Source of the DNA: a virus
Direction: 5' to 3' (one strand)
Length of the DNA stretch: 64,000 nt
Virus record (IMG/VR): IMGVR_UViG_3300034283_001913
Location: 18,604-82,603 of that record
Shown in pieces: positions 1 through 64,000 of this stretch (its first letter is position 1; each line of letters starts with the position of its first letter). The position numbers were made by a program, and so were the translations under genes. The notes under the pieces are model-generated. The model saw only the letters and a program-made list of their open reading frames with translations. It made no database searches and was not told where the DNA came from.

Positions 1-291
1 ATCATCGATGGTAACCCATTGTCATCTTATAGCTTTATCATCTTCGATATCACTGATACCGGAAACGATAACATCTTCATGCTGAAGTTATCTTGGGATA
101 ACCAGTTGAAGTGGTGGTACCAGAACGGTACTATGGATTACATGGGCCGTACACAAGGATTTGCATCTACCGGTCAGTTTAACGGTTACCGCGTATACAT
201 GACTCAAACAATGCCAGCAATCTGGGTGAAAGACCCAACCAAGGTATTGAAGATCGTTATGCGTAACCCAATCACCGGCGGATCATTCTAA
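1..291 (+). CDS. Major capsid protein, C-terminal part (5'-truncated by window), crAss-like
   Basis: Frame is open from base 1 (IIDGNPLSSYSFIIFD...PAIWVKDPTKVLKIVMRNPITGGSF*). The ending resembles crAss-like MCP C-termini, and the gene sits directly upstream of the conserved crAss head/ring gene block. Confidence 0.75.
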   Translation: MIDGNPLSSYSFIIFDITDTGNDNIFMLKLSWDNQLKWWYQNGTMDYMGRTQGFASTGQFNGYRVYMTQTMPAIWVKDPTKVLKIVMRNPITGGSF

Positions 292-303
292 TGCTCCGCA
301 CTC

Positions 304-413
304 GCACTGGCAAGGGAGTACCCGTAAGTCTCCCTTGCAATCAGTGCCTTAGCTCAGATGGTGTTTTGCCGGCAAACAGTAGAAACACGAAAGGTTCGAT
401 CCTGATCTGAGCT
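304..413 (+). ncRNA. Candidate structured RNA: long hairpin plus tRNA-like three-way junction with T-loop
   Basis: Hairpin GCACTG-GCAAGGGAG/CTCCCTTGC-CAGTGC (304-347). Closing stem AGCTCAGAT/ATCTGAGCT (351-359/405-413) encloses GTGTTT/AAACAC (361-366/383-388) and AGG-TTCGAT-CCT (392-403). GC-rich compared with other intergenic regions. Confidence 0.45.
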
Positions 414-450
414 CTAACGTCAGTAATATAACCAACCAACAATCAACAAA

Positions 451-1467
451 ATGAGTAACTTTATCATGACAGAGCTCCCTACGCTTTCAGAGCAAGGGAA
501 TGTTTCAATTAAACCGTTCTTTGACCCTAATGTGGATAATCTAGGTTTGCAGAACTATGGCTTATCTCTTTTCGATGGAGTATTCCACGAAGAGCAACTT
601 GCTTGCATAGAGCAAAATGGTACAAAAAGGTATATCACCGGTTTGAATCCTTTTGCTCCAGAAGTAAAACTTCTTCCTCAAGAACTTCGTGAGGCTCGGA
701 TTAAAGAGATTAACAAAATAGTTTCACAGCTAGAGGCTGAGCTTAATGCTAATATTCTTGATCCTAACGATCCGGATTTTTGGAATAAGGTAAAGCTTCT
801 GCGTCCTGATAACTATGAGTTTTGGGAAAAGATCTCAATTCGCTGTGGTAATCAGCCGGTTCCTCTTGATCCGTCGAAAAATCCTTTTGATTTGATCAAG
901 TTATATGCTGTTGAAGCTGGAGGATTCTCAATTGTAGCAAAGAGCTACGAAGATGCGAGAAGTCGTCCGGTGTCACCAAAGTTCTACCTCGATAAATCTA
1001 TCAACACTATTGCTAGCAAAACAGAGATCAAAAAGCTTAAGAACAAAGCTCTTGTTGAACTTGAAGGTTTATTCCGTTCTAAACAGAATAAGCTTATGTA
1101 TGTAGCAAAAGTTGTAGACGGTAACAGTGTTCAATACAAGAAGTCTACACCTAATGATGTTATCTATGATAACATGGATAAGTTTATCAACGGTGAAGGT
1201 GTAGAAAGCAACATACGTCGTGCAGCTGAAACCTTTATTGATGCTGCCTCTTTAGATATCGAAACTCTTAAGCTTAAAGCTCTTGTGAAAGATTCAACTT
1301 TCTACAAGTTGATTTCACCTAAAGGTGACGGCATGATTTACCACTTAGCTACAAACAGTATTATGGGCCGTAATCCATCAGAGTGTTTGGAGTTTTTGAA
1401 GAATCCTTTAAATGATAAAATCCTCGAAGATCTTCTTAAGATTGTAGAGGCTAACTGGAAAAAATAA
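451..1467 (+). CDS. Conserved crAss-like protein downstream of MCP (gene-75-like), function unknown
   Basis: 338-aa ORF with an A/C-rich leader; product call is by synteny only. Confidence 0.55.
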   Translation: MSNFIMTELPTLSEQGNVSIKPFFDPNVDNLGLQNYGLSLFDGVFHEEQLACIEQNGTKRYITGLNPFAPEVKLLPQELREARIKEINKIVSQLEAELNANILDPNDPDFWNKVKLLRPDNYEFWEKISIRCGNQPVPLDPSKNPFDLIKLYAVEAGGFSIVAKSYEDARSRPVSPKFYLDKSINTIASKTEIKKLKNKALVELEGLFRSKQNKLMYVAKVVDGNSVQYKKSTPNDVIYDNMDKFINGEGVESNIRRAAETFIDAASLDIETLKLKALVKDSTFYKLISPKGDGMIYHLATNSIMGRNPSECLEFLKNPLNDKILEDLLKIVEANWKK

Positions 1468-1478
1468 AACATCATACC

Positions 1479-1664
1479 ATGGCTAAAAATCAAGCAGGCG
1501 TTGGAGGGGTAAAGAACCCTAACACCGTATTCACAGAAGTAGTGAAGAATCCTACCCGTTATAAGGGCGGCATGAACACTTGTCCTGAAGTTGTTAAAAA
1601 CCCTACTCGTTATACAGGCGGTCTGAATCAGGCAGCTTGTGACGTTCCTAAAAAAGGTAAGTAA
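1479..1664 (+). CDS. Small basic protein with internal 17-aa repeat
   Basis: 61 aa; EVVKNPTRY(K/T)GG twice, plus a partial third copy (GVKNP). Confidence 0.75.
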   Translation: MAKNQAGVGGVKNPNTVFTEVVKNPTRYKGGMNTCPEVVKNPTRYTGGLNQAACDVPKKGK

Positions 1665-1843
1665 TGGCAAAGAAATCTAGTAAACCCGGACCTAATAAGG
1701 TAAACATGAAGACTGTAGGTAAAACTACAGCTTTAGTTACAAACTATGGTAAGAACTACAAAGGACCTCAGCCTAATAAGTCTAGAACAGGAAAACCTGC
1801 TCCAGCTTTCAAAAAAGGCGGAACGCTTAAGAAAAAGAAATAA
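1664..1843 (+). CDS. Small Lys-rich protein (59 aa, absent from ORF track)
   Basis: TAATG coupling to the previous gene; MAKKSSKPGPNKVNMKTVGKTTALVTNYGKNYKGPQPNKSRTGKPAPAFKKGGTLKKKK*. Confidence 0.75.
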   Translation: MAKKSSKPGPNKVNMKTVGKTTALVTNYGKNYKGPQPNKSRTGKPAPAFKKGGTLKKKK

Positions 1844-1845
1844 CT

Positions 1846-1974
1846 GTGGCAAAACAACAAACTAAGGTATCTTCATCAAAAACAGTTTTTGGTAAGAGAA
1901 GAGTAGGTAAAGCTAAAAAGCGTAAATCGCCTAAGGATAAACTTACTAAACCTTATATTGGACAAGGAAAGTAA
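1846..1974 (+). CDS. Small Lys/Arg-rich protein (42 aa, GTG start, absent from ORF track)
   Basis: MAKQQTKVSSSKTVFGKRRVGKAKKRKSPKDKLTKPYIGQGK*; fills the gap between its neighbours almost exactly. Confidence 0.7.
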   Translation: MAKQQTKVSSSKTVFGKRRVGKAKKRKSPKDKLTKPYIGQGK

Positions 1975-1978
1975 AACT

Positions 1979-2131
1979 ATGGCAGCCAAAGATAAAAAGT
2001 GGATACAAAAAGCAGTGAATCCTAAACATAAGGGTTACTGCACCCCTATGTCTAAGCCGACATGTACACCAAAAAGAAAGGCTCTTGCCAGAACTTTTAA
2101 AGCAATGGCTAAAGCTAGAAAAGGAAAATAA
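1979..2131 (+). CDS. Small Lys-rich protein (50 aa, absent from ORF track)
   Basis: MAAKDKKWIQKAVNPKHKGYCTPMSKPTCTPKRKALARTFKAMAKARKGK*; tightly packed between neighbours. Confidence 0.75.
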   Translation: MAAKDKKWIQKAVNPKHKGYCTPMSKPTCTPKRKALARTFKAMAKARKGK

Positions 2132-2133
2132 CC

Positions 2134-2322
2134 ATGGCTAAAACTAAAAGCAAAGTAAACCAAGCAGGAGTCTATACCAAACCAGGTATGAGAAAATCTT
2201 TGTTCAACAAGATTAAAGCTGGTTCTAAAGGCGGAGATCCCGGCGAATGGTCTGCTCGTAAAGCTCAGTTACTTGCTAAAGAGTACAAGTCAAAAGGTGG
2301 AGGATACAAAACCAAGAAGTAA
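2134..2322 (+). CDS. Small basic protein, resembles N-terminal half of DUF5872-type proteins
   Basis: YTKP...KGGDPGEWSARKAQLLAKEYKSKGGGY motif; family name recalled, not searched. Confidence 0.7.
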   Translation: MAKTKSKVNQAGVYTKPGMRKSLFNKIKAGSKGGDPGEWSARKAQLLAKEYKSKGGGYKTKK

Positions 2323-2588
2323 TGGCAAAGAATCCTCAGCAAAGTCTTAGAGACTGGACAGATCAAAAGTGGATGACTTCTGGCACTTATGCTAATAAGA
2401 AGAAGGGATCATCTAAAGAAGTAAAGTCAAAGGGTAAGAAAAGATATCTTCCCGAATCAGCTTGGTCTTCTTTATCTGCCGGAGAAAAGGCTGCGACTAA
2501 TAAAGCAAAAGCTGAGGGTAATAGAAAAGGTAAACAGTTTGTTTCCCAACCAAAAAATATAAAGCAAAAAACTAAAAAACACAGATAA
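2322..2588 (+). CDS. Small basic protein, resembles C-terminal half of DUF5872-type proteins
   Basis: QQSLRDWTDQKW...RYLPESAWSSLS...KGKQFV motif; TAATG-coupled to the previous ORF. Confidence 0.7.
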   Translation: MAKNPQQSLRDWTDQKWMTSGTYANKKKGSSKEVKSKGKKRYLPESAWSSLSAGEKAATNKAKAEGNRKGKQFVSQPKNIKQKTKKHR

Positions 2589-2746
2589 TGGCAAAGAACG
2601 CAAAACAACAAGCGGCAATAGCGATGTCTATGAAAGCTGTAGGTAAGAAGCCTAAGATGGCTAAAGGTGGTGCAGCAGGCACTGCTCTTAAGAATGCCTT
2701 GATTAAGGCAGGTTATAAAAAAGGCGGATCTACTAAGAAAAAGTAA
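2588..2746 (+). CDS. Small Lys/Ala-rich protein (52 aa, absent from ORF track)
   Basis: MAKNAKQQAAIAMSMKAVGKKPKMAKGGAAGTALKNALIKAGYKKGGSTKKK*; TAATG overlaps at both ends. Confidence 0.75.
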   Translation: MAKNAKQQAAIAMSMKAVGKKPKMAKGGAAGTALKNALIKAGYKKGGSTKKK

Positions 2747-3000
2747 TGGCAAAGTCACCAGCTTGGCAGCGCAAAGAAGGCAAGTCTCCTAGTGGAGGAC
2801 TCAATGCTAAAGGTAGAGCTTCTTATAACAGAGCTAACCCTGGTAAACCTGGGCTTAAAGCTCCACAACCTGAAGGTGGTTCTAGAAAGAAATCTTTCTG
2901 TGCCCGAATGTCAGGTATGAAGAAGAAGCTTACTAGCAGTAAGACAGCTAATGATCCCAATAGCCGGATCAATAAAGCGCTGCGTAAATGGAAATGTTAA
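2746..3000 (+). CDS. Small basic phage protein, DUF6321-like
   Basis: AWQRKEGKSPSGGLNAKGRASY...RKKSFCARMSG...DPNSRINKALRKWKC, typical of aquatic phage proteins; family name recalled, not searched. Confidence 0.7.
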   Translation: MAKSPAWQRKEGKSPSGGLNAKGRASYNRANPGKPGLKAPQPEGGSRKKSFCARMSGMKKKLTSSKTANDPNSRINKALRKWKC

Positions 3001-3019
3001 CCTTTAAATACTATAAACA

Positions 3020-3256
3020 ATGAAAAAAGTAACACCAAAAGCAAAAACCGGAAAGATGGTAAACCCTAATCCTACAGCTAAAGCGTCTCCTATGAAAAGC
3101 GGAGGAAAGGTTATGGCTAAAACAGGAAGAACTATTACTAAAGATCAGCCTCTGAATGCTCAAAATTCAGGTATGGCTAAGTACGGTAAGTCTATGACTA
3201 AAGCTATGTACGGCAAGTCTATGATGAAAAAGGGTGGTGCCAAAAAAGGCAAGTAA
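3020..3256 (+). CDS. Small Lys/Met-rich protein with repeated A-K-x-G / K-x-G-G motifs
   Basis: 78 aa; AKTG twice, MKSGG, AKYG, AMYG, MKKGG. Confidence 0.7.
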   Translation: MKKVTPKAKTGKMVNPNPTAKASPMKSGGKVMAKTGRTITKDQPLNAQNSGMAKYGKSMTKAMYGKSMMKKGGAKKGK

Positions 3257-3264
3257 TCTAAGAG

Positions 3265-3969
3265 ATGGATAATAATACCATATATCTAAAGATTAAGCAA
3301 CGTCTTAACAAACTTGCTAGCAACGACTATGATAACATAGAGTGCTGGCAAGTTGTTGAGGCTTTTAATAAGGGCCAGGTAGAATGGTGCCGTAGAAACC
3401 TTCATGGCACAAATCTTAAGCAAGAAGGGGATGAGCAATCTAAACGCCGGATAGATGATTTGCAGAAGCTGCTTATTAGCGTTCCTGTAGTATTATCAGA
3501 TGCCCAGCTTTATTTCGAAACCCCCGATATTCCTGCTGATTATTTAGAGTGGAAAAGAATCTCGGCTTATGCCAAAAATGATTGTTGCCCTAAAGGCCGG
3601 CGGATGGTTATTTACCTCGCTGAAGAAGGCAACGTAGATGAATTACTCCGAGATAAAAACAAACAACCTAGTTTTGAGTGGGCAGAAACTTTCTGTACTA
3701 TTATCAACAACCGGGTGCGTATTTATACCAATAATAAATTTTCGGTAGAAGATGTAGAACTTTCATATTACCGTCAACCGGTAAGAATCCAAATAGCTAA
3801 CTGTGTGGACCCGTATACACAGCAAGTAAGCCTTGTCAATGTAGAATGTGAGTTTAAAGATGATCTTGTAGAGGTGCTCATTGATGAAGCGGTAAAAATC
3901 ATAGCGGGAGATATTGAGTCAATAAATCAGATGCAGCGTGCTTCGCAGTCTGTAGAACAGAATAACTAA
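3265..3969 (+). CDS. Tail ring / head-tail adaptor protein (crAss gene-74-like)
   Basis: 234 aa; N-terminal helices (K..LNKLASN...FNKGQ), YYRQP, and a C-terminal CEF...EVLIDEAV..IAG pattern like crAss ring proteins; synteny. Confidence 0.6.
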   Translation: MDNNTIYLKIKQRLNKLASNDYDNIECWQVVEAFNKGQVEWCRRNLHGTNLKQEGDEQSKRRIDDLQKLLISVPVVLSDAQLYFETPDIPADYLEWKRISAYAKNDCCPKGRRMVIYLAEEGNVDELLRDKNKQPSFEWAETFCTIINNRVRIYTNNKFSVEDVELSYYRQPVRIQIANCVDPYTQQVSLVNVECEFKDDLVEVLIDEAVKIIAGDIESINQMQRASQSVEQNN

Positions 3970-3971
3970 CA

Positions 3972-4562
3972 ATGGAAAAGCCCGGAAATATCCTAAAGCG
4001 TAGTCTAAAGACAGATAGTCCTGCCGCTCAACAGACTATACAAAAAAAACCTTCTGTTAAAAAACATAATCCTCTTATCAGTGATCACTGTATAGAGTAT
4101 TTGAATTACAGGATTGAACAAGAAGAATATTCTGGCAGAATATATCTTGCTATGTCTATGTGGTTGAATGATAATGGATATCTCAATGCGGCTAAGCTAT
4201 GGAAGAAGTATTCTGATGAAGAAATGCTTCATGCTAACGATGCTAGAGAATATCTTTTAGCTATGGGCGTACAGCCTCTGACTCCTAAGTTAGATGCTCC
4301 TAATCAGTCTTTTACAGGACTTCCTGATATTATCCAGAGATCTTATGAACATGAGATCGAGGTTACTACTCAGATTAAAGACTTATCGACAGAAGCTCTT
4401 AAAAAAGGTGATCATATGCTTTATCAGTTAGGTTTGGCTTACTTAAAAGAACAAGTAGAAGAGCATGGAAAGATGCAAGATCTCATGGATCAGATTGAAT
4501 CTTTTGGTACAGATAAGATAGCTATGCGTCTTTTTGACCACGAGCTGAAAGATTACCTCTAA
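3972..4562 (+). CDS. ftnA: Non-heme ferritin (FtnA-like) with basic N-terminal extension
   Basis: Ferroxidase-centre residues in order: LNYRIEQEEYS..IYLAMS, EEMLHA, YEHE, EQVEE; four-helix bundle spacing. Confidence 0.85.
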   Translation: MEKPGNILKRSLKTDSPAAQQTIQKKPSVKKHNPLISDHCIEYLNYRIEQEEYSGRIYLAMSMWLNDNGYLNAAKLWKKYSDEEMLHANDAREYLLAMGVQPLTPKLDAPNQSFTGLPDIIQRSYEHEIEVTTQIKDLSTEALKKGDHMLYQLGLAYLKEQVEEHGKMQDLMDQIESFGTDKIAMRLFDHELKDYL

Positions 4563-4578
4563 AAAATATTTATATTAG

Positions 4579-4612
4579 TTTGCAAAATCTGATATAAAAT
4601 CTTATATTATAG
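4579..4612 (+). promoter_or_regulatory. Putative promoter TTTG-N20-TATATTATAG
   Basis: TTTG at 4579-4582 and TATATTATAG at 4603-4612; identical boxes and spacing recur at 9183-9216; geometry matches Bacteroidota -33/-7 promoters. Confidence 0.6.
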
Positions 4613-4648
4613 TGTTAATATTGTTTATCAACCTAAAATCAAACAAAA

Positions 4649-6253
4649 ATGGCTTATTTTAACCACGCCTTTACCAAGATGTTCTTAGGAACTCAGGTAA
4701 CCGGATCAGGGGCCGGTCAAAACCCTAACACAAATCTTAGTGATGGTTTTATTATTACTTCTGGTATTCCAACCTCTGCGTTGGCTAATACTACAGGTAC
4801 AGTAAACAGTATCTATGGACCAGGGTCTTATGGATTCTTTGACGCAACTACTTATTTATCTGTTACAGAATCAGATATTACAGGATGTTGCCCATTGATT
4901 CTTGCGTCTGCTTCTCTTTTGTCTAAAGACAAAATCGGACCTTTCCACGGTGGATACAAAGAATCTAACAAGTCTAAGGTTATCAATCCTCGTTATGTAA
5001 CTAAAGCTTACGTAGTAGAGGAGTGTGCTCCTCAGCAGTCTATTACTTCTATTGGTAATACTGCTTACACTAGCACTTTGGTTACAGCTATGTCTGTAAC
5101 AATTACTGACGGCGGCACCGGATATACTCCAGGTACTTATACAAACGTTCCTTTTACCACATCAGGATCAGGTGTAGGTGTTTTGGCAACAGTTGTTGTT
5201 TCCGCTGGTGGAGTAATCACTAGTGTAGTAATTACTAACTTCGGTTACGGATATGTGTCAACAGACACAATTACTCCAAATGATACAGCTTATCCAGCTA
5301 TCGGTACTCCAACTGATGATGCAATTATTACTCTTACAGTAACAGGTGCTCCTGCAAACTGCTGCTATGAGTTCCTTTGCGGAGAAACTTACTACTTGCG
5401 TATCGATCTTAAAGGGTCTCCGGTTTTGCGTTATCTTAACCACAATGCTTATCAGACTCTTTCAGCTTACACTGGATGCTGCTCTGGTCCAACTCCAACT
5501 GCAGTAGATTCTACTTTGGTTATGATTGAGTGGGGTAAAGCATTAGTTATTAACCAGTATCTTACACCTTTTGTTCTTCCAGTTGTATTTGATGAATCAG
5601 GTGTAGCTTGGTTCCCTCCAGGAACTACTGTAGATCCTACAACAGGAGCTCCGGTAACTTCGGCTCAGTGGTGGGATGCTTATGTATCTCCAGGTCACAC
5701 TCCAGGTGAGTGCGCAGGTTTGCGTTTATTTGGTGCTTATGTAGAGACTAAGTTTGGTAACTGTTCTTTCCAGCTTACTGACTTCTTCGAAAAAGAGCCT
5801 GTGTTGATTTACGCTTCTCTTGTTGATTATAACGGAGATCCTTGCGTATTCGAAAGCATCTGCGTTTATCGCGAGTGTACAGGTCTTCAAGGAATGGGCT
5901 TTGGTGAGCAAGTTGTTCGTGATTTGATTCTTGCTGAATCTTATCTGCAGAACTTCTTCCACACTGATATCCGTATTCGTGAAATCACTCAAGGTGATCA
6001 GATTTTGAATAGTGTAAACCGTAACGCATTATATACTCGTTACTACCTCTTGCACAGTGTTCCTCGTCTGAACAATCCTACCGGTGTATTTGATAACGAT
6101 CAGTACATGTTGGAAATTATTTCTACAGGTCGTAACACTGATTTGGAAGACTTCTTGAATACTTGGTTAGAAGCTTGCGCAGGTTGTGTACCATTTGAAG
6201 TAAACTCTTGTGTACCTTGCGTAGTTGTTCCTAACTTCGAACCAGTAGGTTAA
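4649..6253 (+). CDS. Auxiliary capsid / major structural protein (crAss gene-73 / gp36-like)
   Basis: 534 aa, Thr/Gly/Cys-rich, CGETYYLRIDLKG motif, own putative promoter and terminator; synteny. Confidence 0.55.
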   Translation: MAYFNHAFTKMFLGTQVTGSGAGQNPNTNLSDGFIITSGIPTSALANTTGTVNSIYGPGSYGFFDATTYLSVTESDITGCCPLILASASLLSKDKIGPFHGGYKESNKSKVINPRYVTKAYVVEECAPQQSITSIGNTAYTSTLVTAMSVTITDGGTGYTPGTYTNVPFTTSGSGVGVLATVVVSAGGVITSVVITNFGYGYVSTDTITPNDTAYPAIGTPTDDAIITLTVTGAPANCCYEFLCGETYYLRIDLKGSPVLRYLNHNAYQTLSAYTGCCSGPTPTAVDSTLVMIEWGKALVINQYLTPFVLPVVFDESGVAWFPPGTTVDPTTGAPVTSAQWWDAYVSPGHTPGECAGLRLFGAYVETKFGNCSFQLTDFFEKEPVLIYASLVDYNGDPCVFESICVYRECTGLQGMGFGEQVVRDLILAESYLQNFFHTDIRIREITQGDQILNSVNRNALYTRYYLLHSVPRLNNPTGVFDNDQYMLEIISTGRNTDLEDFLNTWLEACAGCVPFEVNSCVPCVVVPNFEPVG

Positions 6254-6292
6254 TATTTTCTTGTAATCTGGGAGAGTGAACTCTCTCCGTAT

Positions 6293-6326
6293 ATAGGGGG
6301 AGAGTTCATCTCCCCCTATTTTTATT
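6293..6326 (+). terminator. Intrinsic terminator with an upstream competing antiterminator
   Basis: ATAGGGGGAGA-GTTCA-TCTCCCCCTAT followed by a T-run; 6277-6288 can alternatively pair with 6297-6308. Confidence 0.75.
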
Positions 6327-6332
6327 ATAGCT

Positions 6333-6884
6333 ATGGCCCAACACGTTCTTAGTCTAGAAGCTCCAGATACGATGAATAAAACTATTCTTCGTATTGTTGA
6401 TACAAGTGTTTATAATACCCAGATTCCTGTAACCTGCCCTTTATTGCAAGTAACGCTTCCTGGTTTTGATAGACCTGTAAATTTTGACAGTTCTTTTATA
6501 CAACCCGGTTTTATCTTAAATTTGACAGCTTGTGATTTAGAAATCCAGACGGCCGGTTGTGGTACAACCTATAATAATCTTGCAGATGGGATTTACATTA
6601 TTAAGTATAGCGTATCTCCTAATGACCAAGTTTATGTAGAGTATAACCATCTTCGTATGACTACAGCGTTGTGGAAGTATTACAACTTGATGTGTGATCT
6701 AGACTTGGGCGCTTGCGATCCTCCGGAAAAAGTAAAGGACAAGCTTAATAAGCTTCGTCTTATCCGGATGTATTTGGATGCTGCAAAATCTCTTGTAGAG
6801 TTTTGCCATCAGCCTGATAAAGGAATGCAGATCTTTAATTACGCCGTGCGTCAGCTGGACAAAATGGATTGCAAGTCTTGTTAG
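6333..6884 (+). CDS. Putative tail hub protein
   Basis: 183 aa; beta-rich N-terminus (DGIYIIKYSV) and helical C-terminus ending in CKSC; synteny with crAss hub genes. Confidence 0.45.
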   Translation: MAQHVLSLEAPDTMNKTILRIVDTSVYNTQIPVTCPLLQVTLPGFDRPVNFDSSFIQPGFILNLTACDLEIQTAGCGTTYNNLADGIYIIKYSVSPNDQVYVEYNHLRMTTALWKYYNLMCDLDLGACDPPEKVKDKLNKLRLIRMYLDAAKSLVEFCHQPDKGMQIFNYAVRQLDKMDCKSC

Positions 6885-6908
6885 TGTAACCAACAAAACC
6901 TATATACC

Positions 6909-7097
6909 ATGACTTGTTCAAATTGCGGTGCTAAATTATCTTGTGGCTGTCAAAAAAGAGTAGCTTCTAATGGAGCTAATGTGTGTTCTACTTGTCAAAT
7001 TTCTTATGAAGCTATGCTTAAAACACCGTCAGCCCCATCTAGTCCAAATGCTCCTTCCAATATAAATATCAAGTATAATCCTCCTGGTAGACGTTAA
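6909..7097 (+). CDS. Small Cys-rich (Zn-finger/metallothionein-like) protein
   Basis: CSNC...SCGC...CSTC in 62 aa. Confidence 0.65.
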   Translation: MTCSNCGAKLSCGCQKRVASNGANVCSTCQISYEAMLKTPSAPSSPNAPSNINIKYNPPGRR

Positions 7098-9182
7098 ATG
7101 CAAACCTCAAAGACATATTGGGTCGGTGCATCCGGCACTGCTTATCGCTTAGATAACTTTACTCTTCCTTGGATTAATGTTTCTGTAGCTAATACTTTTC
7201 CAGATGCTGCAAAGCTTCCTCTCTACGATGTAGAGACAGATCCTATCGATTCTAATAAAGTCTTTGCTGTGGGTATGGGTAATCCCTCAGATTCAATCTT
7301 TGGGATATACGTATCTACTGATGGAGGAGTCACCTGGTATGTCCCCGGGGGAAACTACCAAACAAATCAGTTTAGTTCTACACAGATTACCTGGTATGAG
7401 GTCCATGTTCAGGATTCTCAAAATATCATGGTATCTGGTCAGAACGGTTATATTGCTGTAAGTACAGATGGAGGTTTAACTTTCAATCTAAGTACTCAGA
7501 TGCCTCTTTTACCAGAAGGAGGTTTAGCACCAGATTACCCTACTTGTTATAGTTTACATTTTATCAGCCCTTTGATCGGGGTAGTAGGTACTCGTAGACA
7601 TGTGCTTATTACATATGATGCCGGTGTTACTTGGCTCATTCTTAATTTAGGTAATCCTATTACAAGTACTTTAGGCCAGTTTGCTCTTGAGATTCGAGGT
7701 ATACATTTATCTGCAGATCAACAGACTGTTGTAGCTCTTTCTAGTAATTACATATTTACTTCTACTGACGCTGGAAATACTTTTGTAGATACAGAATCTT
7801 TCCTTGGAGAGAACGGTTTACACCTTACTTGGACAACCGATTCTATTCTTTGGGGATTTGGAGCTAGAGATATGGTATTCCAGACTCTAGATGGTGGTTC
7901 TACTTGGAGTGTTATCCAACCTTATTTTGCACAAGGGCTGCCTCATTATGCCGGTCATTTCTATACGAACACCGAAGGGTTTTTTAGTGAGAACAATGAG
8001 CTATTCTCTACTTCGAATGCTGCTTTAACAGGAACATCTTCTTGGTCTGGAAACATTCGTATAAATGCTGTTTGGACAGTAAGAGAACCTGTTGTATGCT
8101 TTCTTCTTGAAGACTGCGAAGACAAGTTGCCTGATATTATAACAGATACAGATCTTTCTTCTTATCTGGGTCAAGTAATAAAAATTAAAGGTTACACAGC
8201 TTGTTGGACTGTATCTGAGACTCAAAACTGTGATACAGTTGTACCGGTAACAGTATCTGGTACACCATATCAAGACTGTACAGCTTGTTTATCTGTACCT
8301 TGTTATTTACTTACAGATTGTAGTAATCCTCAAAATACTATAGAAGTTACTAATCCAGAGTTTGCTGGGTATATAAATCAAGTTGTACAAATCTGTTCTG
8401 AAGCCGGATGCTTTTGTTATACAATAACAGATAACGGAACATGTTTACCTAACATTCTCTTATACACTTCTATTACGTGCTTTGAAGATTGTCAAAGTTG
8501 TTTACCTCCGCCTATTCCTCCAGTTGAACTTATTAAGCGTACGGTAAAACCTGGATACAATACACCAGGATGCCCACCGGCTTATACAGAAAAGATCAAC
8601 TGTACATTTGGAGAACAGGTTTGGGATGAAGTAGTAGCTGTAAGATATGGCGTAAAGATTTGCTGTGATCACGATGTGGATAAGTGGGATATTAAAAAAC
8701 AAATACTCGATTTGAAAGCTATTTATGACCCTGCTTTAGATATACCACCTACACCTAGTTGTAAATGTTATATCATAAATCAGTATGCTGGATCAGCTAC
8801 ATATAAGTTTATTAACTGTGGTGGAGCACTTACTGAAATTGTAAGCGCGCCTAATACTACCTATAATATCTGTGCTCAAGACTTTCCAAAAGTTTATTGT
8901 TTATCTGAAGGAGGTTCTTTTGAGATAACTAAACAAGATACTTCTTGTACAGATGATTTAGGTTGTATACCTATTCCTTGTTATTGTTACAGCACAATTA
9001 ATACAACTAGAAATCCAATAGATGTTACATATATAGATTGTGCTACAAAAACACAAGTTACTGTATCATTACCTAATGGAGAAGGCTTATACATCTGTGC
9101 TCAAGAAGGTAGTGTTATTGGTGGTATAGTATCTCCCCCTGGAGAATCTTGTAATACATCTGAAGAATGTCAACCCATCTAA
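7098..9182 (+). CDS. Tail/receptor-binding protein: BNR/Asp-box beta-propeller plus Cys-rich repeats
   Basis: Asp-boxes STDGGVTW, STDGGLTF, TYDAGVTW, STDAGNTF, TLDGGSTW; C-terminal half has repeated C(F/Y)LL.DC...C..C modules. Confidence 0.65.
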   Translation: MQTSKTYWVGASGTAYRLDNFTLPWINVSVANTFPDAAKLPLYDVETDPIDSNKVFAVGMGNPSDSIFGIYVSTDGGVTWYVPGGNYQTNQFSSTQITWYEVHVQDSQNIMVSGQNGYIAVSTDGGLTFNLSTQMPLLPEGGLAPDYPTCYSLHFISPLIGVVGTRRHVLITYDAGVTWLILNLGNPITSTLGQFALEIRGIHLSADQQTVVALSSNYIFTSTDAGNTFVDTESFLGENGLHLTWTTDSILWGFGARDMVFQTLDGGSTWSVIQPYFAQGLPHYAGHFYTNTEGFFSENNELFSTSNAALTGTSSWSGNIRINAVWTVREPVVCFLLEDCEDKLPDIITDTDLSSYLGQVIKIKGYTACWTVSETQNCDTVVPVTVSGTPYQDCTACLSVPCYLLTDCSNPQNTIEVTNPEFAGYINQVVQICSEAGCFCYTITDNGTCLPNILLYTSITCFEDCQSCLPPPIPPVELIKRTVKPGYNTPGCPPAYTEKINCTFGEQVWDEVVAVRYGVKICCDHDVDKWDIKKQILDLKAIYDPALDIPPTPSCKCYIINQYAGSATYKFINCGGALTEIVSAPNTTYNICAQDFPKVYCLSEGGSFEITKQDTSCTDDLGCIPIPCYCYSTINTTRNPIDVTYIDCATKTQVTVSLPNGEGLYICAQEGSVIGGIVSPPGESCNTSEECQPI

Positions 9183-9216
9183 TTTGTAAAAGAGCTAATA
9201 ATTCCCTATATTATAG
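9183..9216 (+). promoter_or_regulatory. Putative promoter TTTG-N20-TATATTATAG
   Basis: TTTG at 9183-9186 and TATATTATAG at 9207-9216; same boxes and spacing as 4579-4612. Confidence 0.6.
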
Positions 9217-9234
9217 GGAGAATAAAAGATAAAA

Positions 9235-10725
9235 ATGAAGCCTCTAAACGCCGATTCTGCAAGCTGTACGCCGATCTCATCAAATTGTGTGATCTGGCAG
9301 GGCCCCGATATTCCGTGTATAAAACTCTGTAAAGGAGATACAATAAGCGCTGTTGTTTACAAGCTTGCTGTAGAACTCTGCACAATTATGGAGCAGACGG
9401 ATATAACTAATTATGATCTTACCTGTCTTAATATTCAGGGATGTGGGCCTAAAGATTTAGCAGAACTCATTCAGATTTTGATTGATCGTATCTGCGCTTT
9501 AGAAGGTTGTTGTAATGATAACCCACCTACACCGGGTACGGGTTGTCAAGATTGTGTTGTTAATATCGCTCCGTGTTTTTATTATACAAATGAGCTTGGG
9601 GATACGATAACTACCATGCAGCTAAACGACTATGTTTTAGCTATTGGTAATCGTGTTTGTAGCATTTTAGATCAGATCACGATCATCAATGCTATTCTTA
9701 ATAACCATGAGATCCGAATCACGGCTTTAGAAAACGCTCCTCCTCCAACATTTACACTTCCTAAAGTAACACCTGTTTGTGTTCTTCCATCTGTACCTAC
9801 AGATATGAACCTGGTGTTATCAGCTTTGGAATCTCAGTTCTGTACTTTACTTACAGCAACTGGGACAGCTACAAATATTTTTGATGCTATTCTTTTCCAG
9901 TGTCCTGGATTAAATAGTGCTCCAAGATTAGGAGGTCCGGGAACAATGTCTTCTATACCAGGTTGGGTAAATACTGTTCAGAATCTTTCTGACTCTATTA
10001 AAAACATCTGGTTAACCATCTGTGATTTAAGAGCTGCGGTAGTAAATATTCAAGAGAACTGTTGTCCTCAAGCTTGTGATGGAATCGATATTACTATTAC
10101 AGCTAGTTTGACCGGAAGCACGCTTACTATTTTCCCTACAGGAACTATTCCTGCAGGATTTACACAATGTGCTCCAAGCTTCCTTACATCGTTTAACGTG
10201 TCTGATGAAAGCGGCAACTCGATTGTTCTTACTGGTGATATTATTGGTAACCTCAATTCTAGTATTGTTTTCAATCTTGCAGCTACTCCAATCAATGTTT
10301 TAGATAATCTGACCATTACAACAACAGTATGTCTTACTAAAGATGGTAATGTCTGCAGTTATAGTCTTAGCTACTACTTAGCTAATACGGGAGACTGTCC
10401 GGTTATAACCTATAGTGTAACAGACACAACTATTAATTATAGTGGTTTGGTAACTATGACTGGTACTGCAACATATATTGTAGAACTTTGGAATGGAGCA
10501 GGAACAAGTTTGTTATCTAGCCAGTCTACTGCTCTTACTGTTCCGCCAGCAAGTCCTTTAACGGGTACCTTTAGCAGTCTTACTGCTAGCACTACTTACA
10601 AGCTAAGAGTAAGAGTAACTTCTGGCGGATCTACTATATTTACCTGTCCATTTACTACAGTGGTGACCCTTGCTCCGGCATGTCCTCCACCAACTAGTGT
10701 TGTACCTTCAATAACTATCCCATAA
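9235..10725 (+). CDS. Cys-rich tail fibre/structural protein with coiled-coil and C-terminal FN3-like domain
   Basis: SNCVIWQGPDIPCI N-terminus; heptad segment NNHEIRITALEN; FSSLTASTTYKLRV FN3-like signature. Confidence 0.55.
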   Translation: MKPLNADSASCTPISSNCVIWQGPDIPCIKLCKGDTISAVVYKLAVELCTIMEQTDITNYDLTCLNIQGCGPKDLAELIQILIDRICALEGCCNDNPPTPGTGCQDCVVNIAPCFYYTNELGDTITTMQLNDYVLAIGNRVCSILDQITIINAILNNHEIRITALENAPPPTFTLPKVTPVCVLPSVPTDMNLVLSALESQFCTLLTATGTATNIFDAILFQCPGLNSAPRLGGPGTMSSIPGWVNTVQNLSDSIKNIWLTICDLRAAVVNIQENCCPQACDGIDITITASLTGSTLTIFPTGTIPAGFTQCAPSFLTSFNVSDESGNSIVLTGDIIGNLNSSIVFNLAATPINVLDNLTITTTVCLTKDGNVCSYSLSYYLANTGDCPVITYSVTDTTINYSGLVTMTGTATYIVELWNGAGTSLLSSQSTALTVPPASPLTGTFSSLTASTTYKLRVRVTSGGSTIFTCPFTTVVTLAPACPPPTSVVPSITIP

Positions 10726-10726
10726 T

Positions 10727-11293
10727 ATGGCAACTTGTCCAACATGTAAATGCACAAAACTACCGTGTGGGTGTGAAGATCAAGGTCTTCACACCGGCTC
10801 ACCGTGTGCTATTAATACACCATATTGTCCAAATCCTGAACCGTGTCCAGAGACATTTAGCGATTGCTGCATTATCCACAATGGAGATACTATTTATGCG
10901 GGAGCTAATAATCCTACTCAAATATTTCCGATTGCTCAAGGAGAAAGACTTTGTGATATTCTTCAAAAAATGGTAGTGTGGCTTCAAGATCCTGAAGCTG
11001 TTATAGGAGACTGTCCGGCCGTTATAGGTATTAAATCTATGGCTATCACTTCTACAAGTATTCAGGTTGTTTGGACTACTTCCGCAGGAGCTGTTAACTA
11101 TGTAGTAGGCTATACTACCGATCCAGGTGTTGTAGCTTGGACAAATAGTGCTTCTCTTGCACCTACTACGACTAGTTATACTATTACCGGACTTACGGCA
11201 AATACTACATATTTTATAAGAGTAGTACCTACATGCTTAGCTCCTGCAAGTAACCCTTACGTCATCATTCAAGTAACGACCAAATCAGTGTAA
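10727..11293 (+). CDS. Cys-rich structural protein with C-terminal fibronectin type III domain
   Basis: CPTCKCTKLPCGC N-terminus; ITSTSIQVVW...YTITGLTANTTYFIRV is a typical FN3 pattern. Confidence 0.65.
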   Translation: MATCPTCKCTKLPCGCEDQGLHTGSPCAINTPYCPNPEPCPETFSDCCIIHNGDTIYAGANNPTQIFPIAQGERLCDILQKMVVWLQDPEAVIGDCPAVIGIKSMAITSTSIQVVWTTSAGAVNYVVGYTTDPGVVAWTNSASLAPTTTSYTITGLTANTTYFIRVVPTCLAPASNPYVIIQVTTKSV

Positions 11294-11294
11294 A

Positions 11295-12239
11295 ATGGCT
11301 CCAGTACCAGCAACGCTTCAAATAGACTTTACCAGTAATTATCCAGCAGGATCTCATAGAGTTTGCTATCGAATCGCAGGATCAGGATCACCTTATACAT
11401 GCACTACAGTAGCATGTACACCGTTTGTGCCCCCTGCTCCTCCTGTAGGTTGTCAAGCTCTTATTGCTATTACAGTAGACAACGAATCTTGTGATCCTGT
11501 AACTTACGAAGGATATGTTCAAGCTACCTGCGAAGCACTAAGTTCTACTGCGGGTAGAGGACCTTTCACAATTACATTTACTCCTGCGCCTACGTGTACT
11601 CCAGTAAGACTTCAGTGTAACAATGTAGACATACTTAGCATTACTATTACGAACGGCGGTACAGGTTACGATCCTCTTAGTCTTCCAAATGTAACTGCAG
11701 TTGGAGGAGGAGGAACTTCTGTTCTTACAGCTGTGGTAAGTGGAGGTGGAGTACTTACGGGAATAAATGTAGTATCTTCTTCTGGATATTCTTCTTTACC
11801 GGCAATATCTATTGATCCATCACCTGCTCCAGGCGGCGTTCAAGCAACAGCGGTTGCGGTAATGTCTCCTTGTCCTGGATTTGTTGCAGGTGATAACTGT
11901 GACGGATCATCTAAAGGTTCTATCGGTGAACAAGAAATTGGTGCAGATTTTAATATCTGTTATACCGGTGGTTTAAGTGGAGGAGGAACTCCTGTGTTCC
12001 CTTCAGAATATACAGCTACCAATGCTACAACAGAGTGTTGCTATGATTGTAGGATTTATACTATTTCCGCAATCGATCCATCAACTGCTGTAACTTATAG
12101 CGATTGTACAAATAACGGTAATACTGCAACAGTAAACGTATTACTAGGAGCTCCTCCAACAATTATCTGCGCAACAGAGGGATCTGTTACTGCTTATCCT
12201 TCTTCAGGTGTAAGTATTGTAATGGGAGCAGCTTGTTAA
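11295..12239 (+). CDS. Cys/Gly/Thr-rich structural (fibre-like) protein
   Basis: 314 aa; ITITNGGTGY beta module; many Cys. Confidence 0.55.
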   Translation: MAPVPATLQIDFTSNYPAGSHRVCYRIAGSGSPYTCTTVACTPFVPPAPPVGCQALIAITVDNESCDPVTYEGYVQATCEALSSTAGRGPFTITFTPAPTCTPVRLQCNNVDILSITITNGGTGYDPLSLPNVTAVGGGGTSVLTAVVSGGGVLTGINVVSSSGYSSLPAISIDPSPAPGGVQATAVAVMSPCPGFVAGDNCDGSSKGSIGEQEIGADFNICYTGGLSGGGTPVFPSEYTATNATTECCYDCRIYTISAIDPSTAVTYSDCTNNGNTATVNVLLGAPPTIICATEGSVTAYPSSGVSIVMGAAC

Positions 12240-12281
12240 AAATATGTCATGGGTAAAGTTGGTTTACTAATGACTGACGGC

Positions 12282-12311
12282 GGGGGCCCTGGGGAAACTC
12301 AGGGCTCTTTT
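12282..12311 (+). terminator. Intrinsic terminator with GAAA tetraloop
   Basis: GGGGGCCCTGGG-GAAA-CTCAGGGCTCTT followed by TT. Confidence 0.7.
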
Positions 12312-12317
12312 GCATCC

Positions 12318-12368
12318 TAAACCTAGAATGTTTATTTTTATCACTCAAAAAGTTTTTGTATATTATAT
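12318..12368 (+). promoter_or_regulatory. Palindrome TAAAC-N7-GTTTA plus TATATTATA promoter-like box
   Basis: Palindrome at 12318-12334; TATATTATAT at 12359-12368, just upstream of ATG 12383. Confidence 0.4.
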
Positions 12369-12382
12369 CTGCCCAAGTCATA

Positions 12383-12970
12383 ATGGAAACATTTCAAAGC
12401 CCTGATATTAAAGCTCCTCGTTTTAGATTAACATCTAAGAGTTATCTCAATCGTGAGACCTTTGATGCTTTTTTCAAAAAGCATCCAGAGTATAGCTCTT
12501 ACAACATGGAAGATGTTAAAAAAATCATTAACACTTTCAACGAGATGATTTACAAGGGGATTATAGAAGAGCGCGATGGAATAGAACTTCCGGAAAATCT
12601 TGGGAATGTTTTTATAGGATCTTGTAAAGCTCCCAAAAAACAGAACACTGATTTTTATAAATCCAAGGTATATGGAACCAGAGTGATTAATCGTAATCTT
12701 GCTTCTGATGGATACCTTGCTAAAATATTTTATACTAACTATCAAAACAGATACAAGTTTCGTAATGCGGGTCTTTGGAAACTAAAAGGTTGTCGGGATT
12801 TTACTAGACTTGTTTCTTCTACATATAAAGAAGATTGGCCGAAATACATTGTTATAGAAGAGTACGTAAAGATTTCTTCTATGCTCAAGAAACATAAGAT
12901 TAAATCTTATGCTAAGATGAAGAGCCAAGAGCCGATCCCAGATAATTATAATGAATTTGATCTAGACTAA
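12383..12970 (+). CDS. IHF/HU-like DNA-binding protein of the crAss tail module
   Basis: VKKIINTFNEMI...DGIELPENLGNVFI is an HU/IHF-like pattern; basic; synteny before the ring genes. ATG 12383 preferred over TTG 12356. Confidence 0.55.
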   Translation: METFQSPDIKAPRFRLTSKSYLNRETFDAFFKKHPEYSSYNMEDVKKIINTFNEMIYKGIIEERDGIELPENLGNVFIGSCKAPKKQNTDFYKSKVYGTRVINRNLASDGYLAKIFYTNYQNRYKFRNAGLWKLKGCRDFTRLVSSTYKEDWPKYIVIEEYVKISSMLKKHKIKSYAKMKSQEPIPDNYNEFDLD

Positions 12971-12971
12971 G

Positions 12972-13640
12972 ATGATTACAGTAGGCGACAGCATCTCACG
13001 AGTACGTAATGTGCTTAAAGCTGTTAAGGAAGATCCTTTCTTGACAGATAGATTTATAGCTAGTATTATTCTTAAATATGCTAAGCTATTGATTAAGCGT
13101 CAAGATGATGCTAATAAAATCATGCGCTTTCAAAGCTTGTTTGATGTTTTGCCTTGTGTAGATCTTATTGAAATAGATAGAGTAGAAGCTTGCTGTGGAC
13201 CAATCAGATCCAAGTGTATTATTAAGCGTACTAAAGAGCGCTTACCTCAAATACTAGAGGGAACATACGGACCTCTTTTCAGATCTGTTACATCGATTGA
13301 TGGATCTGTAGAGCTTTTCAAAACTTATCCGGCTACATATACCGCGATGAGTAACACTACTAATTTTAAGTATAACAAGACAAAATACTTCTGGTATCTT
13401 AACGGTTATCTATACTTTCCAAATATTGAGTGGGATGCTATTCGTATCGAAGCTTTATGGGACGGGGATGTAGAATATTTTAAGTGTGATGTTGACCCTT
13501 GTCTTCCTATTCAAGATCAATCATTCAGAATACCAGAATACTTGTTTGCTGAAATAGAGCAGATGGCTCTTAAGGAAATACTTACTACTGGTCAGATTCC
13601 ATCGGATGGTGCTGATAACCAGCAAAACATTCTTAGATAA
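12972..13640 (+). CDS. Tail ring protein (R2-like)
   Basis: 222 aa; LPCVDLIEID..CC, YFWYLNGYLYF, F.IPEYL pattern of crAss ring proteins; synteny. Confidence 0.55.
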   Translation: MITVGDSISRVRNVLKAVKEDPFLTDRFIASIILKYAKLLIKRQDDANKIMRFQSLFDVLPCVDLIEIDRVEACCGPIRSKCIIKRTKERLPQILEGTYGPLFRSVTSIDGSVELFKTYPATYTAMSNTTNFKYNKTKYFWYLNGYLYFPNIEWDAIRIEALWDGDVEYFKCDVDPCLPIQDQSFRIPEYLFAEIEQMALKEILTTGQIPSDGADNQQNILR

Positions 13641-14686
13641 TGAGCTACAATTATACACTCAAATATAGAACCTTCGAGCAGCTTCTTAGCGAAGTGCTTG
13701 TAGATTTTCAGAACTATAATCTGGAAGCTTATATTGAACCTCATCAGCTAATCAAAGTAGCCAAAAGAGTTAACTATGATTTGGGGCTGAGAATCTTTAT
13801 GACGAAAGAAGCAGTTCTCGAAGTAGAGAAAGGACGTGTAAAACTTCCTGATGATTTCTTTGTCTTAAACTTTGCACTCATCTGTGATGAGGTTACAGTT
13901 CACCAAGGCATGCCGCAGGGAACCTGGATAGAAGAAAGACCTTACGTTCCTTTTTATAGAGAACAACCTGCTGTTATAGATCCTTGTACAGCTCCTGTAG
14001 TTAATTGTCAAGTTTGTCAGCAACCTTCTTGTACTTGCCAAACAGCTTGCAATATAGATGGAGAGTGCACCGGATCTTTTAATCCACAAGCTCCTTACGG
14101 TAACTATTGTAATAAACCACGGGTTTATCTTAATTGTAAAGACGAGTGCTACGAACTGGTACAGATTGTAAAAACTGAGACAAGAACATACAAGCGTCTT
14201 ATTCCGATTAAGATAATTAACAATGCTCAATCTATAGATTGTGATTGTCCTAATCTTTATTGGGATACTCCTAATATGGCTTGGATAAAAGACAATTACC
14301 TTTATACCACTTTAGACTGTGCTAAGATCTATATCAATTATCAAGGCATGTTAGAAGATGAGGAAGGTAATCTTATGGTACCTGATCATGATATGATCAA
14401 TGAGTATTATGAGTATGCTATGAAGCAACGTATCCTAGAAAATCTTATCATGAACGATGAGCCTCAAGCTGCGCAAAAACTTCAGCTTGTTGAAACAAGA
14501 TACAGAGCGGCAAGAAACTATGCTTTGAGTATTGTGAATACACCAAACTGGTCAGAGATGAAACAGCTTTGGGAAATGAATCGTAGAGCACAATACGCTA
14601 AGTATTATAATATGTTCAAGAGCTATCCATGGAACCAATGGTTCCCGGGTAATCTGGGTGTGGTATCTACTAATAAAGGAAGATAA
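13640..14686 (+). CDS. Tail tubular / ring protein (R1-like) with Cys-rich insertion
   Basis: VKLPDDF and IYINYQGMLEDEEGNLMVPD motifs; lies directly before the muzzle gene. Confidence 0.6.
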   Translation: MSYNYTLKYRTFEQLLSEVLVDFQNYNLEAYIEPHQLIKVAKRVNYDLGLRIFMTKEAVLEVEKGRVKLPDDFFVLNFALICDEVTVHQGMPQGTWIEERPYVPFYREQPAVIDPCTAPVVNCQVCQQPSCTCQTACNIDGECTGSFNPQAPYGNYCNKPRVYLNCKDECYELVQIVKTETRTYKRLIPIKIINNAQSIDCDCPNLYWDTPNMAWIKDNYLYTTLDCAKIYINYQGMLEDEEGNLMVPDHDMINEYYEYAMKQRILENLIMNDEPQAAQKLQLVETRYRAARNYALSIVNTPNWSEMKQLWEMNRRAQYAKYYNMFKSYPWNQWFPGNLGVVSTNKGR

Positions 14687-17600
14687 TGGCAGGTTTGCAA
14701 AATACATCTAGTCAAGATCCTCGTCGTTTTGACAAGGAGATGAATGAAGATATAAATGATTTTCATCTCTCGCCGGATTCTTGGACACAAGCTCGTAACG
14801 CTATCAATAACTCTAAAACAGGAGATATTGGTAAGATAGGTAATGAGCCGTCAAATCTTTTTTGTACAAAAGCTCCTTATCCTATAATCGGTGTAATACA
14901 TACTCAAGCTGATGAATGGGTTGTGTTTTCTACAGACGATGTAAATTCTGAGATAGGTACTTTCAAAGAGTCTAGCTGTACTTACACTACTTTAGTTAAT
15001 GATCCTTGTCTTGCTTTTGATAGAGCTAATCTTATCAAAGGAGTGTCTCGCCCTACCGGAGAATGTAGTTTCAAGGTATACTGGGATGATGGAAAAAATC
15101 CTTCTAGAGTTCTTGATTTAGAAAATATTCCTTGGATACAAGTTTGTACTGATGAGAATGGTGTAGTTATTCCTGGTCCTGCTGGCTATGATCCTGTTGG
15201 ATGTATTACATGTGTAGATACTACTAATCTTGATTGTGATAAAATACGGTTAGCAAGACTTGTTACACAACCTTGTATAACAGTACAAAAAGGTACAGGC
15301 GGAGGAACATTACCAAACGGTTCTTACTTTGCGGTAATAGCTTATACAATCGGGGGATCAAATACTGAAATAAGTAGTCAAAAAGTTACTGATTACTTTC
15401 CTCCGAGCAATCTTCAAAGTTTATTTGATCATGAAAATGTAGCTGGTTCTTTAGATATTATTATAGATTCTATTGATCCAGATTTTGATGAGTATGAGCT
15501 TGTTTTAGTATCAATTATTAATCAGCAAACTGTAGCTCGCCGAGTAGGTATTTATAGTACTCAGCAAAAGAGAGTTACTCTCGATATTATTGATTCTCGC
15601 TGGGTAAGTGTACCTATTGAAAACATTCCTATTCGTACTACAGTATTTGAAAGATCTGATGCGATGTTTTCTGTAAATGACTATTTGATCAGAACGGGAC
15701 CTCGTGCAAGATTTGATTTTAACTACCAGCCTTTAGCTAACCAGATTGTTACAAAATGGGTAGCTGTTGAGTATGATCAAGACTATTATAAGGATGGCGG
15801 ATCAAATACTGGTTATATGCGCGATGAAGTATATGCGTTCTTCATACGCTGGATATATGACACCGGTGATAAGTCTGCATCATATCATATTCCAGGAAGA
15901 CCAGCTTTTGCCGGAGAAAAGAATTTTCAGGTATCAGATGCTCTTCCTGAAGAAATATCAGGAGGCTTTAACTATAAGTGGGTAATAGAAAATACAGCTT
16001 CACAAATCGGCCCTCCAACAGCAATCCCTACAGCAGATGGCGGATTTCAGATTGCTGAAGGATACATGGGCTATTGGGAGTCTACTGAAGAATACCCTGA
16101 TAAAAAACCAGAGATTTGGAATGCCAATGATCCAGCGCATCCGTGGACAGCTCCTAACATAGTACCTTATCCAGGTACCAATCCTAATGCTAATGGTGAT
16201 TATGATCTCTGTGGAGAAAAGATTCGTCATCATCGTTTTCCAGATAGTATTTTGAACTTTACAAATGGTACAGCAAACCACTTTGTAGGTTCTTCTCCCA
16301 ATTTTAATGGTGATCCCGCGATACGGATAATGGGCGTAAAGTTTGAAAACGTGCGCCCACCCGTAGACAATCAGGGTAACATTATTTCTGGTGTTGTAGG
16401 ATTTGAAATCTTGCGTAGCACCCGTCAAGGGAATCGTACAGTTCTTGCTAAAGGTGTAGTATCCAATATGGGTGTCTACACTATTGAAGGCAACATTACA
16501 CCTCGCACCGGTTTATATCCTAACTATCCTTACAACGATCTTAATATAGATCCTTTCTTATCTGCTACAGAAACTAATGCGCCTGTTTGCAAAATAGATG
16601 GTTCTCCTACGGCTGCAGGAGATGGCTATACGCCAGTAGGAAGTTTTTCTAATACTATTTATAGTTTCCATTCCCCTGATACAAACTTTAGTAAACCTTT
16701 TTTATCAGGAAAAGAGTTTAAGATTTATGAAGAACTAAGAGGCACTGTTACAGGGAAGTTTGAGTTTTCTGAAAGACATCCTAAGACTAAGCTTATTTCT
16801 AATACAGCTTTTTATACATCAGTTATTGTAGGTATAGGTATAGCATCTGTGGCTATGAATGGGGAAAGAACCATTCGTAGAAACATGCCGTATCAAATCA
16901 TGACTCCTACGGATCTTATTACAAATGCTCCAGGAGTTGCTGCAGCAAACGCTGGTTATGGTGTTATGGCAACAGCCCTTGCTACCGCTAACGCTGCTGC
17001 TTGGGATGCTGGAGGAATTTTAGGTTTGAATGCTTTAGGATTTGGTCCAGGAACTTATTATGCAACTCTTGCGACTATTGGAGCTACTGCAGGAATTATT
17101 CCTGGATTAGCTGGATATAGTTATCAAATTGATCAAAAAGGAGGAGCAACTGAAGATATTCCTGTTCCGTTACTTATTGTTCAAGGTATCCCTACTTTTA
17201 TATCGTTTTGGTCGCAGGGGGTTGATTCAACACTAGATCTTATAAGATCTATTATTAAATATAGAGATTTTGCTCTTAAGTATAATTCTCATTGTTTGTA
17301 TGATTCTTTTGCTATTCCTCCAGTATCTGGTGATCGTCGTAGAAGTATTATCGAGCAAAGTTATCTTGGGCCGAACATTTTAGATTTTGGTAGCAACTAT
17401 CGAATCAACAATCTGTTTAGATCTACTACTGTAGCTTTACAAGTAAATTCTCCATTACCTTTTCCTGTAGGTGATAATACTCGTCAGCTTGCTACATCTC
17501 CTGTAGCCAATCTTATGGAACCATATGGATTGTTTAATAATCAAATGAGACTTATCAATCCAACAGCAAAAGCTTTCACTACAAATTCGGTTTGCTATTA

Positions 17601-19767
17601 CGTAGGCTATAAGCAAAGACTTCGTAATCAATATGGTCAAATAGAAGGTATAATTCAGGTTCCGGTATCAACTTGTTGGACAGATAAGAGTACTAAATCT
17701 ACTGCTGAAACAGTAACACTTTTTAATGGTGATATTTACTTAGCTAGATATACAGAAAAGAATACTTTCTTCTATTTCTACGATTGGTTGTATGATCAGC
17801 CGGATGGTTATGAGTTTAACTATCTAGAAAAGCGGATGCTTCCTTATCCTCGCTTTTGGCTCAATAGTCAAAAGTTTGAAGTACAGGATTCTATATCGGC
17901 GCTTACTGATTCAGTGACGTCGTTGTTTACACCTAGCGATCCAATTTGGGAACAGATTCCACCTAGTAGACAATTTTCTTTAGATGGATATTCTTGTCAT
18001 GGTATCCTTACTCTTCAAGGAAAAGGCTTTGCTGTAAAGTTTGCGTACTTTTATCTTTTCAACTCTGGAGTAAAAGATTTCTTTGTTGAGACAGAGATTA
18101 ACGTAGGCTTACGTGATTGGGGCGATATGGATTCTCAGAAACATTACCCTATCCTCGATGTCAAAGCTCTTTTTGATACTTCGATTATAAAAGCCGGTAA
18201 CTATTACAAATACGATATAAGTCTGGGCATTGGTAAAACGTATCTCAACTATGTTTCCTGGGGAGAAACACAACCTAGAATATATGATCCAAACCTAGCT
18301 GAAACTTGTTATCAGTATTATCCTACAAGAGTAATCTACTCTCTACCTGCACAACGTGAAGGCACAAGAGATAACTGGTACTTGTTTCTTGCCAACAACT
18401 ACTTTGATTTTAACAATAAAGTAAGTTGTATCAAACCGATTAATAAAAACGGTGCGGTAATCTTTTTCTATGCCGAAAGCCCTGTACAATTCTTAGGAGT
18501 AGACCAGCTTCAAACAGATGCTGGTACTAAGCTTACGATTGGTGATGGAGGATTGTTTAGTCAACCTATGCAGAGTCTTCTTAATGCTGACAAACCATAT
18601 CAGTATGGATCTTGTCAAGACAGACTTAGTGTAATCAATACTCCTCTAGGTATCTATTGGATTAACCAAGACCAAGGTAAAATCTTCACTATCAAAGGTG
18701 GTATAACAGAAATATCCGGCGAAGATTTGAGATGGTGGTTCCTTAACTATTTACCATACAAGCTTCTCGAGGCCTTCCCTAATTTTGAGTTAGTAGAAAA
18801 CCCAGTAATCGGTATAGGATGTCAATCTATCTACGACAACGAAAACCAGTTAGCGTATTTTACTAAGCGAGATTTTGTTGTAAAAAGAAGTCTTCCGGCT
18901 GGGACTACTATTACATATGTAAACAGGGATAACTTCCTTGTAAACAATATGCTTCCGATAAAGCTAGGCGATCCTGATTATTTTGAAGATGCATCCTGGA
19001 CCGTAAGTTTTGATCCTAAGCGAGGAGCTTGGATTAGCTGGCACGATTGGCATCCTAATCTTTTGATCCCAGGTAAAAATACTTTCCTGAGCGTTCTTAA
19101 TGATAATCCTAATCAGAATCAGGAGAATGGTATATGGATACATAATTACCGCTGTGACAGCTACTGTAACTATTACGGTATAGACTATCCTTTCGAGATA
19201 GAATATATGGTCAACACTGTGCAGAACGTAAACACATTGCGGTCGATTCAGTATCAGATGGAAGTATACAAATATGCTGATAACTGCTACGATCGATTCC
19301 ATGTGCTAGATTTTAACTTTGATGAAGCTGTTGTTTATAACACAGAACAGTGTTCAGGTCTTCTCAAGCTTAATCTTACACCTAAGAACAATGCTCCTTT
19401 GATCTTGAGCTATCCACAGGTTAACCCGACTAATATTGAGATCCTTTATTCTAAAGAAGAACAGAAGTATCGCTTCAATCAGTTTTGGGATATTACAGAT
19501 AGCAGAGGAGAGTTTCCGATTGGATCGGCTTATCCTCCTCCTACACCTAACGTAGGTTCGTATGCTGAGAGGATGATTTGGAACACAGAACCTAATGGTT
19601 ATGTTAGGATTCTTAATCCAAATAACTTAAATTATAGTAAAGATCCTCTGCAAAGAAAAAAGTTTAGACACTACGCAAATTTTGTATTTTTACGTAGAAA
19701 GGTGTCTGGCAATCGTAAGATCCTGGTACTCATTACAAACAACAAAAATCTTCTATCTCAGCGATGA
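14686..19767 (+). CDS. Muzzle / tail stabilisation protein
   Basis: 1693 aa; MNED...ARNA..N...IGNE N-terminus, YMRDEVYAFFI, IRHHRFPD, WTVSFDP...WISWHDW; typical of crAss tail stabilisation proteins. Confidence 0.75.
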   Translation: MAGLQNTSSQDPRRFDKEMNEDINDFHLSPDSWTQARNAINNSKTGDIGKIGNEPSNLFCTKAPYPIIGVIHTQADEWVVFSTDDVNSEIGTFKESSCTYTTLVNDPCLAFDRANLIKGVSRPTGECSFKVYWDDGKNPSRVLDLENIPWIQVCTDENGVVIPGPAGYDPVGCITCVDTTNLDCDKIRLARLVTQPCITVQKGTGGGTLPNGSYFAVIAYTIGGSNTEISSQKVTDYFPPSNLQSLFDHENVAGSLDIIIDSIDPDFDEYELVLVSIINQQTVARRVGIYSTQQKRVTLDIIDSRWVSVPIENIPIRTTVFERSDAMFSVNDYLIRTGPRARFDFNYQPLANQIVTKWVAVEYDQDYYKDGGSNTGYMRDEVYAFFIRWIYDTGDKSASYHIPGRPAFAGEKNFQVSDALPEEISGGFNYKWVIENTASQIGPPTAIPTADGGFQIAEGYMGYWESTEEYPDKKPEIWNANDPAHPWTAPNIVPYPGTNPNANGDYDLCGEKIRHHRFPDSILNFTNGTANHFVGSSPNFNGDPAIRIMGVKFENVRPPVDNQGNIISGVVGFEILRSTRQGNRTVLAKGVVSNMGVYTIEGNITPRTGLYPNYPYNDLNIDPFLSATETNAPVCKIDGSPTAAGDGYTPVGSFSNTIYSFHSPDTNFSKPFLSGKEFKIYEELRGTVTGKFEFSERHPKTKLISNTAFYTSVIVGIGIASVAMNGERTIRRNMPYQIMTPTDLITNAPGVAAANAGYGVMATALATANAAAWDAGGILGLNALGFGPGTYYATLATIGATAGIIPGLAGYSYQIDQKGGATEDIPVPLLIVQGIPTFISFWSQGVDSTLDLIRSIIKYRDFALKYNSHCLYDSFAIPPVSGDRRRSIIEQSYLGPNILDFGSNYRINNLFRSTTVALQVNSPLPFPVGDNTRQLATSPVANLMEPYGLFNNQMRLINPTAKAFTTNSVCYYVGYKQRLRNQYGQIEGIIQVPVSTCWTDKSTKSTAETVTLFNGDIYLARYTEKNTFFYFYDWLYDQPDGYEFNYLEKRMLPYPRFWLNSQKFEVQDSISALTDSVTSLFTPSDPIWEQIPPSRQFSLDGYSCHGILTLQGKGFAVKFAYFYLFNSGVKDFFVETEINVGLRDWGDMDSQKHYPILDVKALFDTSIIKAGNYYKYDISLGIGKTYLNYVSWGETQPRIYDPNLAETCYQYYPTRVIYSLPAQREGTRDNWYLFLANNYFDFNNKVSCIKPINKNGAVIFFYAESPVQFLGVDQLQTDAGTKLTIGDGGLFSQPMQSLLNADKPYQYGSCQDRLSVINTPLGIYWINQDQGKIFTIKGGITEISGEDLRWWFLNYLPYKLLEAFPNFELVENPVIGIGCQSIYDNENQLAYFTKRDFVVKRSLPAGTTITYVNRDNFLVNNMLPIKLGDPDYFEDASWTVSFDPKRGAWISWHDWHPNLLIPGKNTFLSVLNDNPNQNQENGIWIHNYRCDSYCNYYGIDYPFEIEYMVNTVQNVNTLRSIQYQMEVYKYADNCYDRFHVLDFNFDEAVVYNTEQCSGLLKLNLTPKNNAPLILSYPQVNPTNIEILYSKEEQKYRFNQFWDITDSRGEFPIGSAYPPPTPNVGSYAERMIWNTEPNGYVRILNPNNLNYSKDPLQRKKFRHYANFVFLRRKVSGNRKILVLITNNKNLLSQR

Positions 19768-22700
19768 AGAAAAAAGGAGCCATAACAAATACCGGGTATC
19801 TACCTAACTCGCCAGATAGGTTTAATGATTTCAACATTATACCTAGTCCTTACATTACAATGCAGGGAGTGCCTTATCCTATAATGGCTATACCTAATAA
19901 CCAGGGTCCTCCGACGGTTATGTATCCTGGACAGAATTACATGTTTCCAGGGAGCACTATGGTGAAGGAAATACCTATGCCTATTTTTGAAACAAAAGAA
20001 GATTTCTATAAAGATGCTCTTCGTAGAAAAAGAGATGCTTACTGGGATAATACTTCTTCTGGATCAGGCATACCGTTTCCTACAGCAAACATGCCTTCAA
20101 GATCTACAGGTGTACCATGGCCTACGGTAAAATCTGAATATACTGGGATAGCAATGCAAGTAGGGGGTCCTAGACCTACTATTGTTTACGATAGAAATGA
20201 TCCTAGATTAAAAGCTTATACAGACAGTCTAAGTACATATAACAACGCTCAGCTTTATAATATAGCGATACAAAATTTAGTAAATCAAAACCTTGCAAAT
20301 CGTGCTACACGTACTCATGATCGTTATTACCTGACAGGATGGGGATCAAATTATGGTTTTTCATCAGAAGACGAAGCAAAGAGAGCTTATCATCAATTTA
20401 AGGGGCAGCAAAATAGACTACAATCTCAATACGGATTAGTGTATAATAATGCTGTTAGTCATACAGTTCCTTTTAGGAGTACAGGAACGTTATATTTTCA
20501 TCATCCTCCAACATATGATCAGCGTCGAGGATTTACAAATGTTTTCGGGGTGTGGCCCCAAACTGCAATTTTTCCAAGACCTCAGCCTGTAATATATCAA
20601 GCGCCTCCTGTACCAGCTAAACCGGCATCTAAACCTAAATCAAGTAAGCCGGTGCCAGCCAAACCTAAACCTGCGCCTACTTCAACTCCTGTTTCAACAC
20701 CAGCACCAGTACCAGCACCAGTACCAGCACCAGTACCTGTACCGGTACCTGTACCGGTACCTGCACCAAAAGTGCCGGCTCCAGTACCAGTAGCTAAACC
20801 TGCTACTTATCAACCTCCTCAATACCAGGTTATGCAAGCAGGTAAACCTCTTTTTAATCCGGATGGTAGCCCGGTGATGCAATCAGGTCGTGCTCCTTTA
20901 CCAGCACACCTTCAAGCACCAAACACAACTCCAGAGCAGCGTGCTGCTTGGTGGACAAGTCATGGATATAATTCAACTGGTACAGGTGTTTATAATGCTC
21001 CACCGATTAAAAAAGGTGGTTGGATTAATCAGTATCAGAAAGGTGGAGTAACTATCAACTCAGAAGAAGAGTATCAAAAATCTCTTCTCATGAAGAATAA
21101 GACTAAGGAGAGAATAGATGCTGAGAGAGCTTGGGTTGCTAAAAAAGTAGCTGCCGCTAATCAAGCTAAAACTCAGCAACCGTTCTTTACCTCTTTTCCA
21201 AAGAGTAGTGGTACACCTTTACCTCAAAGTAGTCCAGCATATACTTATAACTGGAGTCCTGCAGATATTCAATCTAAACCAGGTTCTGTTGCAACACCGC
21301 AAGTAGTTATGACCAGTGCCTCTATGCCTCAATATGATTATATCAGAGAGGGAAAGGTCATTAAAGCTAAGGCAGAAGCAAAAGAAAAAAAGGATGCGGC
21401 TGACTTGCAGGTTCAAAAAAATCTTTATGGTAATACCTTAGGAACACTTAGATACTACGCTAATAAAACAGAGGAATGGGCAGAAGGAGAAGAAGGATCT
21501 AAGTATTATTACAAAGACCCAGATACTGGGCAGATGAGATCTTTTAGCGAAGTAGGAGCTTACGAACAAGTAGGTATACCTTTACAATCTGCAGCGTATG
21601 GTTCTTTTCCACTTTTTGAAGCAGCAGCACCTGTTGTTTCTTTAATGGGAAAAGGAGTTAGTAAAGCTATAGCTCCTATAATGAAGTCAGCATATGTAAC
21701 TAATCTAAAACAATCTTTACCTATAGTTGCTAAGGAAACTAATTACGCAGCGCTACGTTTTCTAAATCCTAAGCTTTATAAGCAACAGGTAGATGCTTTA
21801 AATAGAGGAAATACGTGGTCAAAGAATTGGATACAAGATGCGGCTACTATTGAAAAAATTAATAATGATCTTTTAGCGGGAGATATCGGTATAGAAGCCG
21901 CAGACCGCTTATATCGTTGGGAACATGCTCAGTCTAAATTTTATCCATTAAGAAATCAGTACGCTGATATGCTTATAGGAAGACCTCATATTTTTACTGA
22001 TCCTAAAGATCTTGGCGGCAGCGGTGTCATAGGTGGTGTGTATTACCCTCCAAGTTTTACAGCATATGATGATGCTTTATCAGCAATTTTTCCAAAAAGA
22101 TCAGGACAATCTTGGGTAAATAGAACCCTTTCTCCTGAAGAATTAGAATCTGTTGCGGTGCATGAAAACACACATGCTTGGACTGATGCTAATGATTATT
22201 TACCACAGCTCCATCAGGATGTTTATAGATCTATGATTCGGAATCCGATTTATGCTAGACCTAAAACAGATTTTGCAGAGTATATGGTAGATCCTACAGA
22301 AATACATGCTCGAGTAATGCAGTTACGTCATGCAGAAGGTATAAGACCTAAAGATCTTATTGATGATACTGCGGCCGAAATGTATATGGGATTAGCTTCT
22401 GAAGGTTATTATCGTAACATTTTTGGCGGAAAACAGTTTGGCCAGATGTGGGATAATCCTACTCAAAAAGTAACAGGTTTGTATTTTTCTGAACCTGTTG
22501 AAAGTCAGTATCCTTTAAGTGCTTTGTTTATGGGATCTTATGCTAAAGGCGGATCTACAAATCCAGATACAGCTAAGAGAATTTTACAATCCGGTTATTC
22601 CTACGGCAGAAGACTAAGCACTGCTCAGAGAAGATATTTTGCTGCAATAGCGGGTACTGATGAGTACGGTAATGATCCGAAAGAGCAAATGGAAGACGAA

Positions 22701-25700
22701 ACAGAAGTTATGATGGAGTATAAAAAAGGCGGTCTTAAGCGTGGACGCGATAGCAAGCGCACTTCTAAAAATATAAAGAGCAGTATCAATGAGATTCTTT
22801 ATAAAAGAAATGAAGATCTCTTTGGACCAAAGGGTAAGAAATATTTTAAGCCTTACCAAGATGGTGGTCAACCTGCAGCTCCTATGACTTACGACGAGTA
22901 CGCGGATGCTTATTTTCAAAAGCTTGCGGAACTAGAAGCTGAAAAAGCTCGCGTTGCTCAAGTGAGATCTAATATTATACCTACAGCTCAAAAAATAGAT
23001 GCAGCAGCCAACCCTCAAAAATTCTTAGTAGGAGCACCTGCTACTGGTAATTTTTGCAATGCTTATACAAATCAGTGTTACAATATTGCTGGTGCTACAA
23101 CAGTTGCTCCAATTGGGAACATACCTGCAGGATCTCGTATGCCAATGATTCCTGGTAACCTTGCTCAACAAGCTGTTTTATCTCAAGAAGGAATAGTTCC
23201 TATTCCTTTATCAGAAGCTCAACCAGGAGACATTATAAAGAAAGAGTACTATTCACCGGGTCTTCCTTGGCAAGGAAATTATAATCCGAAAGGAAATCCT
23301 TATTGGTCACCGGGACATAGTATGATCTATGCTGGTACTGATGCTCAAGGAAATCCTATGGTTTACAATAGTCCTGGTGGTAGAAATGTTTTTGAGTCTA
23401 GAACTTTCAAACCTTCTGAGTGGAAAGAAAATACTCGAGGTACTTTTACAGGTAGCCCTATGGGTACATCTAGAATGCAAGCTTATAAGTATGTAGGTAA
23501 TACTCCAACTCTTGAATCAGAAGCTCAACAGAATCGTCAACAGATGCTAGCAGCTACACCTTACATAGCACCAAAACCAGCATATTTGTCTTCTCCAGTT
23601 ACTGGTGTTATTACTCCTAACTACCAGCAAATGTATGATCAAAGAAAAGAGCAGTTTGATCAAGAAAGAAAAGCTATAGAAAATAAAAAATATTTATCAA
23701 AACGTAAGAAAAAAGCTGATTTAGAAGCTCTTGATCAACAAGAAAAAGATACTTTAGCAATGTACATACAACCTACGTCACCCGTAGTACAAAACAACAA
23801 TGATATGAGTACTCCACAAAAAAAGCAAGGAGGCATCGCATTCCCACAGCAGCCTACTGAAGAAAGATTCTTTGAAAGAGGATATGTTCCTAATTCTCCT
23901 GTGGGATTTTATGCTATGGGAGGGCCAACAGATATGATTGCTTTCCCTCAGCAACCGCCGGCAAATATGTTCTTTAGCGGCTATCCGTTCCAACCTCAAT
24001 ATATGGGTGGCGGAAGTACTTATACTCATTATAATATGGGAGGAATTTATCAAAACGGAGGAAGCCCTCAAAATTTAAGTACAGTATATTCTGACTATAA
24101 AACTGTTTATCAAGGGATGTCTCCTCAAGATATTCAGGAAGAATTGTCAAATGTTAATGCTCAAATAGCTGCCCCTAATGTTTATCCTCAAGAAGGATTA
24201 GACATTAAGCGACAAGTTCTTATGGATATACTTTATGCTCCTAAAAAGAATATGGGAGGAAAAGTTCTTCCTGGAGGAGCTCATGAAAATGTTCCTTGTA
24301 TGGAATGCGGAGGAAGCTACGATGTTGGCGGATCAATCTTCGGATACGGTTATCGCCCTGCCACTGAGTTTGGTGGTAATGTAGGTTTAGAGCAAGCTCA
24401 AAATGAGATGGTAGAGACTTACAAAAAGGGTGGTAAAAAAGCTAAAGCTGCTCTAATGAAATACATGCGCTCTATGCGTAAACAAGACGGTGGAGAAGCT
24501 CCTCAGAATGTAGGTCAGAGCGGTTATCTTATGGATAATCAAACAACTTTTAACAACTACCTAAAAGATAATATGCTTACTGCGGTAGATGAAAAAGTTG
24601 CTGATGAAATGTTTCAAGATGGCGGAAGCTTCGGATTCAATCCTTACAACTCTATGCAACAAAGAGCGGATATGAATCGATATAACTCAGGAGAACAAGC
24701 TAGAGCACAAGCTCGTGCTAACATGAGAGCTATGAATCAGCAGTTTATTCCGCAAGCTTATAACTCAATCTTTGCTCAAGCTGGAGCGGCTATGCCGGAC
24801 ACTTATACAGATGATCAAGGTAATGAGGTACCAATGACTCCAGAAAAATGGGCTCAGATACAGGCAGGAACACCGGGAAGTAATACTAATTATGATCCTT
24901 CAATGATTTGTACAAGTCAAGGTTGTTTTCCTCAAAGAACTGGTCAAACATCTTCTAATTATCTTACCAAAGAGGATGCTCAAAAAATGCTTGATGATTA
25001 TCTAAAGCAGTATTACCCTCAGGGAAATTATCCTGTATATAATCCGTATGGATATAATCCTTATGGGTATAATCCTGAGTATAGAACTGGTTATGGCATG
25101 TTCCCTTACAATCCTACTGGACCTTATTACAAAACTAAGTTCAAAGGATGGAGCAACATGCCTACTACGTATAACTGGCAACAAGGCACCGGTTATGTAG
25201 CAAACAATCCTACAGCCGGTATGACTCCTGAACAAATAGAAAAGTACTGGGGAGATAAAGGCTTTAAGGCTAATGTTGAAGTAGATAAAAAAAGCGGCCT
25301 ATTACATACAATTGCTCCTACAAGATTTGCACCTCGCCGAGTAAAGACTAATGTAAGTCTTGAAAGGATGCCTGGTCAAAGCGGATCATCTTCAGCGAGT
25401 GGATCAAGTTCTACAACTGGATCATCTTCGACAACAGGATCAAATTATACAGACCCTAATGCTAATCCTGCAGGAGATATGCCAAGAGATGCTCAAGGAA
25501 ATATCATAATGGCTAATCCTTATGCTCAAAGATTTGAACAAGTTGTGACACCTGAACAAGAACAGCAGATGGATGCTCTTTTATACCGTCGTAAAATGGG
25601 AGGAGCATATGCATACGGTGGATATTATCAAGATGGTGGTGAAGAAACGGCTCATGAAGGAATAGGTAACTCTATGGGTTATAGCACTGATGAGCGTCGT

Positions 25701-26078
25701 CGTTTTGGAATCTTTACAAATCCTTCTACACCACCGTGGATGATTGCCGGATTAGATTTAGGAGCAAGAATCGGAGAGATGGACGAACAACAAGCTATGT
25801 TGGATCGTATCCGCTCTCGTCAAGGAGCGGATGCTAACTATTACGCTCAGGGTATGAAAAAAGGAGATTATACATTTGATATTTATGCCGGACAAAGTTT
25901 CCGCCCAGATCAAATGGGAGCAAAGGTTCAACCTGGATCTATGGGTAATATAGGAGCTATGAATATTGGTAATCCTTATCAAAGTAAACTAGGTGGTGAA
26001 AACGACTATGTTTACATGGATGACAATGAGATTGCGGAGTTTATGGCAAAAGGTGGTACAATTGAATACTTAGACTAA
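19764..26078 (+). CDS. Modular virion cargo protein with zincin-like and NlpC/P60-like domains
   Basis: 2104 aa; HENTH...EIHAR (22161-22175); FCNAY...QPGDII...GHSMIY (23055-23330); ~20 x-x-x-G-G tags; low-complexity linkers. Confidence 0.6.
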   Translation: MKKKGAITNTGYLPNSPDRFNDFNIIPSPYITMQGVPYPIMAIPNNQGPPTVMYPGQNYMFPGSTMVKEIPMPIFETKEDFYKDALRRKRDAYWDNTSSGSGIPFPTANMPSRSTGVPWPTVKSEYTGIAMQVGGPRPTIVYDRNDPRLKAYTDSLSTYNNAQLYNIAIQNLVNQNLANRATRTHDRYYLTGWGSNYGFSSEDEAKRAYHQFKGQQNRLQSQYGLVYNNAVSHTVPFRSTGTLYFHHPPTYDQRRGFTNVFGVWPQTAIFPRPQPVIYQAPPVPAKPASKPKSSKPVPAKPKPAPTSTPVSTPAPVPAPVPAPVPVPVPVPVPAPKVPAPVPVAKPATYQPPQYQVMQAGKPLFNPDGSPVMQSGRAPLPAHLQAPNTTPEQRAAWWTSHGYNSTGTGVYNAPPIKKGGWINQYQKGGVTINSEEEYQKSLLMKNKTKERIDAERAWVAKKVAAANQAKTQQPFFTSFPKSSGTPLPQSSPAYTYNWSPADIQSKPGSVATPQVVMTSASMPQYDYIREGKVIKAKAEAKEKKDAADLQVQKNLYGNTLGTLRYYANKTEEWAEGEEGSKYYYKDPDTGQMRSFSEVGAYEQVGIPLQSAAYGSFPLFEAAAPVVSLMGKGVSKAIAPIMKSAYVTNLKQSLPIVAKETNYAALRFLNPKLYKQQVDALNRGNTWSKNWIQDAATIEKINNDLLAGDIGIEAADRLYRWEHAQSKFYPLRNQYADMLIGRPHIFTDPKDLGGSGVIGGVYYPPSFTAYDDALSAIFPKRSGQSWVNRTLSPEELESVAVHENTHAWTDANDYLPQLHQDVYRSMIRNPIYARPKTDFAEYMVDPTEIHARVMQLRHAEGIRPKDLIDDTAAEMYMGLASEGYYRNIFGGKQFGQMWDNPTQKVTGLYFSEPVESQYPLSALFMGSYAKGGSTNPDTAKRILQSGYSYGRRLSTAQRRYFAAIAGTDEYGNDPKEQMEDETEVMMEYKKGGLKRGRDSKRTSKNIKSSINEILYKRNEDLFGPKGKKYFKPYQDGGQPAAPMTYDEYADAYFQKLAELEAEKARVAQVRSNIIPTAQKIDAAANPQKFLVGAPATGNFCNAYTNQCYNIAGATTVAPIGNIPAGSRMPMIPGNLAQQAVLSQEGIVPIPLSEAQPGDIIKKEYYSPGLPWQGNYNPKGNPYWSPGHSMIYAGTDAQGNPMVYNSPGGRNVFESRTFKPSEWKENTRGTFTGSPMGTSRMQAYKYVGNTPTLESEAQQNRQQMLAATPYIAPKPAYLSSPVTGVITPNYQQMYDQRKEQFDQERKAIENKKYLSKRKKKADLEALDQQEKDTLAMYIQPTSPVVQNNNDMSTPQKKQGGIAFPQQPTEERFFERGYVPNSPVGFYAMGGPTDMIAFPQQPPANMFFSGYPFQPQYMGGGSTYTHYNMGGIYQNGGSPQNLSTVYSDYKTVYQGMSPQDIQEELSNVNAQIAAPNVYPQEGLDIKRQVLMDILYAPKKNMGGKVLPGGAHENVPCMECGGSYDVGGSIFGYGYRPATEFGGNVGLEQAQNEMVETYKKGGKKAKAALMKYMRSMRKQDGGEAPQNVGQSGYLMDNQTTFNNYLKDNMLTAVDEKVADEMFQDGGSFGFNPYNSMQQRADMNRYNSGEQARAQARANMRAMNQQFIPQAYNSIFAQAGAAMPDTYTDDQGNEVPMTPEKWAQIQAGTPGSNTNYDPSMICTSQGCFPQRTGQTSSNYLTKEDAQKMLDDYLKQYYPQGNYPVYNPYGYNPYGYNPEYRTGYGMFPYNPTGPYYKTKFKGWSNMPTTYNWQQGTGYVANNPTAGMTPEQIEKYWGDKGFKANVEVDKKSGLLHTIAPTRFAPRRVKTNVSLERMPGQSGSSSASGSSSTTGSSSTTGSNYTDPNANPAGDMPRDAQGNIIMANPYAQRFEQVVTPEQEQQMDALLYRRKMGGAYAYGGYYQDGGEETAHEGIGNSMGYSTDERRRFGIFTNPSTPPWMIAGLDLGARIGEMDEQQAMLDRIRSRQGADANYYAQGMKKGDYTFDIYAGQSFRPDQMGAKVQPGSMGNIGAMNIGNPYQSKLGGENDYVYMDDNEIAEFMAKGGTIEYLD
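20700..20765 (+). repeat. 12-nt in-frame tandem repeat encoding a (PAPV)/(PVPV) linker
   Basis: CCAGCACCAGTA three times, then CCTGTACCGGTA twice. Confidence 0.85.
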
Positions 26079-26079
26079 C

Positions 26080-28611
26080 ATGAAAAGAAAAGTCAGAATA
26101 GTGTCCATGCCTAAGGCACAGTCTGGGCTGGCTGTAAAGATGAATGCCGGTAGAGCAGCGATTGGTTTAAATGCTAATCAGCTTAGCTGGCCTGTTATGG
26201 CCGGCGAGTTTTCTGCTCCAGATCTTAAGGTAGCAAGTACAATACAAGAAGCAAAGGGTCCTTTTAATATTGAAGCTGAAAAAGGTGAAACTATTTTTCA
26301 GCCTGCAGGTTTTGGAGGAATCCCAGCGCACTTTAAAATCGGTGGTAAAAAACACTACGATGGTGGAACAAAGCTAAATGCTCCACCAGATTCCTTTATC
26401 TTCTCTGACCACAGTTCTATGAAGATAAAAGATGGTGATGTCCAAAAGATGTTTGGTAAAACCGAAAAGAAAAGTGGATATACCCCGGCCGATATTGCTA
26501 AGCAATACGATATAAACAAGTATGTCAAGATTCTTAGAGATCCTGATTCAGATCGTCTTCAGCGCGAAACTGCAGAGATGATGATCACCAACTACAATTT
26601 AAAGTTGGGTAAGCTCGCTTTAGCGCAAGAGTCTATCAAAGGATTTCCTCAGGGGATCCCGGCTATTGCTATGCCGTATATGATGACTATGAATATTGAT
26701 CCTAATGATTTTACACAGACGCAGGGTCAACCGGAACAACCAGCTCCAGACAATATGTCTAAAGGAGGAAGTTATGTTCCTAAAGCTCAGCGAGGATTAT
26801 TCAATCGTCGTAAAACAACAATGCGTTATAATCCTCAATCCGGAGCTTACGAAGTTCTAGATGAAAACGGTAACGTTATTGGTTTTGGTAATCCTGGACC
26901 TCAATATCCTGCTCCGCCGGTATACGGTGGATATCCTCCTGTTATGGGCGGAGGTATGGGTATTCCTGCTCCAGGTAAATCAGGTACTGAAGTATCTAGA
27001 GTAGTTAAGCGCCAGGATATACCTAAAGACGGTATTATCATCAAACGTGCTGATTATAAAACAGAAAAAGAATACATAGAGGCTCGTGACAATGCTTACC
27101 AAACTAGAGGAAACAAAAAAGTTTATACTCAAGGTTCGGATGGTAAATACTATAAGGTTGGTGAAAAAGCTCCTACGGGAACTACACCTGATGAAAACCT
27201 TAGCATGTTAGGAAAAGCTTTTGGTAATGACAAAGTACAGAAAGCTCTTTACGATAAGACTTTAGCTGCGGCTAAAAACTCAGAAAACCTAGGAAAAAAT
27301 CCAGGCTTCACTGTACAAGAGTTAGAAGCTATGACTCCTGCTCAACTTACAACACAATTTCTTGAGATGCAGAACAGAAATGTTAAACTGTCTGCTCACT
27401 TAAAAAGTGAGGGTATAGGGTTTAACTGCTTTGATAATAAAGGAGATTTTAAGTCCGGTCCTGACTGTAAAAACGATAAGTATAAAACTTTAAATGAAGC
27501 TTTTGTAGGAGCAGGTGTTCAACCTCCAGCCGATAGAAAAGCAATAGGGATTCAACAAATATCCTACATCGGATATCGTGACCTTCTATCTGATAAAAAG
27601 CTAGACCCAACTTTAGCAGAAACTCTTAAGCCTTTTGCTATTGAAGCAAAAGGCTATGACGATGAAACAGGACCAGATGCAAACAAAAGAATTTCTAAAG
27701 CTGACGGTGTTTATACCAATACTACAGCTGGTGAGGTGGCAGGTATAAGAAGCGCTCCGAGTATCATCGAAGAGCTTGCAGAAGAAACTGAAGAAAAAGT
27801 AACTGATCCTGCGGCTCCTGAATACACAGCTGGAAATCTTTCCGCTCCTTGGTGGTTACAAGATATCATAAATATTTCAGGTAAGTTTGGAGATTGGGCA
27901 AGACTTAGAAAACGTTATCCAAATCTTCCTGTACCTGAAGTAGTACTTCCAGAAGGAGTGTTCGCTGATCCTAATCGCGCTCTAGCAGCTAATGCTGAAC
28001 AAGCTAATATTATGGCTCAGAATCTTGCTGCTTTCCAAGGACCTCAAGCTTTATCTAGTCGTTCTTCTCAGATTCAAGGACAGGCTGCTCGTCAAGCTGC
28101 AGACATCATGGGTCGTTACGATACCATGAACGTCGGTATAGCAAATCAGCTAGAGTCTCAAAGATCACAAATCCTTAATGCGGCTAATACAAATCGAGCT
28201 AATATAAAAGCTCAAGAAGATATGTATAACGCTATTGTAGATCAGAACTTCCAGAACGCTGAGACAGCAGCTAGAAATAATCTTCGCCAGTCTTATATCA
28301 ATGCTATGAATAATCGCTGGACAGCCTTTAACGTTAATCAGCTTACAGATCAATATCAGATGCATCCGGAAATTGGTGGAGGAATCTTCTTTGATCATGG
28401 AAGACCTGTTCAGCCGGATAGCTCATCTTCTACATCACTTAGCGATGCTTTCATGACAAATCGTGAAAATATGCCAGGTGTAGATGACAGCGTTATCTGG
28501 CAGATTACAAAGAACCAGATGGGAGTAGCTGATGAGAACGCGGTTGATCCTAACTACCAGGCTATGCTTCAGGCTCAAGCTAACATGTACAATACATCAC
28601 AAGGACAATAA
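26080..28611 (+). CDS. Virion cargo protein (crAss cargo-like)
   Basis: 843 aa; N-terminal EAEKGET...GKKHYDGG...FIFSD domain typical of crAss cargo proteins; Gln/Ala/Asn-rich helical C-terminus. Confidence 0.6.
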   Translation: MKRKVRIVSMPKAQSGLAVKMNAGRAAIGLNANQLSWPVMAGEFSAPDLKVASTIQEAKGPFNIEAEKGETIFQPAGFGGIPAHFKIGGKKHYDGGTKLNAPPDSFIFSDHSSMKIKDGDVQKMFGKTEKKSGYTPADIAKQYDINKYVKILRDPDSDRLQRETAEMMITNYNLKLGKLALAQESIKGFPQGIPAIAMPYMMTMNIDPNDFTQTQGQPEQPAPDNMSKGGSYVPKAQRGLFNRRKTTMRYNPQSGAYEVLDENGNVIGFGNPGPQYPAPPVYGGYPPVMGGGMGIPAPGKSGTEVSRVVKRQDIPKDGIIIKRADYKTEKEYIEARDNAYQTRGNKKVYTQGSDGKYYKVGEKAPTGTTPDENLSMLGKAFGNDKVQKALYDKTLAAAKNSENLGKNPGFTVQELEAMTPAQLTTQFLEMQNRNVKLSAHLKSEGIGFNCFDNKGDFKSGPDCKNDKYKTLNEAFVGAGVQPPADRKAIGIQQISYIGYRDLLSDKKLDPTLAETLKPFAIEAKGYDDETGPDANKRISKADGVYTNTTAGEVAGIRSAPSIIEELAEETEEKVTDPAAPEYTAGNLSAPWWLQDIINISGKFGDWARLRKRYPNLPVPEVVLPEGVFADPNRALAANAEQANIMAQNLAAFQGPQALSSRSSQIQGQAARQAADIMGRYDTMNVGIANQLESQRSQILNAANTNRANIKAQEDMYNAIVDQNFQNAETAARNNLRQSYINAMNNRWTAFNVNQLTDQYQMHPEIGGGIFFDHGRPVQPDSSSSTSLSDAFMTNRENMPGVDDSVIWQITKNQMGVADENAVDPNYQAMLQAQANMYNTSQGQ

Positions 28612-28658
28612 ACTTTATAGGTTTAAAAAACTTATAAGATTTTTGTCTAAATTTCGCA
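28609..28658 (+). promoter_or_regulatory. Palindrome TAAAC-N7-GTTTA and a -7-like box upstream of the cargo gene at 28665
   Basis: Palindrome at 28609-28625; TAAATTTCGCA at 28648-28658 resembles Bacteroidota TAnnTTTG. Confidence 0.35.
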
Positions 28659-28664
28659 GATACA

Positions 28665-31600
28665 ATGGCAACATACATACAAGGTGTAACTGATTATATT
28701 CCAGAGCTACAACCGTTCCAACCGGATTTTAATATGCTCGCTAACGTTCTGCAGACTAAGCAGAGTCGTTATGATGCGGCCCACAAACAATTAAGCAGTG
28801 TATATGGTACATTGCTTAATTCTCCTATGCTTAGACAGCAAAATATTGATGCTCGAGATCAGTTCTTTAAAAGCATCGATCAAGAGATTCAAAGGATGTC
28901 TGGGATAGATCTGTCTTTGCAGCAGAACCAAACTGCAGCTATGGATGTGTTCAAAGGTCTTTATGAAGATAAGAATGTGGTGAAGGATATGATGTGGACT
29001 AAGAACTACATGAACGAGCTCAAGCGGGCAGATGCTTTTAAAAGTTGTGTTGATACTAAAAAGTGTGGTGGTAGTTGGTGGGAAGGCGGAGTAAAAGCTC
29101 TTAACTACAAAGCTCAAGAGTTTAAAAATGCTTCAACAGAAGATGCTTTAAATTTTGCTGATGCTTCTTACGTCGCAGCACAAGACTTTACAGAAGATGC
29201 TATTAAGCTTGCAAAAGACTCAGGCTTTGAAGTAAAGTTTGATGAAGTTAAAGGAGACTGGATTGTTACTACCAAAAATGGTAAAGAGATGATTCAGCCT
29301 CTTGCTGATTTCTATCTTTCTCGTTATGGCAACGATGGTAAAATCGTAGAGTTCTATAAGACGCGGGCTTATCTAAATCGTATGGATTGGGTAACAGCGA
29401 ATCTATCTAACTATGCAGATGCCAATGAAGCTAACATGGCTTACATTAGTAATCTTGTAGAAGCATCTAAGAGAAAAGTTACTCAAGGAAAACAAGAAGC
29501 TTCTGAAGCCGCAGATATTGCAAAGACTCGATCTCAGCGTATTGACAAGACCATTAAAGAGCAAGGATATATTCCTAGCATGAATTGGTTAGAGGGGTGG
29601 AGAGAAGACAAAGAAGAAGTAGGTTCTACAGAACAGACTCTACAGGTATATGACGATGCTGATAACAATTTAAAAGCTTTAGGCATAAACCGGGATAATG
29701 TTCGCTTTGCTGTAGATAATTTTGATTCGGTGATGGGCTTTAATATGCTCAGAGAAACTACCTACAACGTAGCAGAAGGCTATGCTAGACTGAACCAAGA
29801 AGTTACTATTAAAGAAAACCCTTATGCTGTCCAGGCTAAAGCTCAAGCTTTCCAATTACAAAGAGCTAGAGAAAAAGAAGGTTACGTTGAAATAGATCCT
29901 GAAACTGGTCAAAGACGATACGTTTGGGGAACCGATATGTATCAAAAGTATGAGCTTAAAAGAATAGAAGAAGAAGAGAAAAAAAGAGCTGAGGCAGAAC
30001 TTGCAAAAAAATTAACTACCTACACTCCTAAAGATTTTGGAGGAACAGCTACAACACTTGTTGATCAGAACAAAGCTTATAAGGATAACGTTTCTCAAAG
30101 AAATGCTCTTCTTGATAGAAAAAATAGTTCAGCTAAACAATATGTTTTAGAGGGTATTCGTGCTATTCAACAAGCTCATCAAGTAAACCAAAATAACCCT
30201 AAAGCAGGAGCTTCTTTAGATGCATTAAATCAAGTAACTTACAATATCTTAGGCGGTGCCTCAGGCAAAATAACACCATATGACCTAAGTGATGTAACTT
30301 ACGGTACGATAGGTAAGAAAAACAAGTACGGCATAAACCCTCAAGCTCTTATTACCGGAGATAAAAAAGCTGTTGAAGATTTTGAAAAGCTATTAGACGA
30401 TCCTGCAATTCTTAATCAGCTCTACGCTAATACTAAAACACAATTTGATCCTACAAACGGTTCAGGATGGCTTAATAATTCTTGGGTGACAGAAGATACT
30501 CGTACTACGTTATCTAAATACGAGAAAGACTTTAAGCTTAGTGATCAATTTGTAGAGGCTCATACCGACTTTTCTAAAAAACAATCTGAGCTAGCTATCA
30601 CTCTTGCTCAAGCGGATCTTAGTCAAAAACAAAATACAGAAGATGAAGACGATTGGAATGAGATGGATCGCTCTTTTAAAGTGTTTAAAGAAGTTTACGA
30701 TACCTCTAATGTTGATGGTTTTGTAGCAGATGACCCTGCTACAAATAAAACACTAGATGAGAAATTAAAAAAGATTGCTACAGAAAGAGTAAATAATTTT
30801 AAAAAGAGTAATCCTAGAGGTTATCAGGAGCATAACGCAATGGTTCTTGCTAGAGAAGCTCGTGATGTTTCATTAAATGCTCAAGCGGTAGCAACACCTT
30901 TTGGAGGATTAACTAAAGCCTTTGTAAAAGCAGGAGAGTATATTAATCCAAGTCTTCAAGCTCTTAGTCAATTAGGTACTGTAGAAGAAATGTCATATGA
31001 TGCTGTTGTAAAAGAATATAAGCAAGGCTATGCTATGTGGAGACAAGCTTATTCAGATAAAGGAGCTTCTTGGACAAATCCAAAAGGATTAAAAGCTACA
31101 GATGACGCCGCTCATGGATATTCCGGAGTCATAGATTCTGGAGTAAGTCCTGAGTATTCTCAATCCAATATGGATTTTATGGATATGATTCAGAACTATA
31201 ACACATTGAGAGATGAGGCAAAAATCTATTACGGTAACATTGAAAATACAGGTGAAAGATATAGAGATGGTGAAGACAATGATGCTGGAGCTAGAGACAT
31301 ATTAGACCAAGTAATAAAAGATTTTCCTTTAGGTGGAAGACTTTCAAAAGAAGGTTTACCGATAAATGAAGATAGAGTTGCCGGAGGATTTGATATTGTA
31401 CCTATAGCCGCAGGTGATGAAAAAACTATGGCTTTTAGAATTGTTCCTAGTAAAGCTTGGGGTAAGCAATATCGTTCAGCTCAAGGTAAAAGCGATAAGC
31501 TTATTGATGATGACAGATACGCTGATGAAGGGATTGTTGTATACATGCCTAAGGATAAAATGCAAAGTGACTATCTAAGAAGAAGTGTATATGACGAGTA

Positions 31601-31913
31601 TGATTTTATTATGGAAAATACAGGGAAGCTTAAAATAGAAAACCCTATGGCTGGTAATATTACTATAACAAAAGAAACAAACATGTATCGGTTAGATATG
31701 AATCTTATCGAGTACGATGATAATGGTAATAATATTTCACGAGCCGCTGAACCTACCTATCATGACCTTACGTTAGATCTTGGCGATCTTTATACAAGAT
31801 TTAGTCAAAATCTTGATATCAATGCTATGCTTAATAGAACTACTTTGACTAATGCCGCTCAACAGTATAAAGGAGATCCTAATCAGATTTTATATAACAC
31901 CCCAGCTCAGTAA
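28665..31913 (+). CDS. Virion cargo/ejection protein
   Basis: 1082 aa; QPFQPDF...LQTKQSRYD N-terminus, helical; synteny before the giant proteins. Confidence 0.55.
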   Translation: MATYIQGVTDYIPELQPFQPDFNMLANVLQTKQSRYDAAHKQLSSVYGTLLNSPMLRQQNIDARDQFFKSIDQEIQRMSGIDLSLQQNQTAAMDVFKGLYEDKNVVKDMMWTKNYMNELKRADAFKSCVDTKKCGGSWWEGGVKALNYKAQEFKNASTEDALNFADASYVAAQDFTEDAIKLAKDSGFEVKFDEVKGDWIVTTKNGKEMIQPLADFYLSRYGNDGKIVEFYKTRAYLNRMDWVTANLSNYADANEANMAYISNLVEASKRKVTQGKQEASEAADIAKTRSQRIDKTIKEQGYIPSMNWLEGWREDKEEVGSTEQTLQVYDDADNNLKALGINRDNVRFAVDNFDSVMGFNMLRETTYNVAEGYARLNQEVTIKENPYAVQAKAQAFQLQRAREKEGYVEIDPETGQRRYVWGTDMYQKYELKRIEEEEKKRAEAELAKKLTTYTPKDFGGTATTLVDQNKAYKDNVSQRNALLDRKNSSAKQYVLEGIRAIQQAHQVNQNNPKAGASLDALNQVTYNILGGASGKITPYDLSDVTYGTIGKKNKYGINPQALITGDKKAVEDFEKLLDDPAILNQLYANTKTQFDPTNGSGWLNNSWVTEDTRTTLSKYEKDFKLSDQFVEAHTDFSKKQSELAITLAQADLSQKQNTEDEDDWNEMDRSFKVFKEVYDTSNVDGFVADDPATNKTLDEKLKKIATERVNNFKKSNPRGYQEHNAMVLAREARDVSLNAQAVATPFGGLTKAFVKAGEYINPSLQALSQLGTVEEMSYDAVVKEYKQGYAMWRQAYSDKGASWTNPKGLKATDDAAHGYSGVIDSGVSPEYSQSNMDFMDMIQNYNTLRDEAKIYYGNIENTGERYRDGEDNDAGARDILDQVIKDFPLGGRLSKEGLPINEDRVAGGFDIVPIAAGDEKTMAFRIVPSKAWGKQYRSAQGKSDKLIDDDRYADEGIVVYMPKDKMQSDYLRRSVYDEYDFIMENTGKLKIENPMAGNITITKETNMYRLDMNLIEYDDNGNNISRAAEPTYHDLTLDLGDLYTRFSQNLDINAMLNRTTLTNAAQQYKGDPNQILYNTPAQ

Positions 31914-31918
31914 TAATC

Positions 31919-34900
31919 ATGGCAGAACCGGTTAATCCTTTAGATGCTCCTACTTCTAACATACAACTTGATGTATCGGCAGGGTTAGTAGATCCTAGAA
32001 GTTTAGATATCACTGATATAAAAGTTCCAGATCCTCCTCGGTCATATCCTGTGGGAGTGATGAGTACAAACATGATACCTACTCAAAAACAGGTAAGTGT
32101 TTCCTCGTCTCAAGCAGGTGCCGAAAGATTAAGAGAACTTGGTAGAACAGCTGGAACTTGGGCTAATAACCCTACGTACTATTCTAAAGTAAAAGCTTAT
32201 AACTCTGATTATGATGGAGCAAACTTTAAGAAGTATGCAGCTTTGCCTAGTGTTTATAAAAAGTATGGCTTTACTCCTTTCAGAGATAATGAATCGCTTT
32301 ATAATAAAGAATCTAGTTGGCTAGAGAGATATAGTCGAAGTTTGACCTCTAGTTTGAATCTTGCTCAGTCTGCATATACAGATATGCTTCCTTGGAATAC
32401 TTGGAGGGATTGGAATGATCCTAATATTACATCGGCTAAAGAAATGGCTCGATGGCACGCTATAGGTCATGACAGCAAAGGAGGGCTAGGATCTTGGATT
32501 AATAATATGACTGTAGACTTTGGTTATACAGGAGGTATTCTTGCCGAGATGGCCTCAGAAGAAATTGTTATTTGGGGGGCGTCTACTCTTTTAGCTCCAG
32601 AGACTGCAGGAGCAAGTTGGGCTGCAGCGGCCACACAAGCTGGTAGAAACATTAAAAAAGCTCTTAATCTTTACGATAAGTTCAAAGATGTACAAAAAGG
32701 TATCACTACCACATATGACTGGCTTAAAAAAGCAGATAAAGCAAATGATTTTTGGAAGTTTGCTAAAACATACGGAGGCAAGGGTATTAGCGGTATAGGA
32801 AAAGCGATTCTTCCAGAAACATTTAAGTATGGAACAGAGCTTGCTAAAAGTCCTAAAGCTTTTGAAAAAGCTCTTAGTTGGGCCGGAGCCTCTAAAACAT
32901 TTGGAGCTTTCTATCGCGATGCTCGAGCTTATACAGCAATAGTATCCGAATCCAAACTAGAAGGAGGAAGTACAGAACTAGATGTAAGAGATAGTCTTAT
33001 AGATGAGTACTATAAGAAAAACAACGGAAAGCTTCCTGGAGAAGAAGATTTAAAAAGAATCTATGAAGAAGCCGGTAATGCCGGTCGACAAGCTTTCTAT
33101 TGGAACCTTCCTGCTCTTTGGATATCTAATAAGATAGTTTTTGATAAAGCTCTCAGAGGTTGGAAACCGATGTCTGCTTTTAGAGAAGAACTTGAAAAAG
33201 GTATTAAAGGTAAACTAGTATACGATGAAGCTTTAAGAAAAGCAGGTAAAGCTGCCTGGAGCGTTGTAGATGATGGATGGAAAGGTACTTGGAAAACTCT
33301 TACTACAGGCGCTACATATCGACCTAAAAATCTTCTCAATAACGCCTTAGGTTCTTTTGTAAACTATAGCAAAGCCAATATTACAGAAGGTCTTCAAGAA
33401 GTATATCAGGACGTGGTACAAAATACCATGACTGATTATTATAAAGATCGTTTCCATAACTTCTATACTACAGGTTCAAGATCTGTATTTGGATCTTTTT
33501 ATGATCATATGAAAAATATTGATCCAGGAAGAGCTGTTGAAACTTTTTCTTCAGGATACTTTATGGGCTCTATGGCCAAGTTTCCTCAGAAGCTAATGTT
33601 CGATATTGTACCAGAACAGTTTCATAAGTGGACTAAACCGGAAGATTATAAACAGTGGAGGGATAGTCAAGAAAAAAACACAAAGAGTATTGTAGATGCT
33701 CTTAACGCTGCTACTGAGAATAACGGTTTCTGGGATGCTATTACTGAAAACACAGTATCTCAGATTACCAATCAGCGAGAAGCTGATATGGCCAATGAGG
33801 CCAATGACAAGCGTTCTTATTACACTATTACAGACGATAGTGTATCTCAACATCTTCATACTCTTATTCGTTTCGGAAAACTAGATCTTATAAGAGATCA
33901 AATTAAGGATATGAAAGGTCTTGATGCTAAAGGTTTACAAGAAGCCTTTGGTCCAATGGAGGGCACTGATCAAGAAGTAAGCAATGAATATCAATCTCGC
34001 TTAGATTCTTTCCTTAAGAAAGCTGATATGGTCGAGAAGATGTTTACTGAAACTGAAGAGAAATACGGTAATCCTTTTGATCCAAAAAGCTATAACCGTA
34101 AGACTGATCCTGAAGGGTATGAAAGAGAATATAACGCTTGGGTAGGATGGGAAGAAGCTAAAAAAGCTGCTGTAAAATCTAGCTACGACTTTTTCAGAAC
34201 AACTGGTCGTATGAAGAGTGTTATGGATGAGCTTATTGCAAATAAGCCAGTTGCTGAAAGTATAGCTTCTGAATACATGATGGCTCTTAATACTAATACT
34301 CTTGATGTAGAAATAGAGTCTCTTAAAGGTAATAAAGCCAAAAATGAAAAAGGTCTTATTGAAGTTTACCGTGAAGGAGATGAAGAATCTCAAAAGAAAG
34401 CGGATGAGCTGCAGGGTAGATTAGATGTTCTTGAAAAATACAGAGACGCTATCGACGAGTATAAAAAAGCCGTTGAGATAGATAAAGCTAATCAAACAGG
34501 AGTTGTTAGCGAAGAACAGAGATCTGTCGAAAAAGGAGCTAAAGTAAAACAAGGTACAAAAGTCAAGAATAAAAAAGGCCGGGAAGCTGTTGTTGCTAAG
34601 ATTAAAAAGGGCAAAGCTTATGATGAAAACGGCGGTCTTATCGGTAAGGTAAGCAGTTTAGAAATACTTGAGGGAGAAAGAGAAGAGGATATACTAACTA
34701 GTGCTACACAGAACCTTTACGACAACTATAGAGAATTTGTCAAATATATTTCTAGAGCTAAAGGTGAAGTAGCAATAGATGCTGGTATTGATGAGTCTTT
34801 TATGAAGCTCAAAGATTACTATGCTTTAGGAGTTGACCGAGAGTCTTATGCAGCAGCTGTTGACATCCTGCACAATCCTAGTAAGTTTACAGAATACGCT

Positions 34901-37534
34901 AGTCGTATTGCTCAACTTGCTGGAGAACTTAAGCGTCAAAATAAAGCTAAGATTGAAGAAAGCTATAAGAAGTTCTTAGCAGGTATGCATAAGAGCCAGC
35001 TTTTCTCAAAGCTTTATGAGATGGGAGTATTTGTAGATGAAAAAGGTATGGAAGCTATCCTTGAAGAAAAGATACCTTCTGTTTTCTACTACATTGCCGG
35101 CGAAAAAGAAATGGTTCCTTTTGAATCTGATACTTATAAAAAGATCCTTGATCTATTTGAAAAGTATGAAGCTGCACAAGGAGTTCGATTTACAGAGAAG
35201 CCTATACCCGAAGAAGAGATGCGGATGGATGCTCTTATGTTTTCTGGACAAACCCGTAATAAAATCAAAGGTGACGTCAGAACATATGAGGATCTTGCCA
35301 AAGAATATGGCTTTAATCTTGACCCTTCTGTAGAAACTAAAGTTAAAACTAGAGATATTTTACAAAAAATAATCGATAGTAAGTATTCTACTTACCGGGA
35401 AAAAGCTCTTGCTAGACGTCTTTTAGGTATTGTATCTAAGGAGAGTGTAATAACCTTTAAGAAGCTTAGCCTAGGCGGATACTTTCAATATAGTGCTGAT
35501 GGTAAAACAGGAACCTTTATAGATCCTAGATATTTTTCTTCAGACTATAGAGGAGATTCAAAAGCTATTGAAACAGTTTTTCTTCATGAGCTTATCCATG
35601 AGATTACCAGCTTTGAACTAGATAAAAACCCTCAGTTCAAAGCGGCTATTAAAAAGCTTATGGATAGAGCTATCAAAGAGTATGAGACTAATCGTCCTTC
35701 TGATGAAATGGTATATGGTTATGCTGTATCAAAACCTTTCTATGGTCTTAAAAATGAACATGAGTTTCTTGCTGAGATGTTTACAAATCCTAGGTTTGCG
35801 GCATGGCTTGATACAATAGAATACGAAACTACAGGCAAAACTGTTTGGAAAGAGTTTTTGAATATGCTTCAGTATATGCTGTCGCAGATTCTTGGAGTAA
35901 CAAAGGATAATACTCTCCTTAAGGAAGCTCTTAATATTGCTACATCCTACATCGAAACTATCCATGGTCAGAGCGTGGCTCAGCCAGAAAGAGTTGGAGA
36001 AAAGATACGTCCTGGTCGTCGCAGACCGTCTACCGGACCTACAGCAGGAGCTACGCTTAATCCTGGATCAAGTATTGAACAATACAGATCGGCGGGTGTA
36101 TTGCCAGCTCTTGTGCAGTCTTATAGAAATTTTGTTAAAGATCGTACAGGGGCTGATAGCCTTACTGCAGAACAGTGGCCGGATCAAAACGTTGCTTCTA
36201 AAACAGATGACGAGGTAGCAAATAGCCCAGAATTTAGACAGTATCTGCAGATGGGCAGCGGAGAAGTACAAAGGATTCTTAATGAATACAATAGAACAAA
36301 AGTTGCTCCTCAACCGACTCCTGCTCCTACAGCAGCAACATTTACTCCGACTACACCTTATGGTACACCAACAGGGGCTCCTCTTACAACAGCTACCCCT
36401 GCTCCTGCTGTCCCTACCGGTATAGTAGAAGTTACTCCTGAAAAAGAAACTGAGATTATCAATGCTGTTACTGAAGAAGATTACATTGCTTCATCAGAAG
36501 GTATTACAGAAGAGGGTATTCAAAAAGCCAGAGGAGCCGAAAAACAAAGAGCTGTTGCGGATGCTAAAACTGCAGCTAAACATGCTCTTGATTTTATCTC
36601 TGGTAAGATAGATGCTAAAAACTATCTCAATAGATTAGGCTATGATATGGCGTCTCTTACTCCGCAAGACATTACAGATCTCTCGGAAAGAGAGTCTGCA
36701 TACTGGCGTAGTAAACTGGGACCAGTTCCTCAAGCTCAGCCGGTTGCAACTCAAGAAGTTGTAGATGGTGCTGAGGCTGCTGCAGTAGAAGATACTACAC
36801 CTGCTGAATACCAGCAGAAGAAACAGCTTGTTTCAGATCTGGGTTACAACTGGAATCAGGTAAACCGGATGACTAAGTCGGAAGCTCAATATCTTATTGA
36901 TAATGATATTTCTGCTGAACAGCTTGCTGAAAGTAAGCGTATGGCGGAGGAATCCGCTAGAAGAGCCGCTGAAGAACAATCTCAGATGTTGTACCAAGCT
37001 ACCATGCAGGAGCTTGAGCAAATGATTGCTGATGCGGAAAGCAAGTCTGAGTTAGACGCTGCGGAAAGCGCCATCTCTATAGCGATTTACGAAGATGAGA
37101 TAAGTGTAGCAGATGTTTCCAGATTGGAAAGCCTTATTGAACAAAGAAAACAACAGCTAGCCCGAGATATCAAGTATGAGGATATTGAAGAAAACACAAG
37201 CTTGATCATGAAAAATGGATCTAGAGTAGTTGTTGTTAAAAAAGAAAATAATACTTTATATCTTCGTCCTTACGGTCAGCCCGGAGGAAGAGTCTTTACA
37301 GTTAAAGCTGACAAAGTCAAAGAAAAAATCTTATATAAAGACCAACCATTTGTGGAACAATTTGACGTAATCCCTCCAGTAGATCCTGAAAGTCAAGCAG
37401 CCGCTGTACAAGTTATTAATGACGCGGTTGAGCTGAATACTACAGATACTATTACCGAGGATCTTGAGGATGCTCGTACAGCTGTTACAGCTGAGATAGA
37501 AGATGATTTTGATAACTCTTTAGGATGCCAATAA
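31919..37534 (+). CDS. Giant virion cargo protein with zincin-like metallopeptidase domain
   Basis: 1871 aa; HELIH (35585-35599) followed by EFLAE; only Cys seen is the penultimate residue. Confidence 0.65.
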   Translation: MAEPVNPLDAPTSNIQLDVSAGLVDPRSLDITDIKVPDPPRSYPVGVMSTNMIPTQKQVSVSSSQAGAERLRELGRTAGTWANNPTYYSKVKAYNSDYDGANFKKYAALPSVYKKYGFTPFRDNESLYNKESSWLERYSRSLTSSLNLAQSAYTDMLPWNTWRDWNDPNITSAKEMARWHAIGHDSKGGLGSWINNMTVDFGYTGGILAEMASEEIVIWGASTLLAPETAGASWAAAATQAGRNIKKALNLYDKFKDVQKGITTTYDWLKKADKANDFWKFAKTYGGKGISGIGKAILPETFKYGTELAKSPKAFEKALSWAGASKTFGAFYRDARAYTAIVSESKLEGGSTELDVRDSLIDEYYKKNNGKLPGEEDLKRIYEEAGNAGRQAFYWNLPALWISNKIVFDKALRGWKPMSAFREELEKGIKGKLVYDEALRKAGKAAWSVVDDGWKGTWKTLTTGATYRPKNLLNNALGSFVNYSKANITEGLQEVYQDVVQNTMTDYYKDRFHNFYTTGSRSVFGSFYDHMKNIDPGRAVETFSSGYFMGSMAKFPQKLMFDIVPEQFHKWTKPEDYKQWRDSQEKNTKSIVDALNAATENNGFWDAITENTVSQITNQREADMANEANDKRSYYTITDDSVSQHLHTLIRFGKLDLIRDQIKDMKGLDAKGLQEAFGPMEGTDQEVSNEYQSRLDSFLKKADMVEKMFTETEEKYGNPFDPKSYNRKTDPEGYEREYNAWVGWEEAKKAAVKSSYDFFRTTGRMKSVMDELIANKPVAESIASEYMMALNTNTLDVEIESLKGNKAKNEKGLIEVYREGDEESQKKADELQGRLDVLEKYRDAIDEYKKAVEIDKANQTGVVSEEQRSVEKGAKVKQGTKVKNKKGREAVVAKIKKGKAYDENGGLIGKVSSLEILEGEREEDILTSATQNLYDNYREFVKYISRAKGEVAIDAGIDESFMKLKDYYALGVDRESYAAAVDILHNPSKFTEYASRIAQLAGELKRQNKAKIEESYKKFLAGMHKSQLFSKLYEMGVFVDEKGMEAILEEKIPSVFYYIAGEKEMVPFESDTYKKILDLFEKYEAAQGVRFTEKPIPEEEMRMDALMFSGQTRNKIKGDVRTYEDLAKEYGFNLDPSVETKVKTRDILQKIIDSKYSTYREKALARRLLGIVSKESVITFKKLSLGGYFQYSADGKTGTFIDPRYFSSDYRGDSKAIETVFLHELIHEITSFELDKNPQFKAAIKKLMDRAIKEYETNRPSDEMVYGYAVSKPFYGLKNEHEFLAEMFTNPRFAAWLDTIEYETTGKTVWKEFLNMLQYMLSQILGVTKDNTLLKEALNIATSYIETIHGQSVAQPERVGEKIRPGRRRPSTGPTAGATLNPGSSIEQYRSAGVLPALVQSYRNFVKDRTGADSLTAEQWPDQNVASKTDDEVANSPEFRQYLQMGSGEVQRILNEYNRTKVAPQPTPAPTAATFTPTTPYGTPTGAPLTTATPAPAVPTGIVEVTPEKETEIINAVTEEDYIASSEGITEEGIQKARGAEKQRAVADAKTAAKHALDFISGKIDAKNYLNRLGYDMASLTPQDITDLSERESAYWRSKLGPVPQAQPVATQEVVDGAEAAAVEDTTPAEYQQKKQLVSDLGYNWNQVNRMTKSEAQYLIDNDISAEQLAESKRMAEESARRAAEEQSQMLYQATMQELEQMIADAESKSELDAAESAISIAIYEDEISVADVSRLESLIEQRKQQLARDIKYEDIEENTSLIMKNGSRVVVVKKENNTLYLRPYGQPGGRVFTVKADKVKEKILYKDQPFVEQFDVIPPVDPESQAAAVQVINDAVELNTTDTITEDLEDARTAVTAEIEDDFDNSLGCQ

Positions 37535-37535
37535 G

Positions 37536-40500
37536 ATGATTTGCGTATTAACAACAGAACAACAGCGAAAGTTCCGAAAAAAGGTTGCGAAGAACTTACT
37601 AGACATAACAGAGCAAAATACTCCTTTCAGTGTAAAGGAGTATGCTACTTCTGTCTATAACCGTGTCTTAGAGAAGACGCAGAACTCAGATCTTGCTCTT
37701 ACATATGCGGCTCTGGCTCCTCTTTATATTGATCAGATAGCCAGTGCTGACAGAAATGTCAAGATGGCTTTGATGGATAAAAACGTGAGCTTTGATGAAA
37801 TAGCTCGGATGGTAAGAGATTTTGGAAATGAGGAAACAGGTCTGGAAGCTGTTAAAACTACTTTAGGTATAGCAGCTAATATCGTCGGTGATGTTCGTAA
37901 TATGAACGAGAGTTTGCAACAACAGACTCAAGAGCCTCCGGTTCAAGCCCCTCCCGTAACACCATCTGTTTCTGCTAATCAACCGGTACCTGATCCTGAT
38001 TTAAGGACATCTTCTTCTAAGAAACAGTTTAATGCGGCTAAGCCTACTATTATGGCTACAAGAACGCAAGAAGCTATTTCTGATAAAAAGGGTGATCCAA
38101 ACTACAATGTGCCTAATCCTGTTCTTGTTCCTTTCTTTAAAACAATTAGAGATGTTTTAACTAAACTATTTTCTCCGGTTGTAGATAGAGATGCGAATAA
38201 GATAGAGATTGTTCCAGGTATGCCTGGCGTAAAGTTACGCTTGATGCCTATTAATCAGATTGACAGATCTAAAGTCTTAAGTAGAGATCTTCAACCTGCA
38301 GAGGCAAACAAGCCTAGTAACTATGATTCCAATGAGCCTGTACTTGTCCTAACAGATAAATACGGTCAGCCTATTTTTTTTAATGATAACGGTGAGTATG
38401 ATCCAAACGGAACACCTCGTTACTATTATTTCAGACAACTCTATTCTGGAAACTTTGATGCGCAAGGTAATCTGCAACCGTATAGAGCAGTTACACCAGG
38501 TACAGCAGATGATTACAGTCGCATAGATGCTTTAGCTAGACAGAAAAGAATTTCAAAAGAGGAAGCTCGTGCACAGATTATAAAAGATCTTGAGCTTGTT
38601 CAGAAACTTCGTAAAGCTCTTAAGGATAATCCTGATGAGATGCTTCTTATGGATATTACGGGAGGAAGCATGGGTTATGCTGACTGGGACTTTAATACTT
38701 TTACTCGTCTTTCTTCTATTGATTTTGCAGGTGAAAATATCAGATTTGAATCTGCTAAAACAGAAGGAGGCGTGGTTGATTTAGGAAGAGTTGTATTTAC
38801 TACAAAACAGTTACCTGGATTAAAAATTGAGCTAGAGAGACCTGTAATAAAAGACTCTCCCAATATGGTAGATCTTTTGGCAAACCTTATGACTCAAGAT
38901 CTTGTAGAGAAGAATAGTGTTGGAGATACTGTTAAAGTAAGTGTTCAAAAAAGAATCGATTATATCAATCAGTATTTCATGACCAGACAAGAAGGTCTGG
39001 ATGTTTACTCTAATGAAGATGGTTCTTTTACTGTGAAGTTGATGGGTAATGTAATATACCAATCTCTTCCTACTCTTTATAAAAATCAACAAGGAGACTT
39101 TGTCAATAGAGAAGTTGCGCCTACAGCTCAAGAGCTCGCTGAAAACGAGCTCATGGGTCAAACAGCTAGGACTGAAATAAAAAATTATCTTTCTAATCTT
39201 CAGGTTCAAGCTAAACCTTTGGATTCTAATAGTGTTACAGATTTTCAAAAGCGTAAAGCTATTTCTGGTACAAACTTTTATGATCCGCAAACTAGATCTA
39301 AGTTTACAAAACCTGGCGATATTTTTTATAATACAGCTACAGGTCTTTATTACAGTGTACAGTATCCTAAAGGTAACGTCAAAGCCGATTTATTAAATAG
39401 AAATTTCTCTGATCTTTCTATTGCTAGAGAAGGCGATCGTTTCATGGTTAATCAAACAGAAAAACCATATAACGATTACATAAAAGAAAACTTTACCATA
39501 CACTATCCTTTAAACGCTCAGCGCCAGCTCTTCCGTCTTAATGCCTATCTATCATTTGAGCCTACTAGTTCTACGATGGAAAAGATTAATCCGAGAGTTG
39601 AACCTCGTGTAGAAACACCAGTTGCTACATCTACTACTACGGATGCTACTGTGCCTCCTGTACAGACAAGTGCTCTACGAGATGCGATGAATAATCCAGA
39701 ACTTGATAAGGGCATAGATGTAAAGAAAGATGAGTTAAAAGCTACTGAAGCTCAAATCGAGGCTGCCCGTAAGTGGTACGAAAATCATCCTCTTAGTAAA
39801 TACTTTCCTTTTGAGGCCATGTTTACCATGGTTAACTCAAAAAATCGTCGTGCGGTAGCTACATGGTCTATGCAAGGTATTACTTTGTATAGAGGATCTG
39901 ATTACTCAGATCTCTACCACGAAGCATGGCATGGATTTACTCAAGCTTTTCTTTCTCCTGCTCAGAAAAAAGCTTTGTATGCAGAAGCTGGTAAAATGTC
40001 TGGATCCTTTGTAGATTACAAAGGAAACACTGTTAAATTCTCTGATGCTGATGAAAAGCAGCTTGAAGAGTATCTAGCTGAAGATTTTCGTAAGTGGATG
40101 CTCAAAGGTGGAAAAGCAGATATTGCGCAGCCTGTTAAGAAGACTATCTTCCAGAAGATACTTGATTTCTTAAAAGCTTTGTTCGGCGACCTTACTTATG
40201 ACGAAGTTGTAGCAGACTCTAAAGCTCTTCGTACTATTCATACTTTATATGAAAAACTCCGTGTAGGAAATCTTAGCGAATACACATTCTCTGAAGACAA
40301 CGCTACTTTCGGAGTACTAGAAAAAGGTATGATGGCTATCAAAGAAGATGCTTCTGTAAAATCTTTGAGCTATGAAGACTCTAGATATCTTGTAGAGTTG
40401 ACTGATTCTTTGATGTCAGAGTTTGTAGATGAATTTTCTAAGAACAAAAGATCATCAGGAAATATATCATATAAATGGACCAGCACTCTTCTTAAGAAAA

Positions 40501-43500
40501 AAGCAGGTCTCAAACTTGCTTATCAGCATGTTCTAGAAAGATCTATCAATACTAGAAATGCTCTTAAGGCAAAGTTGGATGCTGCTACAGAAGACGTTGT
40601 AAAAAACAGTCTTACCAAACAAGTTCAGCGCCTAGATTGGTTCATTGACAACTTTGGTAATGTTGATAATCTTCTTGAGAACCGTCCTAAAAAAGGAGAG
40701 GATACTCGCAGCGTTATTGCTTATCATATGCTTAAGTCTCAGGTTCTTGAACCTGAAACAAAAGAAGGTTTCTTTGATGAGGATGTTACTAAAGAAGAAG
40801 ATCTTTGGTCTAAAGGAAGAGAAGGATATGATAAGGGAGGTAACGAGCTTTCTCACCAAGAGATGGCGAGTACCGAGATTCTATTCTTAATGCGTAGTCT
40901 ACACAAAGTAGACAAGAACGGTCAGCCGGTATATATGCCTGGCACAGAATATGAGTATGAGGAAAACGGTGTAAAGAAAAAAGCAGGTGTTCCTCAGCTT
41001 GAATCGTTTGACCGGGTATGGAATGCTACAGCAAAGCTTTTGCAAAACACTCTAAACATTGAGACTATGTTTGCTAAGTTAGCTGAATACAGAAAGAACA
41101 ACAAAGATTTCCCTATGGCTCAGCTTATGGATAAGATGGGCCCTGTGGATACAACGGGTACAACAGAATGGCATCTTTGGACAAACTTCTGGCAAACTTT
41201 TAATAAATCTCGTGTACCTCTTGTACAAGCTGGTGTAGAGATTGTTAATGTAAATAAAGAAGGTAAAGCTCTCAATTTTGAAAACTGGAGATACGAGATT
41301 AAGATTGGACAATCTTCTGGTAATATAAAACGGGTTGCTACAGATTGGGAACATTACTTTGCTTCAGCTAAAACTAGGTTTATAAAACCGGATAAAAATG
41401 GTGTAAACTATCTGGACATGGCTGAGGTAATTAAAGCTTACCCTAAAGCGCCTACAGGAGCTAAAGAACAGTTAGCTTTTTTAAGAGATATCGGATTCTT
41501 ACTAGAGGAAGATAATCTTGACATTGAAAATGCTCTTCTTGATGAACAGTTTGATGCAAAACCTTTTTGGTATGTAATTAGTAAGCTTAATAAGAGAAGA
41601 GATAATTCGGGTAAACCCGCTGTAAAGATTACTAGACTTTCTCATCTTAAAGAAAAGTATCCTTCTTTTCAAGGTAAAGATGATAACGGCAGAGATGTTA
41701 CATATCCTGAACTAGAAGGTGAAGGCCAAAACTGGAATAAGATTCTTGAAGCTGAAGCTAAATACTCAGATCTCAGAGGAAACTTCATGGTTACAAATGC
41801 TGAGGGTAATACTCAGTTTGAACATACCTTGAATAACTCTTTGACTATTATGGTCAATGCTGTTAACGATGTATCTACTTATCAAGAGCTTATCAACTTA
41901 CCGTGGATGAGACATCTTGATGTAAAGAGAAACCCGTGGGCTAAGTCTTCTGTATGGCTTAATTCCATATTTGATATGGAGGATCTTGATGGAGAAGGAA
42001 ATATTATAGGAAAGAAAAGATTAGATCCTAAAGGACAACCTGTAAAGTTTGTATTAGAAAATCTTAGCGGTGTTGCTGTAGAAAAAAATGGTGAGTTTGA
42101 AAATGAAAAAGGTATTTCTTCTGCCAAGGCCGATGTAGTTACAAAGCTTTTGATGGACCTACACTTAAGTATATTAAGAGGTTCTCCGGAGCTTATGAGA
42201 CATGCTGATAAGGGAACATCTTTTTCTGTATTTGTAAGTCGTATATACAATCCTAAAGTTTCTACAAAAGCTGGACAACTTGCTACAGCGTATGTTCCTA
42301 CTATTCAGTTGCTCAGAGATCTGAAAAATGATAACAATCAGTCTCTTGGTTATAGTGAAGGAGATGAGAATATGTTTAGCAACTATATGCTTGGTTATAT
42401 CAATGCAGAGCATGCTCGTATAAGACAGCTCCGTAAAATGGCCAAGGACGGTGCAACAGATTTTGACTTTAAGTATCTGACCAACGGTAGAGGATTTGTA
42501 GCTTTTTCTGATGTATTAACTATAGATACTAAGAAAGCTTTGCTTAAACTAGATCAAGACCTAGATACGTATCTTAAGCAGAATACAGAAGACGCAAGAG
42601 CTCTTCGTAATGCGATGAAGACTGATGTGATTCAGTACTTTAACAAAGAGACGGCTCGTGTAATGGATATGTTTAAGAATGCTAGAGGTATCGATGGTAA
42701 GCTTTTGGTCGGTAAAAGCGTCTTGACAAAACTTAGTGGTCAAATCCGAAATGAAAATCTTGGGTCTGATAATCTTAAAACAGGAGCTCAAGAAAATGCC
42801 CTGGTTAAATCTTTCGTAATAAACAGTTGGATTCACAATATGGAATCTGTATCTGTTATCTATGGTGATCCTGCTCTTTATAACATGAAGAAAGAGGAGT
42901 TCCATAAACGTAACGCAGGTGTAGGTTCTACCGGTACAATTTATCGTACAGATTCTTTGGCTATGGACTATGTAAATGGAGTTCTTGGCCGAGGATATCG
43001 TAAAAAGAGATTCCCAGAAAAACAAGAAGACTATCCTTTTGATGGTCGTATGAACACAGCTGTTGTAAGGGATAATGAAATCCGTTCTACATATTTTAGT
43101 CAGTATGCTGATGCTCTTATTAAAGATGAGATGGCTCGTACTAATGTTAGTCGTCAGGAAGCAGAAGCTAAAGTACTTGGAGCGGAAAGAGATAAAGATG
43201 GTAATATTACCAAACTTGGTACTGTATCAGATCCTATTGAAGGAGGCTTGATATATGCGTACCAGAAGATGAATGAAGGAGATGCTCAAGGTTGGATAAC
43301 TTTTGACTCTTATAGAATACTTCTTAACCTAGAAGGTAAGTGGAGTGATCAGCAAGAGGAGATGTACCAGAAGATTATAAATGGTCAAGATATCGATCAT
43401 AGAACACTTACTCAATTCTTCCCTCCTCAAAAGCTGCAGTATTTTGGACCGCTCGATACTGAAGGATTGCCTATTACGGCGTTCCACAAGTTTTCTTTAT

Positions 43501-46500
43501 TTCCTCTTGTACCTACAGTAATCAAAGGTACCAAGCTTGAAGATCTACACGATAAGATGGTCAATGAAAACATTGACTATGCTTTATTCCAATCAGGTTC
43601 TAAAGTAGGTACCATTACTAAGGAGGCTAAGAAGAAAGAAAAAGATGGCTTTACATCTTTTGATCCAGTATATGATAAGCTTTATTCTTCTGATGGAGAT
43701 CGCCAGATTTCTGAAGAAACCTTTACTAAAAACACAATCTTCTTAAATTATCTGAAGAACCAGCTTGAGATTGCACCGGAGTTTAAAGAGAAGGTTACTT
43801 TCTCTACTCAGTTACGAAAGCTTATTGAAGATGGTCTTATTGAAGGAGGAGTGCCTGTAGATTTCCGCAAAGATGTAAAAAATATCAATCAGCGTCGAGC
43901 TCTATGGAAAGCCCTCAGAACAGAAGAAGCTAGAGAAAGAGAATCTCCTAAATACAAGCTTTATAAAAAGTATGAGAGCAATGTTCAGAAGCTTACTGAG
44001 CTTAAGAAGCTAGAGCTTTTGGATGAGATGAACTGGAAGATGGTTAATGGCAAACCAGAAGGTAGCCTGAAAAATCTTTTAGAGTTTGTAAGAAAAGAGA
44101 TGACTCGTCAGGAGATGGCGGATCACGAGATTGATTTTGTAGATCTTGGCTATGGCGGAAATAAGATTAAGCATGACTTTTCAATGTCTCTGTCTGCAGA
44201 GAAGATTGAGAAGATGCTTAACTCTATTGTTACTCGTCGACTGATTAAGCAGAAAGTAAACGGTGAGGCTCTTATTCAAGTATCTGGTGCTGGATTTGAA
44301 ACAGCCTCTTCTACTGGTAGAGATTATACTAATCCTACAGATGAGCAGAGAAAGAGATGGGGTACAAACGATCTTCCTACTTATCATAAAAAAGCTGACG
44401 GTACAACTGCAGCTATGAAAGTAAAAGTTGCAATGCAAGGGCAGTTTAAGAAACTACTTAATCTTCGCGACAAAGAAGGTAATAGAATAGGTACCGTAGA
44501 TAAGCTTAACACTTTGCTTCAAGATGAAGAGTGGTTAAATACAGCGGATCACCGGCGCATGATTACGATGGTCGGTGTGCGTATTCCAGTTCAGGGTCTT
44601 AACTCTATGGAGTTTATGGAGGTGTATGAGTTCTTACCAGAAGAAGCTGGTAATATCATAGTGCCGCCGGCAGAGATTGTTGCTAAATCGGGATCTGACT
44701 TTGACATTGATAAGCTTACAGTGATGATGCCATCATATACTACGGAGATCCAAGAAGACGGATCTCGTAGAATAACTATGGCTAGGCAGCGTACTAAGCA
44801 AGAAGTAGATAAACTCTATGCTCAATATGAAAGATACTATGTAGAAAAAGAAAGAGCTCTTACAGAAGTATCACCTGTTACAGGTTCTCTTGAAGATCTT
44901 GCACCTTTTAATAGTCTTTTATTTAGCATATTTGGAGACACTGCTGAAAATCTGGATGCGGAGCTTGCAGATATTCTTAGAGAAGAAGGTAAGATTTCTT
45001 CTAAAGAAGATTTTGCTCGTAAGCTCAATGGTACAAAAGCCGTTGAGAATGATCTCATCTGGAACATTAAAGAGATCCTTGAGCTTGAAGATAACTTTGC
45101 TGCTCTAATTAAGCCTAACGGTACAGATATTGTTAAGCCTCTTGCAGACGAGCTTGCTTCTAAAGTCACTCAGTATAATCCTAAACAAAGACTTTCGGGA
45201 GAACTTTCAGCAGAGGATGCTGCAGAGCTTGGTGAAATTCCTGGTCAGATTGCTGGAACAAGAATATTTGAAATAGGTTACAACCAGTATAAGCATAGTT
45301 CAAATAACATTGGTAAACAAACTCTTGGTCTGGGTGCCGTAGATAATACTTTCAACAGCATCTTTAACCGAATAGGAGCTTATCTATTACCGGTAGCTAA
45401 AGTCCCTACCAAACGAGGTAGTAAACAAACTTTTGATGTTGTCCAGACTCTTCGTGTTCCTCATAATACTTTAGATATTAATGGTCAGCAGGCTATCTCT
45501 TTGAGTCATATCATGGCTAAAGATGGTAACCGTATTTCTGATGTGATATCCCAGCTTATTAATGGTTGGGTAGACATTGCAAAAGATGCATGGATCTTTA
45601 ACATTCAAGGTAATAAAGAGATTGCACCTATTCTTCTCTTTATGGTTCAGGCCGGTGTACCTTTTAAAACAGCTGTATACCTTGCTTCTCAACCTATTGT
45701 TAGAGAATATGTAGAAGCTCAGCGTAGAGCTAAGAGTACTTTTGGAGACATGATGGGAACAGCTCCAGAAAAAGGAGCAATGATGTTCCGAGTAGAAGCT
45801 CGTTCTAAAATACTTTCTGATGGTCGATTTAACTTCTTAGAGGATCTTAATCTTAATGCTCGGGATGTAAATAAAAAAGCAGTCTTCTACAAGAAGACCG
45901 AAGATTTTCTTGATAGAACTCTTGGCGCAACTAATGAGTTTTCTGAAGCAGATCTTAAAAAAGAAATAGAAGATCATGCAGAAGCTTTAGAAAAAGGAGA
46001 AGAACCTAAATACTCAGATGTACAAAAAGCAGCATTCTTGCACTTTATACAGATTGAGGAAATGGCTACTGCAGTTAGAGATGTCAAGATGAGTATGAAC
46101 TTTGATACCTCTAAGTCTGATAGTTTGTTCGATGCGCAGAACAGAACTTTGATGCTGCAAAAACTTAGAGAAAATGGTCGTTTACCTGAACACCTTGTAG
46201 ATGATATCTTAAAAGAAACCATCATAGGAAGCTTTTATGTGCAGCCTTTCCAATTAGAGATTTGGAAAGATCTCTTCCCTCTTCGTAACAGTAAGGTTCT
46301 AAATGATTGGTTAGCTGAAAAGCTCGCTTCTAATATCGCTGATGATGTTAATGCAACCTTCGGTGATGCTGAAGTTTTTTCTAATGAGTTACGCAACGAC
46401 CTAGTAAACTTTATTTTCCAAAATACTCTCAAGAACTTTAATATAGGTAAGCTTACTCATTACAAAGGGGAAGCTGTAGAGGACATTATGGCTTCTAAGC

Positions 46501-48071
46501 TTAATGAAGCTGAGAAGATTAAGAGTCTTTCTATAGGTGTCTTCTTTAAAGACGGTAAAGCTTATTACGACAGAAGATCTTTAGATCGTCAGTATGCTGG
46601 CCAGCTTTACAATAAGGCAGAGTATGAAGAGCTAGGTTTAGCTAAGCTTCCTATTACAACATTCAGTTCTAAAGAAGAGTATTTCCACTATGTTTTCGAA
46701 AGAGAATATTTAAGAAGTCTTTATCCTAAGCTTTCTGATGTAGAAAAAAGCGCAGAATATGCTTGGATTGCTGGTAATGTTAAGTCGAATACTAAACGTA
46801 AACAGGGAGAAACGGATGAGGCTTTTGCTAGCAGGCTTAAAACTTTGAGCTATGAGGAGTTTCTCAAGGAAAAAGCTTTAGAGAACATCTTTAACACAGA
46901 CAAGATTTTTAAAGGTGAGCTTAGCTTTGCTGATAAACTTGTAATGATTAAAGAGAACTACGGTAAAGAGCTTGCTGAACAGTTCAGTATTATCGAAGCT
47001 CTTGTACCTAACTCTGGAGGCGGTGTAAACAACGTTGTCCTTAAGTCTAAGTTAGATGATCCTGACAAGCTCAATCTCTATTACGAAAACGTAGTTTCTC
47101 TAGCCGATCCTACAGTTAAAAAACTGGAAGACCCTATGGCTAATCAAATGGTTAGCGAGTTCTTTGCTATGCTTCCTCTTGTAGGATTCTTACAGTCCGG
47201 TATGAGTACTAAGTCTATGTTCTCTATTAATAGAGCTATGCCTCAGGATCTCTTTATCAGACTTATGGAGCGTCCTATAAAGGAGTACACTGAAAAACTT
47301 AATCCTTTGGCTCTAGACTTTTTCTATGAAAAGTTCTTGTCTCAGAACAGTCTGAGCAGTAGATCTAAGACTAGAAAGCGCTTTAAGGACTACTATTCTC
47401 AGGACTTTAGTTTAGATGAGACTTATAAACTTCATAAAGAAGGCGTAAAAGAGTATTCTCCTAGACCTTATGCTGAAGAAGCAAAAACGCTTATTGGCAC
47501 TAATGAAGACGGGGTTACGGTTATGAGTAGCTCTATGATCAATCTTGATGTAGCTACAGCAATGGCTGCAGAGAATCCGGATAGCATCTTTGTTTTTAAC
47601 GATGCTTTCCAGGCGGTTCCTCTTACCTTTCCTCAAAGATTATTGCAGGATAGAAACTTCCGAGGCCTGCCTATCTCTAACAAGTTTGGGTTACCTACTT
47701 ATACTGTCTACAGCGTTACAGAAAACTCTGCAGTAAAAGACATTAACGGTACTATAGCACCATTCATGAAACAAAAGATTGATGATGCTATAGATTCTCT
47801 TAAAGCTGAAGCTGAGCGTGGGATGAAACTAGTCTTCAATAGTTCAGGATATGGGCAAGAATGGATAGGTAATTTTATAGATCCTAAATACAAGGATATA
47901 CGAGCCCGTGCCGAGCAAACTTTCTTATATTTGTCTGAGAGACTGTATAAAGAATTTGGGTATGTAAACCCAGGCTATGACCTTACAACACAGGGTAAAA
48001 AGACCCTGCAAGAGTTACAGCCTATTACAGACGATGACGTAAGAGAATTTATGTTAAACTGTTATAGATAA
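37536..48071 (+). CDS. Virion-packaged double-psi-barrel RNA polymerase (crAss/phi14:2 gp66-like) fused to a zincin domain
   Basis: 3511 aa; RIPVQGLNSM and GSDFDIDKL (DFDID at 44697-44711); GDAQGW; HEAWH...EEYLAEDF (39918). Confidence 0.85.
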   Translation: MICVLTTEQQRKFRKKVAKNLLDITEQNTPFSVKEYATSVYNRVLEKTQNSDLALTYAALAPLYIDQIASADRNVKMALMDKNVSFDEIARMVRDFGNEETGLEAVKTTLGIAANIVGDVRNMNESLQQQTQEPPVQAPPVTPSVSANQPVPDPDLRTSSSKKQFNAAKPTIMATRTQEAISDKKGDPNYNVPNPVLVPFFKTIRDVLTKLFSPVVDRDANKIEIVPGMPGVKLRLMPINQIDRSKVLSRDLQPAEANKPSNYDSNEPVLVLTDKYGQPIFFNDNGEYDPNGTPRYYYFRQLYSGNFDAQGNLQPYRAVTPGTADDYSRIDALARQKRISKEEARAQIIKDLELVQKLRKALKDNPDEMLLMDITGGSMGYADWDFNTFTRLSSIDFAGENIRFESAKTEGGVVDLGRVVFTTKQLPGLKIELERPVIKDSPNMVDLLANLMTQDLVEKNSVGDTVKVSVQKRIDYINQYFMTRQEGLDVYSNEDGSFTVKLMGNVIYQSLPTLYKNQQGDFVNREVAPTAQELAENELMGQTARTEIKNYLSNLQVQAKPLDSNSVTDFQKRKAISGTNFYDPQTRSKFTKPGDIFYNTATGLYYSVQYPKGNVKADLLNRNFSDLSIAREGDRFMVNQTEKPYNDYIKENFTIHYPLNAQRQLFRLNAYLSFEPTSSTMEKINPRVEPRVETPVATSTTTDATVPPVQTSALRDAMNNPELDKGIDVKKDELKATEAQIEAARKWYENHPLSKYFPFEAMFTMVNSKNRRAVATWSMQGITLYRGSDYSDLYHEAWHGFTQAFLSPAQKKALYAEAGKMSGSFVDYKGNTVKFSDADEKQLEEYLAEDFRKWMLKGGKADIAQPVKKTIFQKILDFLKALFGDLTYDEVVADSKALRTIHTLYEKLRVGNLSEYTFSEDNATFGVLEKGMMAIKEDASVKSLSYEDSRYLVELTDSLMSEFVDEFSKNKRSSGNISYKWTSTLLKKKAGLKLAYQHVLERSINTRNALKAKLDAATEDVVKNSLTKQVQRLDWFIDNFGNVDNLLENRPKKGEDTRSVIAYHMLKSQVLEPETKEGFFDEDVTKEEDLWSKGREGYDKGGNELSHQEMASTEILFLMRSLHKVDKNGQPVYMPGTEYEYEENGVKKKAGVPQLESFDRVWNATAKLLQNTLNIETMFAKLAEYRKNNKDFPMAQLMDKMGPVDTTGTTEWHLWTNFWQTFNKSRVPLVQAGVEIVNVNKEGKALNFENWRYEIKIGQSSGNIKRVATDWEHYFASAKTRFIKPDKNGVNYLDMAEVIKAYPKAPTGAKEQLAFLRDIGFLLEEDNLDIENALLDEQFDAKPFWYVISKLNKRRDNSGKPAVKITRLSHLKEKYPSFQGKDDNGRDVTYPELEGEGQNWNKILEAEAKYSDLRGNFMVTNAEGNTQFEHTLNNSLTIMVNAVNDVSTYQELINLPWMRHLDVKRNPWAKSSVWLNSIFDMEDLDGEGNIIGKKRLDPKGQPVKFVLENLSGVAVEKNGEFENEKGISSAKADVVTKLLMDLHLSILRGSPELMRHADKGTSFSVFVSRIYNPKVSTKAGQLATAYVPTIQLLRDLKNDNNQSLGYSEGDENMFSNYMLGYINAEHARIRQLRKMAKDGATDFDFKYLTNGRGFVAFSDVLTIDTKKALLKLDQDLDTYLKQNTEDARALRNAMKTDVIQYFNKETARVMDMFKNARGIDGKLLVGKSVLTKLSGQIRNENLGSDNLKTGAQENALVKSFVINSWIHNMESVSVIYGDPALYNMKKEEFHKRNAGVGSTGTIYRTDSLAMDYVNGVLGRGYRKKRFPEKQEDYPFDGRMNTAVVRDNEIRSTYFSQYADALIKDEMARTNVSRQEAEAKVLGAERDKDGNITKLGTVSDPIEGGLIYAYQKMNEGDAQGWITFDSYRILLNLEGKWSDQQEEMYQKIINGQDIDHRTLTQFFPPQKLQYFGPLDTEGLPITAFHKFSLFPLVPTVIKGTKLEDLHDKMVNENIDYALFQSGSKVGTITKEAKKKEKDGFTSFDPVYDKLYSSDGDRQISEETFTKNTIFLNYLKNQLEIAPEFKEKVTFSTQLRKLIEDGLIEGGVPVDFRKDVKNINQRRALWKALRTEEARERESPKYKLYKKYESNVQKLTELKKLELLDEMNWKMVNGKPEGSLKNLLEFVRKEMTRQEMADHEIDFVDLGYGGNKIKHDFSMSLSAEKIEKMLNSIVTRRLIKQKVNGEALIQVSGAGFETASSTGRDYTNPTDEQRKRWGTNDLPTYHKKADGTTAAMKVKVAMQGQFKKLLNLRDKEGNRIGTVDKLNTLLQDEEWLNTADHRRMITMVGVRIPVQGLNSMEFMEVYEFLPEEAGNIIVPPAEIVAKSGSDFDIDKLTVMMPSYTTEIQEDGSRRITMARQRTKQEVDKLYAQYERYYVEKERALTEVSPVTGSLEDLAPFNSLLFSIFGDTAENLDAELADILREEGKISSKEDFARKLNGTKAVENDLIWNIKEILELEDNFAALIKPNGTDIVKPLADELASKVTQYNPKQRLSGELSAEDAAELGEIPGQIAGTRIFEIGYNQYKHSSNNIGKQTLGLGAVDNTFNSIFNRIGAYLLPVAKVPTKRGSKQTFDVVQTLRVPHNTLDINGQQAISLSHIMAKDGNRISDVISQLINGWVDIAKDAWIFNIQGNKEIAPILLFMVQAGVPFKTAVYLASQPIVREYVEAQRRAKSTFGDMMGTAPEKGAMMFRVEARSKILSDGRFNFLEDLNLNARDVNKKAVFYKKTEDFLDRTLGATNEFSEADLKKEIEDHAEALEKGEEPKYSDVQKAAFLHFIQIEEMATAVRDVKMSMNFDTSKSDSLFDAQNRTLMLQKLRENGRLPEHLVDDILKETIIGSFYVQPFQLEIWKDLFPLRNSKVLNDWLAEKLASNIADDVNATFGDAEVFSNELRNDLVNFIFQNTLKNFNIGKLTHYKGEAVEDIMASKLNEAEKIKSLSIGVFFKDGKAYYDRRSLDRQYAGQLYNKAEYEELGLAKLPITTFSSKEEYFHYVFEREYLRSLYPKLSDVEKSAEYAWIAGNVKSNTKRKQGETDEAFASRLKTLSYEEFLKEKALENIFNTDKIFKGELSFADKLVMIKENYGKELAEQFSIIEALVPNSGGGVNNVVLKSKLDDPDKLNLYYENVVSLADPTVKKLEDPMANQMVSEFFAMLPLVGFLQSGMSTKSMFSINRAMPQDLFIRLMERPIKEYTEKLNPLALDFFYEKFLSQNSLSSRSKTRKRFKDYYSQDFSLDETYKLHKEGVKEYSPRPYAEEAKTLIGTNEDGVTVMSSSMINLDVATAMAAENPDSIFVFNDAFQAVPLTFPQRLLQDRNFRGLPISNKFGLPTYTVYSVTENSAVKDINGTIAPFMKQKIDDAIDSLKAEAERGMKLVFNSSGYGQEWIGNFIDPKYKDIRARAEQTFLYLSERLYKEFGYVNPGYDLTTQGKKTLQELQPITDDDVREFMLNCYR

Positions 48072-48076
48072 TCAAG

Positions 48077-51000
48077 ATGCAAGCATGCCCTATTGGTCCA
48101 GAATGGGATCTCCTCGTAAAAGAGGTAGGTCCCTTTCAGGCATACAGAGACTACCTACAAACTGGTGGCGAAATACGTACTCCTTCCGAAGTAAAAAGCA
48201 AGCTTCAGTCAGAAGGTGTACTTACTTCTATCTATCCGGCTCATCAGTATCAGCTAGAAAGAACTCAGAATAGTATTCCTCCGGCAGATCTAAATGCTTT
48301 AAAAAAGCTGGCAGAAACACTTACTGCTAAGTTTCCGGGCTATGCTTATAAGATAGAGAATCTTCCTAATGAGAACTTTAAGGGAGTATTGGTACCTTCT
48401 ACAGACCCTAGAGCTGTAGGAGGCAAGCCTACAATTATAATCAATGGAGCAAAGGCTAGCAAAGACACTCCTTTACATGAGTTTGGCCACGTGCTTCTCA
48501 ATATGGTTAAGGCCGAAAATACCAGACTCTACTTCGGCCTTCTTAATAAGATGTTTGATTCTTATACAGAAGAGGTAAGGCCTGGAGAAAAAGTTACTAA
48601 GTATCGAGTTAAGGCTAAGTACAAAGAAGAGTTTGCTATTATAGAAGCTCTTTATCCTATTCCTGAAGGACTTAATGATAAGCAAAGGGAAGCTGCAGAA
48701 GTGTACCAGATAGAAGAGTTGATGGTAGAAATGATGGGTAGGTTTGCTGCAGAGTTTTATGACGATAATGGCGAGTTTAAAGATGACCACGTAAGTAGGG
48801 ATAAAACCCTTCAAAGCTTATCTAAAGCTTTAAGAAAGATTTGGGAAACAATTAAAAATATGTTGTTGGGAGGTGTTCAAAATATTGACGCTATTAATAT
48901 TTCTCCGGATGCTTCTCTTGATGACTTAGCTATTATTCTTGCTAATCCTAATATTGCAGTAAAATCAGGAGAGTTAAGTCCTGCTAAACCTGAAATAGAA
49001 AAAATCAATAATAAGATTTTAGAGCTTACATCTTTATATAACCAGATGGATTCCAACGATGTAAAGCTTGTGCAGCTAGGAGAAAATTTCTTTTATCTTA
49101 CAACAGCTCAAGAAGAAGCTTTAAAGAAAGTACAAGAGGCTCTTCTTTGGTATAGAAACTATGTAGACGCAGGAATAGCGCCTAACATGACTACTCCTAA
49201 GATTGAAACAGGTTTAAAGTATGTTTATCAAAAGATTAAAGAGAAAAAAACTCTCTTAGGTAGACCTCTTACGTTTGAAGAATATGAACAGATTTTAGAT
49301 GAGCCTCGTTTAAGATATGTAAAGATTATTTTACAAACTTTTTTCAATAACCATGCAAGATTTAGACTATATAACAACTTTGCCACTAGTACTGAAGGCA
49401 GCATTAGATCTGCTATTGCTAGCTTTGTAAGTGATCTTAATGAAAGGATGTTAGGTAACAGAAGAGGTTATGATCCTAATACTTACGGCGTGAGTCCAGA
49501 TGCACAACTTGGTAATATATTAAAAGATCCTGGTCATTTTTTAAGACCTCTCTTTGTAGCTCAGATGGCTCCTGTTGGAGGACAACTTTTTTCGTATACT
49601 ACACGCAAGACTCCTCAGTATAGAACTAGTAATTATGATAATCTTTCAGATGCTATATTTGATGAAGTTGCTAAGCTTGAAGAAAATAAAAGAAATACTA
49701 AGGCTTATAGAGAGGCAACCTTTACATTAAAATATATAGATCCGGCTACAGGCCAAGAAACTACAGAAGATATAGATGTAGATGGGACTCTTCAGCCAAA
49801 CGGACTAATTAAGACAAATTTTAGATCTGATAAATTTTCTTTTGGTGATGCGGAATGGATAGTTCCAGCAACTGAAGATAATGTAAAAGCTAGATCTATT
49901 GTTTCATATAACTATAATCGTTATGGTGTAGTAGAGGTTAGTAATGGAAAAGCTTTGATTTTACCAGGAGATGGTATTACAGGAACCAGATATAAAGACT
50001 GGTATAAAGCTATTAAAAATAAAGATTATGCCAAAGCTTCCGAGATAGCAAATAATCACGGGGTTCTTAGAGACATTCAAGATCTTAAAGCAGTGATCGA
50101 TATGCCCAACCGGGTTCTGGAAGTAATGGGGCGCGTAATAGATACGGTTTCTTCTCTTTTTGCAGATGCTGACTACGCAGGTATTGAGTTTACTCCTGCT
50201 AGCGGATCATCATCTATAAGAGATTCTGGAGAAGAAAGAGAAAGGATCTATAACCTAATGTTTGCTAGAACCTTTGGTAGATACTCTACTGTTAAAGTAG
50301 GAGATAGAGGACACTCAATGATAGTTCCTACCTGGTATCGATCAAGCCTTAATGTCAATCAGCCTGTTTTTCAGCTAGACCGTACACCAGATTCTATACA
50401 AGAGTTTGCAGAAAGTACAGACACGTCTTTAGCCACAGTTGCTATAGAACCTATGAGGGCGTCTATATCTGTTACTCCGGAAACAACAAGCAACACTAAA
50501 GGGATATCCGGCCTAAAAGCTCTATTACGTAACCTGGCCAACAAGCTTTATGCAAAAGCCCTGGCTAATCAGTTTATGGTAGGCCAGAACGCTATCAAGT
50601 ATGAGTTTATCGATGCGGCTGAAGCAGCAGAGATTACGAAGAACAAGACAAATCCTTGGAACGGAGAGAAAGCTTTCTTCATAGGAGACACAGTATACTT
50701 TGTAGGAGACAGAGTAACCATGGGAGATATGTTCCATGAGTTCTCTCACCCTTTTGTAAGAAGTCTGTATTACCAGAACCGGGAGATGTTTAATAAGATC
50801 TACCGGGATTTACTGAAGACACCTGAGGGATTGGCCTTGTACAGGCAGATGAAGATTGATTATCCGGAACTTAGCGAGACAGACCCGCTGTTTGCTGAGG
50901 AGATGATAGTAAGAACACTTACTGCCGCGTCCGGAATGGAACAGCGTGGTGAAGCTAAATCTGATAGCTTTGCTTCTGTCCTTAAAGATTTGATGTTTGC

Positions 51001-54000
51001 TCTACGTCAAATGCTACGTCAGTTCTTTGGTAAGAGTATTAATGCCTCTAAGCTTACTCCTAATACTAATATTGTAGATCTTGTTAATATGCTTAAGGAA
51101 GGTCAGGTCTTCGAGATAGCTGATGAAGCCCTCGAGGATATCGACACCGTAGCTTATATCCGAGATACTAACCAGTATGTTACTGATCTACTGCGTATCA
51201 GTAAGCCTGAACTTATTGGTCTTACCGTTAGAGCTCACGACATCGCGTTAAAGCAAATCGATGCTGTTTCTCGTAACCGTAATTATGAAGAGATTGCTTC
51301 CCTGCTTGCTGATGAGTTTAAGCGTGGCGACTTACAAGAGATGAAGCGCAATCTTTCGAAGTTTGCTAAACCTCTTGAAGATAAACTACGCCAGAAGCGA
51401 GACGAGGTTGAATATAATAAAGCGCATGCTACCGCGATGGTTAACACCTTCTTCCGGTTGCAGAACATGACGGATAAGATTCGTGGTCACATGTTAGAAC
51501 TATCTAAGGATAAGGACAACATTGACAACATGCACAAAGCGGTCTATTACAACTACTTACTAGACTACTGGTCCAAATATATTGCAGAGGTTATCAAGAC
51601 TATGAATGAGGCTGGTGTACCTACTAGTAATCCTTTGTATTCTCTTGTTACTAGTATCGATGGTAATATCAAAGGGACCCAGAAATATACTAAGGATATC
51701 TACGAAAGAGGTAGCCGGGATGTTATCTATAGCCAGCTCATGCCTATGGCTGAGAACATCGATAAGCGCTATAAAGGTATCATCCAACGTCTTAAGGATA
51801 GAAACGCTTCACCAAAGCTCATTGATTCTTGGATGGTTGAATACACTGGTCTTACCCAAGTAGAAAACGATGAGAGAGATACTCTTCAAAGTTTAAAGGA
51901 TCAGGGTAAGAGCACGTTTGAACAGAACAAGCGCCTAGCGGCTCTTGATAAAAAATCTTTAGATGGCGCTCAAATCACTGAGCAAAAAATTGAGAAAGCT
52001 CTTAAGGGTGAGCTTAAGGACGGTAACGTCTTTAATGCTTTCTTTGAAGGTTACATGTATAGTGCCGATCCTGTTGTAGGAGGCTTTGCTCTTTATGTCA
52101 AGAATCAGATGTCTGATGTAATGAACAAGGCTATGGGCAAGTTTAATGACTATGCCCGAGACATGGCCCCTTTACTTAAAGCTGCAGGTTATAGCGGAGC
52201 TAATGTGAACGCTCTTATAGAAAGAGTAGCTCGTGTAGAAAAGATAGGTCGTATCAATGAAAAAGGTGAGTGGGAAGAAAGAGATGTCTGGACACTGAAG
52301 AGTGCTCATAAAAACTGGCGGATTGATCTAGATCGCGCACGTTATAAAGTAGACGAAGCTCATAAAGAGTACTCCCAGCATAATACCGATGAGACTTACA
52401 AAGCTCTTATTCAAGCTATCGCTGATCGTAAAAAACTTCTTAGAGATTACTTTCACCAAGAATACCAAGCTAAGGTCTATGCTCGAGATTATATGCTTGA
52501 GCAAGGATATCGCGTTGTAACTATTAATGGTAAGCAAGTTGATGTTGGCTTAGAAGCGGCATATCTTAAAGACCGTCTGTTTGAACTGATGGGTGAGATT
52601 ACCAATTCTAATACTTCTCAATTAGACGAGCTTCAGACTTCAGATAAGATGGATGATCTCTGGAGACAATATCACCAGCTCTTTTCTTTAGTAGACGCTA
52701 ACGGTAAGATGAAGACTGGTCTGGATAAAGAGATCGCTGTTCTCTTAAAAGAATATCGCGAAGCTTCAAAAGATCCAGATACCGGCGAGTCTTATTTTGA
52801 ATGGAAGCCTCGCACAGGTTTGTTTGAAAACTCCATGGCTCAGTTTGAGCAAGAACTTGCTCAAAGATTTGCTCCAGGTAGCCCAGCATATGAAAGAGAG
52901 TTTTCAAGATGGGTGCGCAAGAATAGCCGCGTCGCTATAAAGAAAGAATACTTCGATGAGATCCGCAGTATCATGGCGGATATAGAATCGATTATGAGCA
53001 AGCTTCCTGATTCTACTAAGAAGAAGTATGCAATCTCAGAGACTTACTCTAAGATTATGGATCTTGTTGCAGGTAACCGTGATGATGACGGTCAGCCTAA
53101 TGGTATGAACTTTACCCAAAAAGGTATAGAGTTTATCAAACAGCAGCAAGAGCTTCTCAATGAGATGATGAAAGGGTTTGCTAATCTGTCCGGATTAAAC
53201 GAAGATGAAGCTTCTCGTTACAGTTACTACTGGGACCAGATCAATAACAAGGTACCTCTTAGTGCTGCAGAACAATCCGACTTTAATAATCTTAGAAACA
53301 AGTCTGATAATACAGGTCTTAGTAAACTTCAAAAAGAAAAACTCTTTGCTTCATTTGCTAAGCTTGATGGCTTACGTAAAAAAGAGGCCACCACTTATTA
53401 CTGCCTGATCATGAATAATCAGCTGAGCAAACTTGATACAGCTCAGATGATGAGAATCATGAATACTAATAACATCACATCTGAATCTGCAGATCTAATC
53501 TTGCAGGGTAACGTGATTAATTCTCTTCTTGGTCAGAGCGCAGAGTTCGATGCTTGGTTCTATGCTAACCATATCCAGAAAGAAGTATATGATCAGGAGC
53601 TTGGTGCAAAGAAACCTGTATGGCAAAGAATATATGTGTGGAATGTAACCCGTCCGGTTAATGAAGATTTTTATGAGAAGACTGTAGTAACACGCGCAGA
53701 TGGCAGATCTTATACTATAAAAGGTTTGCCGGCAATGAAATACTATAGCCGTGTTGTAAAGCCTCAGTATCGTACTGAAAGAATCATAGGCAATACTGTA
53801 GATAACCAGGGGAACTTCCTACCTCGACTGGACATACCAAATAGCCCTTATATAGATCAGGACTATTTGAATATGCAGAGTACAGATCCTAAGCACTATG
53901 CTATCCTTGAAAAGATGAAGGAGCATCATCTCCGGAATCAAGAAGGATTGTCATATAGAAGCCGACTCTATCTTGATATTCCTAGATATAGAAAAAATGC

Positions 54001-56041
54001 TCTAGAGGTTCTCCGTACTAAGAAGCTATCCGCTATAGCAGGCGATGTTGGTGAAGATAACTTCCCTATTCTTCAGCTTATGATAGAACGTTTTAAAAAC
54101 TTCTTCCGTAAAGCTAAAGATGAAAAAGGTGAGGGTTACGCTTGGGAAGACGATGCTATGCTTGTTCGTGCAGACATGTTTGATAATGAGGTAGCTAGTG
54201 TACCTATCACAGGTCTTTACGATTTGGATATCAACGACGTGTCTCCGGATGTAAACCAATCTCTGATGCGTTACATGTTCTCAGCAGAGCGTCAGAAGAA
54301 GCTTATTGAAATTAATCCTGTAGCTAGAGCTTTACAATCTACTCTTAACAACCCGGATAACTTTGCTAAAGAGATGAACAAGATCAACAAGTTCAACTTT
54401 ATGCATAGAGGGATCATGACTTACTTAAATAAGAAGGGTAAATATGTAAGGCAGTATGCGGTTAATAATTTTATAGAAAGAGAGTTTGAGGGTATTACAG
54501 ATGTGGGTTGGACAGCGGGTATGCCTTTCTTACAGAATGTTACAAAGATGATGCTTAGCAGAAGCTCTCTTGCTTTCTTCGCCCTTAATTTTCCTAGCGC
54601 TATAAAAAACGTTTTAGGTGCTAAATACCAAGGCATGATTATGTCTGCAGGAGGTATAGATATAGATCCTATTTCTATGGCTAAAGGAGAAGGCTGGGCA
54701 TTTAATACAATGTCTCAGGTTTCCTTTAATACTTATGCTCGCGGACCTAAGCCTTTGAATATGCAAATAGCAGATTCATTTGATGCTATTCGCGGTAGAG
54801 CAGAAACTAAGCTCCCTGAATCTTTATCTCGTACTTTCTTGCATGATGTAGCTAACTTCAGCTATCTGACCAATTTTAGAAAGTGGACAGAAGATGAAGC
54901 TGCACTGCAGCTCTTTGCCGGCATGATGTATAAAAAGAAGATTACACGTGATGGTAAAGAGATTAATTATATGGAAGCTTGGGAACAGGTGGACGGTCAA
55001 CTTAAACTTAAAGATGGTATAGATGTTCGTTATAGTAACATGCCTACTAACTATACACTAGAGGATGGCGATACACTAGAATCTCTTGCCAAGAAGTTTA
55101 ATATGACTAAAGAGGATCTCCAACAATCTATCAAAGGCCAGTCTTTTAAAACCGGAAAAGAAATTAAGATTGACAATCTGCTTTATAAGGCTTTCCGTAA
55201 TAGGTTCCATACAGTACAGATGAACCTTAACGGTGCCTATGATAAGTTTGATCAACCGGAAGCAGCGCGCTATCTGGCTTATAGAATGATTGCCTTTCTT
55301 AAGCGTTACTTTACCCCGATGTTTATTAATCGTTGGGCCTTTAGTGGAAACATGTTTGGGCCTAAGCGAGGTAGATACAATCCCGGTTTAGGCGATATGC
55401 AAGAGGGTTACTATGTTACAACTCTTAAGATGCTCTCTCGTACTTTTAAATACGGTACAGAGAACTGGGCTCACATGACTCCGGAAGAGCATGCTGCTTG
55501 GAAGAAAACCGTAGTAGAGATAATTGGTCTATTGGCTATTCTTAGTGTCCTAGTTCCAATGTTAGGATTTGATCCTACAGATCCAGATAGATATGAAAAG
55601 ATGCGTCAGCGTAGCGGTAACTTGCCTTTCTTTGGTCTTTCTCCTGAAGATCCCGAGCATCCTTGGAATGCTGGAGGATGGCTTACCAACCATGCTATTC
55701 TTATGGCCCTTCAGGTTAGAGCAGAAAACGAAGCGTTTGTACCATACCCTGGATTTGGTTTAGATAACTATTATGAGACTTTCACTGATGCAAGCTCTTT
55801 AAGTTTCGGCGCTACGTTGAAGACTTATAAAGAGATGATTGAGCTTGCTTATATGGAAGCTACCGGTAATCAGTATGCTAGATATCAGAAAGACTCCGGC
55901 CCATACGAGTGGCAAAAAGAAGGAGGCTCTAAGCTTTGGACAAGTTTCTGGAAGTCTGTCGGATTTACCGGTGGTACATTAGACCCTATAACAGCTACCA
56001 AAAACAATCCAACCTTGGCAAGTTCAAGTAGTTCACAATAA
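48077..56041 (+). CDS. Giant virion cargo protein with two zincin domains, a LysM-like insert and a C-terminal hydrophobic helix
   Basis: 2654 aa; HEFGH (48476), HEFSH (50735), YTLEDGDTLESLAKKFNMT (55052), IIGLLAILSVLVPMLG. Confidence 0.65.
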   Translation: MQACPIGPEWDLLVKEVGPFQAYRDYLQTGGEIRTPSEVKSKLQSEGVLTSIYPAHQYQLERTQNSIPPADLNALKKLAETLTAKFPGYAYKIENLPNENFKGVLVPSTDPRAVGGKPTIIINGAKASKDTPLHEFGHVLLNMVKAENTRLYFGLLNKMFDSYTEEVRPGEKVTKYRVKAKYKEEFAIIEALYPIPEGLNDKQREAAEVYQIEELMVEMMGRFAAEFYDDNGEFKDDHVSRDKTLQSLSKALRKIWETIKNMLLGGVQNIDAINISPDASLDDLAIILANPNIAVKSGELSPAKPEIEKINNKILELTSLYNQMDSNDVKLVQLGENFFYLTTAQEEALKKVQEALLWYRNYVDAGIAPNMTTPKIETGLKYVYQKIKEKKTLLGRPLTFEEYEQILDEPRLRYVKIILQTFFNNHARFRLYNNFATSTEGSIRSAIASFVSDLNERMLGNRRGYDPNTYGVSPDAQLGNILKDPGHFLRPLFVAQMAPVGGQLFSYTTRKTPQYRTSNYDNLSDAIFDEVAKLEENKRNTKAYREATFTLKYIDPATGQETTEDIDVDGTLQPNGLIKTNFRSDKFSFGDAEWIVPATEDNVKARSIVSYNYNRYGVVEVSNGKALILPGDGITGTRYKDWYKAIKNKDYAKASEIANNHGVLRDIQDLKAVIDMPNRVLEVMGRVIDTVSSLFADADYAGIEFTPASGSSSIRDSGEERERIYNLMFARTFGRYSTVKVGDRGHSMIVPTWYRSSLNVNQPVFQLDRTPDSIQEFAESTDTSLATVAIEPMRASISVTPETTSNTKGISGLKALLRNLANKLYAKALANQFMVGQNAIKYEFIDAAEAAEITKNKTNPWNGEKAFFIGDTVYFVGDRVTMGDMFHEFSHPFVRSLYYQNREMFNKIYRDLLKTPEGLALYRQMKIDYPELSETDPLFAEEMIVRTLTAASGMEQRGEAKSDSFASVLKDLMFALRQMLRQFFGKSINASKLTPNTNIVDLVNMLKEGQVFEIADEALEDIDTVAYIRDTNQYVTDLLRISKPELIGLTVRAHDIALKQIDAVSRNRNYEEIASLLADEFKRGDLQEMKRNLSKFAKPLEDKLRQKRDEVEYNKAHATAMVNTFFRLQNMTDKIRGHMLELSKDKDNIDNMHKAVYYNYLLDYWSKYIAEVIKTMNEAGVPTSNPLYSLVTSIDGNIKGTQKYTKDIYERGSRDVIYSQLMPMAENIDKRYKGIIQRLKDRNASPKLIDSWMVEYTGLTQVENDERDTLQSLKDQGKSTFEQNKRLAALDKKSLDGAQITEQKIEKALKGELKDGNVFNAFFEGYMYSADPVVGGFALYVKNQMSDVMNKAMGKFNDYARDMAPLLKAAGYSGANVNALIERVARVEKIGRINEKGEWEERDVWTLKSAHKNWRIDLDRARYKVDEAHKEYSQHNTDETYKALIQAIADRKKLLRDYFHQEYQAKVYARDYMLEQGYRVVTINGKQVDVGLEAAYLKDRLFELMGEITNSNTSQLDELQTSDKMDDLWRQYHQLFSLVDANGKMKTGLDKEIAVLLKEYREASKDPDTGESYFEWKPRTGLFENSMAQFEQELAQRFAPGSPAYEREFSRWVRKNSRVAIKKEYFDEIRSIMADIESIMSKLPDSTKKKYAISETYSKIMDLVAGNRDDDGQPNGMNFTQKGIEFIKQQQELLNEMMKGFANLSGLNEDEASRYSYYWDQINNKVPLSAAEQSDFNNLRNKSDNTGLSKLQKEKLFASFAKLDGLRKKEATTYYCLIMNNQLSKLDTAQMMRIMNTNNITSESADLILQGNVINSLLGQSAEFDAWFYANHIQKEVYDQELGAKKPVWQRIYVWNVTRPVNEDFYEKTVVTRADGRSYTIKGLPAMKYYSRVVKPQYRTERIIGNTVDNQGNFLPRLDIPNSPYIDQDYLNMQSTDPKHYAILEKMKEHHLRNQEGLSYRSRLYLDIPRYRKNALEVLRTKKLSAIAGDVGEDNFPILQLMIERFKNFFRKAKDEKGEGYAWEDDAMLVRADMFDNEVASVPITGLYDLDINDVSPDVNQSLMRYMFSAERQKKLIEINPVARALQSTLNNPDNFAKEMNKINKFNFMHRGIMTYLNKKGKYVRQYAVNNFIEREFEGITDVGWTAGMPFLQNVTKMMLSRSSLAFFALNFPSAIKNVLGAKYQGMIMSAGGIDIDPISMAKGEGWAFNTMSQVSFNTYARGPKPLNMQIADSFDAIRGRAETKLPESLSRTFLHDVANFSYLTNFRKWTEDEAALQLFAGMMYKKKITRDGKEINYMEAWEQVDGQLKLKDGIDVRYSNMPTNYTLEDGDTLESLAKKFNMTKEDLQQSIKGQSFKTGKEIKIDNLLYKAFRNRFHTVQMNLNGAYDKFDQPEAARYLAYRMIAFLKRYFTPMFINRWAFSGNMFGPKRGRYNPGLGDMQEGYYVTTLKMLSRTFKYGTENWAHMTPEEHAAWKKTVVEIIGLLAILSVLVPMLGFDPTDPDRYEKMRQRSGNLPFFGLSPEDPEHPWNAGGWLTNHAILMALQVRAENEAFVPYPGFGLDNYYETFTDASSLSFGATLKTYKEMIELAYMEATGNQYARYQKDSGPYEWQKEGGSKLWTSFWKSVGFTGGTLDPITATKNNPTLASSSSSQ

Positions 56042-56061
56042 ACTCTGTGTCAGAACGACTA

Positions 56062-56100
56062 GGAAAAAAAAGGGGGAGCTAAGCTCCCCTTCTTTTATTT
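56062..56100. terminator. Bidirectional intrinsic terminator between convergent modules
   Basis: A-run, GGGGAGC-TAA-GCTCCCC, then T-rich run; flanked by convergent genes. Confidence 0.85.
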
Positions 56101-56478
56101 CATAAGAATAAACTCGATATCTGGTGGTGTGTATCCGGGTCCCTTCATGATCTTTCCGTCTTCTCGTCTAACCGGTTTACCATCCATTCCCATCTTGCTC
56201 ATGTTAGATCTATGGATCTCTGCAAACACTTCTTCTATTTTGTGTTGAAGACCGTGTTTAAGAATAGTACCACACAAGATGTAGAGCTGATCTCCTAGAG
56301 CATCTGCTACCTCGGCAAGATCTCCGTTCCAACAAGCTTCTAGATATTCATCGTTTTCTTCTTTCATAAGCTTGTGCCTTAAGATAAAAGTATCTTCAGG
56401 AGCAAGCGTTGGAGAATGTTCGTTTTCTATCTCAAAAGCATTGTGAAATTGTTCTACTGATTCAAGCTGTTGTTGCAT
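56095..56478 (-). CDS. MazG-like nucleoside triphosphate pyrophosphohydrolase
   Basis: LMKEENDEY...EVADALGD...EIHRSNMSK...GKIMKG. Confidence 0.85.
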   Translation of the reverse strand: MQQQLESVEQFHNAFEIENEHSPTLAPEDTFILRHKLMKEENDEYLEACWNGDLAEVADALGDQLYILCGTILKHGLQHKIEEVFAEIHRSNMSKMGMDGKPVRREDGKIMKGPGYTPPDIEFILMK

Positions 56479-57139
56479 CTTTCTTAAATATAAAGTCTGT
56501 GTCTTCTTCAGATAAGTGGTCTAAGATACCGTTTTCTTTAATATTGCTGCCAAAAAATCCCCAGCAAGAATCTTCTATATCCTCGTGGATATGACCGTGG
56601 TCACACATATTTTTCTTTACAACGGAAAAACCATAGACATCTCCAGTAAGATACTGGTCATAGACTTCTACTTCACCCTCTAATACCTGTGATACTTTTT
56701 CTAAAGTCTCTGGTGAAACGTCTTTGTATTCTTCAAGGATTTTCGATGTAGGACAAAAGATATAACCAACCTGGCCGGAATCCCATCTGCAGCTAAAAGA
56801 TGATGTGCTGATTGTTATGCCACTGTGATCATACAGATATAAAGGTAGACAAACCCAGTCTTCACGAGAATTAAGCCACTCTTGTAGTTTATCTGGATCA
56901 GTGTAGATCTCCTCATAGAGATCCATGTCTTCTATGATACGAGTAATGCCCATATCGTCAGCCATTTCCTGAAGCATTTGCAGGTGACTATCTGCTTGAA
57001 CATCTCCTAAATCGTAGCACCGATGAACACATATCATTGTACCCAGATTATCCCAACTTCTAGGAGACTCTGGAGATTCGTCATAAAAAATCTTAAGTTC
57101 TCTGTTATTTGGGAGAGGATACTTTTCAATTGTTTCCAT
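56462..57139 (-). CDS. Conserved phage/mobile-element hypothetical protein
   Basis: 225 aa; PRSWDNLG, LYLYDHSG, WDSGQVG, DSCWGF motifs; function not recognised. Confidence 0.6.
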   Translation of the reverse strand: METIEKYPLPNNRELKIFYDESPESPRSWDNLGTMICVHRCYDLGDVQADSHLQMLQEMADDMGITRIIEDMDLYEEIYTDPDKLQEWLNSREDWVCLPLYLYDHSGITISTSSFSCRWDSGQVGYIFCPTSKILEEYKDVSPETLEKVSQVLEGEVEVYDQYLTGDVYGFSVVKKNMCDHGHIHEDIEDSCWGFFGSNIKENGILDHLSEEDTDFIFKKDATTA

Positions 57140-57181
57140 TGTTTTTGTGGGTTATTATAGATAAAAAAACAAGCCACAAGT

Positions 57182-57211
57182 GGAAGAGCCACCCTCTAAG
57201 GGTGTTCTTCC
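57182..57211 (-). terminator. Stem-loop, possible terminator or processing site
   Basis: GGAAGAG-C-CACCCT/AGGGTG-TTCTTCC; the T-run on the minus strand is ~12 nt downstream. Confidence 0.4.
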
Positions 57212-57244
57212 TCTCATAGTTTTTATATTTCTCTTTTAAATCTT

Positions 57245-58075
57245 TCACATTTGAATCTGATTATTTGCCTCCTCTTCTGCGATCACATCGTCAATTGTCA
57301 TCTGATATCCACCAGTTACTTCAGGTTGTTTTACCTTAGGTAAAGGCTGTACAGAGGACTCGATATTAAAATGATCACATAAGAAAAAGTGAATAAGCCT
57401 TTGTTGATCCAACCAAGTCTTAGGATGAGACTTTTGTAGAGAATAGATTACGTTGCAATAAAGTGCCCACAAACTATCTTTATCACAGTTATAATCATAA
57501 CTCGGCTTTTTCATCTGGTCTTTAATAATCATAGTCTGCTCGGTATTGAGCAGCCCATGTTCAAAGTATATTACTCCAAGCCCTGCTGCTCTTTCTCTTT
57601 CAGTAAGAAGAACATTCTTCATGTTCTCTTTGTCTTTGAGCAACTGACTATAATACACATTTGCTGATTCAATCTGATGAGTGATTGTTTGTAACGTTTC
57701 TTGATCAGCGGTACCTGTGTGTTTTCTACCCCAGGTTCCCATGTTACCAGAAACTACAATGCTACCTGATTTAGTAAGGTAGCCACCGATAGCACATTTA
57801 AAGCGCATCGATTTATCATACGAATTAGCCCAAGCAAACATCATTCGCATCTCTTGATCATCACCGGCATTTAGGTGTAATACTCCAGATGCTATTTGAC
57901 CATTACTGGACATCTTATAAAGCTCTCGCTCTATTTCTAGATTTGCTTTAGCTAGCTCCGCCTCTACGCTACTCATTACAAAATCATGTGATATGACTGT
58001 GTAACTAGAAGTCGCCATAGGAAGCGGTGCTTGCTTAAGCATTTCTTTTGTTGTAACACCAGCTTTTTTTGGCAT
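57245..58075 (-). CDS. DUF932-like protein
   Basis: YTVISH...ANSYDKS...GGY...RKHTG...SLWALY..V...L pattern. Confidence 0.6.
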   Translation of the reverse strand: MPKKAGVTTKEMLKQAPLPMATSSYTVISHDFVMSSVEAELAKANLEIERELYKMSSNGQIASGVLHLNAGDDQEMRMMFAWANSYDKSMRFKCAIGGYLTKSGSIVVSGNMGTWGRKHTGTADQETLQTITHQIESANVYYSQLLKDKENMKNVLLTERERAAGLGVIYFEHGLLNTEQTMIIKDQMKKPSYDYNCDKDSLWALYCNVIYSLQKSHPKTWLDQQRLIHFFLCDHFNIESSVQPLPKVKQPEVTGGYQMTIDDVIAEEEANNQIQM

Positions 58076-59988
58076 TATTCAAAAAGATTAAGTTGTTGTG
58101 ATTTTTTAGGAACTACGCTTGCTATCTCTCGATAGATATACTCTAGATAATAATCGTCATTCACATCATACTCTTCCCACTTCTTCTTGACGTTTTTATT
58201 AAATACAGTCTGCATCCATGGACCAGCCTCTAATTGTATTTGTCTACCGTCAGACTTGTGTACCTTAATGATCTTACATCCTCCGTTGGATACATAATAT
58301 CGGATAGTGTTTTGCAAATCTTCATAAGTAACCTCACCGTTCTTCACACATGTTTGCTTAAACCCCCAGTCACCCTTGATCTTTACGCCGGCGCAATAAT
58401 CAAAGATGTTTCTGTTTTCTAAAAGATATCTTTCCGGAGGGACGTTGTTTACGAAATAGTTAAAGACTGCTTTGCGTATAATGAGCTGGCTCTTGTTTTT
58501 ATGCAAGGCTAGTCCCTCAAACTCAAATCTGCCTTTACACTTCGTCTTCCCATTCTTGTACACGGCAATATAATTATTCACATCCGCCAATATGAGTTTC
58601 TTATACTGATCATGTTCAAGTTGAAGCTTAGTTATCCTCTCCCATTCTGCACAAATCTCCATGTACTTTTCCTCAGCTCCTGCAGGTATCATCATCTCCA
58701 AACCATCTGTATTCTGCATTAGCGGGATTGATCCAGGTATACCTTCTGACAGCATCTCATACAACATCGTCAATAGCATTTGCCCATTAATAGTGATCTG
58801 CATCCCGAACTGCGGATCATATAAAAACGAGTTAGGCTCTATTGACAAACCATATGTTGCATTGAGTATAATCTTATAAACATAGTTCTTGGGATCTTTT
58901 TTAGGTATCTTTTTTCTTTCCTCAAAGAACCATTCATACAATCTACAGAACTCTTCCTTAGGTAAGTGTGCCGGCGACCAACCATTTCTGATAGCCAGAT
59001 TAGGATAGAAACTTGTCACATCTGAAGTCATGATTATCATATCTTCAGTAGACTCATATACCCCACTATTAGCGGCACCATGCAAACCACCTAAGCCATA
59101 TTCTGTTTTAACACCTTTATGCATTGCTACATATTTGAAAGCTCCTTTTATACTTGAAGGATTAATCGTAAGATTACGATAAGCTTCTTGTAGCTTTTTA
59201 AACTCTGGTGTTTTAAAGTCGATGTAAGGCAAGAGGATATCCTTTACTACAATCCTATCCCTACGCGTCCTCATTTGCTTTAACTCATACTTCGGTATGC
59301 CAGTACTTTTACTCAAAAACAATAAGAATAGCTCTTTTGAAATCCGTGGTTCTGATGCACTATACAGGGTGATATTATATTCGCCTGTAAGAGTCGCCCG
59401 CAGATTTATCTGTTCAGAGCTGAGTCGCATAATCTCCTTAGTACTCCTCACGTCATTTATACAATAATCGATCACCGTGTTTATTTGTTTAACAGAGGTG
59501 ATCGCTGTACTATGATGTATAGGCATCTCCTGAATATTGTCCCAGTCTACACTATACTGAATCCACTTCAGAGAGGATCTTTTGGCCGGATTGTCCCAGT
59601 GATTTAGCTTGAATACATCTACCTGTTTTATCTTCAAATCTCTCTCGCTAAACTCTGGAAACTCTCCTCGGTCCTGCCTGGATATGATATCCTGAGCTCT
59701 CTGATACAGAGCTGCAGCTACATCGTGAGCGCTAGATTCTAATAAGATATCCTTTTCTCTTAGGATGTACTCAGTAATCTGCGCGTCAAAGGCTAGACCA
59801 TTAAAGGAAATGTGCCACTCCTTGTTCTTACTATTCTTCTCCAAAAAAGCTATAAGCTCTTTGAGATGATTTATTTTCTCATGTACTATGAAGATCCTTC
59901 TTTCTGTATTTTGATAGTGTTCAAACACCGCAATAAAGCAGTTGCTTAAGGTCTCATAGTCCATGACCCAATGACTAGTCATGCTCAT
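58075..59988 (-). CDS. polB: Family B DNA polymerase with 3'-5' exonuclease
   Basis: ExoI DYET, ExoII FNGLAFD, ExoIII YCINDV; motif A DVTSFYP, motif B KIILNATYG, motif C NTDG; KCKG. Confidence 0.92.
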   Translation of the reverse strand: MSMTSHWVMDYETLSNCFIAVFEHYQNTERRIFIVHEKINHLKELIAFLEKNSKNKEWHISFNGLAFDAQITEYILREKDILLESSAHDVAAALYQRAQDIISRQDRGEFPEFSERDLKIKQVDVFKLNHWDNPAKRSSLKWIQYSVDWDNIQEMPIHHSTAITSVKQINTVIDYCINDVRSTKEIMRLSSEQINLRATLTGEYNITLYSASEPRISKELFLLFLSKSTGIPKYELKQMRTRRDRIVVKDILLPYIDFKTPEFKKLQEAYRNLTINPSSIKGAFKYVAMHKGVKTEYGLGGLHGAANSGVYESTEDMIIMTSDVTSFYPNLAIRNGWSPAHLPKEEFCRLYEWFFEERKKIPKKDPKNYVYKIILNATYGLSIEPNSFLYDPQFGMQITINGQMLLTMLYEMLSEGIPGSIPLMQNTDGLEMMIPAGAEEKYMEICAEWERITKLQLEHDQYKKLILADVNNYIAVYKNGKTKCKGRFEFEGLALHKNKSQLIIRKAVFNYFVNNVPPERYLLENRNIFDYCAGVKIKGDWGFKQTCVKNGEVTYEDLQNTIRYYVSNGGCKIIKVHKSDGRQIQLEAGPWMQTVFNKNVKKKWEEYDVNDDYYLEYIYREIASVVPKKSQQLNLFE

Positions 59989-60026
59989 AGCGTAATTGTT
60001 CGGTTAAGCCGTTCCCCCTGAGATAG

Positions 60027-60052
60027 AAAAAGCACGGTCATCCCGTGCTTTT
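60027..60052 (-). terminator. Intrinsic terminator
   Basis: AAAAGCACGG-TCATC-CCGTGCTTTT. Confidence 0.7.
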
Positions 60053-60071
60053 CCATGATTACTAAATTATA

Positions 60072-60521
60072 TTATCGGCCTACAATTTCAATAGCCGGCT
60101 TTTCTGGCGTCATGATTGGGCCAGTAGATGCCATATAAGACTTATAATCAAAGTCTTCAGCATTGTGAGCAAACATATTGATAATTGCTTCAATCTCTTT
60201 TGTCTCTGTAATATAGTGTTCTTGAAATGTCTCCAGTGACCGACGCTCTTCTGGGTATGGTTTACCGTTAGCGCGAGGTCTTTTCAATTTTTGTGGATCA
60301 CCTTGCTCATCAAGCTTTGCCAACATGTGGAAGCTCTCTTTAGTATTCTTACTTACCAGAACAAGTACTTTGTCTGACGGATCATAAATACCTTCTGAGT
60401 ATGGGCAATCTGTTGTAATAGGCATGAGACGGAACGTCTTACGCTCCATCCATGAAGATGTGATTAACATCATTGATTTCTGTGACATGGTTGTAATAGT
60501 TGGTTTCGACAAATTAAACAC
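60072..60521 (-). CDS. Hypothetical protein
   Basis: ORF in the replication operon; true start may be the downstream ATG (MSQKSM). Confidence 0.55.
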   Translation of the reverse strand: MFNLSKPTITTMSQKSMMLITSSWMERKTFRLMPITTDCPYSEGIYDPSDKVLVLVSKNTKESFHMLAKLDEQGDPQKLKRPRANGKPYPEERRSLETFQEHYITETKEIEAIINMFAHNAEDFDYKSYMASTGPIMTPEKPAIEIVGR

Positions 60522-61098
60522 TTTTAGGATTGATATGCAAATCTTTTACTGTTGCGATTAGGAGCTCCTGCTCCATATCAGGTTTAGAGCATAGCTCTCC
60601 TACCTCTCTTAAAATACCAAGCATCTTCCCTTCATCTTCTCTCTGAGTTGTAAGCAACTCCGCATATAACTTGAAGTATCTTTCGGGATAAAGAAAGCTG
60701 TCTATGTAACCTAGATTAGCACTACCAAAGAAAGCCCGGATCTTTTTCTTAAGATCCGGACTAAGCTTTGAATATTTTCCTTTAAGGAAATTGTCCCAGT
60801 CGTGTCGATGTTTGCTAAAATCAAAAACATACACCCCCTTGTCGTCATCTGTCATTTTGAAATCATAGAATAATGGGTGACCCATCAGTCTCTGTTTCTC
60901 GAATAGCCTAAATTCTTCATCCTTACGAAGGTGATAAACACATATAAGTTTCTCAGATTGGAAACTATACTGTTCTTTCCACCCTATATAAGTCTGAATA
61001 GGCGTGACGCTTACACCACGTTTTATGTCCAGCATGGGATACAAAAATATCCTGCTCTTCTGGACATAATCCTTATACAAGGAATCTAGTTTAGACAT
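60514..61098 (-). CDS. Hypothetical protein (conserved position after the nuclease)
   Basis: 194 aa; FLKGKYSKLS motif. Confidence 0.6.
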   Translation of the reverse strand: MSKLDSLYKDYVQKSRIFLYPMLDIKRGVSVTPIQTYIGWKEQYSFQSEKLICVYHLRKDEEFRLFEKQRLMGHPLFYDFKMTDDDKGVYVFDFSKHRHDWDNFLKGKYSKLSPDLKKKIRAFFGSANLGYIDSFLYPERYFKLYAELLTTQREDEGKMLGILREVGELCSKPDMEQELLIATVKDLHINPKSV

Positions 61099-61107
61099 AA
61101 AGGATTG

Positions 61108-62133
61108 TTAAAGAAGTACTTTACCTTGAGCGAGTTTGTATGGTAAATCGTAGCGTCTCTCGGAATAATGCCACTCAGCAAGTTTAAGATACTCTTTGAG
61201 ATCTTCTTCCCACTTCTGCATGGTTTCCTTAGATACTTCATAGCAATAGATCTGTTTGTATTTATCTACTACTATAAAGCTAAAGGTTATCTTCCACTCT
61301 TCGGGATCCATGTTATTATTCACAAGAAACTCTTGGACCACCATACGTTTATACAGGACCGCTTGCAGCCATAGCTTGAAGAAGTCTACGGTTTCAGGAA
61401 AATCTGTTAGACATTTACTTGTTGTCTTGAGATCATTTATACGGATTGTCTTGTTCCCAAAATCAACACTTACATTGTCTATGATACCCTTTAGCCCGAA
61501 GCTGTATCCATCCACAGTTTCTGTCTGTATCGGTAGCTCGTTAAACACCTGTACGTTTTCATCTTGGTTATCTATACCAAGAAGCTGAGTGACTTCTGAG
61601 TGCTGTTTGAGTAGCTCTGCGATTTCGTTACAATACTCTAGGGTCGGGATATCTACGATGTCCTTACCTTTTGCAGTAATCAAGAAGGAGAAGTATTCTT
61701 TATTACTTTCAGTGAGCATCTTCTCGAGTCTTTGTTGATCGGTTTTGAGGGACTGATGAAGGTTGATTTCTTTAAGGATATCTAAAATCATATCCCCATA
61801 GTCATCAAGTGTAGCGTTCATATTAACCTCTTGACCTAGAGCGACTTGCTCCGACCAGTGATTAAATATTTGATCTACTACTTTCTTAGGGTTATCACTG
61901 GGCATATTCCCGGGTAACAACACAAACTGTTTGTCAAACGCATCTTTGTCTAATATAAGACAATGGATGAGTTTGCCTTGCAGTGTTGCTGGCGTGGCCT
62001 CCTGCTCTCTTTGTTTAAGGACATAATCCTTATAAAAGAGCTGAGGTGAATAGACTAGCTTGTTTAAGCTGCCGTAACTAAAATAAAATTTGTCTGCGTA
62101 GAACTCTAGTTCTAAAGCGTTGTTATCACTCAT
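61108..62133 (-). CDS. PD-(D/E)XK (RecB/Cas4-like) exonuclease
   Basis: SYGSL, GKLIHCLIL, NELPI, LKGIID, INDLKTT, LQAVLY. Confidence 0.85.
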   Translation of the reverse strand: MSDNNALELEFYADKFYFSYGSLNKLVYSPQLFYKDYVLKQREQEATPATLQGKLIHCLILDKDAFDKQFVLLPGNMPSDNPKKVVDQIFNHWSEQVALGQEVNMNATLDDYGDMILDILKEINLHQSLKTDQQRLEKMLTESNKEYFSFLITAKGKDIVDIPTLEYCNEIAELLKQHSEVTQLLGIDNQDENVQVFNELPIQTETVDGYSFGLKGIIDNVSVDFGNKTIRINDLKTTSKCLTDFPETVDFFKLWLQAVLYKRMVVQEFLVNNNMDPEEWKITFSFIVVDKYKQIYCYEVSKETMQKWEEDLKEYLKLAEWHYSERRYDLPYKLAQGKVLL

Positions 62134-63229
62134 GTTCTTCTGAGATAATAGATTCTTGAGTCTCAGCTTGAATAGGACTTTGAGTAGAAATCTTGAGTGC
62201 TTTTTGTTCGGCTTCTTCTAGAGCATTGATAAATGTCTCTGTAGGCTCGATATCGGAATAGCGAAAGTATTCACTACCTAGATTATCTCCAAATTCTGCC
62301 TTAGCTAAAGTTATTAACTTTTTATAATCCTCCTTTGTAATACAGTTTTTCTCAATGAGCTTCTTTACTACATCATCAAAATCTATCCAGTTACCTAATT
62401 CAAGATCGAAGAAAGTGCACAAGCTGCTAAAGTTTACGTGCCGCGACTCTGATGTATTATATATTGCAGATCTAAACTCTTTAAATAACATCAAAAGATA
62501 CATAGCAGACTTTTGATAATTGCAATTTGCCATCAGCTCAAGAGCTAGTACATGATTGTTTTTATCAGCAGACTCAAATATCTTTCTTGTTTCCTCATAC
62601 ATCTCCTCTGTCATTACTGTTTGATTACACTTATCCATAAGAAAAGATTCTTTAACAATAATCTTTCCTTCAAGTATAGCATCTTCAATATCTCTGAGTC
62701 TTTTTTCCTCGGTTATCCAACTTTTTACAACAAGAGTTGCTACCGTTTTATAATTGTTCCATTCTCTATATACATTATAATCTTTAAATATAAAATAAGG
62801 ATAACAATCGTCTGATTCAAGAATGTTTTTTATTTCAAGACTTTCGGGATCTCCTATAGAATACTTTTTTTCTATGTATTCTTCAAGATATTCTAAGGAG
62901 CAACTATAATGGTCAACATCTTTTTTAAGAATACTTTTTCCTGTTTCTTCACCTACTATAACAACGTCGGCAGATTTGCTGTTTTTAGTTAAACTTACAC
63001 CTATAGATTTAAAATAATTATTAGTCTTAAATCTAGCAATAGTGCATCCAGGCAAAAAGAATACTTTCTCTTTTTCTTTGAAATCATAGCTATCTTGAGG
63101 GCTTAGCAAATCATCTATAGCGTCCTCATTCAGATCTTTATAATCTATAGCCAGCCTTGTTGCAAACACTAAAGGTTCATTAGGCGAGCTTAATAATACA
63201 ATCTGTTTTTTGAATACTTCTCTTAGCAT
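62126..63229 (-). CDS. Hypothetical protein, possible BRCT-like N-terminal domain
   Basis: VFFLPGCTIARFK...GVSLTKNSKSADVVIVG resembles BRCT topology (weak). Confidence 0.5.
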   Translation of the reverse strand: MLREVFKKQIVLLSSPNEPLVFATRLAIDYKDLNEDAIDDLLSPQDSYDFKEKEKVFFLPGCTIARFKTNNYFKSIGVSLTKNSKSADVVIVGEETGKSILKKDVDHYSCSLEYLEEYIEKKYSIGDPESLEIKNILESDDCYPYFIFKDYNVYREWNNYKTVATLVVKSWITEEKRLRDIEDAILEGKIIVKESFLMDKCNQTVMTEEMYEETRKIFESADKNNHVLALELMANCNYQKSAMYLLMLFKEFRSAIYNTSESRHVNFSSLCTFFDLELGNWIDFDDVVKKLIEKNCITKEDYKKLITLAKAEFGDNLGSEYFRYSDIEPTETFINALEEAEQKALKISTQSPIQAETQESIISEEHE

Positions 63230-63240
63230 AATGGTTAAAA

Positions 63241-63270
63241 TAAAAGGGGCCAGAAAAATCTGACCCCTTA
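63241..63270 (-). terminator. Intrinsic terminator
   Basis: Minus strand reads AAGGGGTCAGA-TTTT-TCTGGCCCCTT followed by TTATTTT. Confidence 0.7.
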
Positions 63271-63275
63271 TGTTA

Positions 63276-63998
63276 TTACTTAGTTGCCATTCGGATAACC
63301 TCCGGGTTAGTCAGCATCTTCTGGAACTTCTGTTTGTTTCCGTTGATGAGCTGTTTAACCATGACATATTTAATGTCATTCATAAAGGTATCTTCGTCTG
63401 TAACAAGACGAACTAGTCTTTCAATGTGCTTCGTCTCAACACTGTTTTTCTCAGCAAAAGTTAAGCTGTAGTTAGTGATACGACGGCCCATGATACTAGC
63501 AATATCTGGACGATAGTTTCCATCTCGGCCGATACAACCGCGAAGCTCTCCTATAACATACGCCTCATTATCGTGAGTGAGCACTGTCTTAGGATCAATT
63601 AGCTTATCGAAGCGTCCGTGGATAAACGTGGTAAACATAGTGGTAAACTCAGGTCCTACTGAACCTTCACCAATCATCTGGATAAGAGGAAGCTGTTTCT
63701 CAAACTCTTCAATACTACTGATAGAGTTAAAGAAGTTTGTCACAGAACGAGCATTGATCCCGCTCGACGCCTCATCCATAAGCTCCGGATGCATCAACAT
63801 GAAGTTGATACAACGAGAATCAATCTGAGCAGACTCTGCCCAACGTGCCCATACATCGATATCATACTTCAGGTTTACACTAATAAAACGTGTGCGCTGA
63901 GCATTGTCAATCGATTGTACAAGATACTCTCCATTGTCCGGGTTAGCGGTCAGGATAATGTGCCAATCCTTAGGAAGCTTCCAAGAGATATACTCCTG
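63276..63998 (-). CDS. MoxR-type AAA+ ATPase, C-terminal part (5'-truncated by window)
   Basis: Frame is open to the window end: ...SWKLPKDWHIILTANP...IDNAQRTRF (sensor I and Arg finger)...NARS; longer than the ORF-track call. Confidence 0.75.
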   Translation of the reverse strand, partial: QEYISWKLPKDWHIILTANPDNGEYLVQSIDNAQRTRFISVNLKYDIDVWARWAESAQIDSRCINFMLMHPELMDEASSGINARSVTNFFNSISSIEEFEKQLPLIQMIGEGSVGPEFTTMFTTFIHGRFDKLIDPKTVLTHDNEAYVIGELRGCIGRDGNYRPDIASIMGRRITNYSLTFAEKNSVETKHIERLVRLVTDEDTFMNDIKYVMVKQLINGNKQKFQKMLTNPEVIRMATK

Positions 63999-64000
63999 AC

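Follow-up and report, generated by a model that had tools for sequence, protein, structure and literature searches.

The 64,000-nucleotide stretch analysed here (hereafter the window) comes from an uncultured marine crAss-like phage that is known here as an IMG/VR contig alone (82.6 kb, 69% complete). The crass-like group counts among the most abundant of all known phages, and the portal of this marine clade has at least 6223 relatives at E ≤1e-20 among 8000 candidates scored. The genes relevant to this work were located as follows:

1479..3256, + strand: nine consecutive tiny basic ORFs of 42-88 aa (1479-1664, 1664-1843, 1846-1974, 1958-2131, 2134-2322, 2322-2588, 2588-2746, 2746-3000 and 3020-3256)
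12972-13640, + strand: ring protein 2 (Pfam CrAss_Ring_2)
13640-14686, + strand: ring protein 1 (Pfam CrAss_Ring_1)
14686-19767, + strand: muzzle protein (Pfam crAss_MUZ)
19764..26078, + strand: predicted modular cargo protein of 2104 aa, with 16 [YFM]xxGG tags and IKKGG
26080..28611, + strand: 843-aa protein, the next gene of the cargo block, not enriched in tags, with an N-terminal 240 aa conserved in relatives

The ring 2, ring 1 and muzzle genes at 12972..19767 fix the position of the cargo block. The 2104-aa ORF lies directly 3' of the crAss_MUZ gene, the spot occupied in crAss001 by cargo protein C1 (gp45), and the order ring 2, ring 1, muzzle, cargo is common to the phage contig and crAss001. 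Its N-terminal module (aa 22-72) matches the first cargo ORFs of relatives, and its C-terminus (..EFMAKGGTIEYLD and stop) matches the ends of their second cargo ORFs; judging from sequence, the protein can be read as a fusion of the first (C1-type) and second (C2-type) cargo proteins. The following features were assigned within it:

20154..20168, + strand: tag MQVGG (aa 131), immediately 5' of a conserved DPRLKAYxDSL module
21006..21047, + strand: composite tag IKKGGWINQYQKGG (aa 415-428), a copy of GGW[LI]xxYQxGG
21756..22493, + strand: zincin-like domain with HENTH (aa 665-910)
22539..22868, + strand: tags YAKGG (22539-22553), YKKGG (22719-22733) and YQDGG (22854-22868)
23016..23543, + strand: NlpC/P60- or CHAP-like domain (aa 1085-1260), a weak assignment
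23910..24626, + strand: cluster of nine tags (aa 1383-1621), with YAMGG, YMGGG, YNMGG, YQNGG, MECGG, YDVGG, YKKGG and FQDGG
25608..25640, + strand: tags YAYGG and YQDGG (aa 1949-1959), directly before the C-terminal module
26043..26078, + strand: last tag, MAKGG, within the conserved C-terminal signature ..NEIAEFMAKGGTIEYLD and stop

The chain combines several domains of apparently unrelated activity: a zincin-like HExxH domain, an NlpC/P60-like lead and eight or more small modules that relatives carry independently of one another. An alignment of 27 sequences shows no variation at H161, E162, H165 and the downstream Glu, E207, of the zincin-like domain, and 73 of 78 homologues retain HExxH. 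Its AF2 model (pLDDT 73.4) gave no match to solved structures at E ≤0.001 in Foldseek, and the top weak rows were zinc metalloproteases (E 2.8-8). The NlpC/P60-like domain has Atlas matches at 0.92-0.93, Cys and His motifs noticed by eye, and weak structural rows (7cfl_A, Z 4.9 over 83 aligned residues; 8auc_B, Z 4.9; 8tw1_A, Z 4.6) tied with coiled-coil rows. The protein had no Pfam match at E ≤0.01, including to NlpC/P60 and to Pfam's polyvalent-protein models; an LPD23 lead was obtained in Atlas at 0.87. The three tags at 22539..22868 flank a pair of small modules that separate the two enzyme-like domains, and homologue matches begin and stop at these tags. The module PCMECGGSYDVGG of the nine-tag cluster is similar, by eye, to PCYECGGNVYQEGG of second cargo ORFs. 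The C-terminal signature also ends six other proteins (L022, 563 aa; L035, 838 aa; G016, 620 aa; P0022; P0065; P0141), and a weaker form occurs in Leptolyngbya phage Lbo-JY46. The 2104-aa protein closes with this second conserved signature, ..GGTIEYLD, and not with the WLxKY form described below.

The original prediction described a recurring hydrophobic-x-x-G-G tag, with about 20 copies in the 2104-aa protein. Each listed pentapeptide is present; 16 [YFM]xxGG together with IKKGG and VLPGG give 18 tags with any hydrophobic first residue. The 16 [YFM]xxGG tags compare with 2.23 expected, and this number was reached in 0 of 1000 whole-protein shuffles and in 0 of 2000 shuffles inside blocks of 30-200 aa (2.6-3.2 expected), so that Gly/Lys content does not explain the enrichment. 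Y..GG alone occurs 12 times against 1.09 expected. Tyr stands at position -3 of 11 of 28 GG runs, compared to 5 of 72 in 27 other proteins of the window, and the commonest residues at -2 are Gln, Lys and Ala. The proposed placement of the tags between domains is supported. All three within the folded stretch aa 905-1270 are coil with pLDDT <50 in the AF2 model, and none occurs in 100 zincin-like envelopes of homologues (7.0 expected). In this single model the residues preceding the three tags are likewise coil and not helix ends, and the module aa 931-974 (pLDDT >90) begins right after YAKGG.

Elsewhere the tag is scarce, also in line with the original prediction (muzzle, 2 vs 1.16 expected; four giant downstream proteins, 0-2 vs 0.44-1.31). 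The 843-aa protein, which had been named as a second carrier, is not enriched: MSKGG, KAQSG and KAQRG are present, but [YFM]xxGG occurs twice against 0.68 expected, a number reached in 293 of 2000 shuffles, and KAQxG occurs only twice. By position, the giant downstream proteins correspond to the packaged RNA-polymerase proteins of crAss001. Since proteins in this position lack the tag, packaging as such would not require it, and the suggestion of a general packaging signal is not supported.

Among the nine tiny basic ORFs, the tags are placed as follows:

1808..1822, + strand: FKKGG, followed by TLKKKK and the stop
2657..2728, + strand: MAKGG (2657-2671) and YKKGG (2714-2728), in a 52-aa ORF
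3092..3238, + strand: MKSGG (3092-3106) and MKKGG (3224-3238), in a 78-aa ORF

The claim that the tag is shared by these proteins is correct in part: the five listed tags are there (5 vs 0.59 expected, summed), but they fall in three of the nine ORFs and the other six have none. Three tiny ORFs end in a tag and a Lys-rich tail. Family matches of the tiny ORFs were to DUF6321, phrog_17747 and phrog_14910, and their modules match cargo ORFs and small ORFs of the complete relative G028. The 52-aa ORF at 2588-2746 shares 62% identity with aa 399-430 of a second cargo ORF; the tag is aligned in this match, its MAKGG (2657-2671) facing KSAKGG of the cargo ORF. By this alignment, the tiny proteins are related to the cargo by more than the tag, and they would presumably be packaged as well.

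The same distribution was found in relatives. In four crass-like genomes, the tag is enriched solely in the one to three genes after the muzzle gene (G000, 16 vs 2.27 expected; G016, 7 vs 0.88, 4 vs 0.92 and 3 vs 0.72; G028, 6 vs 0.82 and 5 vs 0.94; G002, 6 vs 1.51 and 2 vs 0.36). A set of 151 homologues was gathered via aa 560-1260 of the 2104-aa protein, and was hence not chosen by tag; these proteins carry 495 tags, where 100.9 would be expected. The excess persists beyond the matched domain in 77 zincin-only homologues (163 vs 39.2) and in 14 NlpC/P60-only homologues (54 vs 9.9), and the counts inside the matched domains are lower than expected (zincin-like, 0 vs 7.0 in the 100 envelopes; NlpC/P60-like, 2 vs 3.6). 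Judged by these counts the tag is a family trait, and the proposed restriction to the cargo block and some tiny basic proteins is upheld, with enrichment confined to post-muzzle genes and the three tiny ORFs. Lbo-JY46, the nearest cultured relative by portal, is barely enriched. Module order is shuffled among relatives, and modules are found free, fused or rearranged.

The most elaborate form of the tag is the 11-residue composite unit GGWLxxYQxGG. It was found in 36 stretches of viral contigs compared to 0 for the reversed control, and in cellular genomes (596 Gb) there were four chance-like matches. CrAss_Ring_2 is present in 31 of the 34 records with the unit, including all seven that are at least 90% complete, and the unit also occurs in P0002. 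It is, on this evidence, virus- and crass-specific. The 32 carrier ORFs include two with SLT, two with PG_binding_1 and two with ART-PolyVal, and DUF5872 is also carried. Gene boundaries of relatives fall inside the unit, with ..GGWLxKY and a stop followed by the next cargo gene: among 27 complete ORFs with an internal unit, 26 end in W[LI] plus at most five residues and 20 in W[LI]xx[YF]x{0,1} (the WLxKY form), as against 0 of 206 other ORFs ending in the W[LI] form. A WLxKY-type ending is present in 55 of the 151 homologues. The codons of the tag vary, which places selection at the peptide level. Because the composite core is kept at a free C-terminus, it cannot be there to be cut. In the 2104-aa protein the unit is internal only and the ending is different, so this argument rests on the relatives.

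A structural reference is provided by crAss001 gp45 (PDB 7qog, chain M and others; Bayfield et al. 2023, PMC10172136). Residues 425-552 of gp45 were modelled as one compact domain on the portal wing (PMC10172136), and this portal-bound ordered domain opens with AFGGWLNTQGG (aa 425-435). SAYGG (206-210) immediately precedes the tail-barrel-bound helix 214-245, and FAYGG (559-563) follows closely on residue 552. The chain is modelled unbroken through the GG pairs 427-428, 434-435 and 447-448, and that copy is therefore uncut. The protein is not enriched in [YFM]xxGG (3 vs 1.24 expected); the variant A[FY]GG, which was defined after looking, occurs four times against 0.10. Neither phmmer nor blastp detected a match between gp45 and the proteins of the window. 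The link is indirect and runs through P0001, a homologue of the 2104-aa protein that matches aa 1053-1258 of the latter and residues 403-587 of gp45 (E 1.4e-6, in a small database), and that has ANGGYMQYANGG at the corresponding place before its gp45-like domain. The two proteins are alike in position after the muzzle gene, and both are Gly-rich, modular and partly disordered. The portal-bound domain of gp45 begins with a single GGWLxxQGG unit, aromatic-GG motifs lie next to ordered segments of the protein, and its C-terminus has a tag and a Lys-rich tail as in the tiny proteins of the window. They differ in size, gp45 having 842 aa and no enzyme-like domain noted, where the 2104-aa protein has two. 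PMC10172136 mentions neither the motif nor any cleavage, with cleav, proteoly and protease absent from its text.

Our preferred, though tentative, reading is that the tag is an uncleaved docking or anchoring motif at module junctions. The tag, an aromatic residue or Met followed by two variable residues and Gly-Gly, punctuates a family of beads-on-a-string cargo (ejection) proteins of marine crAss-like phages. The 2104-aa protein strings together small modules and two enzyme-like domains, with tags in its flexible junctions and at its end. Most copies would be uncut, each forming a hydrophobic knob between glycine hinges that ties the cargo chain to the particle interior until ejection. The fullest handle would be GGW[LI]xxYQxGG, whose core may also act as the free C-terminal peptide ..GGWLxKY. 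We infer that the tag itself makes the contact; candidate partners are the portal wing, the tail barrel or neighbouring cargo. The original prediction offered either a linear motif for docking or a Gly-Gly protease site. The linear motif is real and the docking half fits best, given the core kept at a free C-terminus (26/27), but the protease half fares less well. Against docking, 16 tags per chain exceed the need of a simple one-site contact, AFGGWLNTQGG makes up only the first 11 of 128 ordered residues in gp45, [YFM]xxGG is not enriched in gp45 and barely so in Lbo-JY46, the proteins in the RNA-polymerase position lack the tag, and the tag-rich 2104-aa protein itself contains a conserved HExxH domain.

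This last point leads to cleavage, which we consider an unlikely alternative. The cargo would be a polyprotein, and cuts at or beside the tag, made inside the particle or once ejected, would divide it into free enzymes and small basic modules. The tiny ORFs would encode the same products separately. The cutting could be done by the zincin-like domain of the protein, by a host enzyme or by a phage protease that escaped recognition. The tags indeed lie in disordered linkers and coincide with module edges and with the gene boundaries of relatives inside the composite unit, as cleavage would also predict; identical modules occur free, fused and reordered; and a Y/F/M first-residue set is expected for a chymotrypsin-like or thermolysin-like site. 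The well-conserved zincin-like domain is a candidate enzyme, and processing by zincin-like peptidases was proposed for polyvalent proteins by Iyer et al. 2017 (PMC5512222). However, this domain was absent in six-frame searches from G002, G016 and G028, all with tag-rich cargo genes, and only 7 of the 27 first cargo ORFs have it. Apart from a Peptidase_S74 chaperone belonging to a fibre, 59 ORFs of the 82.6-kb contig (69% complete) yielded no protease family, and neither did 99 of 103 ORFs (≥70 aa) of the complete G028, a search that unrecognised families would escape. The unbroken gp45 chain also argues against it, as do motifs at free C-termini and a few residues from the stop in tiny ORFs, where cutting does little. 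Adenain and ubiquitin-like sites have an xGG register, and the adenain consensus is (M/I/L)XGG, with the hydrophobic residue two places before the first Gly. The tags resemble adenain and ASFV pS273R sites in having a hydrophobic residue upstream of Gly-Gly on small very basic and larger internal proteins, but here that residue is three places before the first Gly (Tyr in the 11 of 28 GG runs). With this shift of one place, no protease family found, cysteine proteases included, and gp45 unbroken through three GG pairs, the predicted analogy to adenovirus/ASFV maturation is not supported.

The remaining explanations invoke no cut. The tag may be passive punctuation, a Gly-Gly hinge that lets the module chain unfold and thread the narrow tail, with the hydrophobic residue closing the preceding module and no partner at all. 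The degeneracy of the motif, its many copies per chain, its absence from folded domains, its frequency between them and its presence wherever modules shuffle are in keeping with this, and the crAss001 authors argued that passage through the tail requires partial unfolding of the cargo (PMC10172136). A hinge nevertheless leaves unexplained the conservation of the composite unit across 34 records, the near-universal WLxKY end and the strong choice of Tyr at -3, and the three modelled tags are preceded by coil and not by helix ends (one model); we regard it as rather improbable. Less probable still is action after ejection, in which, by analogy with disordered colicin translocation domains, repeated aromatic-glycine epitopes might attach to peptidoglycan, the membrane interface or a periplasmic protein in the envelope of the host and keep wall-degrading and channel-forming cargo there. 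Tag-rich proteins do carry or neighbour wall-acting domains (SLT, PG_binding_1, Peptidase_M15_3 in P0001 and the NlpC/P60-like lead), and the expectation for the first cargo protein is that it exits ahead of the others and helps to form the channel (PMC10172136). The ordered crAss001 copy, though, is bound inside the capsid, and tags are also found on very basic tiny proteins lacking an envelope-related domain. Finally, the composition of the 2104-aa protein (Gly 8.8%, Tyr 6.8%, low-complexity stretches) might be thought to produce the pattern as a by-product; this is refuted by the global and local shuffles and contradicted by the five-fold excess in 151 homologues and the empty reversed-DNA control, and can be set aside.

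The docking reading can be extended. The tags might constitute a portable address code for crassvirus cargo, in which modules flanked by the tag, above all by GGWLxKY, are captured by repeated sites inside the particle and are loaded, held and released in order; we regard this as possible but doubtful. SH3-like loops in the wings of the twelve portal subunits would be the obvious candidate sites. Such a code would explain how delivery survives when modules are shuffled, fused or split off as tiny genes, and also the retained end peptide of the first cargo protein and the high variability of these genes between close relatives. The loading of several megadaltons of protein and its ordered injection are the question left by the crAss001 structure, and a peptide that is short, conserved and simple to mutate, and that singles out precisely the first cargo proteins, offers a direct handle on it. 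If instead the tags are cleavage sites, they would indicate a polyprotein strategy for injected phage effectors, which is predicted for polyvalent proteins but not shown. The motif was not met in print: a full-text search for tag strings gave unrelated papers, and searches on cargo of crassviruses, on cleavage and on virions of marine crass-like phages gave only the crAss001 atlas, a review and a paper on host interaction.

Short terminal peptides that mark proteins inside an HK97-fold shell include the encapsulin cargo-loading peptides and the T4 internal-protein capsid-targeting sequence, the latter being N-terminal and cut off. The ..GGWLxKY end of 26 of 27 first cargo proteins is likewise a short conserved terminal peptide, and would be a putative loading signal, but its sequence is different, and the tag is mostly internal and repeated. 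The 2104-aa protein also resembles the polyvalent proteins (Iyer et al. 2017, PMC5512222), which combine many unrelated small and enzymatic domains per chain and are delivered with DNA. That paper treats domains and no junction motif, and the words linker and glycine are absent from it. The zincin-like domain and a shuffled domain order are shared with polyvalent proteins, and relatives of the 2104-aa protein carry ART-PolyVal, SLT and DUF5872.

The window spans positions 18604-82603 of a virus record from IMG/VR (82.6 kb, 69% complete), and its structural genes follow a crass-like order, with the gene for a 2104-aa protein directly behind that for the muzzle. In Bacteroides phage crAss001 the post-muzzle position is occupied by cargo protein C1, gp45 (Bayfield et al. 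2023, PMC10172136). The features concerned are as follows.

Gene immediately upstream of the window: major capsid protein (Pfam family Crass_capsid)
1479-3256, + strand: nine back-to-back tiny basic ORFs of 42-88 aa, directly after the capsid block
12972-13640, + strand: CrAss_Ring_2 (Pfam)
13640-14686, + strand: CrAss_Ring_1 (Pfam)
14686-19767, + strand: crassvirus muzzle protein, crAss_MUZ (Pfam)
19764-26078, + strand: ORF of 2104 aa, directly after the muzzle gene

The closest cultured portal is that of Leptolyngbya phage Lbo-JY46 (33.6% identity; the query portal lies upstream of the window, L062:13096-15864), followed by those of Cellulophaga phages phi17:2 and phi4:1 (25%). The tiny ORF 2746-3000 encodes a DUF6321 protein whose identity to hypothetical proteins of Synechococcus phage ACG-2014f is 78.6% across the whole length and 82% for residues 6-84. 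Given the portal relationship and this similarity, the phage is marine, and the host of this crass-like clade need not belong to the Bacteroidota. The ORF has matches in 539 records of cultured phages (cyanophages, pelagiphages and a Methylophilales phage); it is a small module that unrelated marine phages exchange. In the complete crass-like relative G028 a Band_7/SPFH protein (E = 4.9e-27; L059:12543-13073, minus strand) adjoins the portal gene.

The original prediction described a recurring hydrophobic-x-x-Gly-Gly tag in the 2104-aa protein, and every pentapeptide that it listed was found in the sequence. Counted as [YFM]xxGG, the tag occurs 16 times vs 2.23 expected, a number reached by none of 1000 whole-protein shuffles. 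Shuffling within blocks of 30, 50, 100 or 200 residues raised the expectation only to 2.6-3.2 and again never gave 16 (0 of 2000), which rules out local composition as the cause. Position -3 is Tyr in 11 of the 28 GG runs of this protein, vs 5 of 72 in 27 other window proteins. Since the codons of the tag vary from copy to copy, its origin as a repeat or recombination signal in the DNA was rejected. The muzzle and the four giant downstream proteins carry the tag at the expected level, in agreement with the predicted scarcity elsewhere. With the giant proteins at the RNA-polymerase position devoid of the tag, its reading as a universal packaging signal was rejected. The predicted enrichment in the tiny basic ORFs holds in sum (five tags vs 0.59 expected) but is confined to three of the nine, and that in the 843-aa protein was not borne out (2 vs 0.68 expected, equalled in 293 of 2000 shuffles). 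KAQxG was discarded as a second tag, with two copies only in the window. The 2104-aa protein also contains three low-complexity stretches (aa 290-345, 1750-1765 and 1873-1893): a Pro-Ala-Val repeat (PAPVPAPVPVPVP), a YNPYGYNPYGYNP repeat and a Ser/Thr/Gly run.

ORF calling covered the entire contig plus three records of uncultured relatives (G002, G016 and G028; each 100% complete by CheckV, two with terminal repeats). In all four genomes, only the first one to three genes behind the muzzle are enriched in the tag: 7 vs 0.88, 4 vs 0.92 and 3 vs 0.72 expected in G016, 6 vs 0.82 and 5 vs 0.94 in G028, and 6 vs 1.51 and 2 vs 0.36 in G002. The tag is thus a trait of a protein class rather than of the 2104-aa gene alone. 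With aa 560-1260 as query, exhaustive phmmer searching (E up to 0.001) gave 176 cluster representatives, and the best 150 of these plus P0001, a homologue via the NlpC/P60-like domain, hold 495 tags vs 100.9 expected, with p below 0.01 in 56 of the 151. Circularity was avoided by counting only residues outside the matched domain: proteins matching solely the zincin-like domain (n = 77) have 163 tags there vs 39.2 expected, and those matching solely the NlpC/P60-like domain (n = 14) have 54 vs 9.9. Inside the domain envelopes there are 0 vs 7.0 expected (zincin-like, n = 100) and 2 vs 3.6 (NlpC/P60-like, n = 27). A word-indexed homologue search returned only 2 matches. No match was obtained with the full-length 2104-aa protein as query for related loci in viral contigs, nor by tblastn against cultured phages with this protein and a relative's N-terminus, and the clusters of ten homologues bore no informative names.

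In an AlphaFold2 model that covers aa 905-1270 (mean pLDDT 63.5, from a 30-row alignment), YAKGG, YKKGG and YQDGG are coil with pLDDT under 50, and a small module at aa 931-974 with pLDDT above 90 begins right behind YAKGG. Helix-capping was rejected for these three copies, as the preceding residues are coil. We conclude that the tag is a peptide-level motif at disordered junctions of modular cargo proteins.

A longer unit, K-x-GGWL[DN]xYQxGG, first became apparent in the remote homologue P0002, and its counterpart in the window is IKKGGWINQYQKGG at aa 415-428. The back-translated DNA pattern of GGW[LI]xxYQxGG occurs in 36 stretches of 34 viral records, all in frame inside ORFs of 153-2264 aa; the reversed pattern had 0 matches in viral contigs, and cellular genomes (596 Gb) gave four, all chance-like. 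CrAss_Ring_2 is present in 31 of the 34 records, among them all 7 with a completeness of 90% or more, and in 0 of 14 control genomes; the ORF with the unit lies ~9 kb downstream of ring 2, as the gene after the muzzle. These carrier ORFs were chosen by the internal unit, not by their C-terminal sequence. In 26 of 27 complete carriers the C-terminus is W[LI] followed by at most five residues, and in 20 of them W[LI]xx[YF] followed by at most one (for example ..GGWLDKY or ..GWLNKYK). Such an end is found in 0 of 206 other ORFs of the same loci; of the 151 homologues recovered through the domains, 55 have it too. Five codons are used for Leu and two for Tyr at carrier ends, and therefore selection acts on the peptide. 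This free-end form is seen in relatives; the 2104-aa protein ends otherwise. For 18 carriers the locus includes a following ORF on the same strand within 400 nt; in 17 of them this ORF begins 1-70 nt past the stop (at L019 the called start overlaps the stop) and opens with a conserved module ..IL..AG...EFY..FPT (by eye; a regular expression caught 10). Across loci L004-L037 the conserved pair at the gene boundary reads ..GGWLxKY stop, 1-70 nt, M..IL..AG...EFY..FPT..F. From this pairing we hypothesize that a cargo protein may bind with its end to the beginning of its successor, which would couple their ejection.

In gp45, residues 425-435 read AFGGWLNTQGG. The structural report models residues 425-552 as a single compact domain that lies on the portal wing and interdigitates with the SH3-like wing loops (PMC10172136). 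From these residue ranges and the sequence we infer that this copy is ordered and uncut in mature particles, as are GG pairs 434-435 and 447-448. SAYGG (206-210) directly precedes the tail-barrel-bound helix 214-245; FAYGG (559-563) lies shortly past residue 552. Unlike the 2104-aa protein, gp45 is not enriched in [YFM]xxGG (3 vs 1.24 expected); A[FY]GG, a pattern defined after looking, occurs 4 times vs 0.10. In P0001, ANGGYMQYANGG stands at the corresponding place ahead of a gp45-like domain (blastp E = 1.4e-6, small database; jackhmmer 8.5e-22), and no such domain was found in the window. Complex prediction for the phage's portal (aa 1-790) with cargo aa 395-470 scored 0.00 in both runs (15-row alignment, no controls) and is uninformative in either direction.

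The 2104-aa protein contains two enzyme-like domains. In the zincin-like domain (aa 665-910), H, E, H and a downstream E are invariant in 27 sequences, and HExxH is kept in 73 of 78 homologues. Its model (pLDDT 73.4, pTM 0.75) has zinc metalloproteases as weak top structural rows, none significant. Weak leads point to an NlpC/P60-like domain at aa 1085-1260; neither model had a Foldseek match in the PDB at E up to 0.001, and VIA-align on the aa 905-1270 model gave Z under 5 throughout. That the tags are protease sites would fit both this conserved metallopeptidase-like domain, which is often present, and the coincidence of tags with module and gene boundaries. The zincin-like profile matches 7 of the 27 first cargo ORFs (the genes directly after the muzzle); it has no match in six frames of G002, G016 and G028, and no Pfam protease family was found in 59 contig ORFs or 99 of 103 G028 ORFs, a fibre chaperone excepted.

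As no cutter is apparent in these tag-rich genomes, the tag core is kept at free ends, and one gp45 copy is, by its residue range, ordered on the portal in the solved virion, we tentatively favour a putative uncut docking or anchoring handle, a role that we rate as possible and somewhat short of probable, and consider cleavage unlikely. A passive hinge would suit the degeneracy of the tag but leaves the conserved 11-residue unit unaccounted for, and seems improbable. Envelope binding after ejection, which suits the wall-acting domains of tag-rich proteins, is less likely still.

The 2104-aa protein itself appears to be a fusion of the first and second cargo proteins encoded after the muzzle. 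Its N-terminal module (aa 22-72) is that of first cargo ORFs and lies deep inside the chain in other relatives; its C-terminus, ..NEIAEFMAKGGTIEYLD, is the ending conserved among second cargo ORFs (for example L035, 838 aa, ..QGYGIEYLD; L022, 563 aa, ..RGGYTVEYLD; G016, 620 aa, ..AAGGEIEFM; also P0022, P0065 and P0141). Lbo-JY46 has a weaker version, ..LGYDFEVV. Module order differs between relatives.

The tiny ORFs have modules in common with cargo ORFs. ORF 2588-2746 aligns at 62% identity (E = 1.3e-6, small database) with residues 399-430 of a second cargo ORF, pairing KMAKGG with KSAKGG, and for ORF 2134-2322 there are matches in four second cargo ORFs, in their N-terminal part (E = 8e-4 to 5e-3, small database). 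The DUF6321 ORF recurs in G028 behind two further tags. Eight of the nine start with M-A-K (1958-2131 at an internal Met only), and K+R, counted from the sequences, is above 0.20 in six and 0.15-0.31 over all nine; their products are candidate DNA-associated internal proteins. In G028, too, small basic ORFs end in a tag and a Lys-rich tail, ..SMRKGGKISKKK, and so does gp45, ..EYTGGTKKAKGGKVRTKKKKGLTYG. A likeness by eye of tiny ORF 1958-2131 to gp45 aa 383-423 was recovered by neither phmmer nor blastp, and no relationship is claimed.

A ferritin-like protein without the tag is encoded at 3972-4562 (+ strand; Pfam Ferritin, E = 1.2e-22; phrog_16594), inside the structural block, with a virion structural protein on one side and tail-fibre-like genes on the other. 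Ferritin-like proteins are classic cargo of encapsulins, and a packaged iron-handling protein is a candidate worth attention. In the tail-fibre region, a 694-aa protein with BNR/Asp-box repeats (7098-9182, + strand) may be a sialidase-like protein that serves in receptor binding or as a depolymerase.

Follow-up and report, generated by a model that had tools for sequence, protein, structure and literature searches.

The three giant proteins encoded back to back in this crAss-like phage from a lake carry four of their five Cys at the protein ends that face each other across the gene junctions, and this terminal-Cys rule points to putative end-to-end disulfide links among them. The window, i.e., the whole stretch of DNA analysed (64,000 nt; positions 18,604 to 82,603 of IMG/VR record IMGVR_UViG_3300034283_001913), holds the three genes, ORF1, ORF2 and ORF3, on one strand (Table 1). 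By exact count, there are five Cys in 8,036 residues, four of them placed 2–4 residues from the two junctions, just as an earlier note on this DNA had claimed by eye; all five nucleotide positions given there proved right on coordinate check, and translation agrees with its statement that the outer ends (N-terminus of ORF1 and C-terminus of ORF3) are devoid of Cys. To the proposal as a whole, a disulfide-stitched chain with ordered packaging and tail passage and opening by reduction, we assign a probability of about 0.6.

Table 1. Genes, Cys codons and motifs of the giant-protein module (positions in the window).
Feature	Position	Strand	Details
ORF1, first chain protein	31919..37534	+	1871 aa, 210 kDa; lone Cys is residue 1870; HExxH at 1223
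ORF2, virion-type two-barrel RNA polymerase	37536..48071	+	3511 aa, 399 kDa; only Cys are 3 and 3509
ORF3, last chain protein	48077..56041	+	2654 aa, 304 kDa; Cys 4, Cys 1776; HExxH at 887
Cys1870 codon TGC, ORF1, penultimate residue (...LGCQ)	37526..37528	+	translation
Cys3 codon TGC, ORF2	37542..37544	+	translation
Cys3509 codon TGT, ORF2, third residue from the end (...NCYR)	48060..48062	+	translation
Cys4 codon TGC, ORF3	48086..48088	+	translation
Cys1776, internal Cys of ORF3	53402..53404	+	common only to P0150 among homologues (84% identity)
HEAWH (HExxH zincin-like motif), ORF2 residues 795-799	39918..39932	+	anchor for the moved split site
DFDID catalytic DxDxD motif, ORF2 D2388, D2390, D2392	44697..44711	+	invariant in 48-sequence alignment A1
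HEFSH (HExxH), ORF3 residues 887-891	50735..50749	+	E888 invariant; H887 and H891 in 90% or more of the A2 sequences

If the five Cys were placed at random, at least four would fall within the 16 positions no more than 4 residues from the four facing ends with P = 7.8e-11, a value calculated post hoc. The Cys share is 0.05–0.08% in ORF1–3 versus some 3–7% in the majority of the window's capsid and tail proteins; genes on the other strand range from 0.6 to 3%. Cys1776, the internal Cys of ORF3, is not conserved and probably lies outside the terminal-Cys system.

Conservation of the terminal Cys among orthologues, which the earlier note had made decisive for its reading, was found for ORF1, ORF2 and ORF3 alike (28, 119 and 73 homologous sequences, respectively). 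Each of the 28 ORF1 homologues has exactly one Cys, no more than 4 residues from the C-terminus in 26 of them and at 10 and 13 residues in the other two (27/28 within 10 residues), while a Cys at the N-terminal end occurs in none. Among the ORF2 homologues, 112 of the 119 have a Cys within 10 residues of the N-terminus and 118 within 10 residues of the C-terminus; in 92, there are exactly two Cys, one at each end. Cys3 is invariant and Cys3509 present in at least 90% of the 48 aligned ORF2 sequences. Two ORF2 homologues without the N-terminal Cys, P0025 and P0056, begin, as translated, some 21–22 residues later than ORF2. The ORF3 homologues carry a Cys at residues 3–7 in 68 of 73 cases, invariant as Cys4 in an alignment of 58, and a C-terminal one in a single case. 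Altogether, the distinct chain proteins (517,883 residues) contain 257 terminal versus 25 internal Cys. In chain proteins, the Cys stands anywhere between 1 and 10 residues from the protein end (e.g., 9 in the case of the C-terminal Cys of crAss001 Gp50); in cr273_1 gp35, the Cys is 50 residues from the end.

The three ORFs are, as judged by sequence comparison and gene position, the counterparts of gp67-gp66-gp65 of phage phi14:2 and of Gp47-Gp50-Gp49 of crAss001. ORF2 matches phi14:2 gp66 (g066), the catalytic RNA polymerase (RNAP) subunit (tblastn 2e-23; blastp 3e-27), as well as a Kehishuvirus protein of 2412 aa (blastp 2e-17), and its DFDID at residues 2388–2392 provides the catalytic DxDxD of the Crassvirales virion RNAP module. 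ORF3 is weakly similar to phi14:2 gp65 (blastp 2e-5) and to a Kehishuvirus Gp49-like protein of 1349 aa (blastp 8e-7); the zincin-like HExxH of the last giant flanking partner is found in ORF3 as HEFSH, conserved in 58 homologues. ORF1 matches neither gp67 nor Gp47 significantly and is assigned from its gene position. No family from PHROGs or Pfam was found for ORF1 and ORF2; all such matches of ORF3 are sub-threshold, among them a weak one to LysM that does not reach the Pfam cut-off. Searches with the junction region (blastn versus GenBank phages) and with the C-terminal end of ORF1 (single-protein scan of IMG/VR) returned no match and no relative, respectively.

Gp47, Gp49 and Gp50 were detected in crAss001 virions by mass spectrometry (PMC10172136), and the phi14:2 module proteins are stated to be in the virion (2020 preprint). 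By homology, ORF1–3 of the lake phage are probably packed into the particle likewise. The module proteins of phi14:2 and crAss001 (both cultured) are smaller than those of the window, yet their terminal-Cys pattern is the same.

We surveyed 79 IMG/VR loci with 180 junctions between consecutive ORFs of at least 400 aa; related genomes were included, so these counts are non-independent. Both facing ends carry a Cys at 132 junctions and neither does at 48, while not a single junction has a Cys on one side only (Fisher test 7e-45, relatedness ignored). The 48 Cys-free junctions all precede the chain or coincide with its beginning. In complete chains, the outer ends are without Cys in 40 of 40 cases, and there are two terminal Cys in a two-protein chain, four in a three-protein chain and six in a four-protein chain. 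Chance is ruled out as the origin of the terminal-Cys pattern, since homologues and junctions both keep the rule.

The reading of the earlier note is thus borne out in part, namely in that facing Cys act as pairs between consecutive proteins: no junction of the 180 is discordant, and the pairs are lost upon fusion, gained at splits (see below) and absent from the outer ends. Gene order as a literal rule had to be given up, because the first gene lies on the opposite strand in crAss001, Kehishuvirus tikkala, DAC15 and IAS virus, and its protein nevertheless keeps the C-terminal Cys. Moreover, p-crAssphage gp47 and crAss002 gp30 have a lone C-terminal Cys and the next protein lacks an N-terminal partner; therefore, some terminal Cys break the pairing rule.

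Whether the Cys vanish when genes are fused had been proposed as a test, and they do: fused sites have no pair, and the remaining junction keeps its own. The first two proteins are fused, and the pair at the last junction alone is kept, in cr118_1, cr50_1, cr4_1, cr108_1, Fpv1 and survey loci L060, L083-L085 and L087; conversely, the last two proteins are fused and the first pair alone is kept in p-crAssphage, crAss002 and cr271_1. Such fused forms (the Suoliviridae cr118_1, cr50_1 and cr4_1; Flavobacterium phage Fpv1; gp44 of p-crAssphage in Intestiviridae) have the same domains in the same order in one polypeptide, with a peptide bond where the window would have the proposed disulfide. Fused junctions were placed by blastp with longer proteins; profiles of the 200-aa termini found no match in fused proteins. 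Additional splits have the opposite effect. The single 4116-aa protein of L070, with Cys only at 5 and 4116, corresponds to two proteins in L044 (3977 and 655) that have an extra pair, and the unsplit 2597-aa protein of L063, with one Cys, corresponds to two proteins in L071 (1172+ and 1326), again with an extra pair. A FastTree phylogeny of the RNAP core implies at least eight changes of architecture.

Lineages also differ in where the first protein is split from the second, as judged from the HExxH anchor, which lies in the second protein (B) of the window (HEAWH, residue 795) versus the first (A) of crAss001. In alignment, HEAWH of ORF2 falls on HEAFH of crAss001 Gp47 (residue 2157), 184 aa before the Gp47 C-terminus; relative to this anchor, the window is split some 1000 residues further upstream than crAss001. 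As the anchor switches protein while its spacing to DxDxD stays at about 1350–1790 aa across lineages, the Cys track protein ends and not homologous positions. Two apparent irregularities were dismissed: a permuted gene order in Intestiviridae is, by blastp, a polymerase fused with a gp65-like protein, and a seeming Cys-free gene split in cr108_1 is an interruption by a group I intron (RF00028, 80 bits).

A disulfide of this type has a structural precedent in cyanophage A4 (Anabaena phage A-4L), where Cys1715 of gp27 and Cys5 of gp26 are seen bonded by cryo-EM in the virion pre-ejectosome (PNAS 2025, PMC12002296). The signature resembles that of the window: the upstream protein has a lone C-terminal Cys (1715/1717 in gp27; 1870/1871 in ORF1 and 3509/3511 in ORF2), and the next protein has one near its N-terminus (Cys5, the lone Cys of the 1114-aa gp26; Cys3 in ORF2 and Cys4 in ORF3) and few others. 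Another ejection protein nearby, gp29, is free of Cys; gp28 has two. The precedent is an analogy, since gp27 and gp26 lack sequence similarity to ORF1–3 (blastp of A4L_26, 27 and 28; best E 0.31). A4, of the Saffermanviridae, has a single link between two proteins and no RNA polymerase, whereas the window would have a chain of links; what the A4 bond locks around the portal is a folded “mortise-and-tenon” pre-ejectosome and not an unfolded thread (PMC12002296).

The earlier note knew of no description of such links, which holds only in part: the A4 pair was already in print, albeit outside Crassvirales, with neither chain nor RNA polymerase, and the main text of that paper, in the portion available, describes no cross-genome rule or dependence on gene splits (PMC12002296). 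Our literature search found no published description of a Crassvirales disulfide chain, and the word “cysteine” has no occurrence in the searched texts of PMC10172136, the 2020 preprint on the phi14:2 polymerase, PMC10136315 and PMC7886860. The terminal-Cys pairing rule in Crassvirales and its tie to gene splits come from the present analysis, the one disulfide pair in A4 from the literature.

Coliphage N4 gp50 is, like ORF2, a giant virion RNA polymerase (3500 aa) ejected through a narrow tail, where it is depicted as “beads on a string”, but it is of an unrelated polymerase type (PMC13434306). The N4 ejection proteins (gp50, gp51 and gp52) are entirely without Cys; the N4 polymerase, being already one chain, needs no links and carries no terminal Cys. 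Facing terminal-Cys pairs, seen in Crassvirales, Fipvunavirus and A4, were found neither in N4 gp50-52 nor in T7 gp13-16.

In the mechanism that we propose, the lone C-terminal Cys of each protein and the lone Cys at residues 3–6 of the next would form a disulfide in the particle, by which ORF1, ORF2 and ORF3 would be stitched head to tail into 8,036 residues (913 kDa) with the topology of the fused forms. The remainder of the chain being Cys-free, wrong bonds would be avoided. The chain would fix a 1:1:1 order of the proteins for packaging and tail passage, and reduction of the thiols in the host cytoplasm would open the links. AB toxins (diphtheria toxin, clostridial neurotoxins) offer a mechanistic likeness between unrelated proteins, with eukaryotic targets: their interchain disulfide keeps two parts joined while they cross a narrow channel, and reduction in the cytoplasm of the target then opens it. 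For crAss-like phages, we infer the bond, its role in ordered ejection and the reductive release. The link would be dispensable for catalysis, since recombinant gp66 is reportedly active on its own.

Counting against a disulfide are the reducing cytoplasm in which virions assemble and the oxygen-free habitat of gut crassviruses. The loose position of the Cys, the missing N-terminal Cys of P0025 and P0056 and the partnerless Cys of p-crAssphage and crAss002 also weigh against the proposal. No thioredoxin match was found in the 82.6-kb phage record (CheckV completeness 69%); an Erv-type oxidase search had no match in this record and none in control genomes either, and so carries no weight. A complex prediction for the C-terminal end of ORF2 (212 aa) and the N-terminal end of ORF3 (150 aa), run without alignments, scored 0.19 (mark 0.34), which speaks on neither side of the question of binding. 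In favour of a disulfide, crAss001 virion proteins do form such inter-protein bonds (tail barrel, hubs, gp57); the cargo is not resolved in the crAss001 reconstruction (PMC10172136).

The same pattern may be explained in other ways. A bridging metal (Zn, Cu or Fe) between the facing thiols would give the same chain topology with a different chemistry and release trigger; a two-thiolate bridge and a disulfide look alike in sequence, and a His or acidic residue stands just before the Cys in many ORF2-type C-termini (-HC-), yet a further ligand conserved at the two ends alike is lacking, the Cys lies at a variable distance from the end and the counterpart signature in A4 was modelled as a disulfide, so that we regard a metal bridge as improbable. 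One metal or Fe-S site of four Cys shared by the three proteins was rejected, as the Cys count (2, 4 or 6) rises with the junction count; pairwise links between C- and N-terminal ends are favoured over it because the pairs follow the splits and co-occur. Each terminal Cys could also act independently, by a bond to portal, capsid or tail, by homodimerisation or by acylation, its co-occurrence reflecting shared ancestry; the partnerless Cys of p-crAssphage and crAss002 would fit, as would the disulfides formed by crAss001 tail and capsid proteins (PMC10172136). The lack of discordant junctions, the joint loss on fusion and joint gain at splits over at least eight architecture changes, and the bare outer ends of all complete chains make such independence very improbable. 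A lipobox or CaaX-type modification was set aside, given the lack of a signal peptide and the variable distance from the end.

Scarcely credible is the view that a nucleotide signal at tightly coupled junctions (e.g., for translational coupling or re-initiation) has produced the Cys codons as a side effect, even though tight junctions prevail (the median gap being 2 nt) and TGT is the prevalent codon at the distinct Cys junctions (114/122 upstream, 107/122 downstream): 43 of the 48 Cys-free junctions are equally tight, the pair is kept across gaps of 524–1837 nt at nine of the 122 junctions, the Cys codon lies at varying distances from stop or start, and the retention of the pair with genes on opposite strands already contradicts such a signal. 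Disulfides could, alternatively, serve packaging only (co-packaging, stoichiometry and stability of the cargo in the head), with neither one-thread ejection nor redox signalling. This would agree with A4, where the bond holds a folded assembly (PMC12002296), and the sequence says nothing on ejection; links running strictly from C- to N-terminal end in the order of the fused proteins, which a plain stabilising bond would not need, and published models of cargo passing partly unfolded through narrow constrictions (PMC10172136 and PMC13434306) lead us to consider a packaging-only role unlikely.

The disulfide-stitched chain that we prefer may be part of a wider scheme, which we put forward as tentative and rather doubtful: the RNAP module would be a “split polyprotein” in Crassvirales and some relatives, every break mended by a disulfide, and one thread of about 0.6–1 MDa, the counterpart of the single-chain N4 polymerase, would be injected. 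The reducing host cytoplasm would then cut the thread into working enzymes, redox being both the timer of early transcription and the reason for a Cys-free cargo.

In the human gut, no phages are more abundant than crassviruses. The storage and delivery of their giant cargo, including RNA polymerase, through a narrow tail is presented as an open question in PMC10172136 and PMC13434306, and the cargo at stake here is nearly a megadalton of protein. The rule predicts joined ends, which can be checked directly and cheaply on cultured phi14:2, crAss001 and DAC15; it would account for the tolerance of the module to fusion and splitting at many sites and for the extreme scarcity of Cys in the cargo. 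Furthermore, the terminal Cys provide a practical mark for the start codons and borders of very divergent genes, e.g., crAss002 gp33, the annotated start of which is probably 32 codons too early.

Translation and a codon check of the three consecutive giant proteins of the window (ORF1, ORF2 and ORF3; 913 kDa in sum) bear out exactly the cysteines that the earlier note had listed by eye: four of the five Cys among 8,036 residues lie within four residues of the two junctions, and the outer ends of the series have none. Under random placement, such clustering has p = 7.8e-11, a post hoc figure. The Cys content of the three proteins (0.05–0.08%) contrasts sharply with that of most capsid and tail proteins in the same window.

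Table. Positions and cysteines of the features discussed (L-numbers are compared loci)
Feature	Location	Strand	Length (aa)	Cysteines or content
ORF1	window 31919-37534	+	1871	Cys1870, sole Cys
ORF2	window 37536-48071	+	3511	Cys3, Cys3509
ORF3	window 48077-56041	+	2654	Cys4, Cys1776
HExxH of ORF1	window 35585-35599			residue 1223
HExxH of ORF2	window 39918-39932			residue 795
HExxH of ORF3	window 50735-50749			residue 887
Capsid/tail proteins	window 3265-14686	+		~3-7% Cys in most
Cargo protein adjacent upstream	window 28665-31913	+	1082	Cys128, Cys134 only
phi14:2 g067			1797	final residue only
phi14:2 g066			2180	Cys 3, 2179
phi14:2 g065				Cys 3 only
crAss001 Gp47				sole Cys 3 residues before end
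crAss001 Gp50			2412	Cys 5, 1334, 2404
crAss001 Gp49				Cys 5 only
cr108_1 group I intron	L003 21790-22108			within polymerase gene
L036 polymerase-containing protein	L036 7386-26531		6381	residue 5 and last residue only
cr273_1 gp35	L093 3248-20632			last Cys 50 residues before C-end
p-crAssphage gp47	L008 2551-5124			lone Cys near C-end
crAss002 gp30	L092 2456-4129			lone Cys near C-end
crAss002 gp33	L092 13151-25888			last-two fusion
T7 gp14 (gene 14)	L096 1729-2319			single Cys, residue 2

No family was found for ORF1–3 in PHROGs or Pfam. The catalytic virion RNA polymerase of Cellulophaga phage phi14:2, gp66, matches ORF2 at about residues 1756–2404 (tblastn 2e-23, blastp 3e-27), the homologue alignments have an invariant DFDID at ORF2 2388–2392 and a conserved HExxH in ORF3, and ORF3 has weak blastp matches to phi14:2 gp65 and a 1349-aa Gp49-like protein of Kehishuvirus. 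We therefore regard the module as the counterpart of phi14:2 gp67-gp66-gp65 and crAss001 Gp47-Gp50-Gp49, ORF1 being placed in it by position only; both sets are reported from virions (10.1101/2020.03.07.982082 and PMC10172136, respectively). An HExxH occurs in all three window proteins, and in a weak alignment (1e-5) the ORF1 copy falls opposite the zincin region of phi14:2 gp65; the module may contain several metalloprotease-like domains.

A profile scan of IMG/VR yielded 79 loci, in which ORFs of at least 400 aa were called from the first ATG and a facing-end Cys was one within 10 residues of the end. At the 180 junctions of consecutive ORFs, both facing Cys are present in 132, neither in 48 and only one in none (the counts include related genomes). 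The earlier note had proposed that the C-end Cys of each protein is bonded to the N-end Cys of the next by a disulfide or metal bridge; the pairing is thus upheld, the disulfide itself being predicted from sequence. The 48 Cys-less junctions all precede the chain (i.e., the module and its counterparts) or mark its start, and 43 show spacing as close as that of the Cys junctions (−14 to +22 nt); gaps of 524–1837 nt occur at 9 of 122 distinct Cys junctions. Outer Cys are absent from both the N-end and the C-end of all 40 complete chains (37 three-protein, 3 two-protein). On exact counting, internal Cys proved few, 25 versus 257 terminal ones in the 517,883 residues of the distinct chain proteins.

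The terminal Cys are kept across homologues, as the linked-chain idea anticipated. All 28 ORF1 homologues have exactly one Cys; in 26 it is no more than four residues from the C-end, and the remaining two carry it 10 and 13 residues away. Exactly two occur in 92 of the 119 ORF2 homologues (32–57% identity); a Cys is found within 10 residues of the N-end in 112 and of the C-end in 118, the sole exception at the C-end being truncated there. Ten lack a Cys in the first six residues: five are N-truncated, three carry it at 7 or 9, and P0025 and P0056 have a predicted start some 21–22 residues later. ORF3 homologues have a Cys at residue 3–7 in 68 of 73 cases (the sole Cys in 51), and the five without any Cys differ in their beginnings. 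The alignments show no variation at Cys3 (ORF2) or Cys4 (ORF3).

Gene fusion removes the pair at the fused site, also as anticipated. Fusions of the first two proteins (Suoliviridae cr118_1, cr50_1 and cr4_1; Flavobacterium phage Fpv1; loci L060, L083–L085 and L087) lack both the N-end Cys and the pair at the fused site, and retain the pair with the last protein; Fpv1 gp33 has a single Cys, at 4400 among 4401 residues. Fusions of the last two, identified by blastp (p-crAssphage gp44, crAss002 gp33, cr271_1 gp48), have a pair at the first junction only. The annotated start of crAss002 gp33 is probably 32 codons too early, since its residues 33–35 (M-S-C) match the N-ends of the other two. Extra splits come with extra pairs: the L044 proteins (3977 and 655 aa) match a single 4116-aa protein of L070 (58% identity) with Cys only at 5 and 4116, those of L071 (1172+ and 1326 aa) match unsplit relatives having one Cys, and the 506-aa middle protein of L069 has Cys 5 and 506. 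An apparent Cys-less split in cr108_1 was ruled out, its two annotated CDS being one gene with a group I intron (Rfam RF00028, 80 bits). The two Cys of the giant L036 protein are terminal.

Lineages differ in where the first protein is split from the second, with HExxH as the anchor: that of crAss001 Gp47, 184 aa before the C-end, aligns with the ORF2 motif, and the HExxH-to-DxDxD spacing is ~1350–1790 aa despite the moved split. A polymerase-core tree (FastTree, 87 rows) implies at least eight architecture changes, a rough number given the long branches. DAC15 and Kehishuvirus tikkala share the Cys pattern of phi14:2 and crAss001. In crAss001, DAC15, K. tikkala and IAS virus, the first chain gene is on the opposite strand, so that the Cys rule is independent of a shared gene junction.

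Chains of two, three and four proteins have 2, 4 and 6 terminal Cys. This scaling disfavours one shared four-Cys site and fits a one-to-one link from the C-end of one protein to the N-end of the next. In the pre-ejectosome of cyanopodophage A4, cryo-EM revealed a disulfide between gp27 Cys1715 and gp26 Cys5 (PMC12002296), the only Cys of these proteins (1717 and 1114 aa; GenBank record); the terminal-Cys signature is the same as in the window chain, although similarity to ORF1–3 is undetectable. Intermolecular disulfides are also reported in tail and capsid parts of crAss001 virions (PMC10172136). Together, these points make it most likely that disulfides join the separate proteins end to end, giving the same topology as in the fused forms. 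Against a disulfide count the assembly of phages in the reducing cytoplasm, loose Cys positions (up to 9, 13 and 50 residues before the end) and unpaired terminal Cys in smaller cargo-region proteins: p-crAssphage gp47 and crAss002 gp30, in which the only Cys lies 2 or 8 residues from the C-end and no N-end Cys faces it in the next protein, may form homodimers. If disulfides do stitch the chain, the predicted bonds would restore the fused-form topology, the chain may pass through the tail in order, and its proteins may be released by reduction.

Chain cysteines are unmentioned in the literature covered on crAss and N4 phages (the phi14:2 polymerase work as its preprint). The earlier note knew of no description of such a link; none turned up for the crAss chain in these sources, but a single bond of this kind is in print for phage A4. 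N4 gp50, gp51 and gp52 (L090) and T7 gp15 and gp16 have no Cys; in these unrelated podophages, too, the ejection proteins are nearly Cys-free, which makes Cys-poor ejection proteins common and the terminal pairs the special feature. T7 gp14 has one Cys, near its N-end.

The loosest case of the Cys rule observed is cr273_1 gp35, where a low-complexity acidic tail follows the last Cys and the next protein starts M-F-C. The two Cys of the upstream-adjacent cargo protein recur in its counterparts at L012, L022, L045, L048 and L073, a conserved CxxxxxC that perhaps binds a metal or is bonded within the protein.
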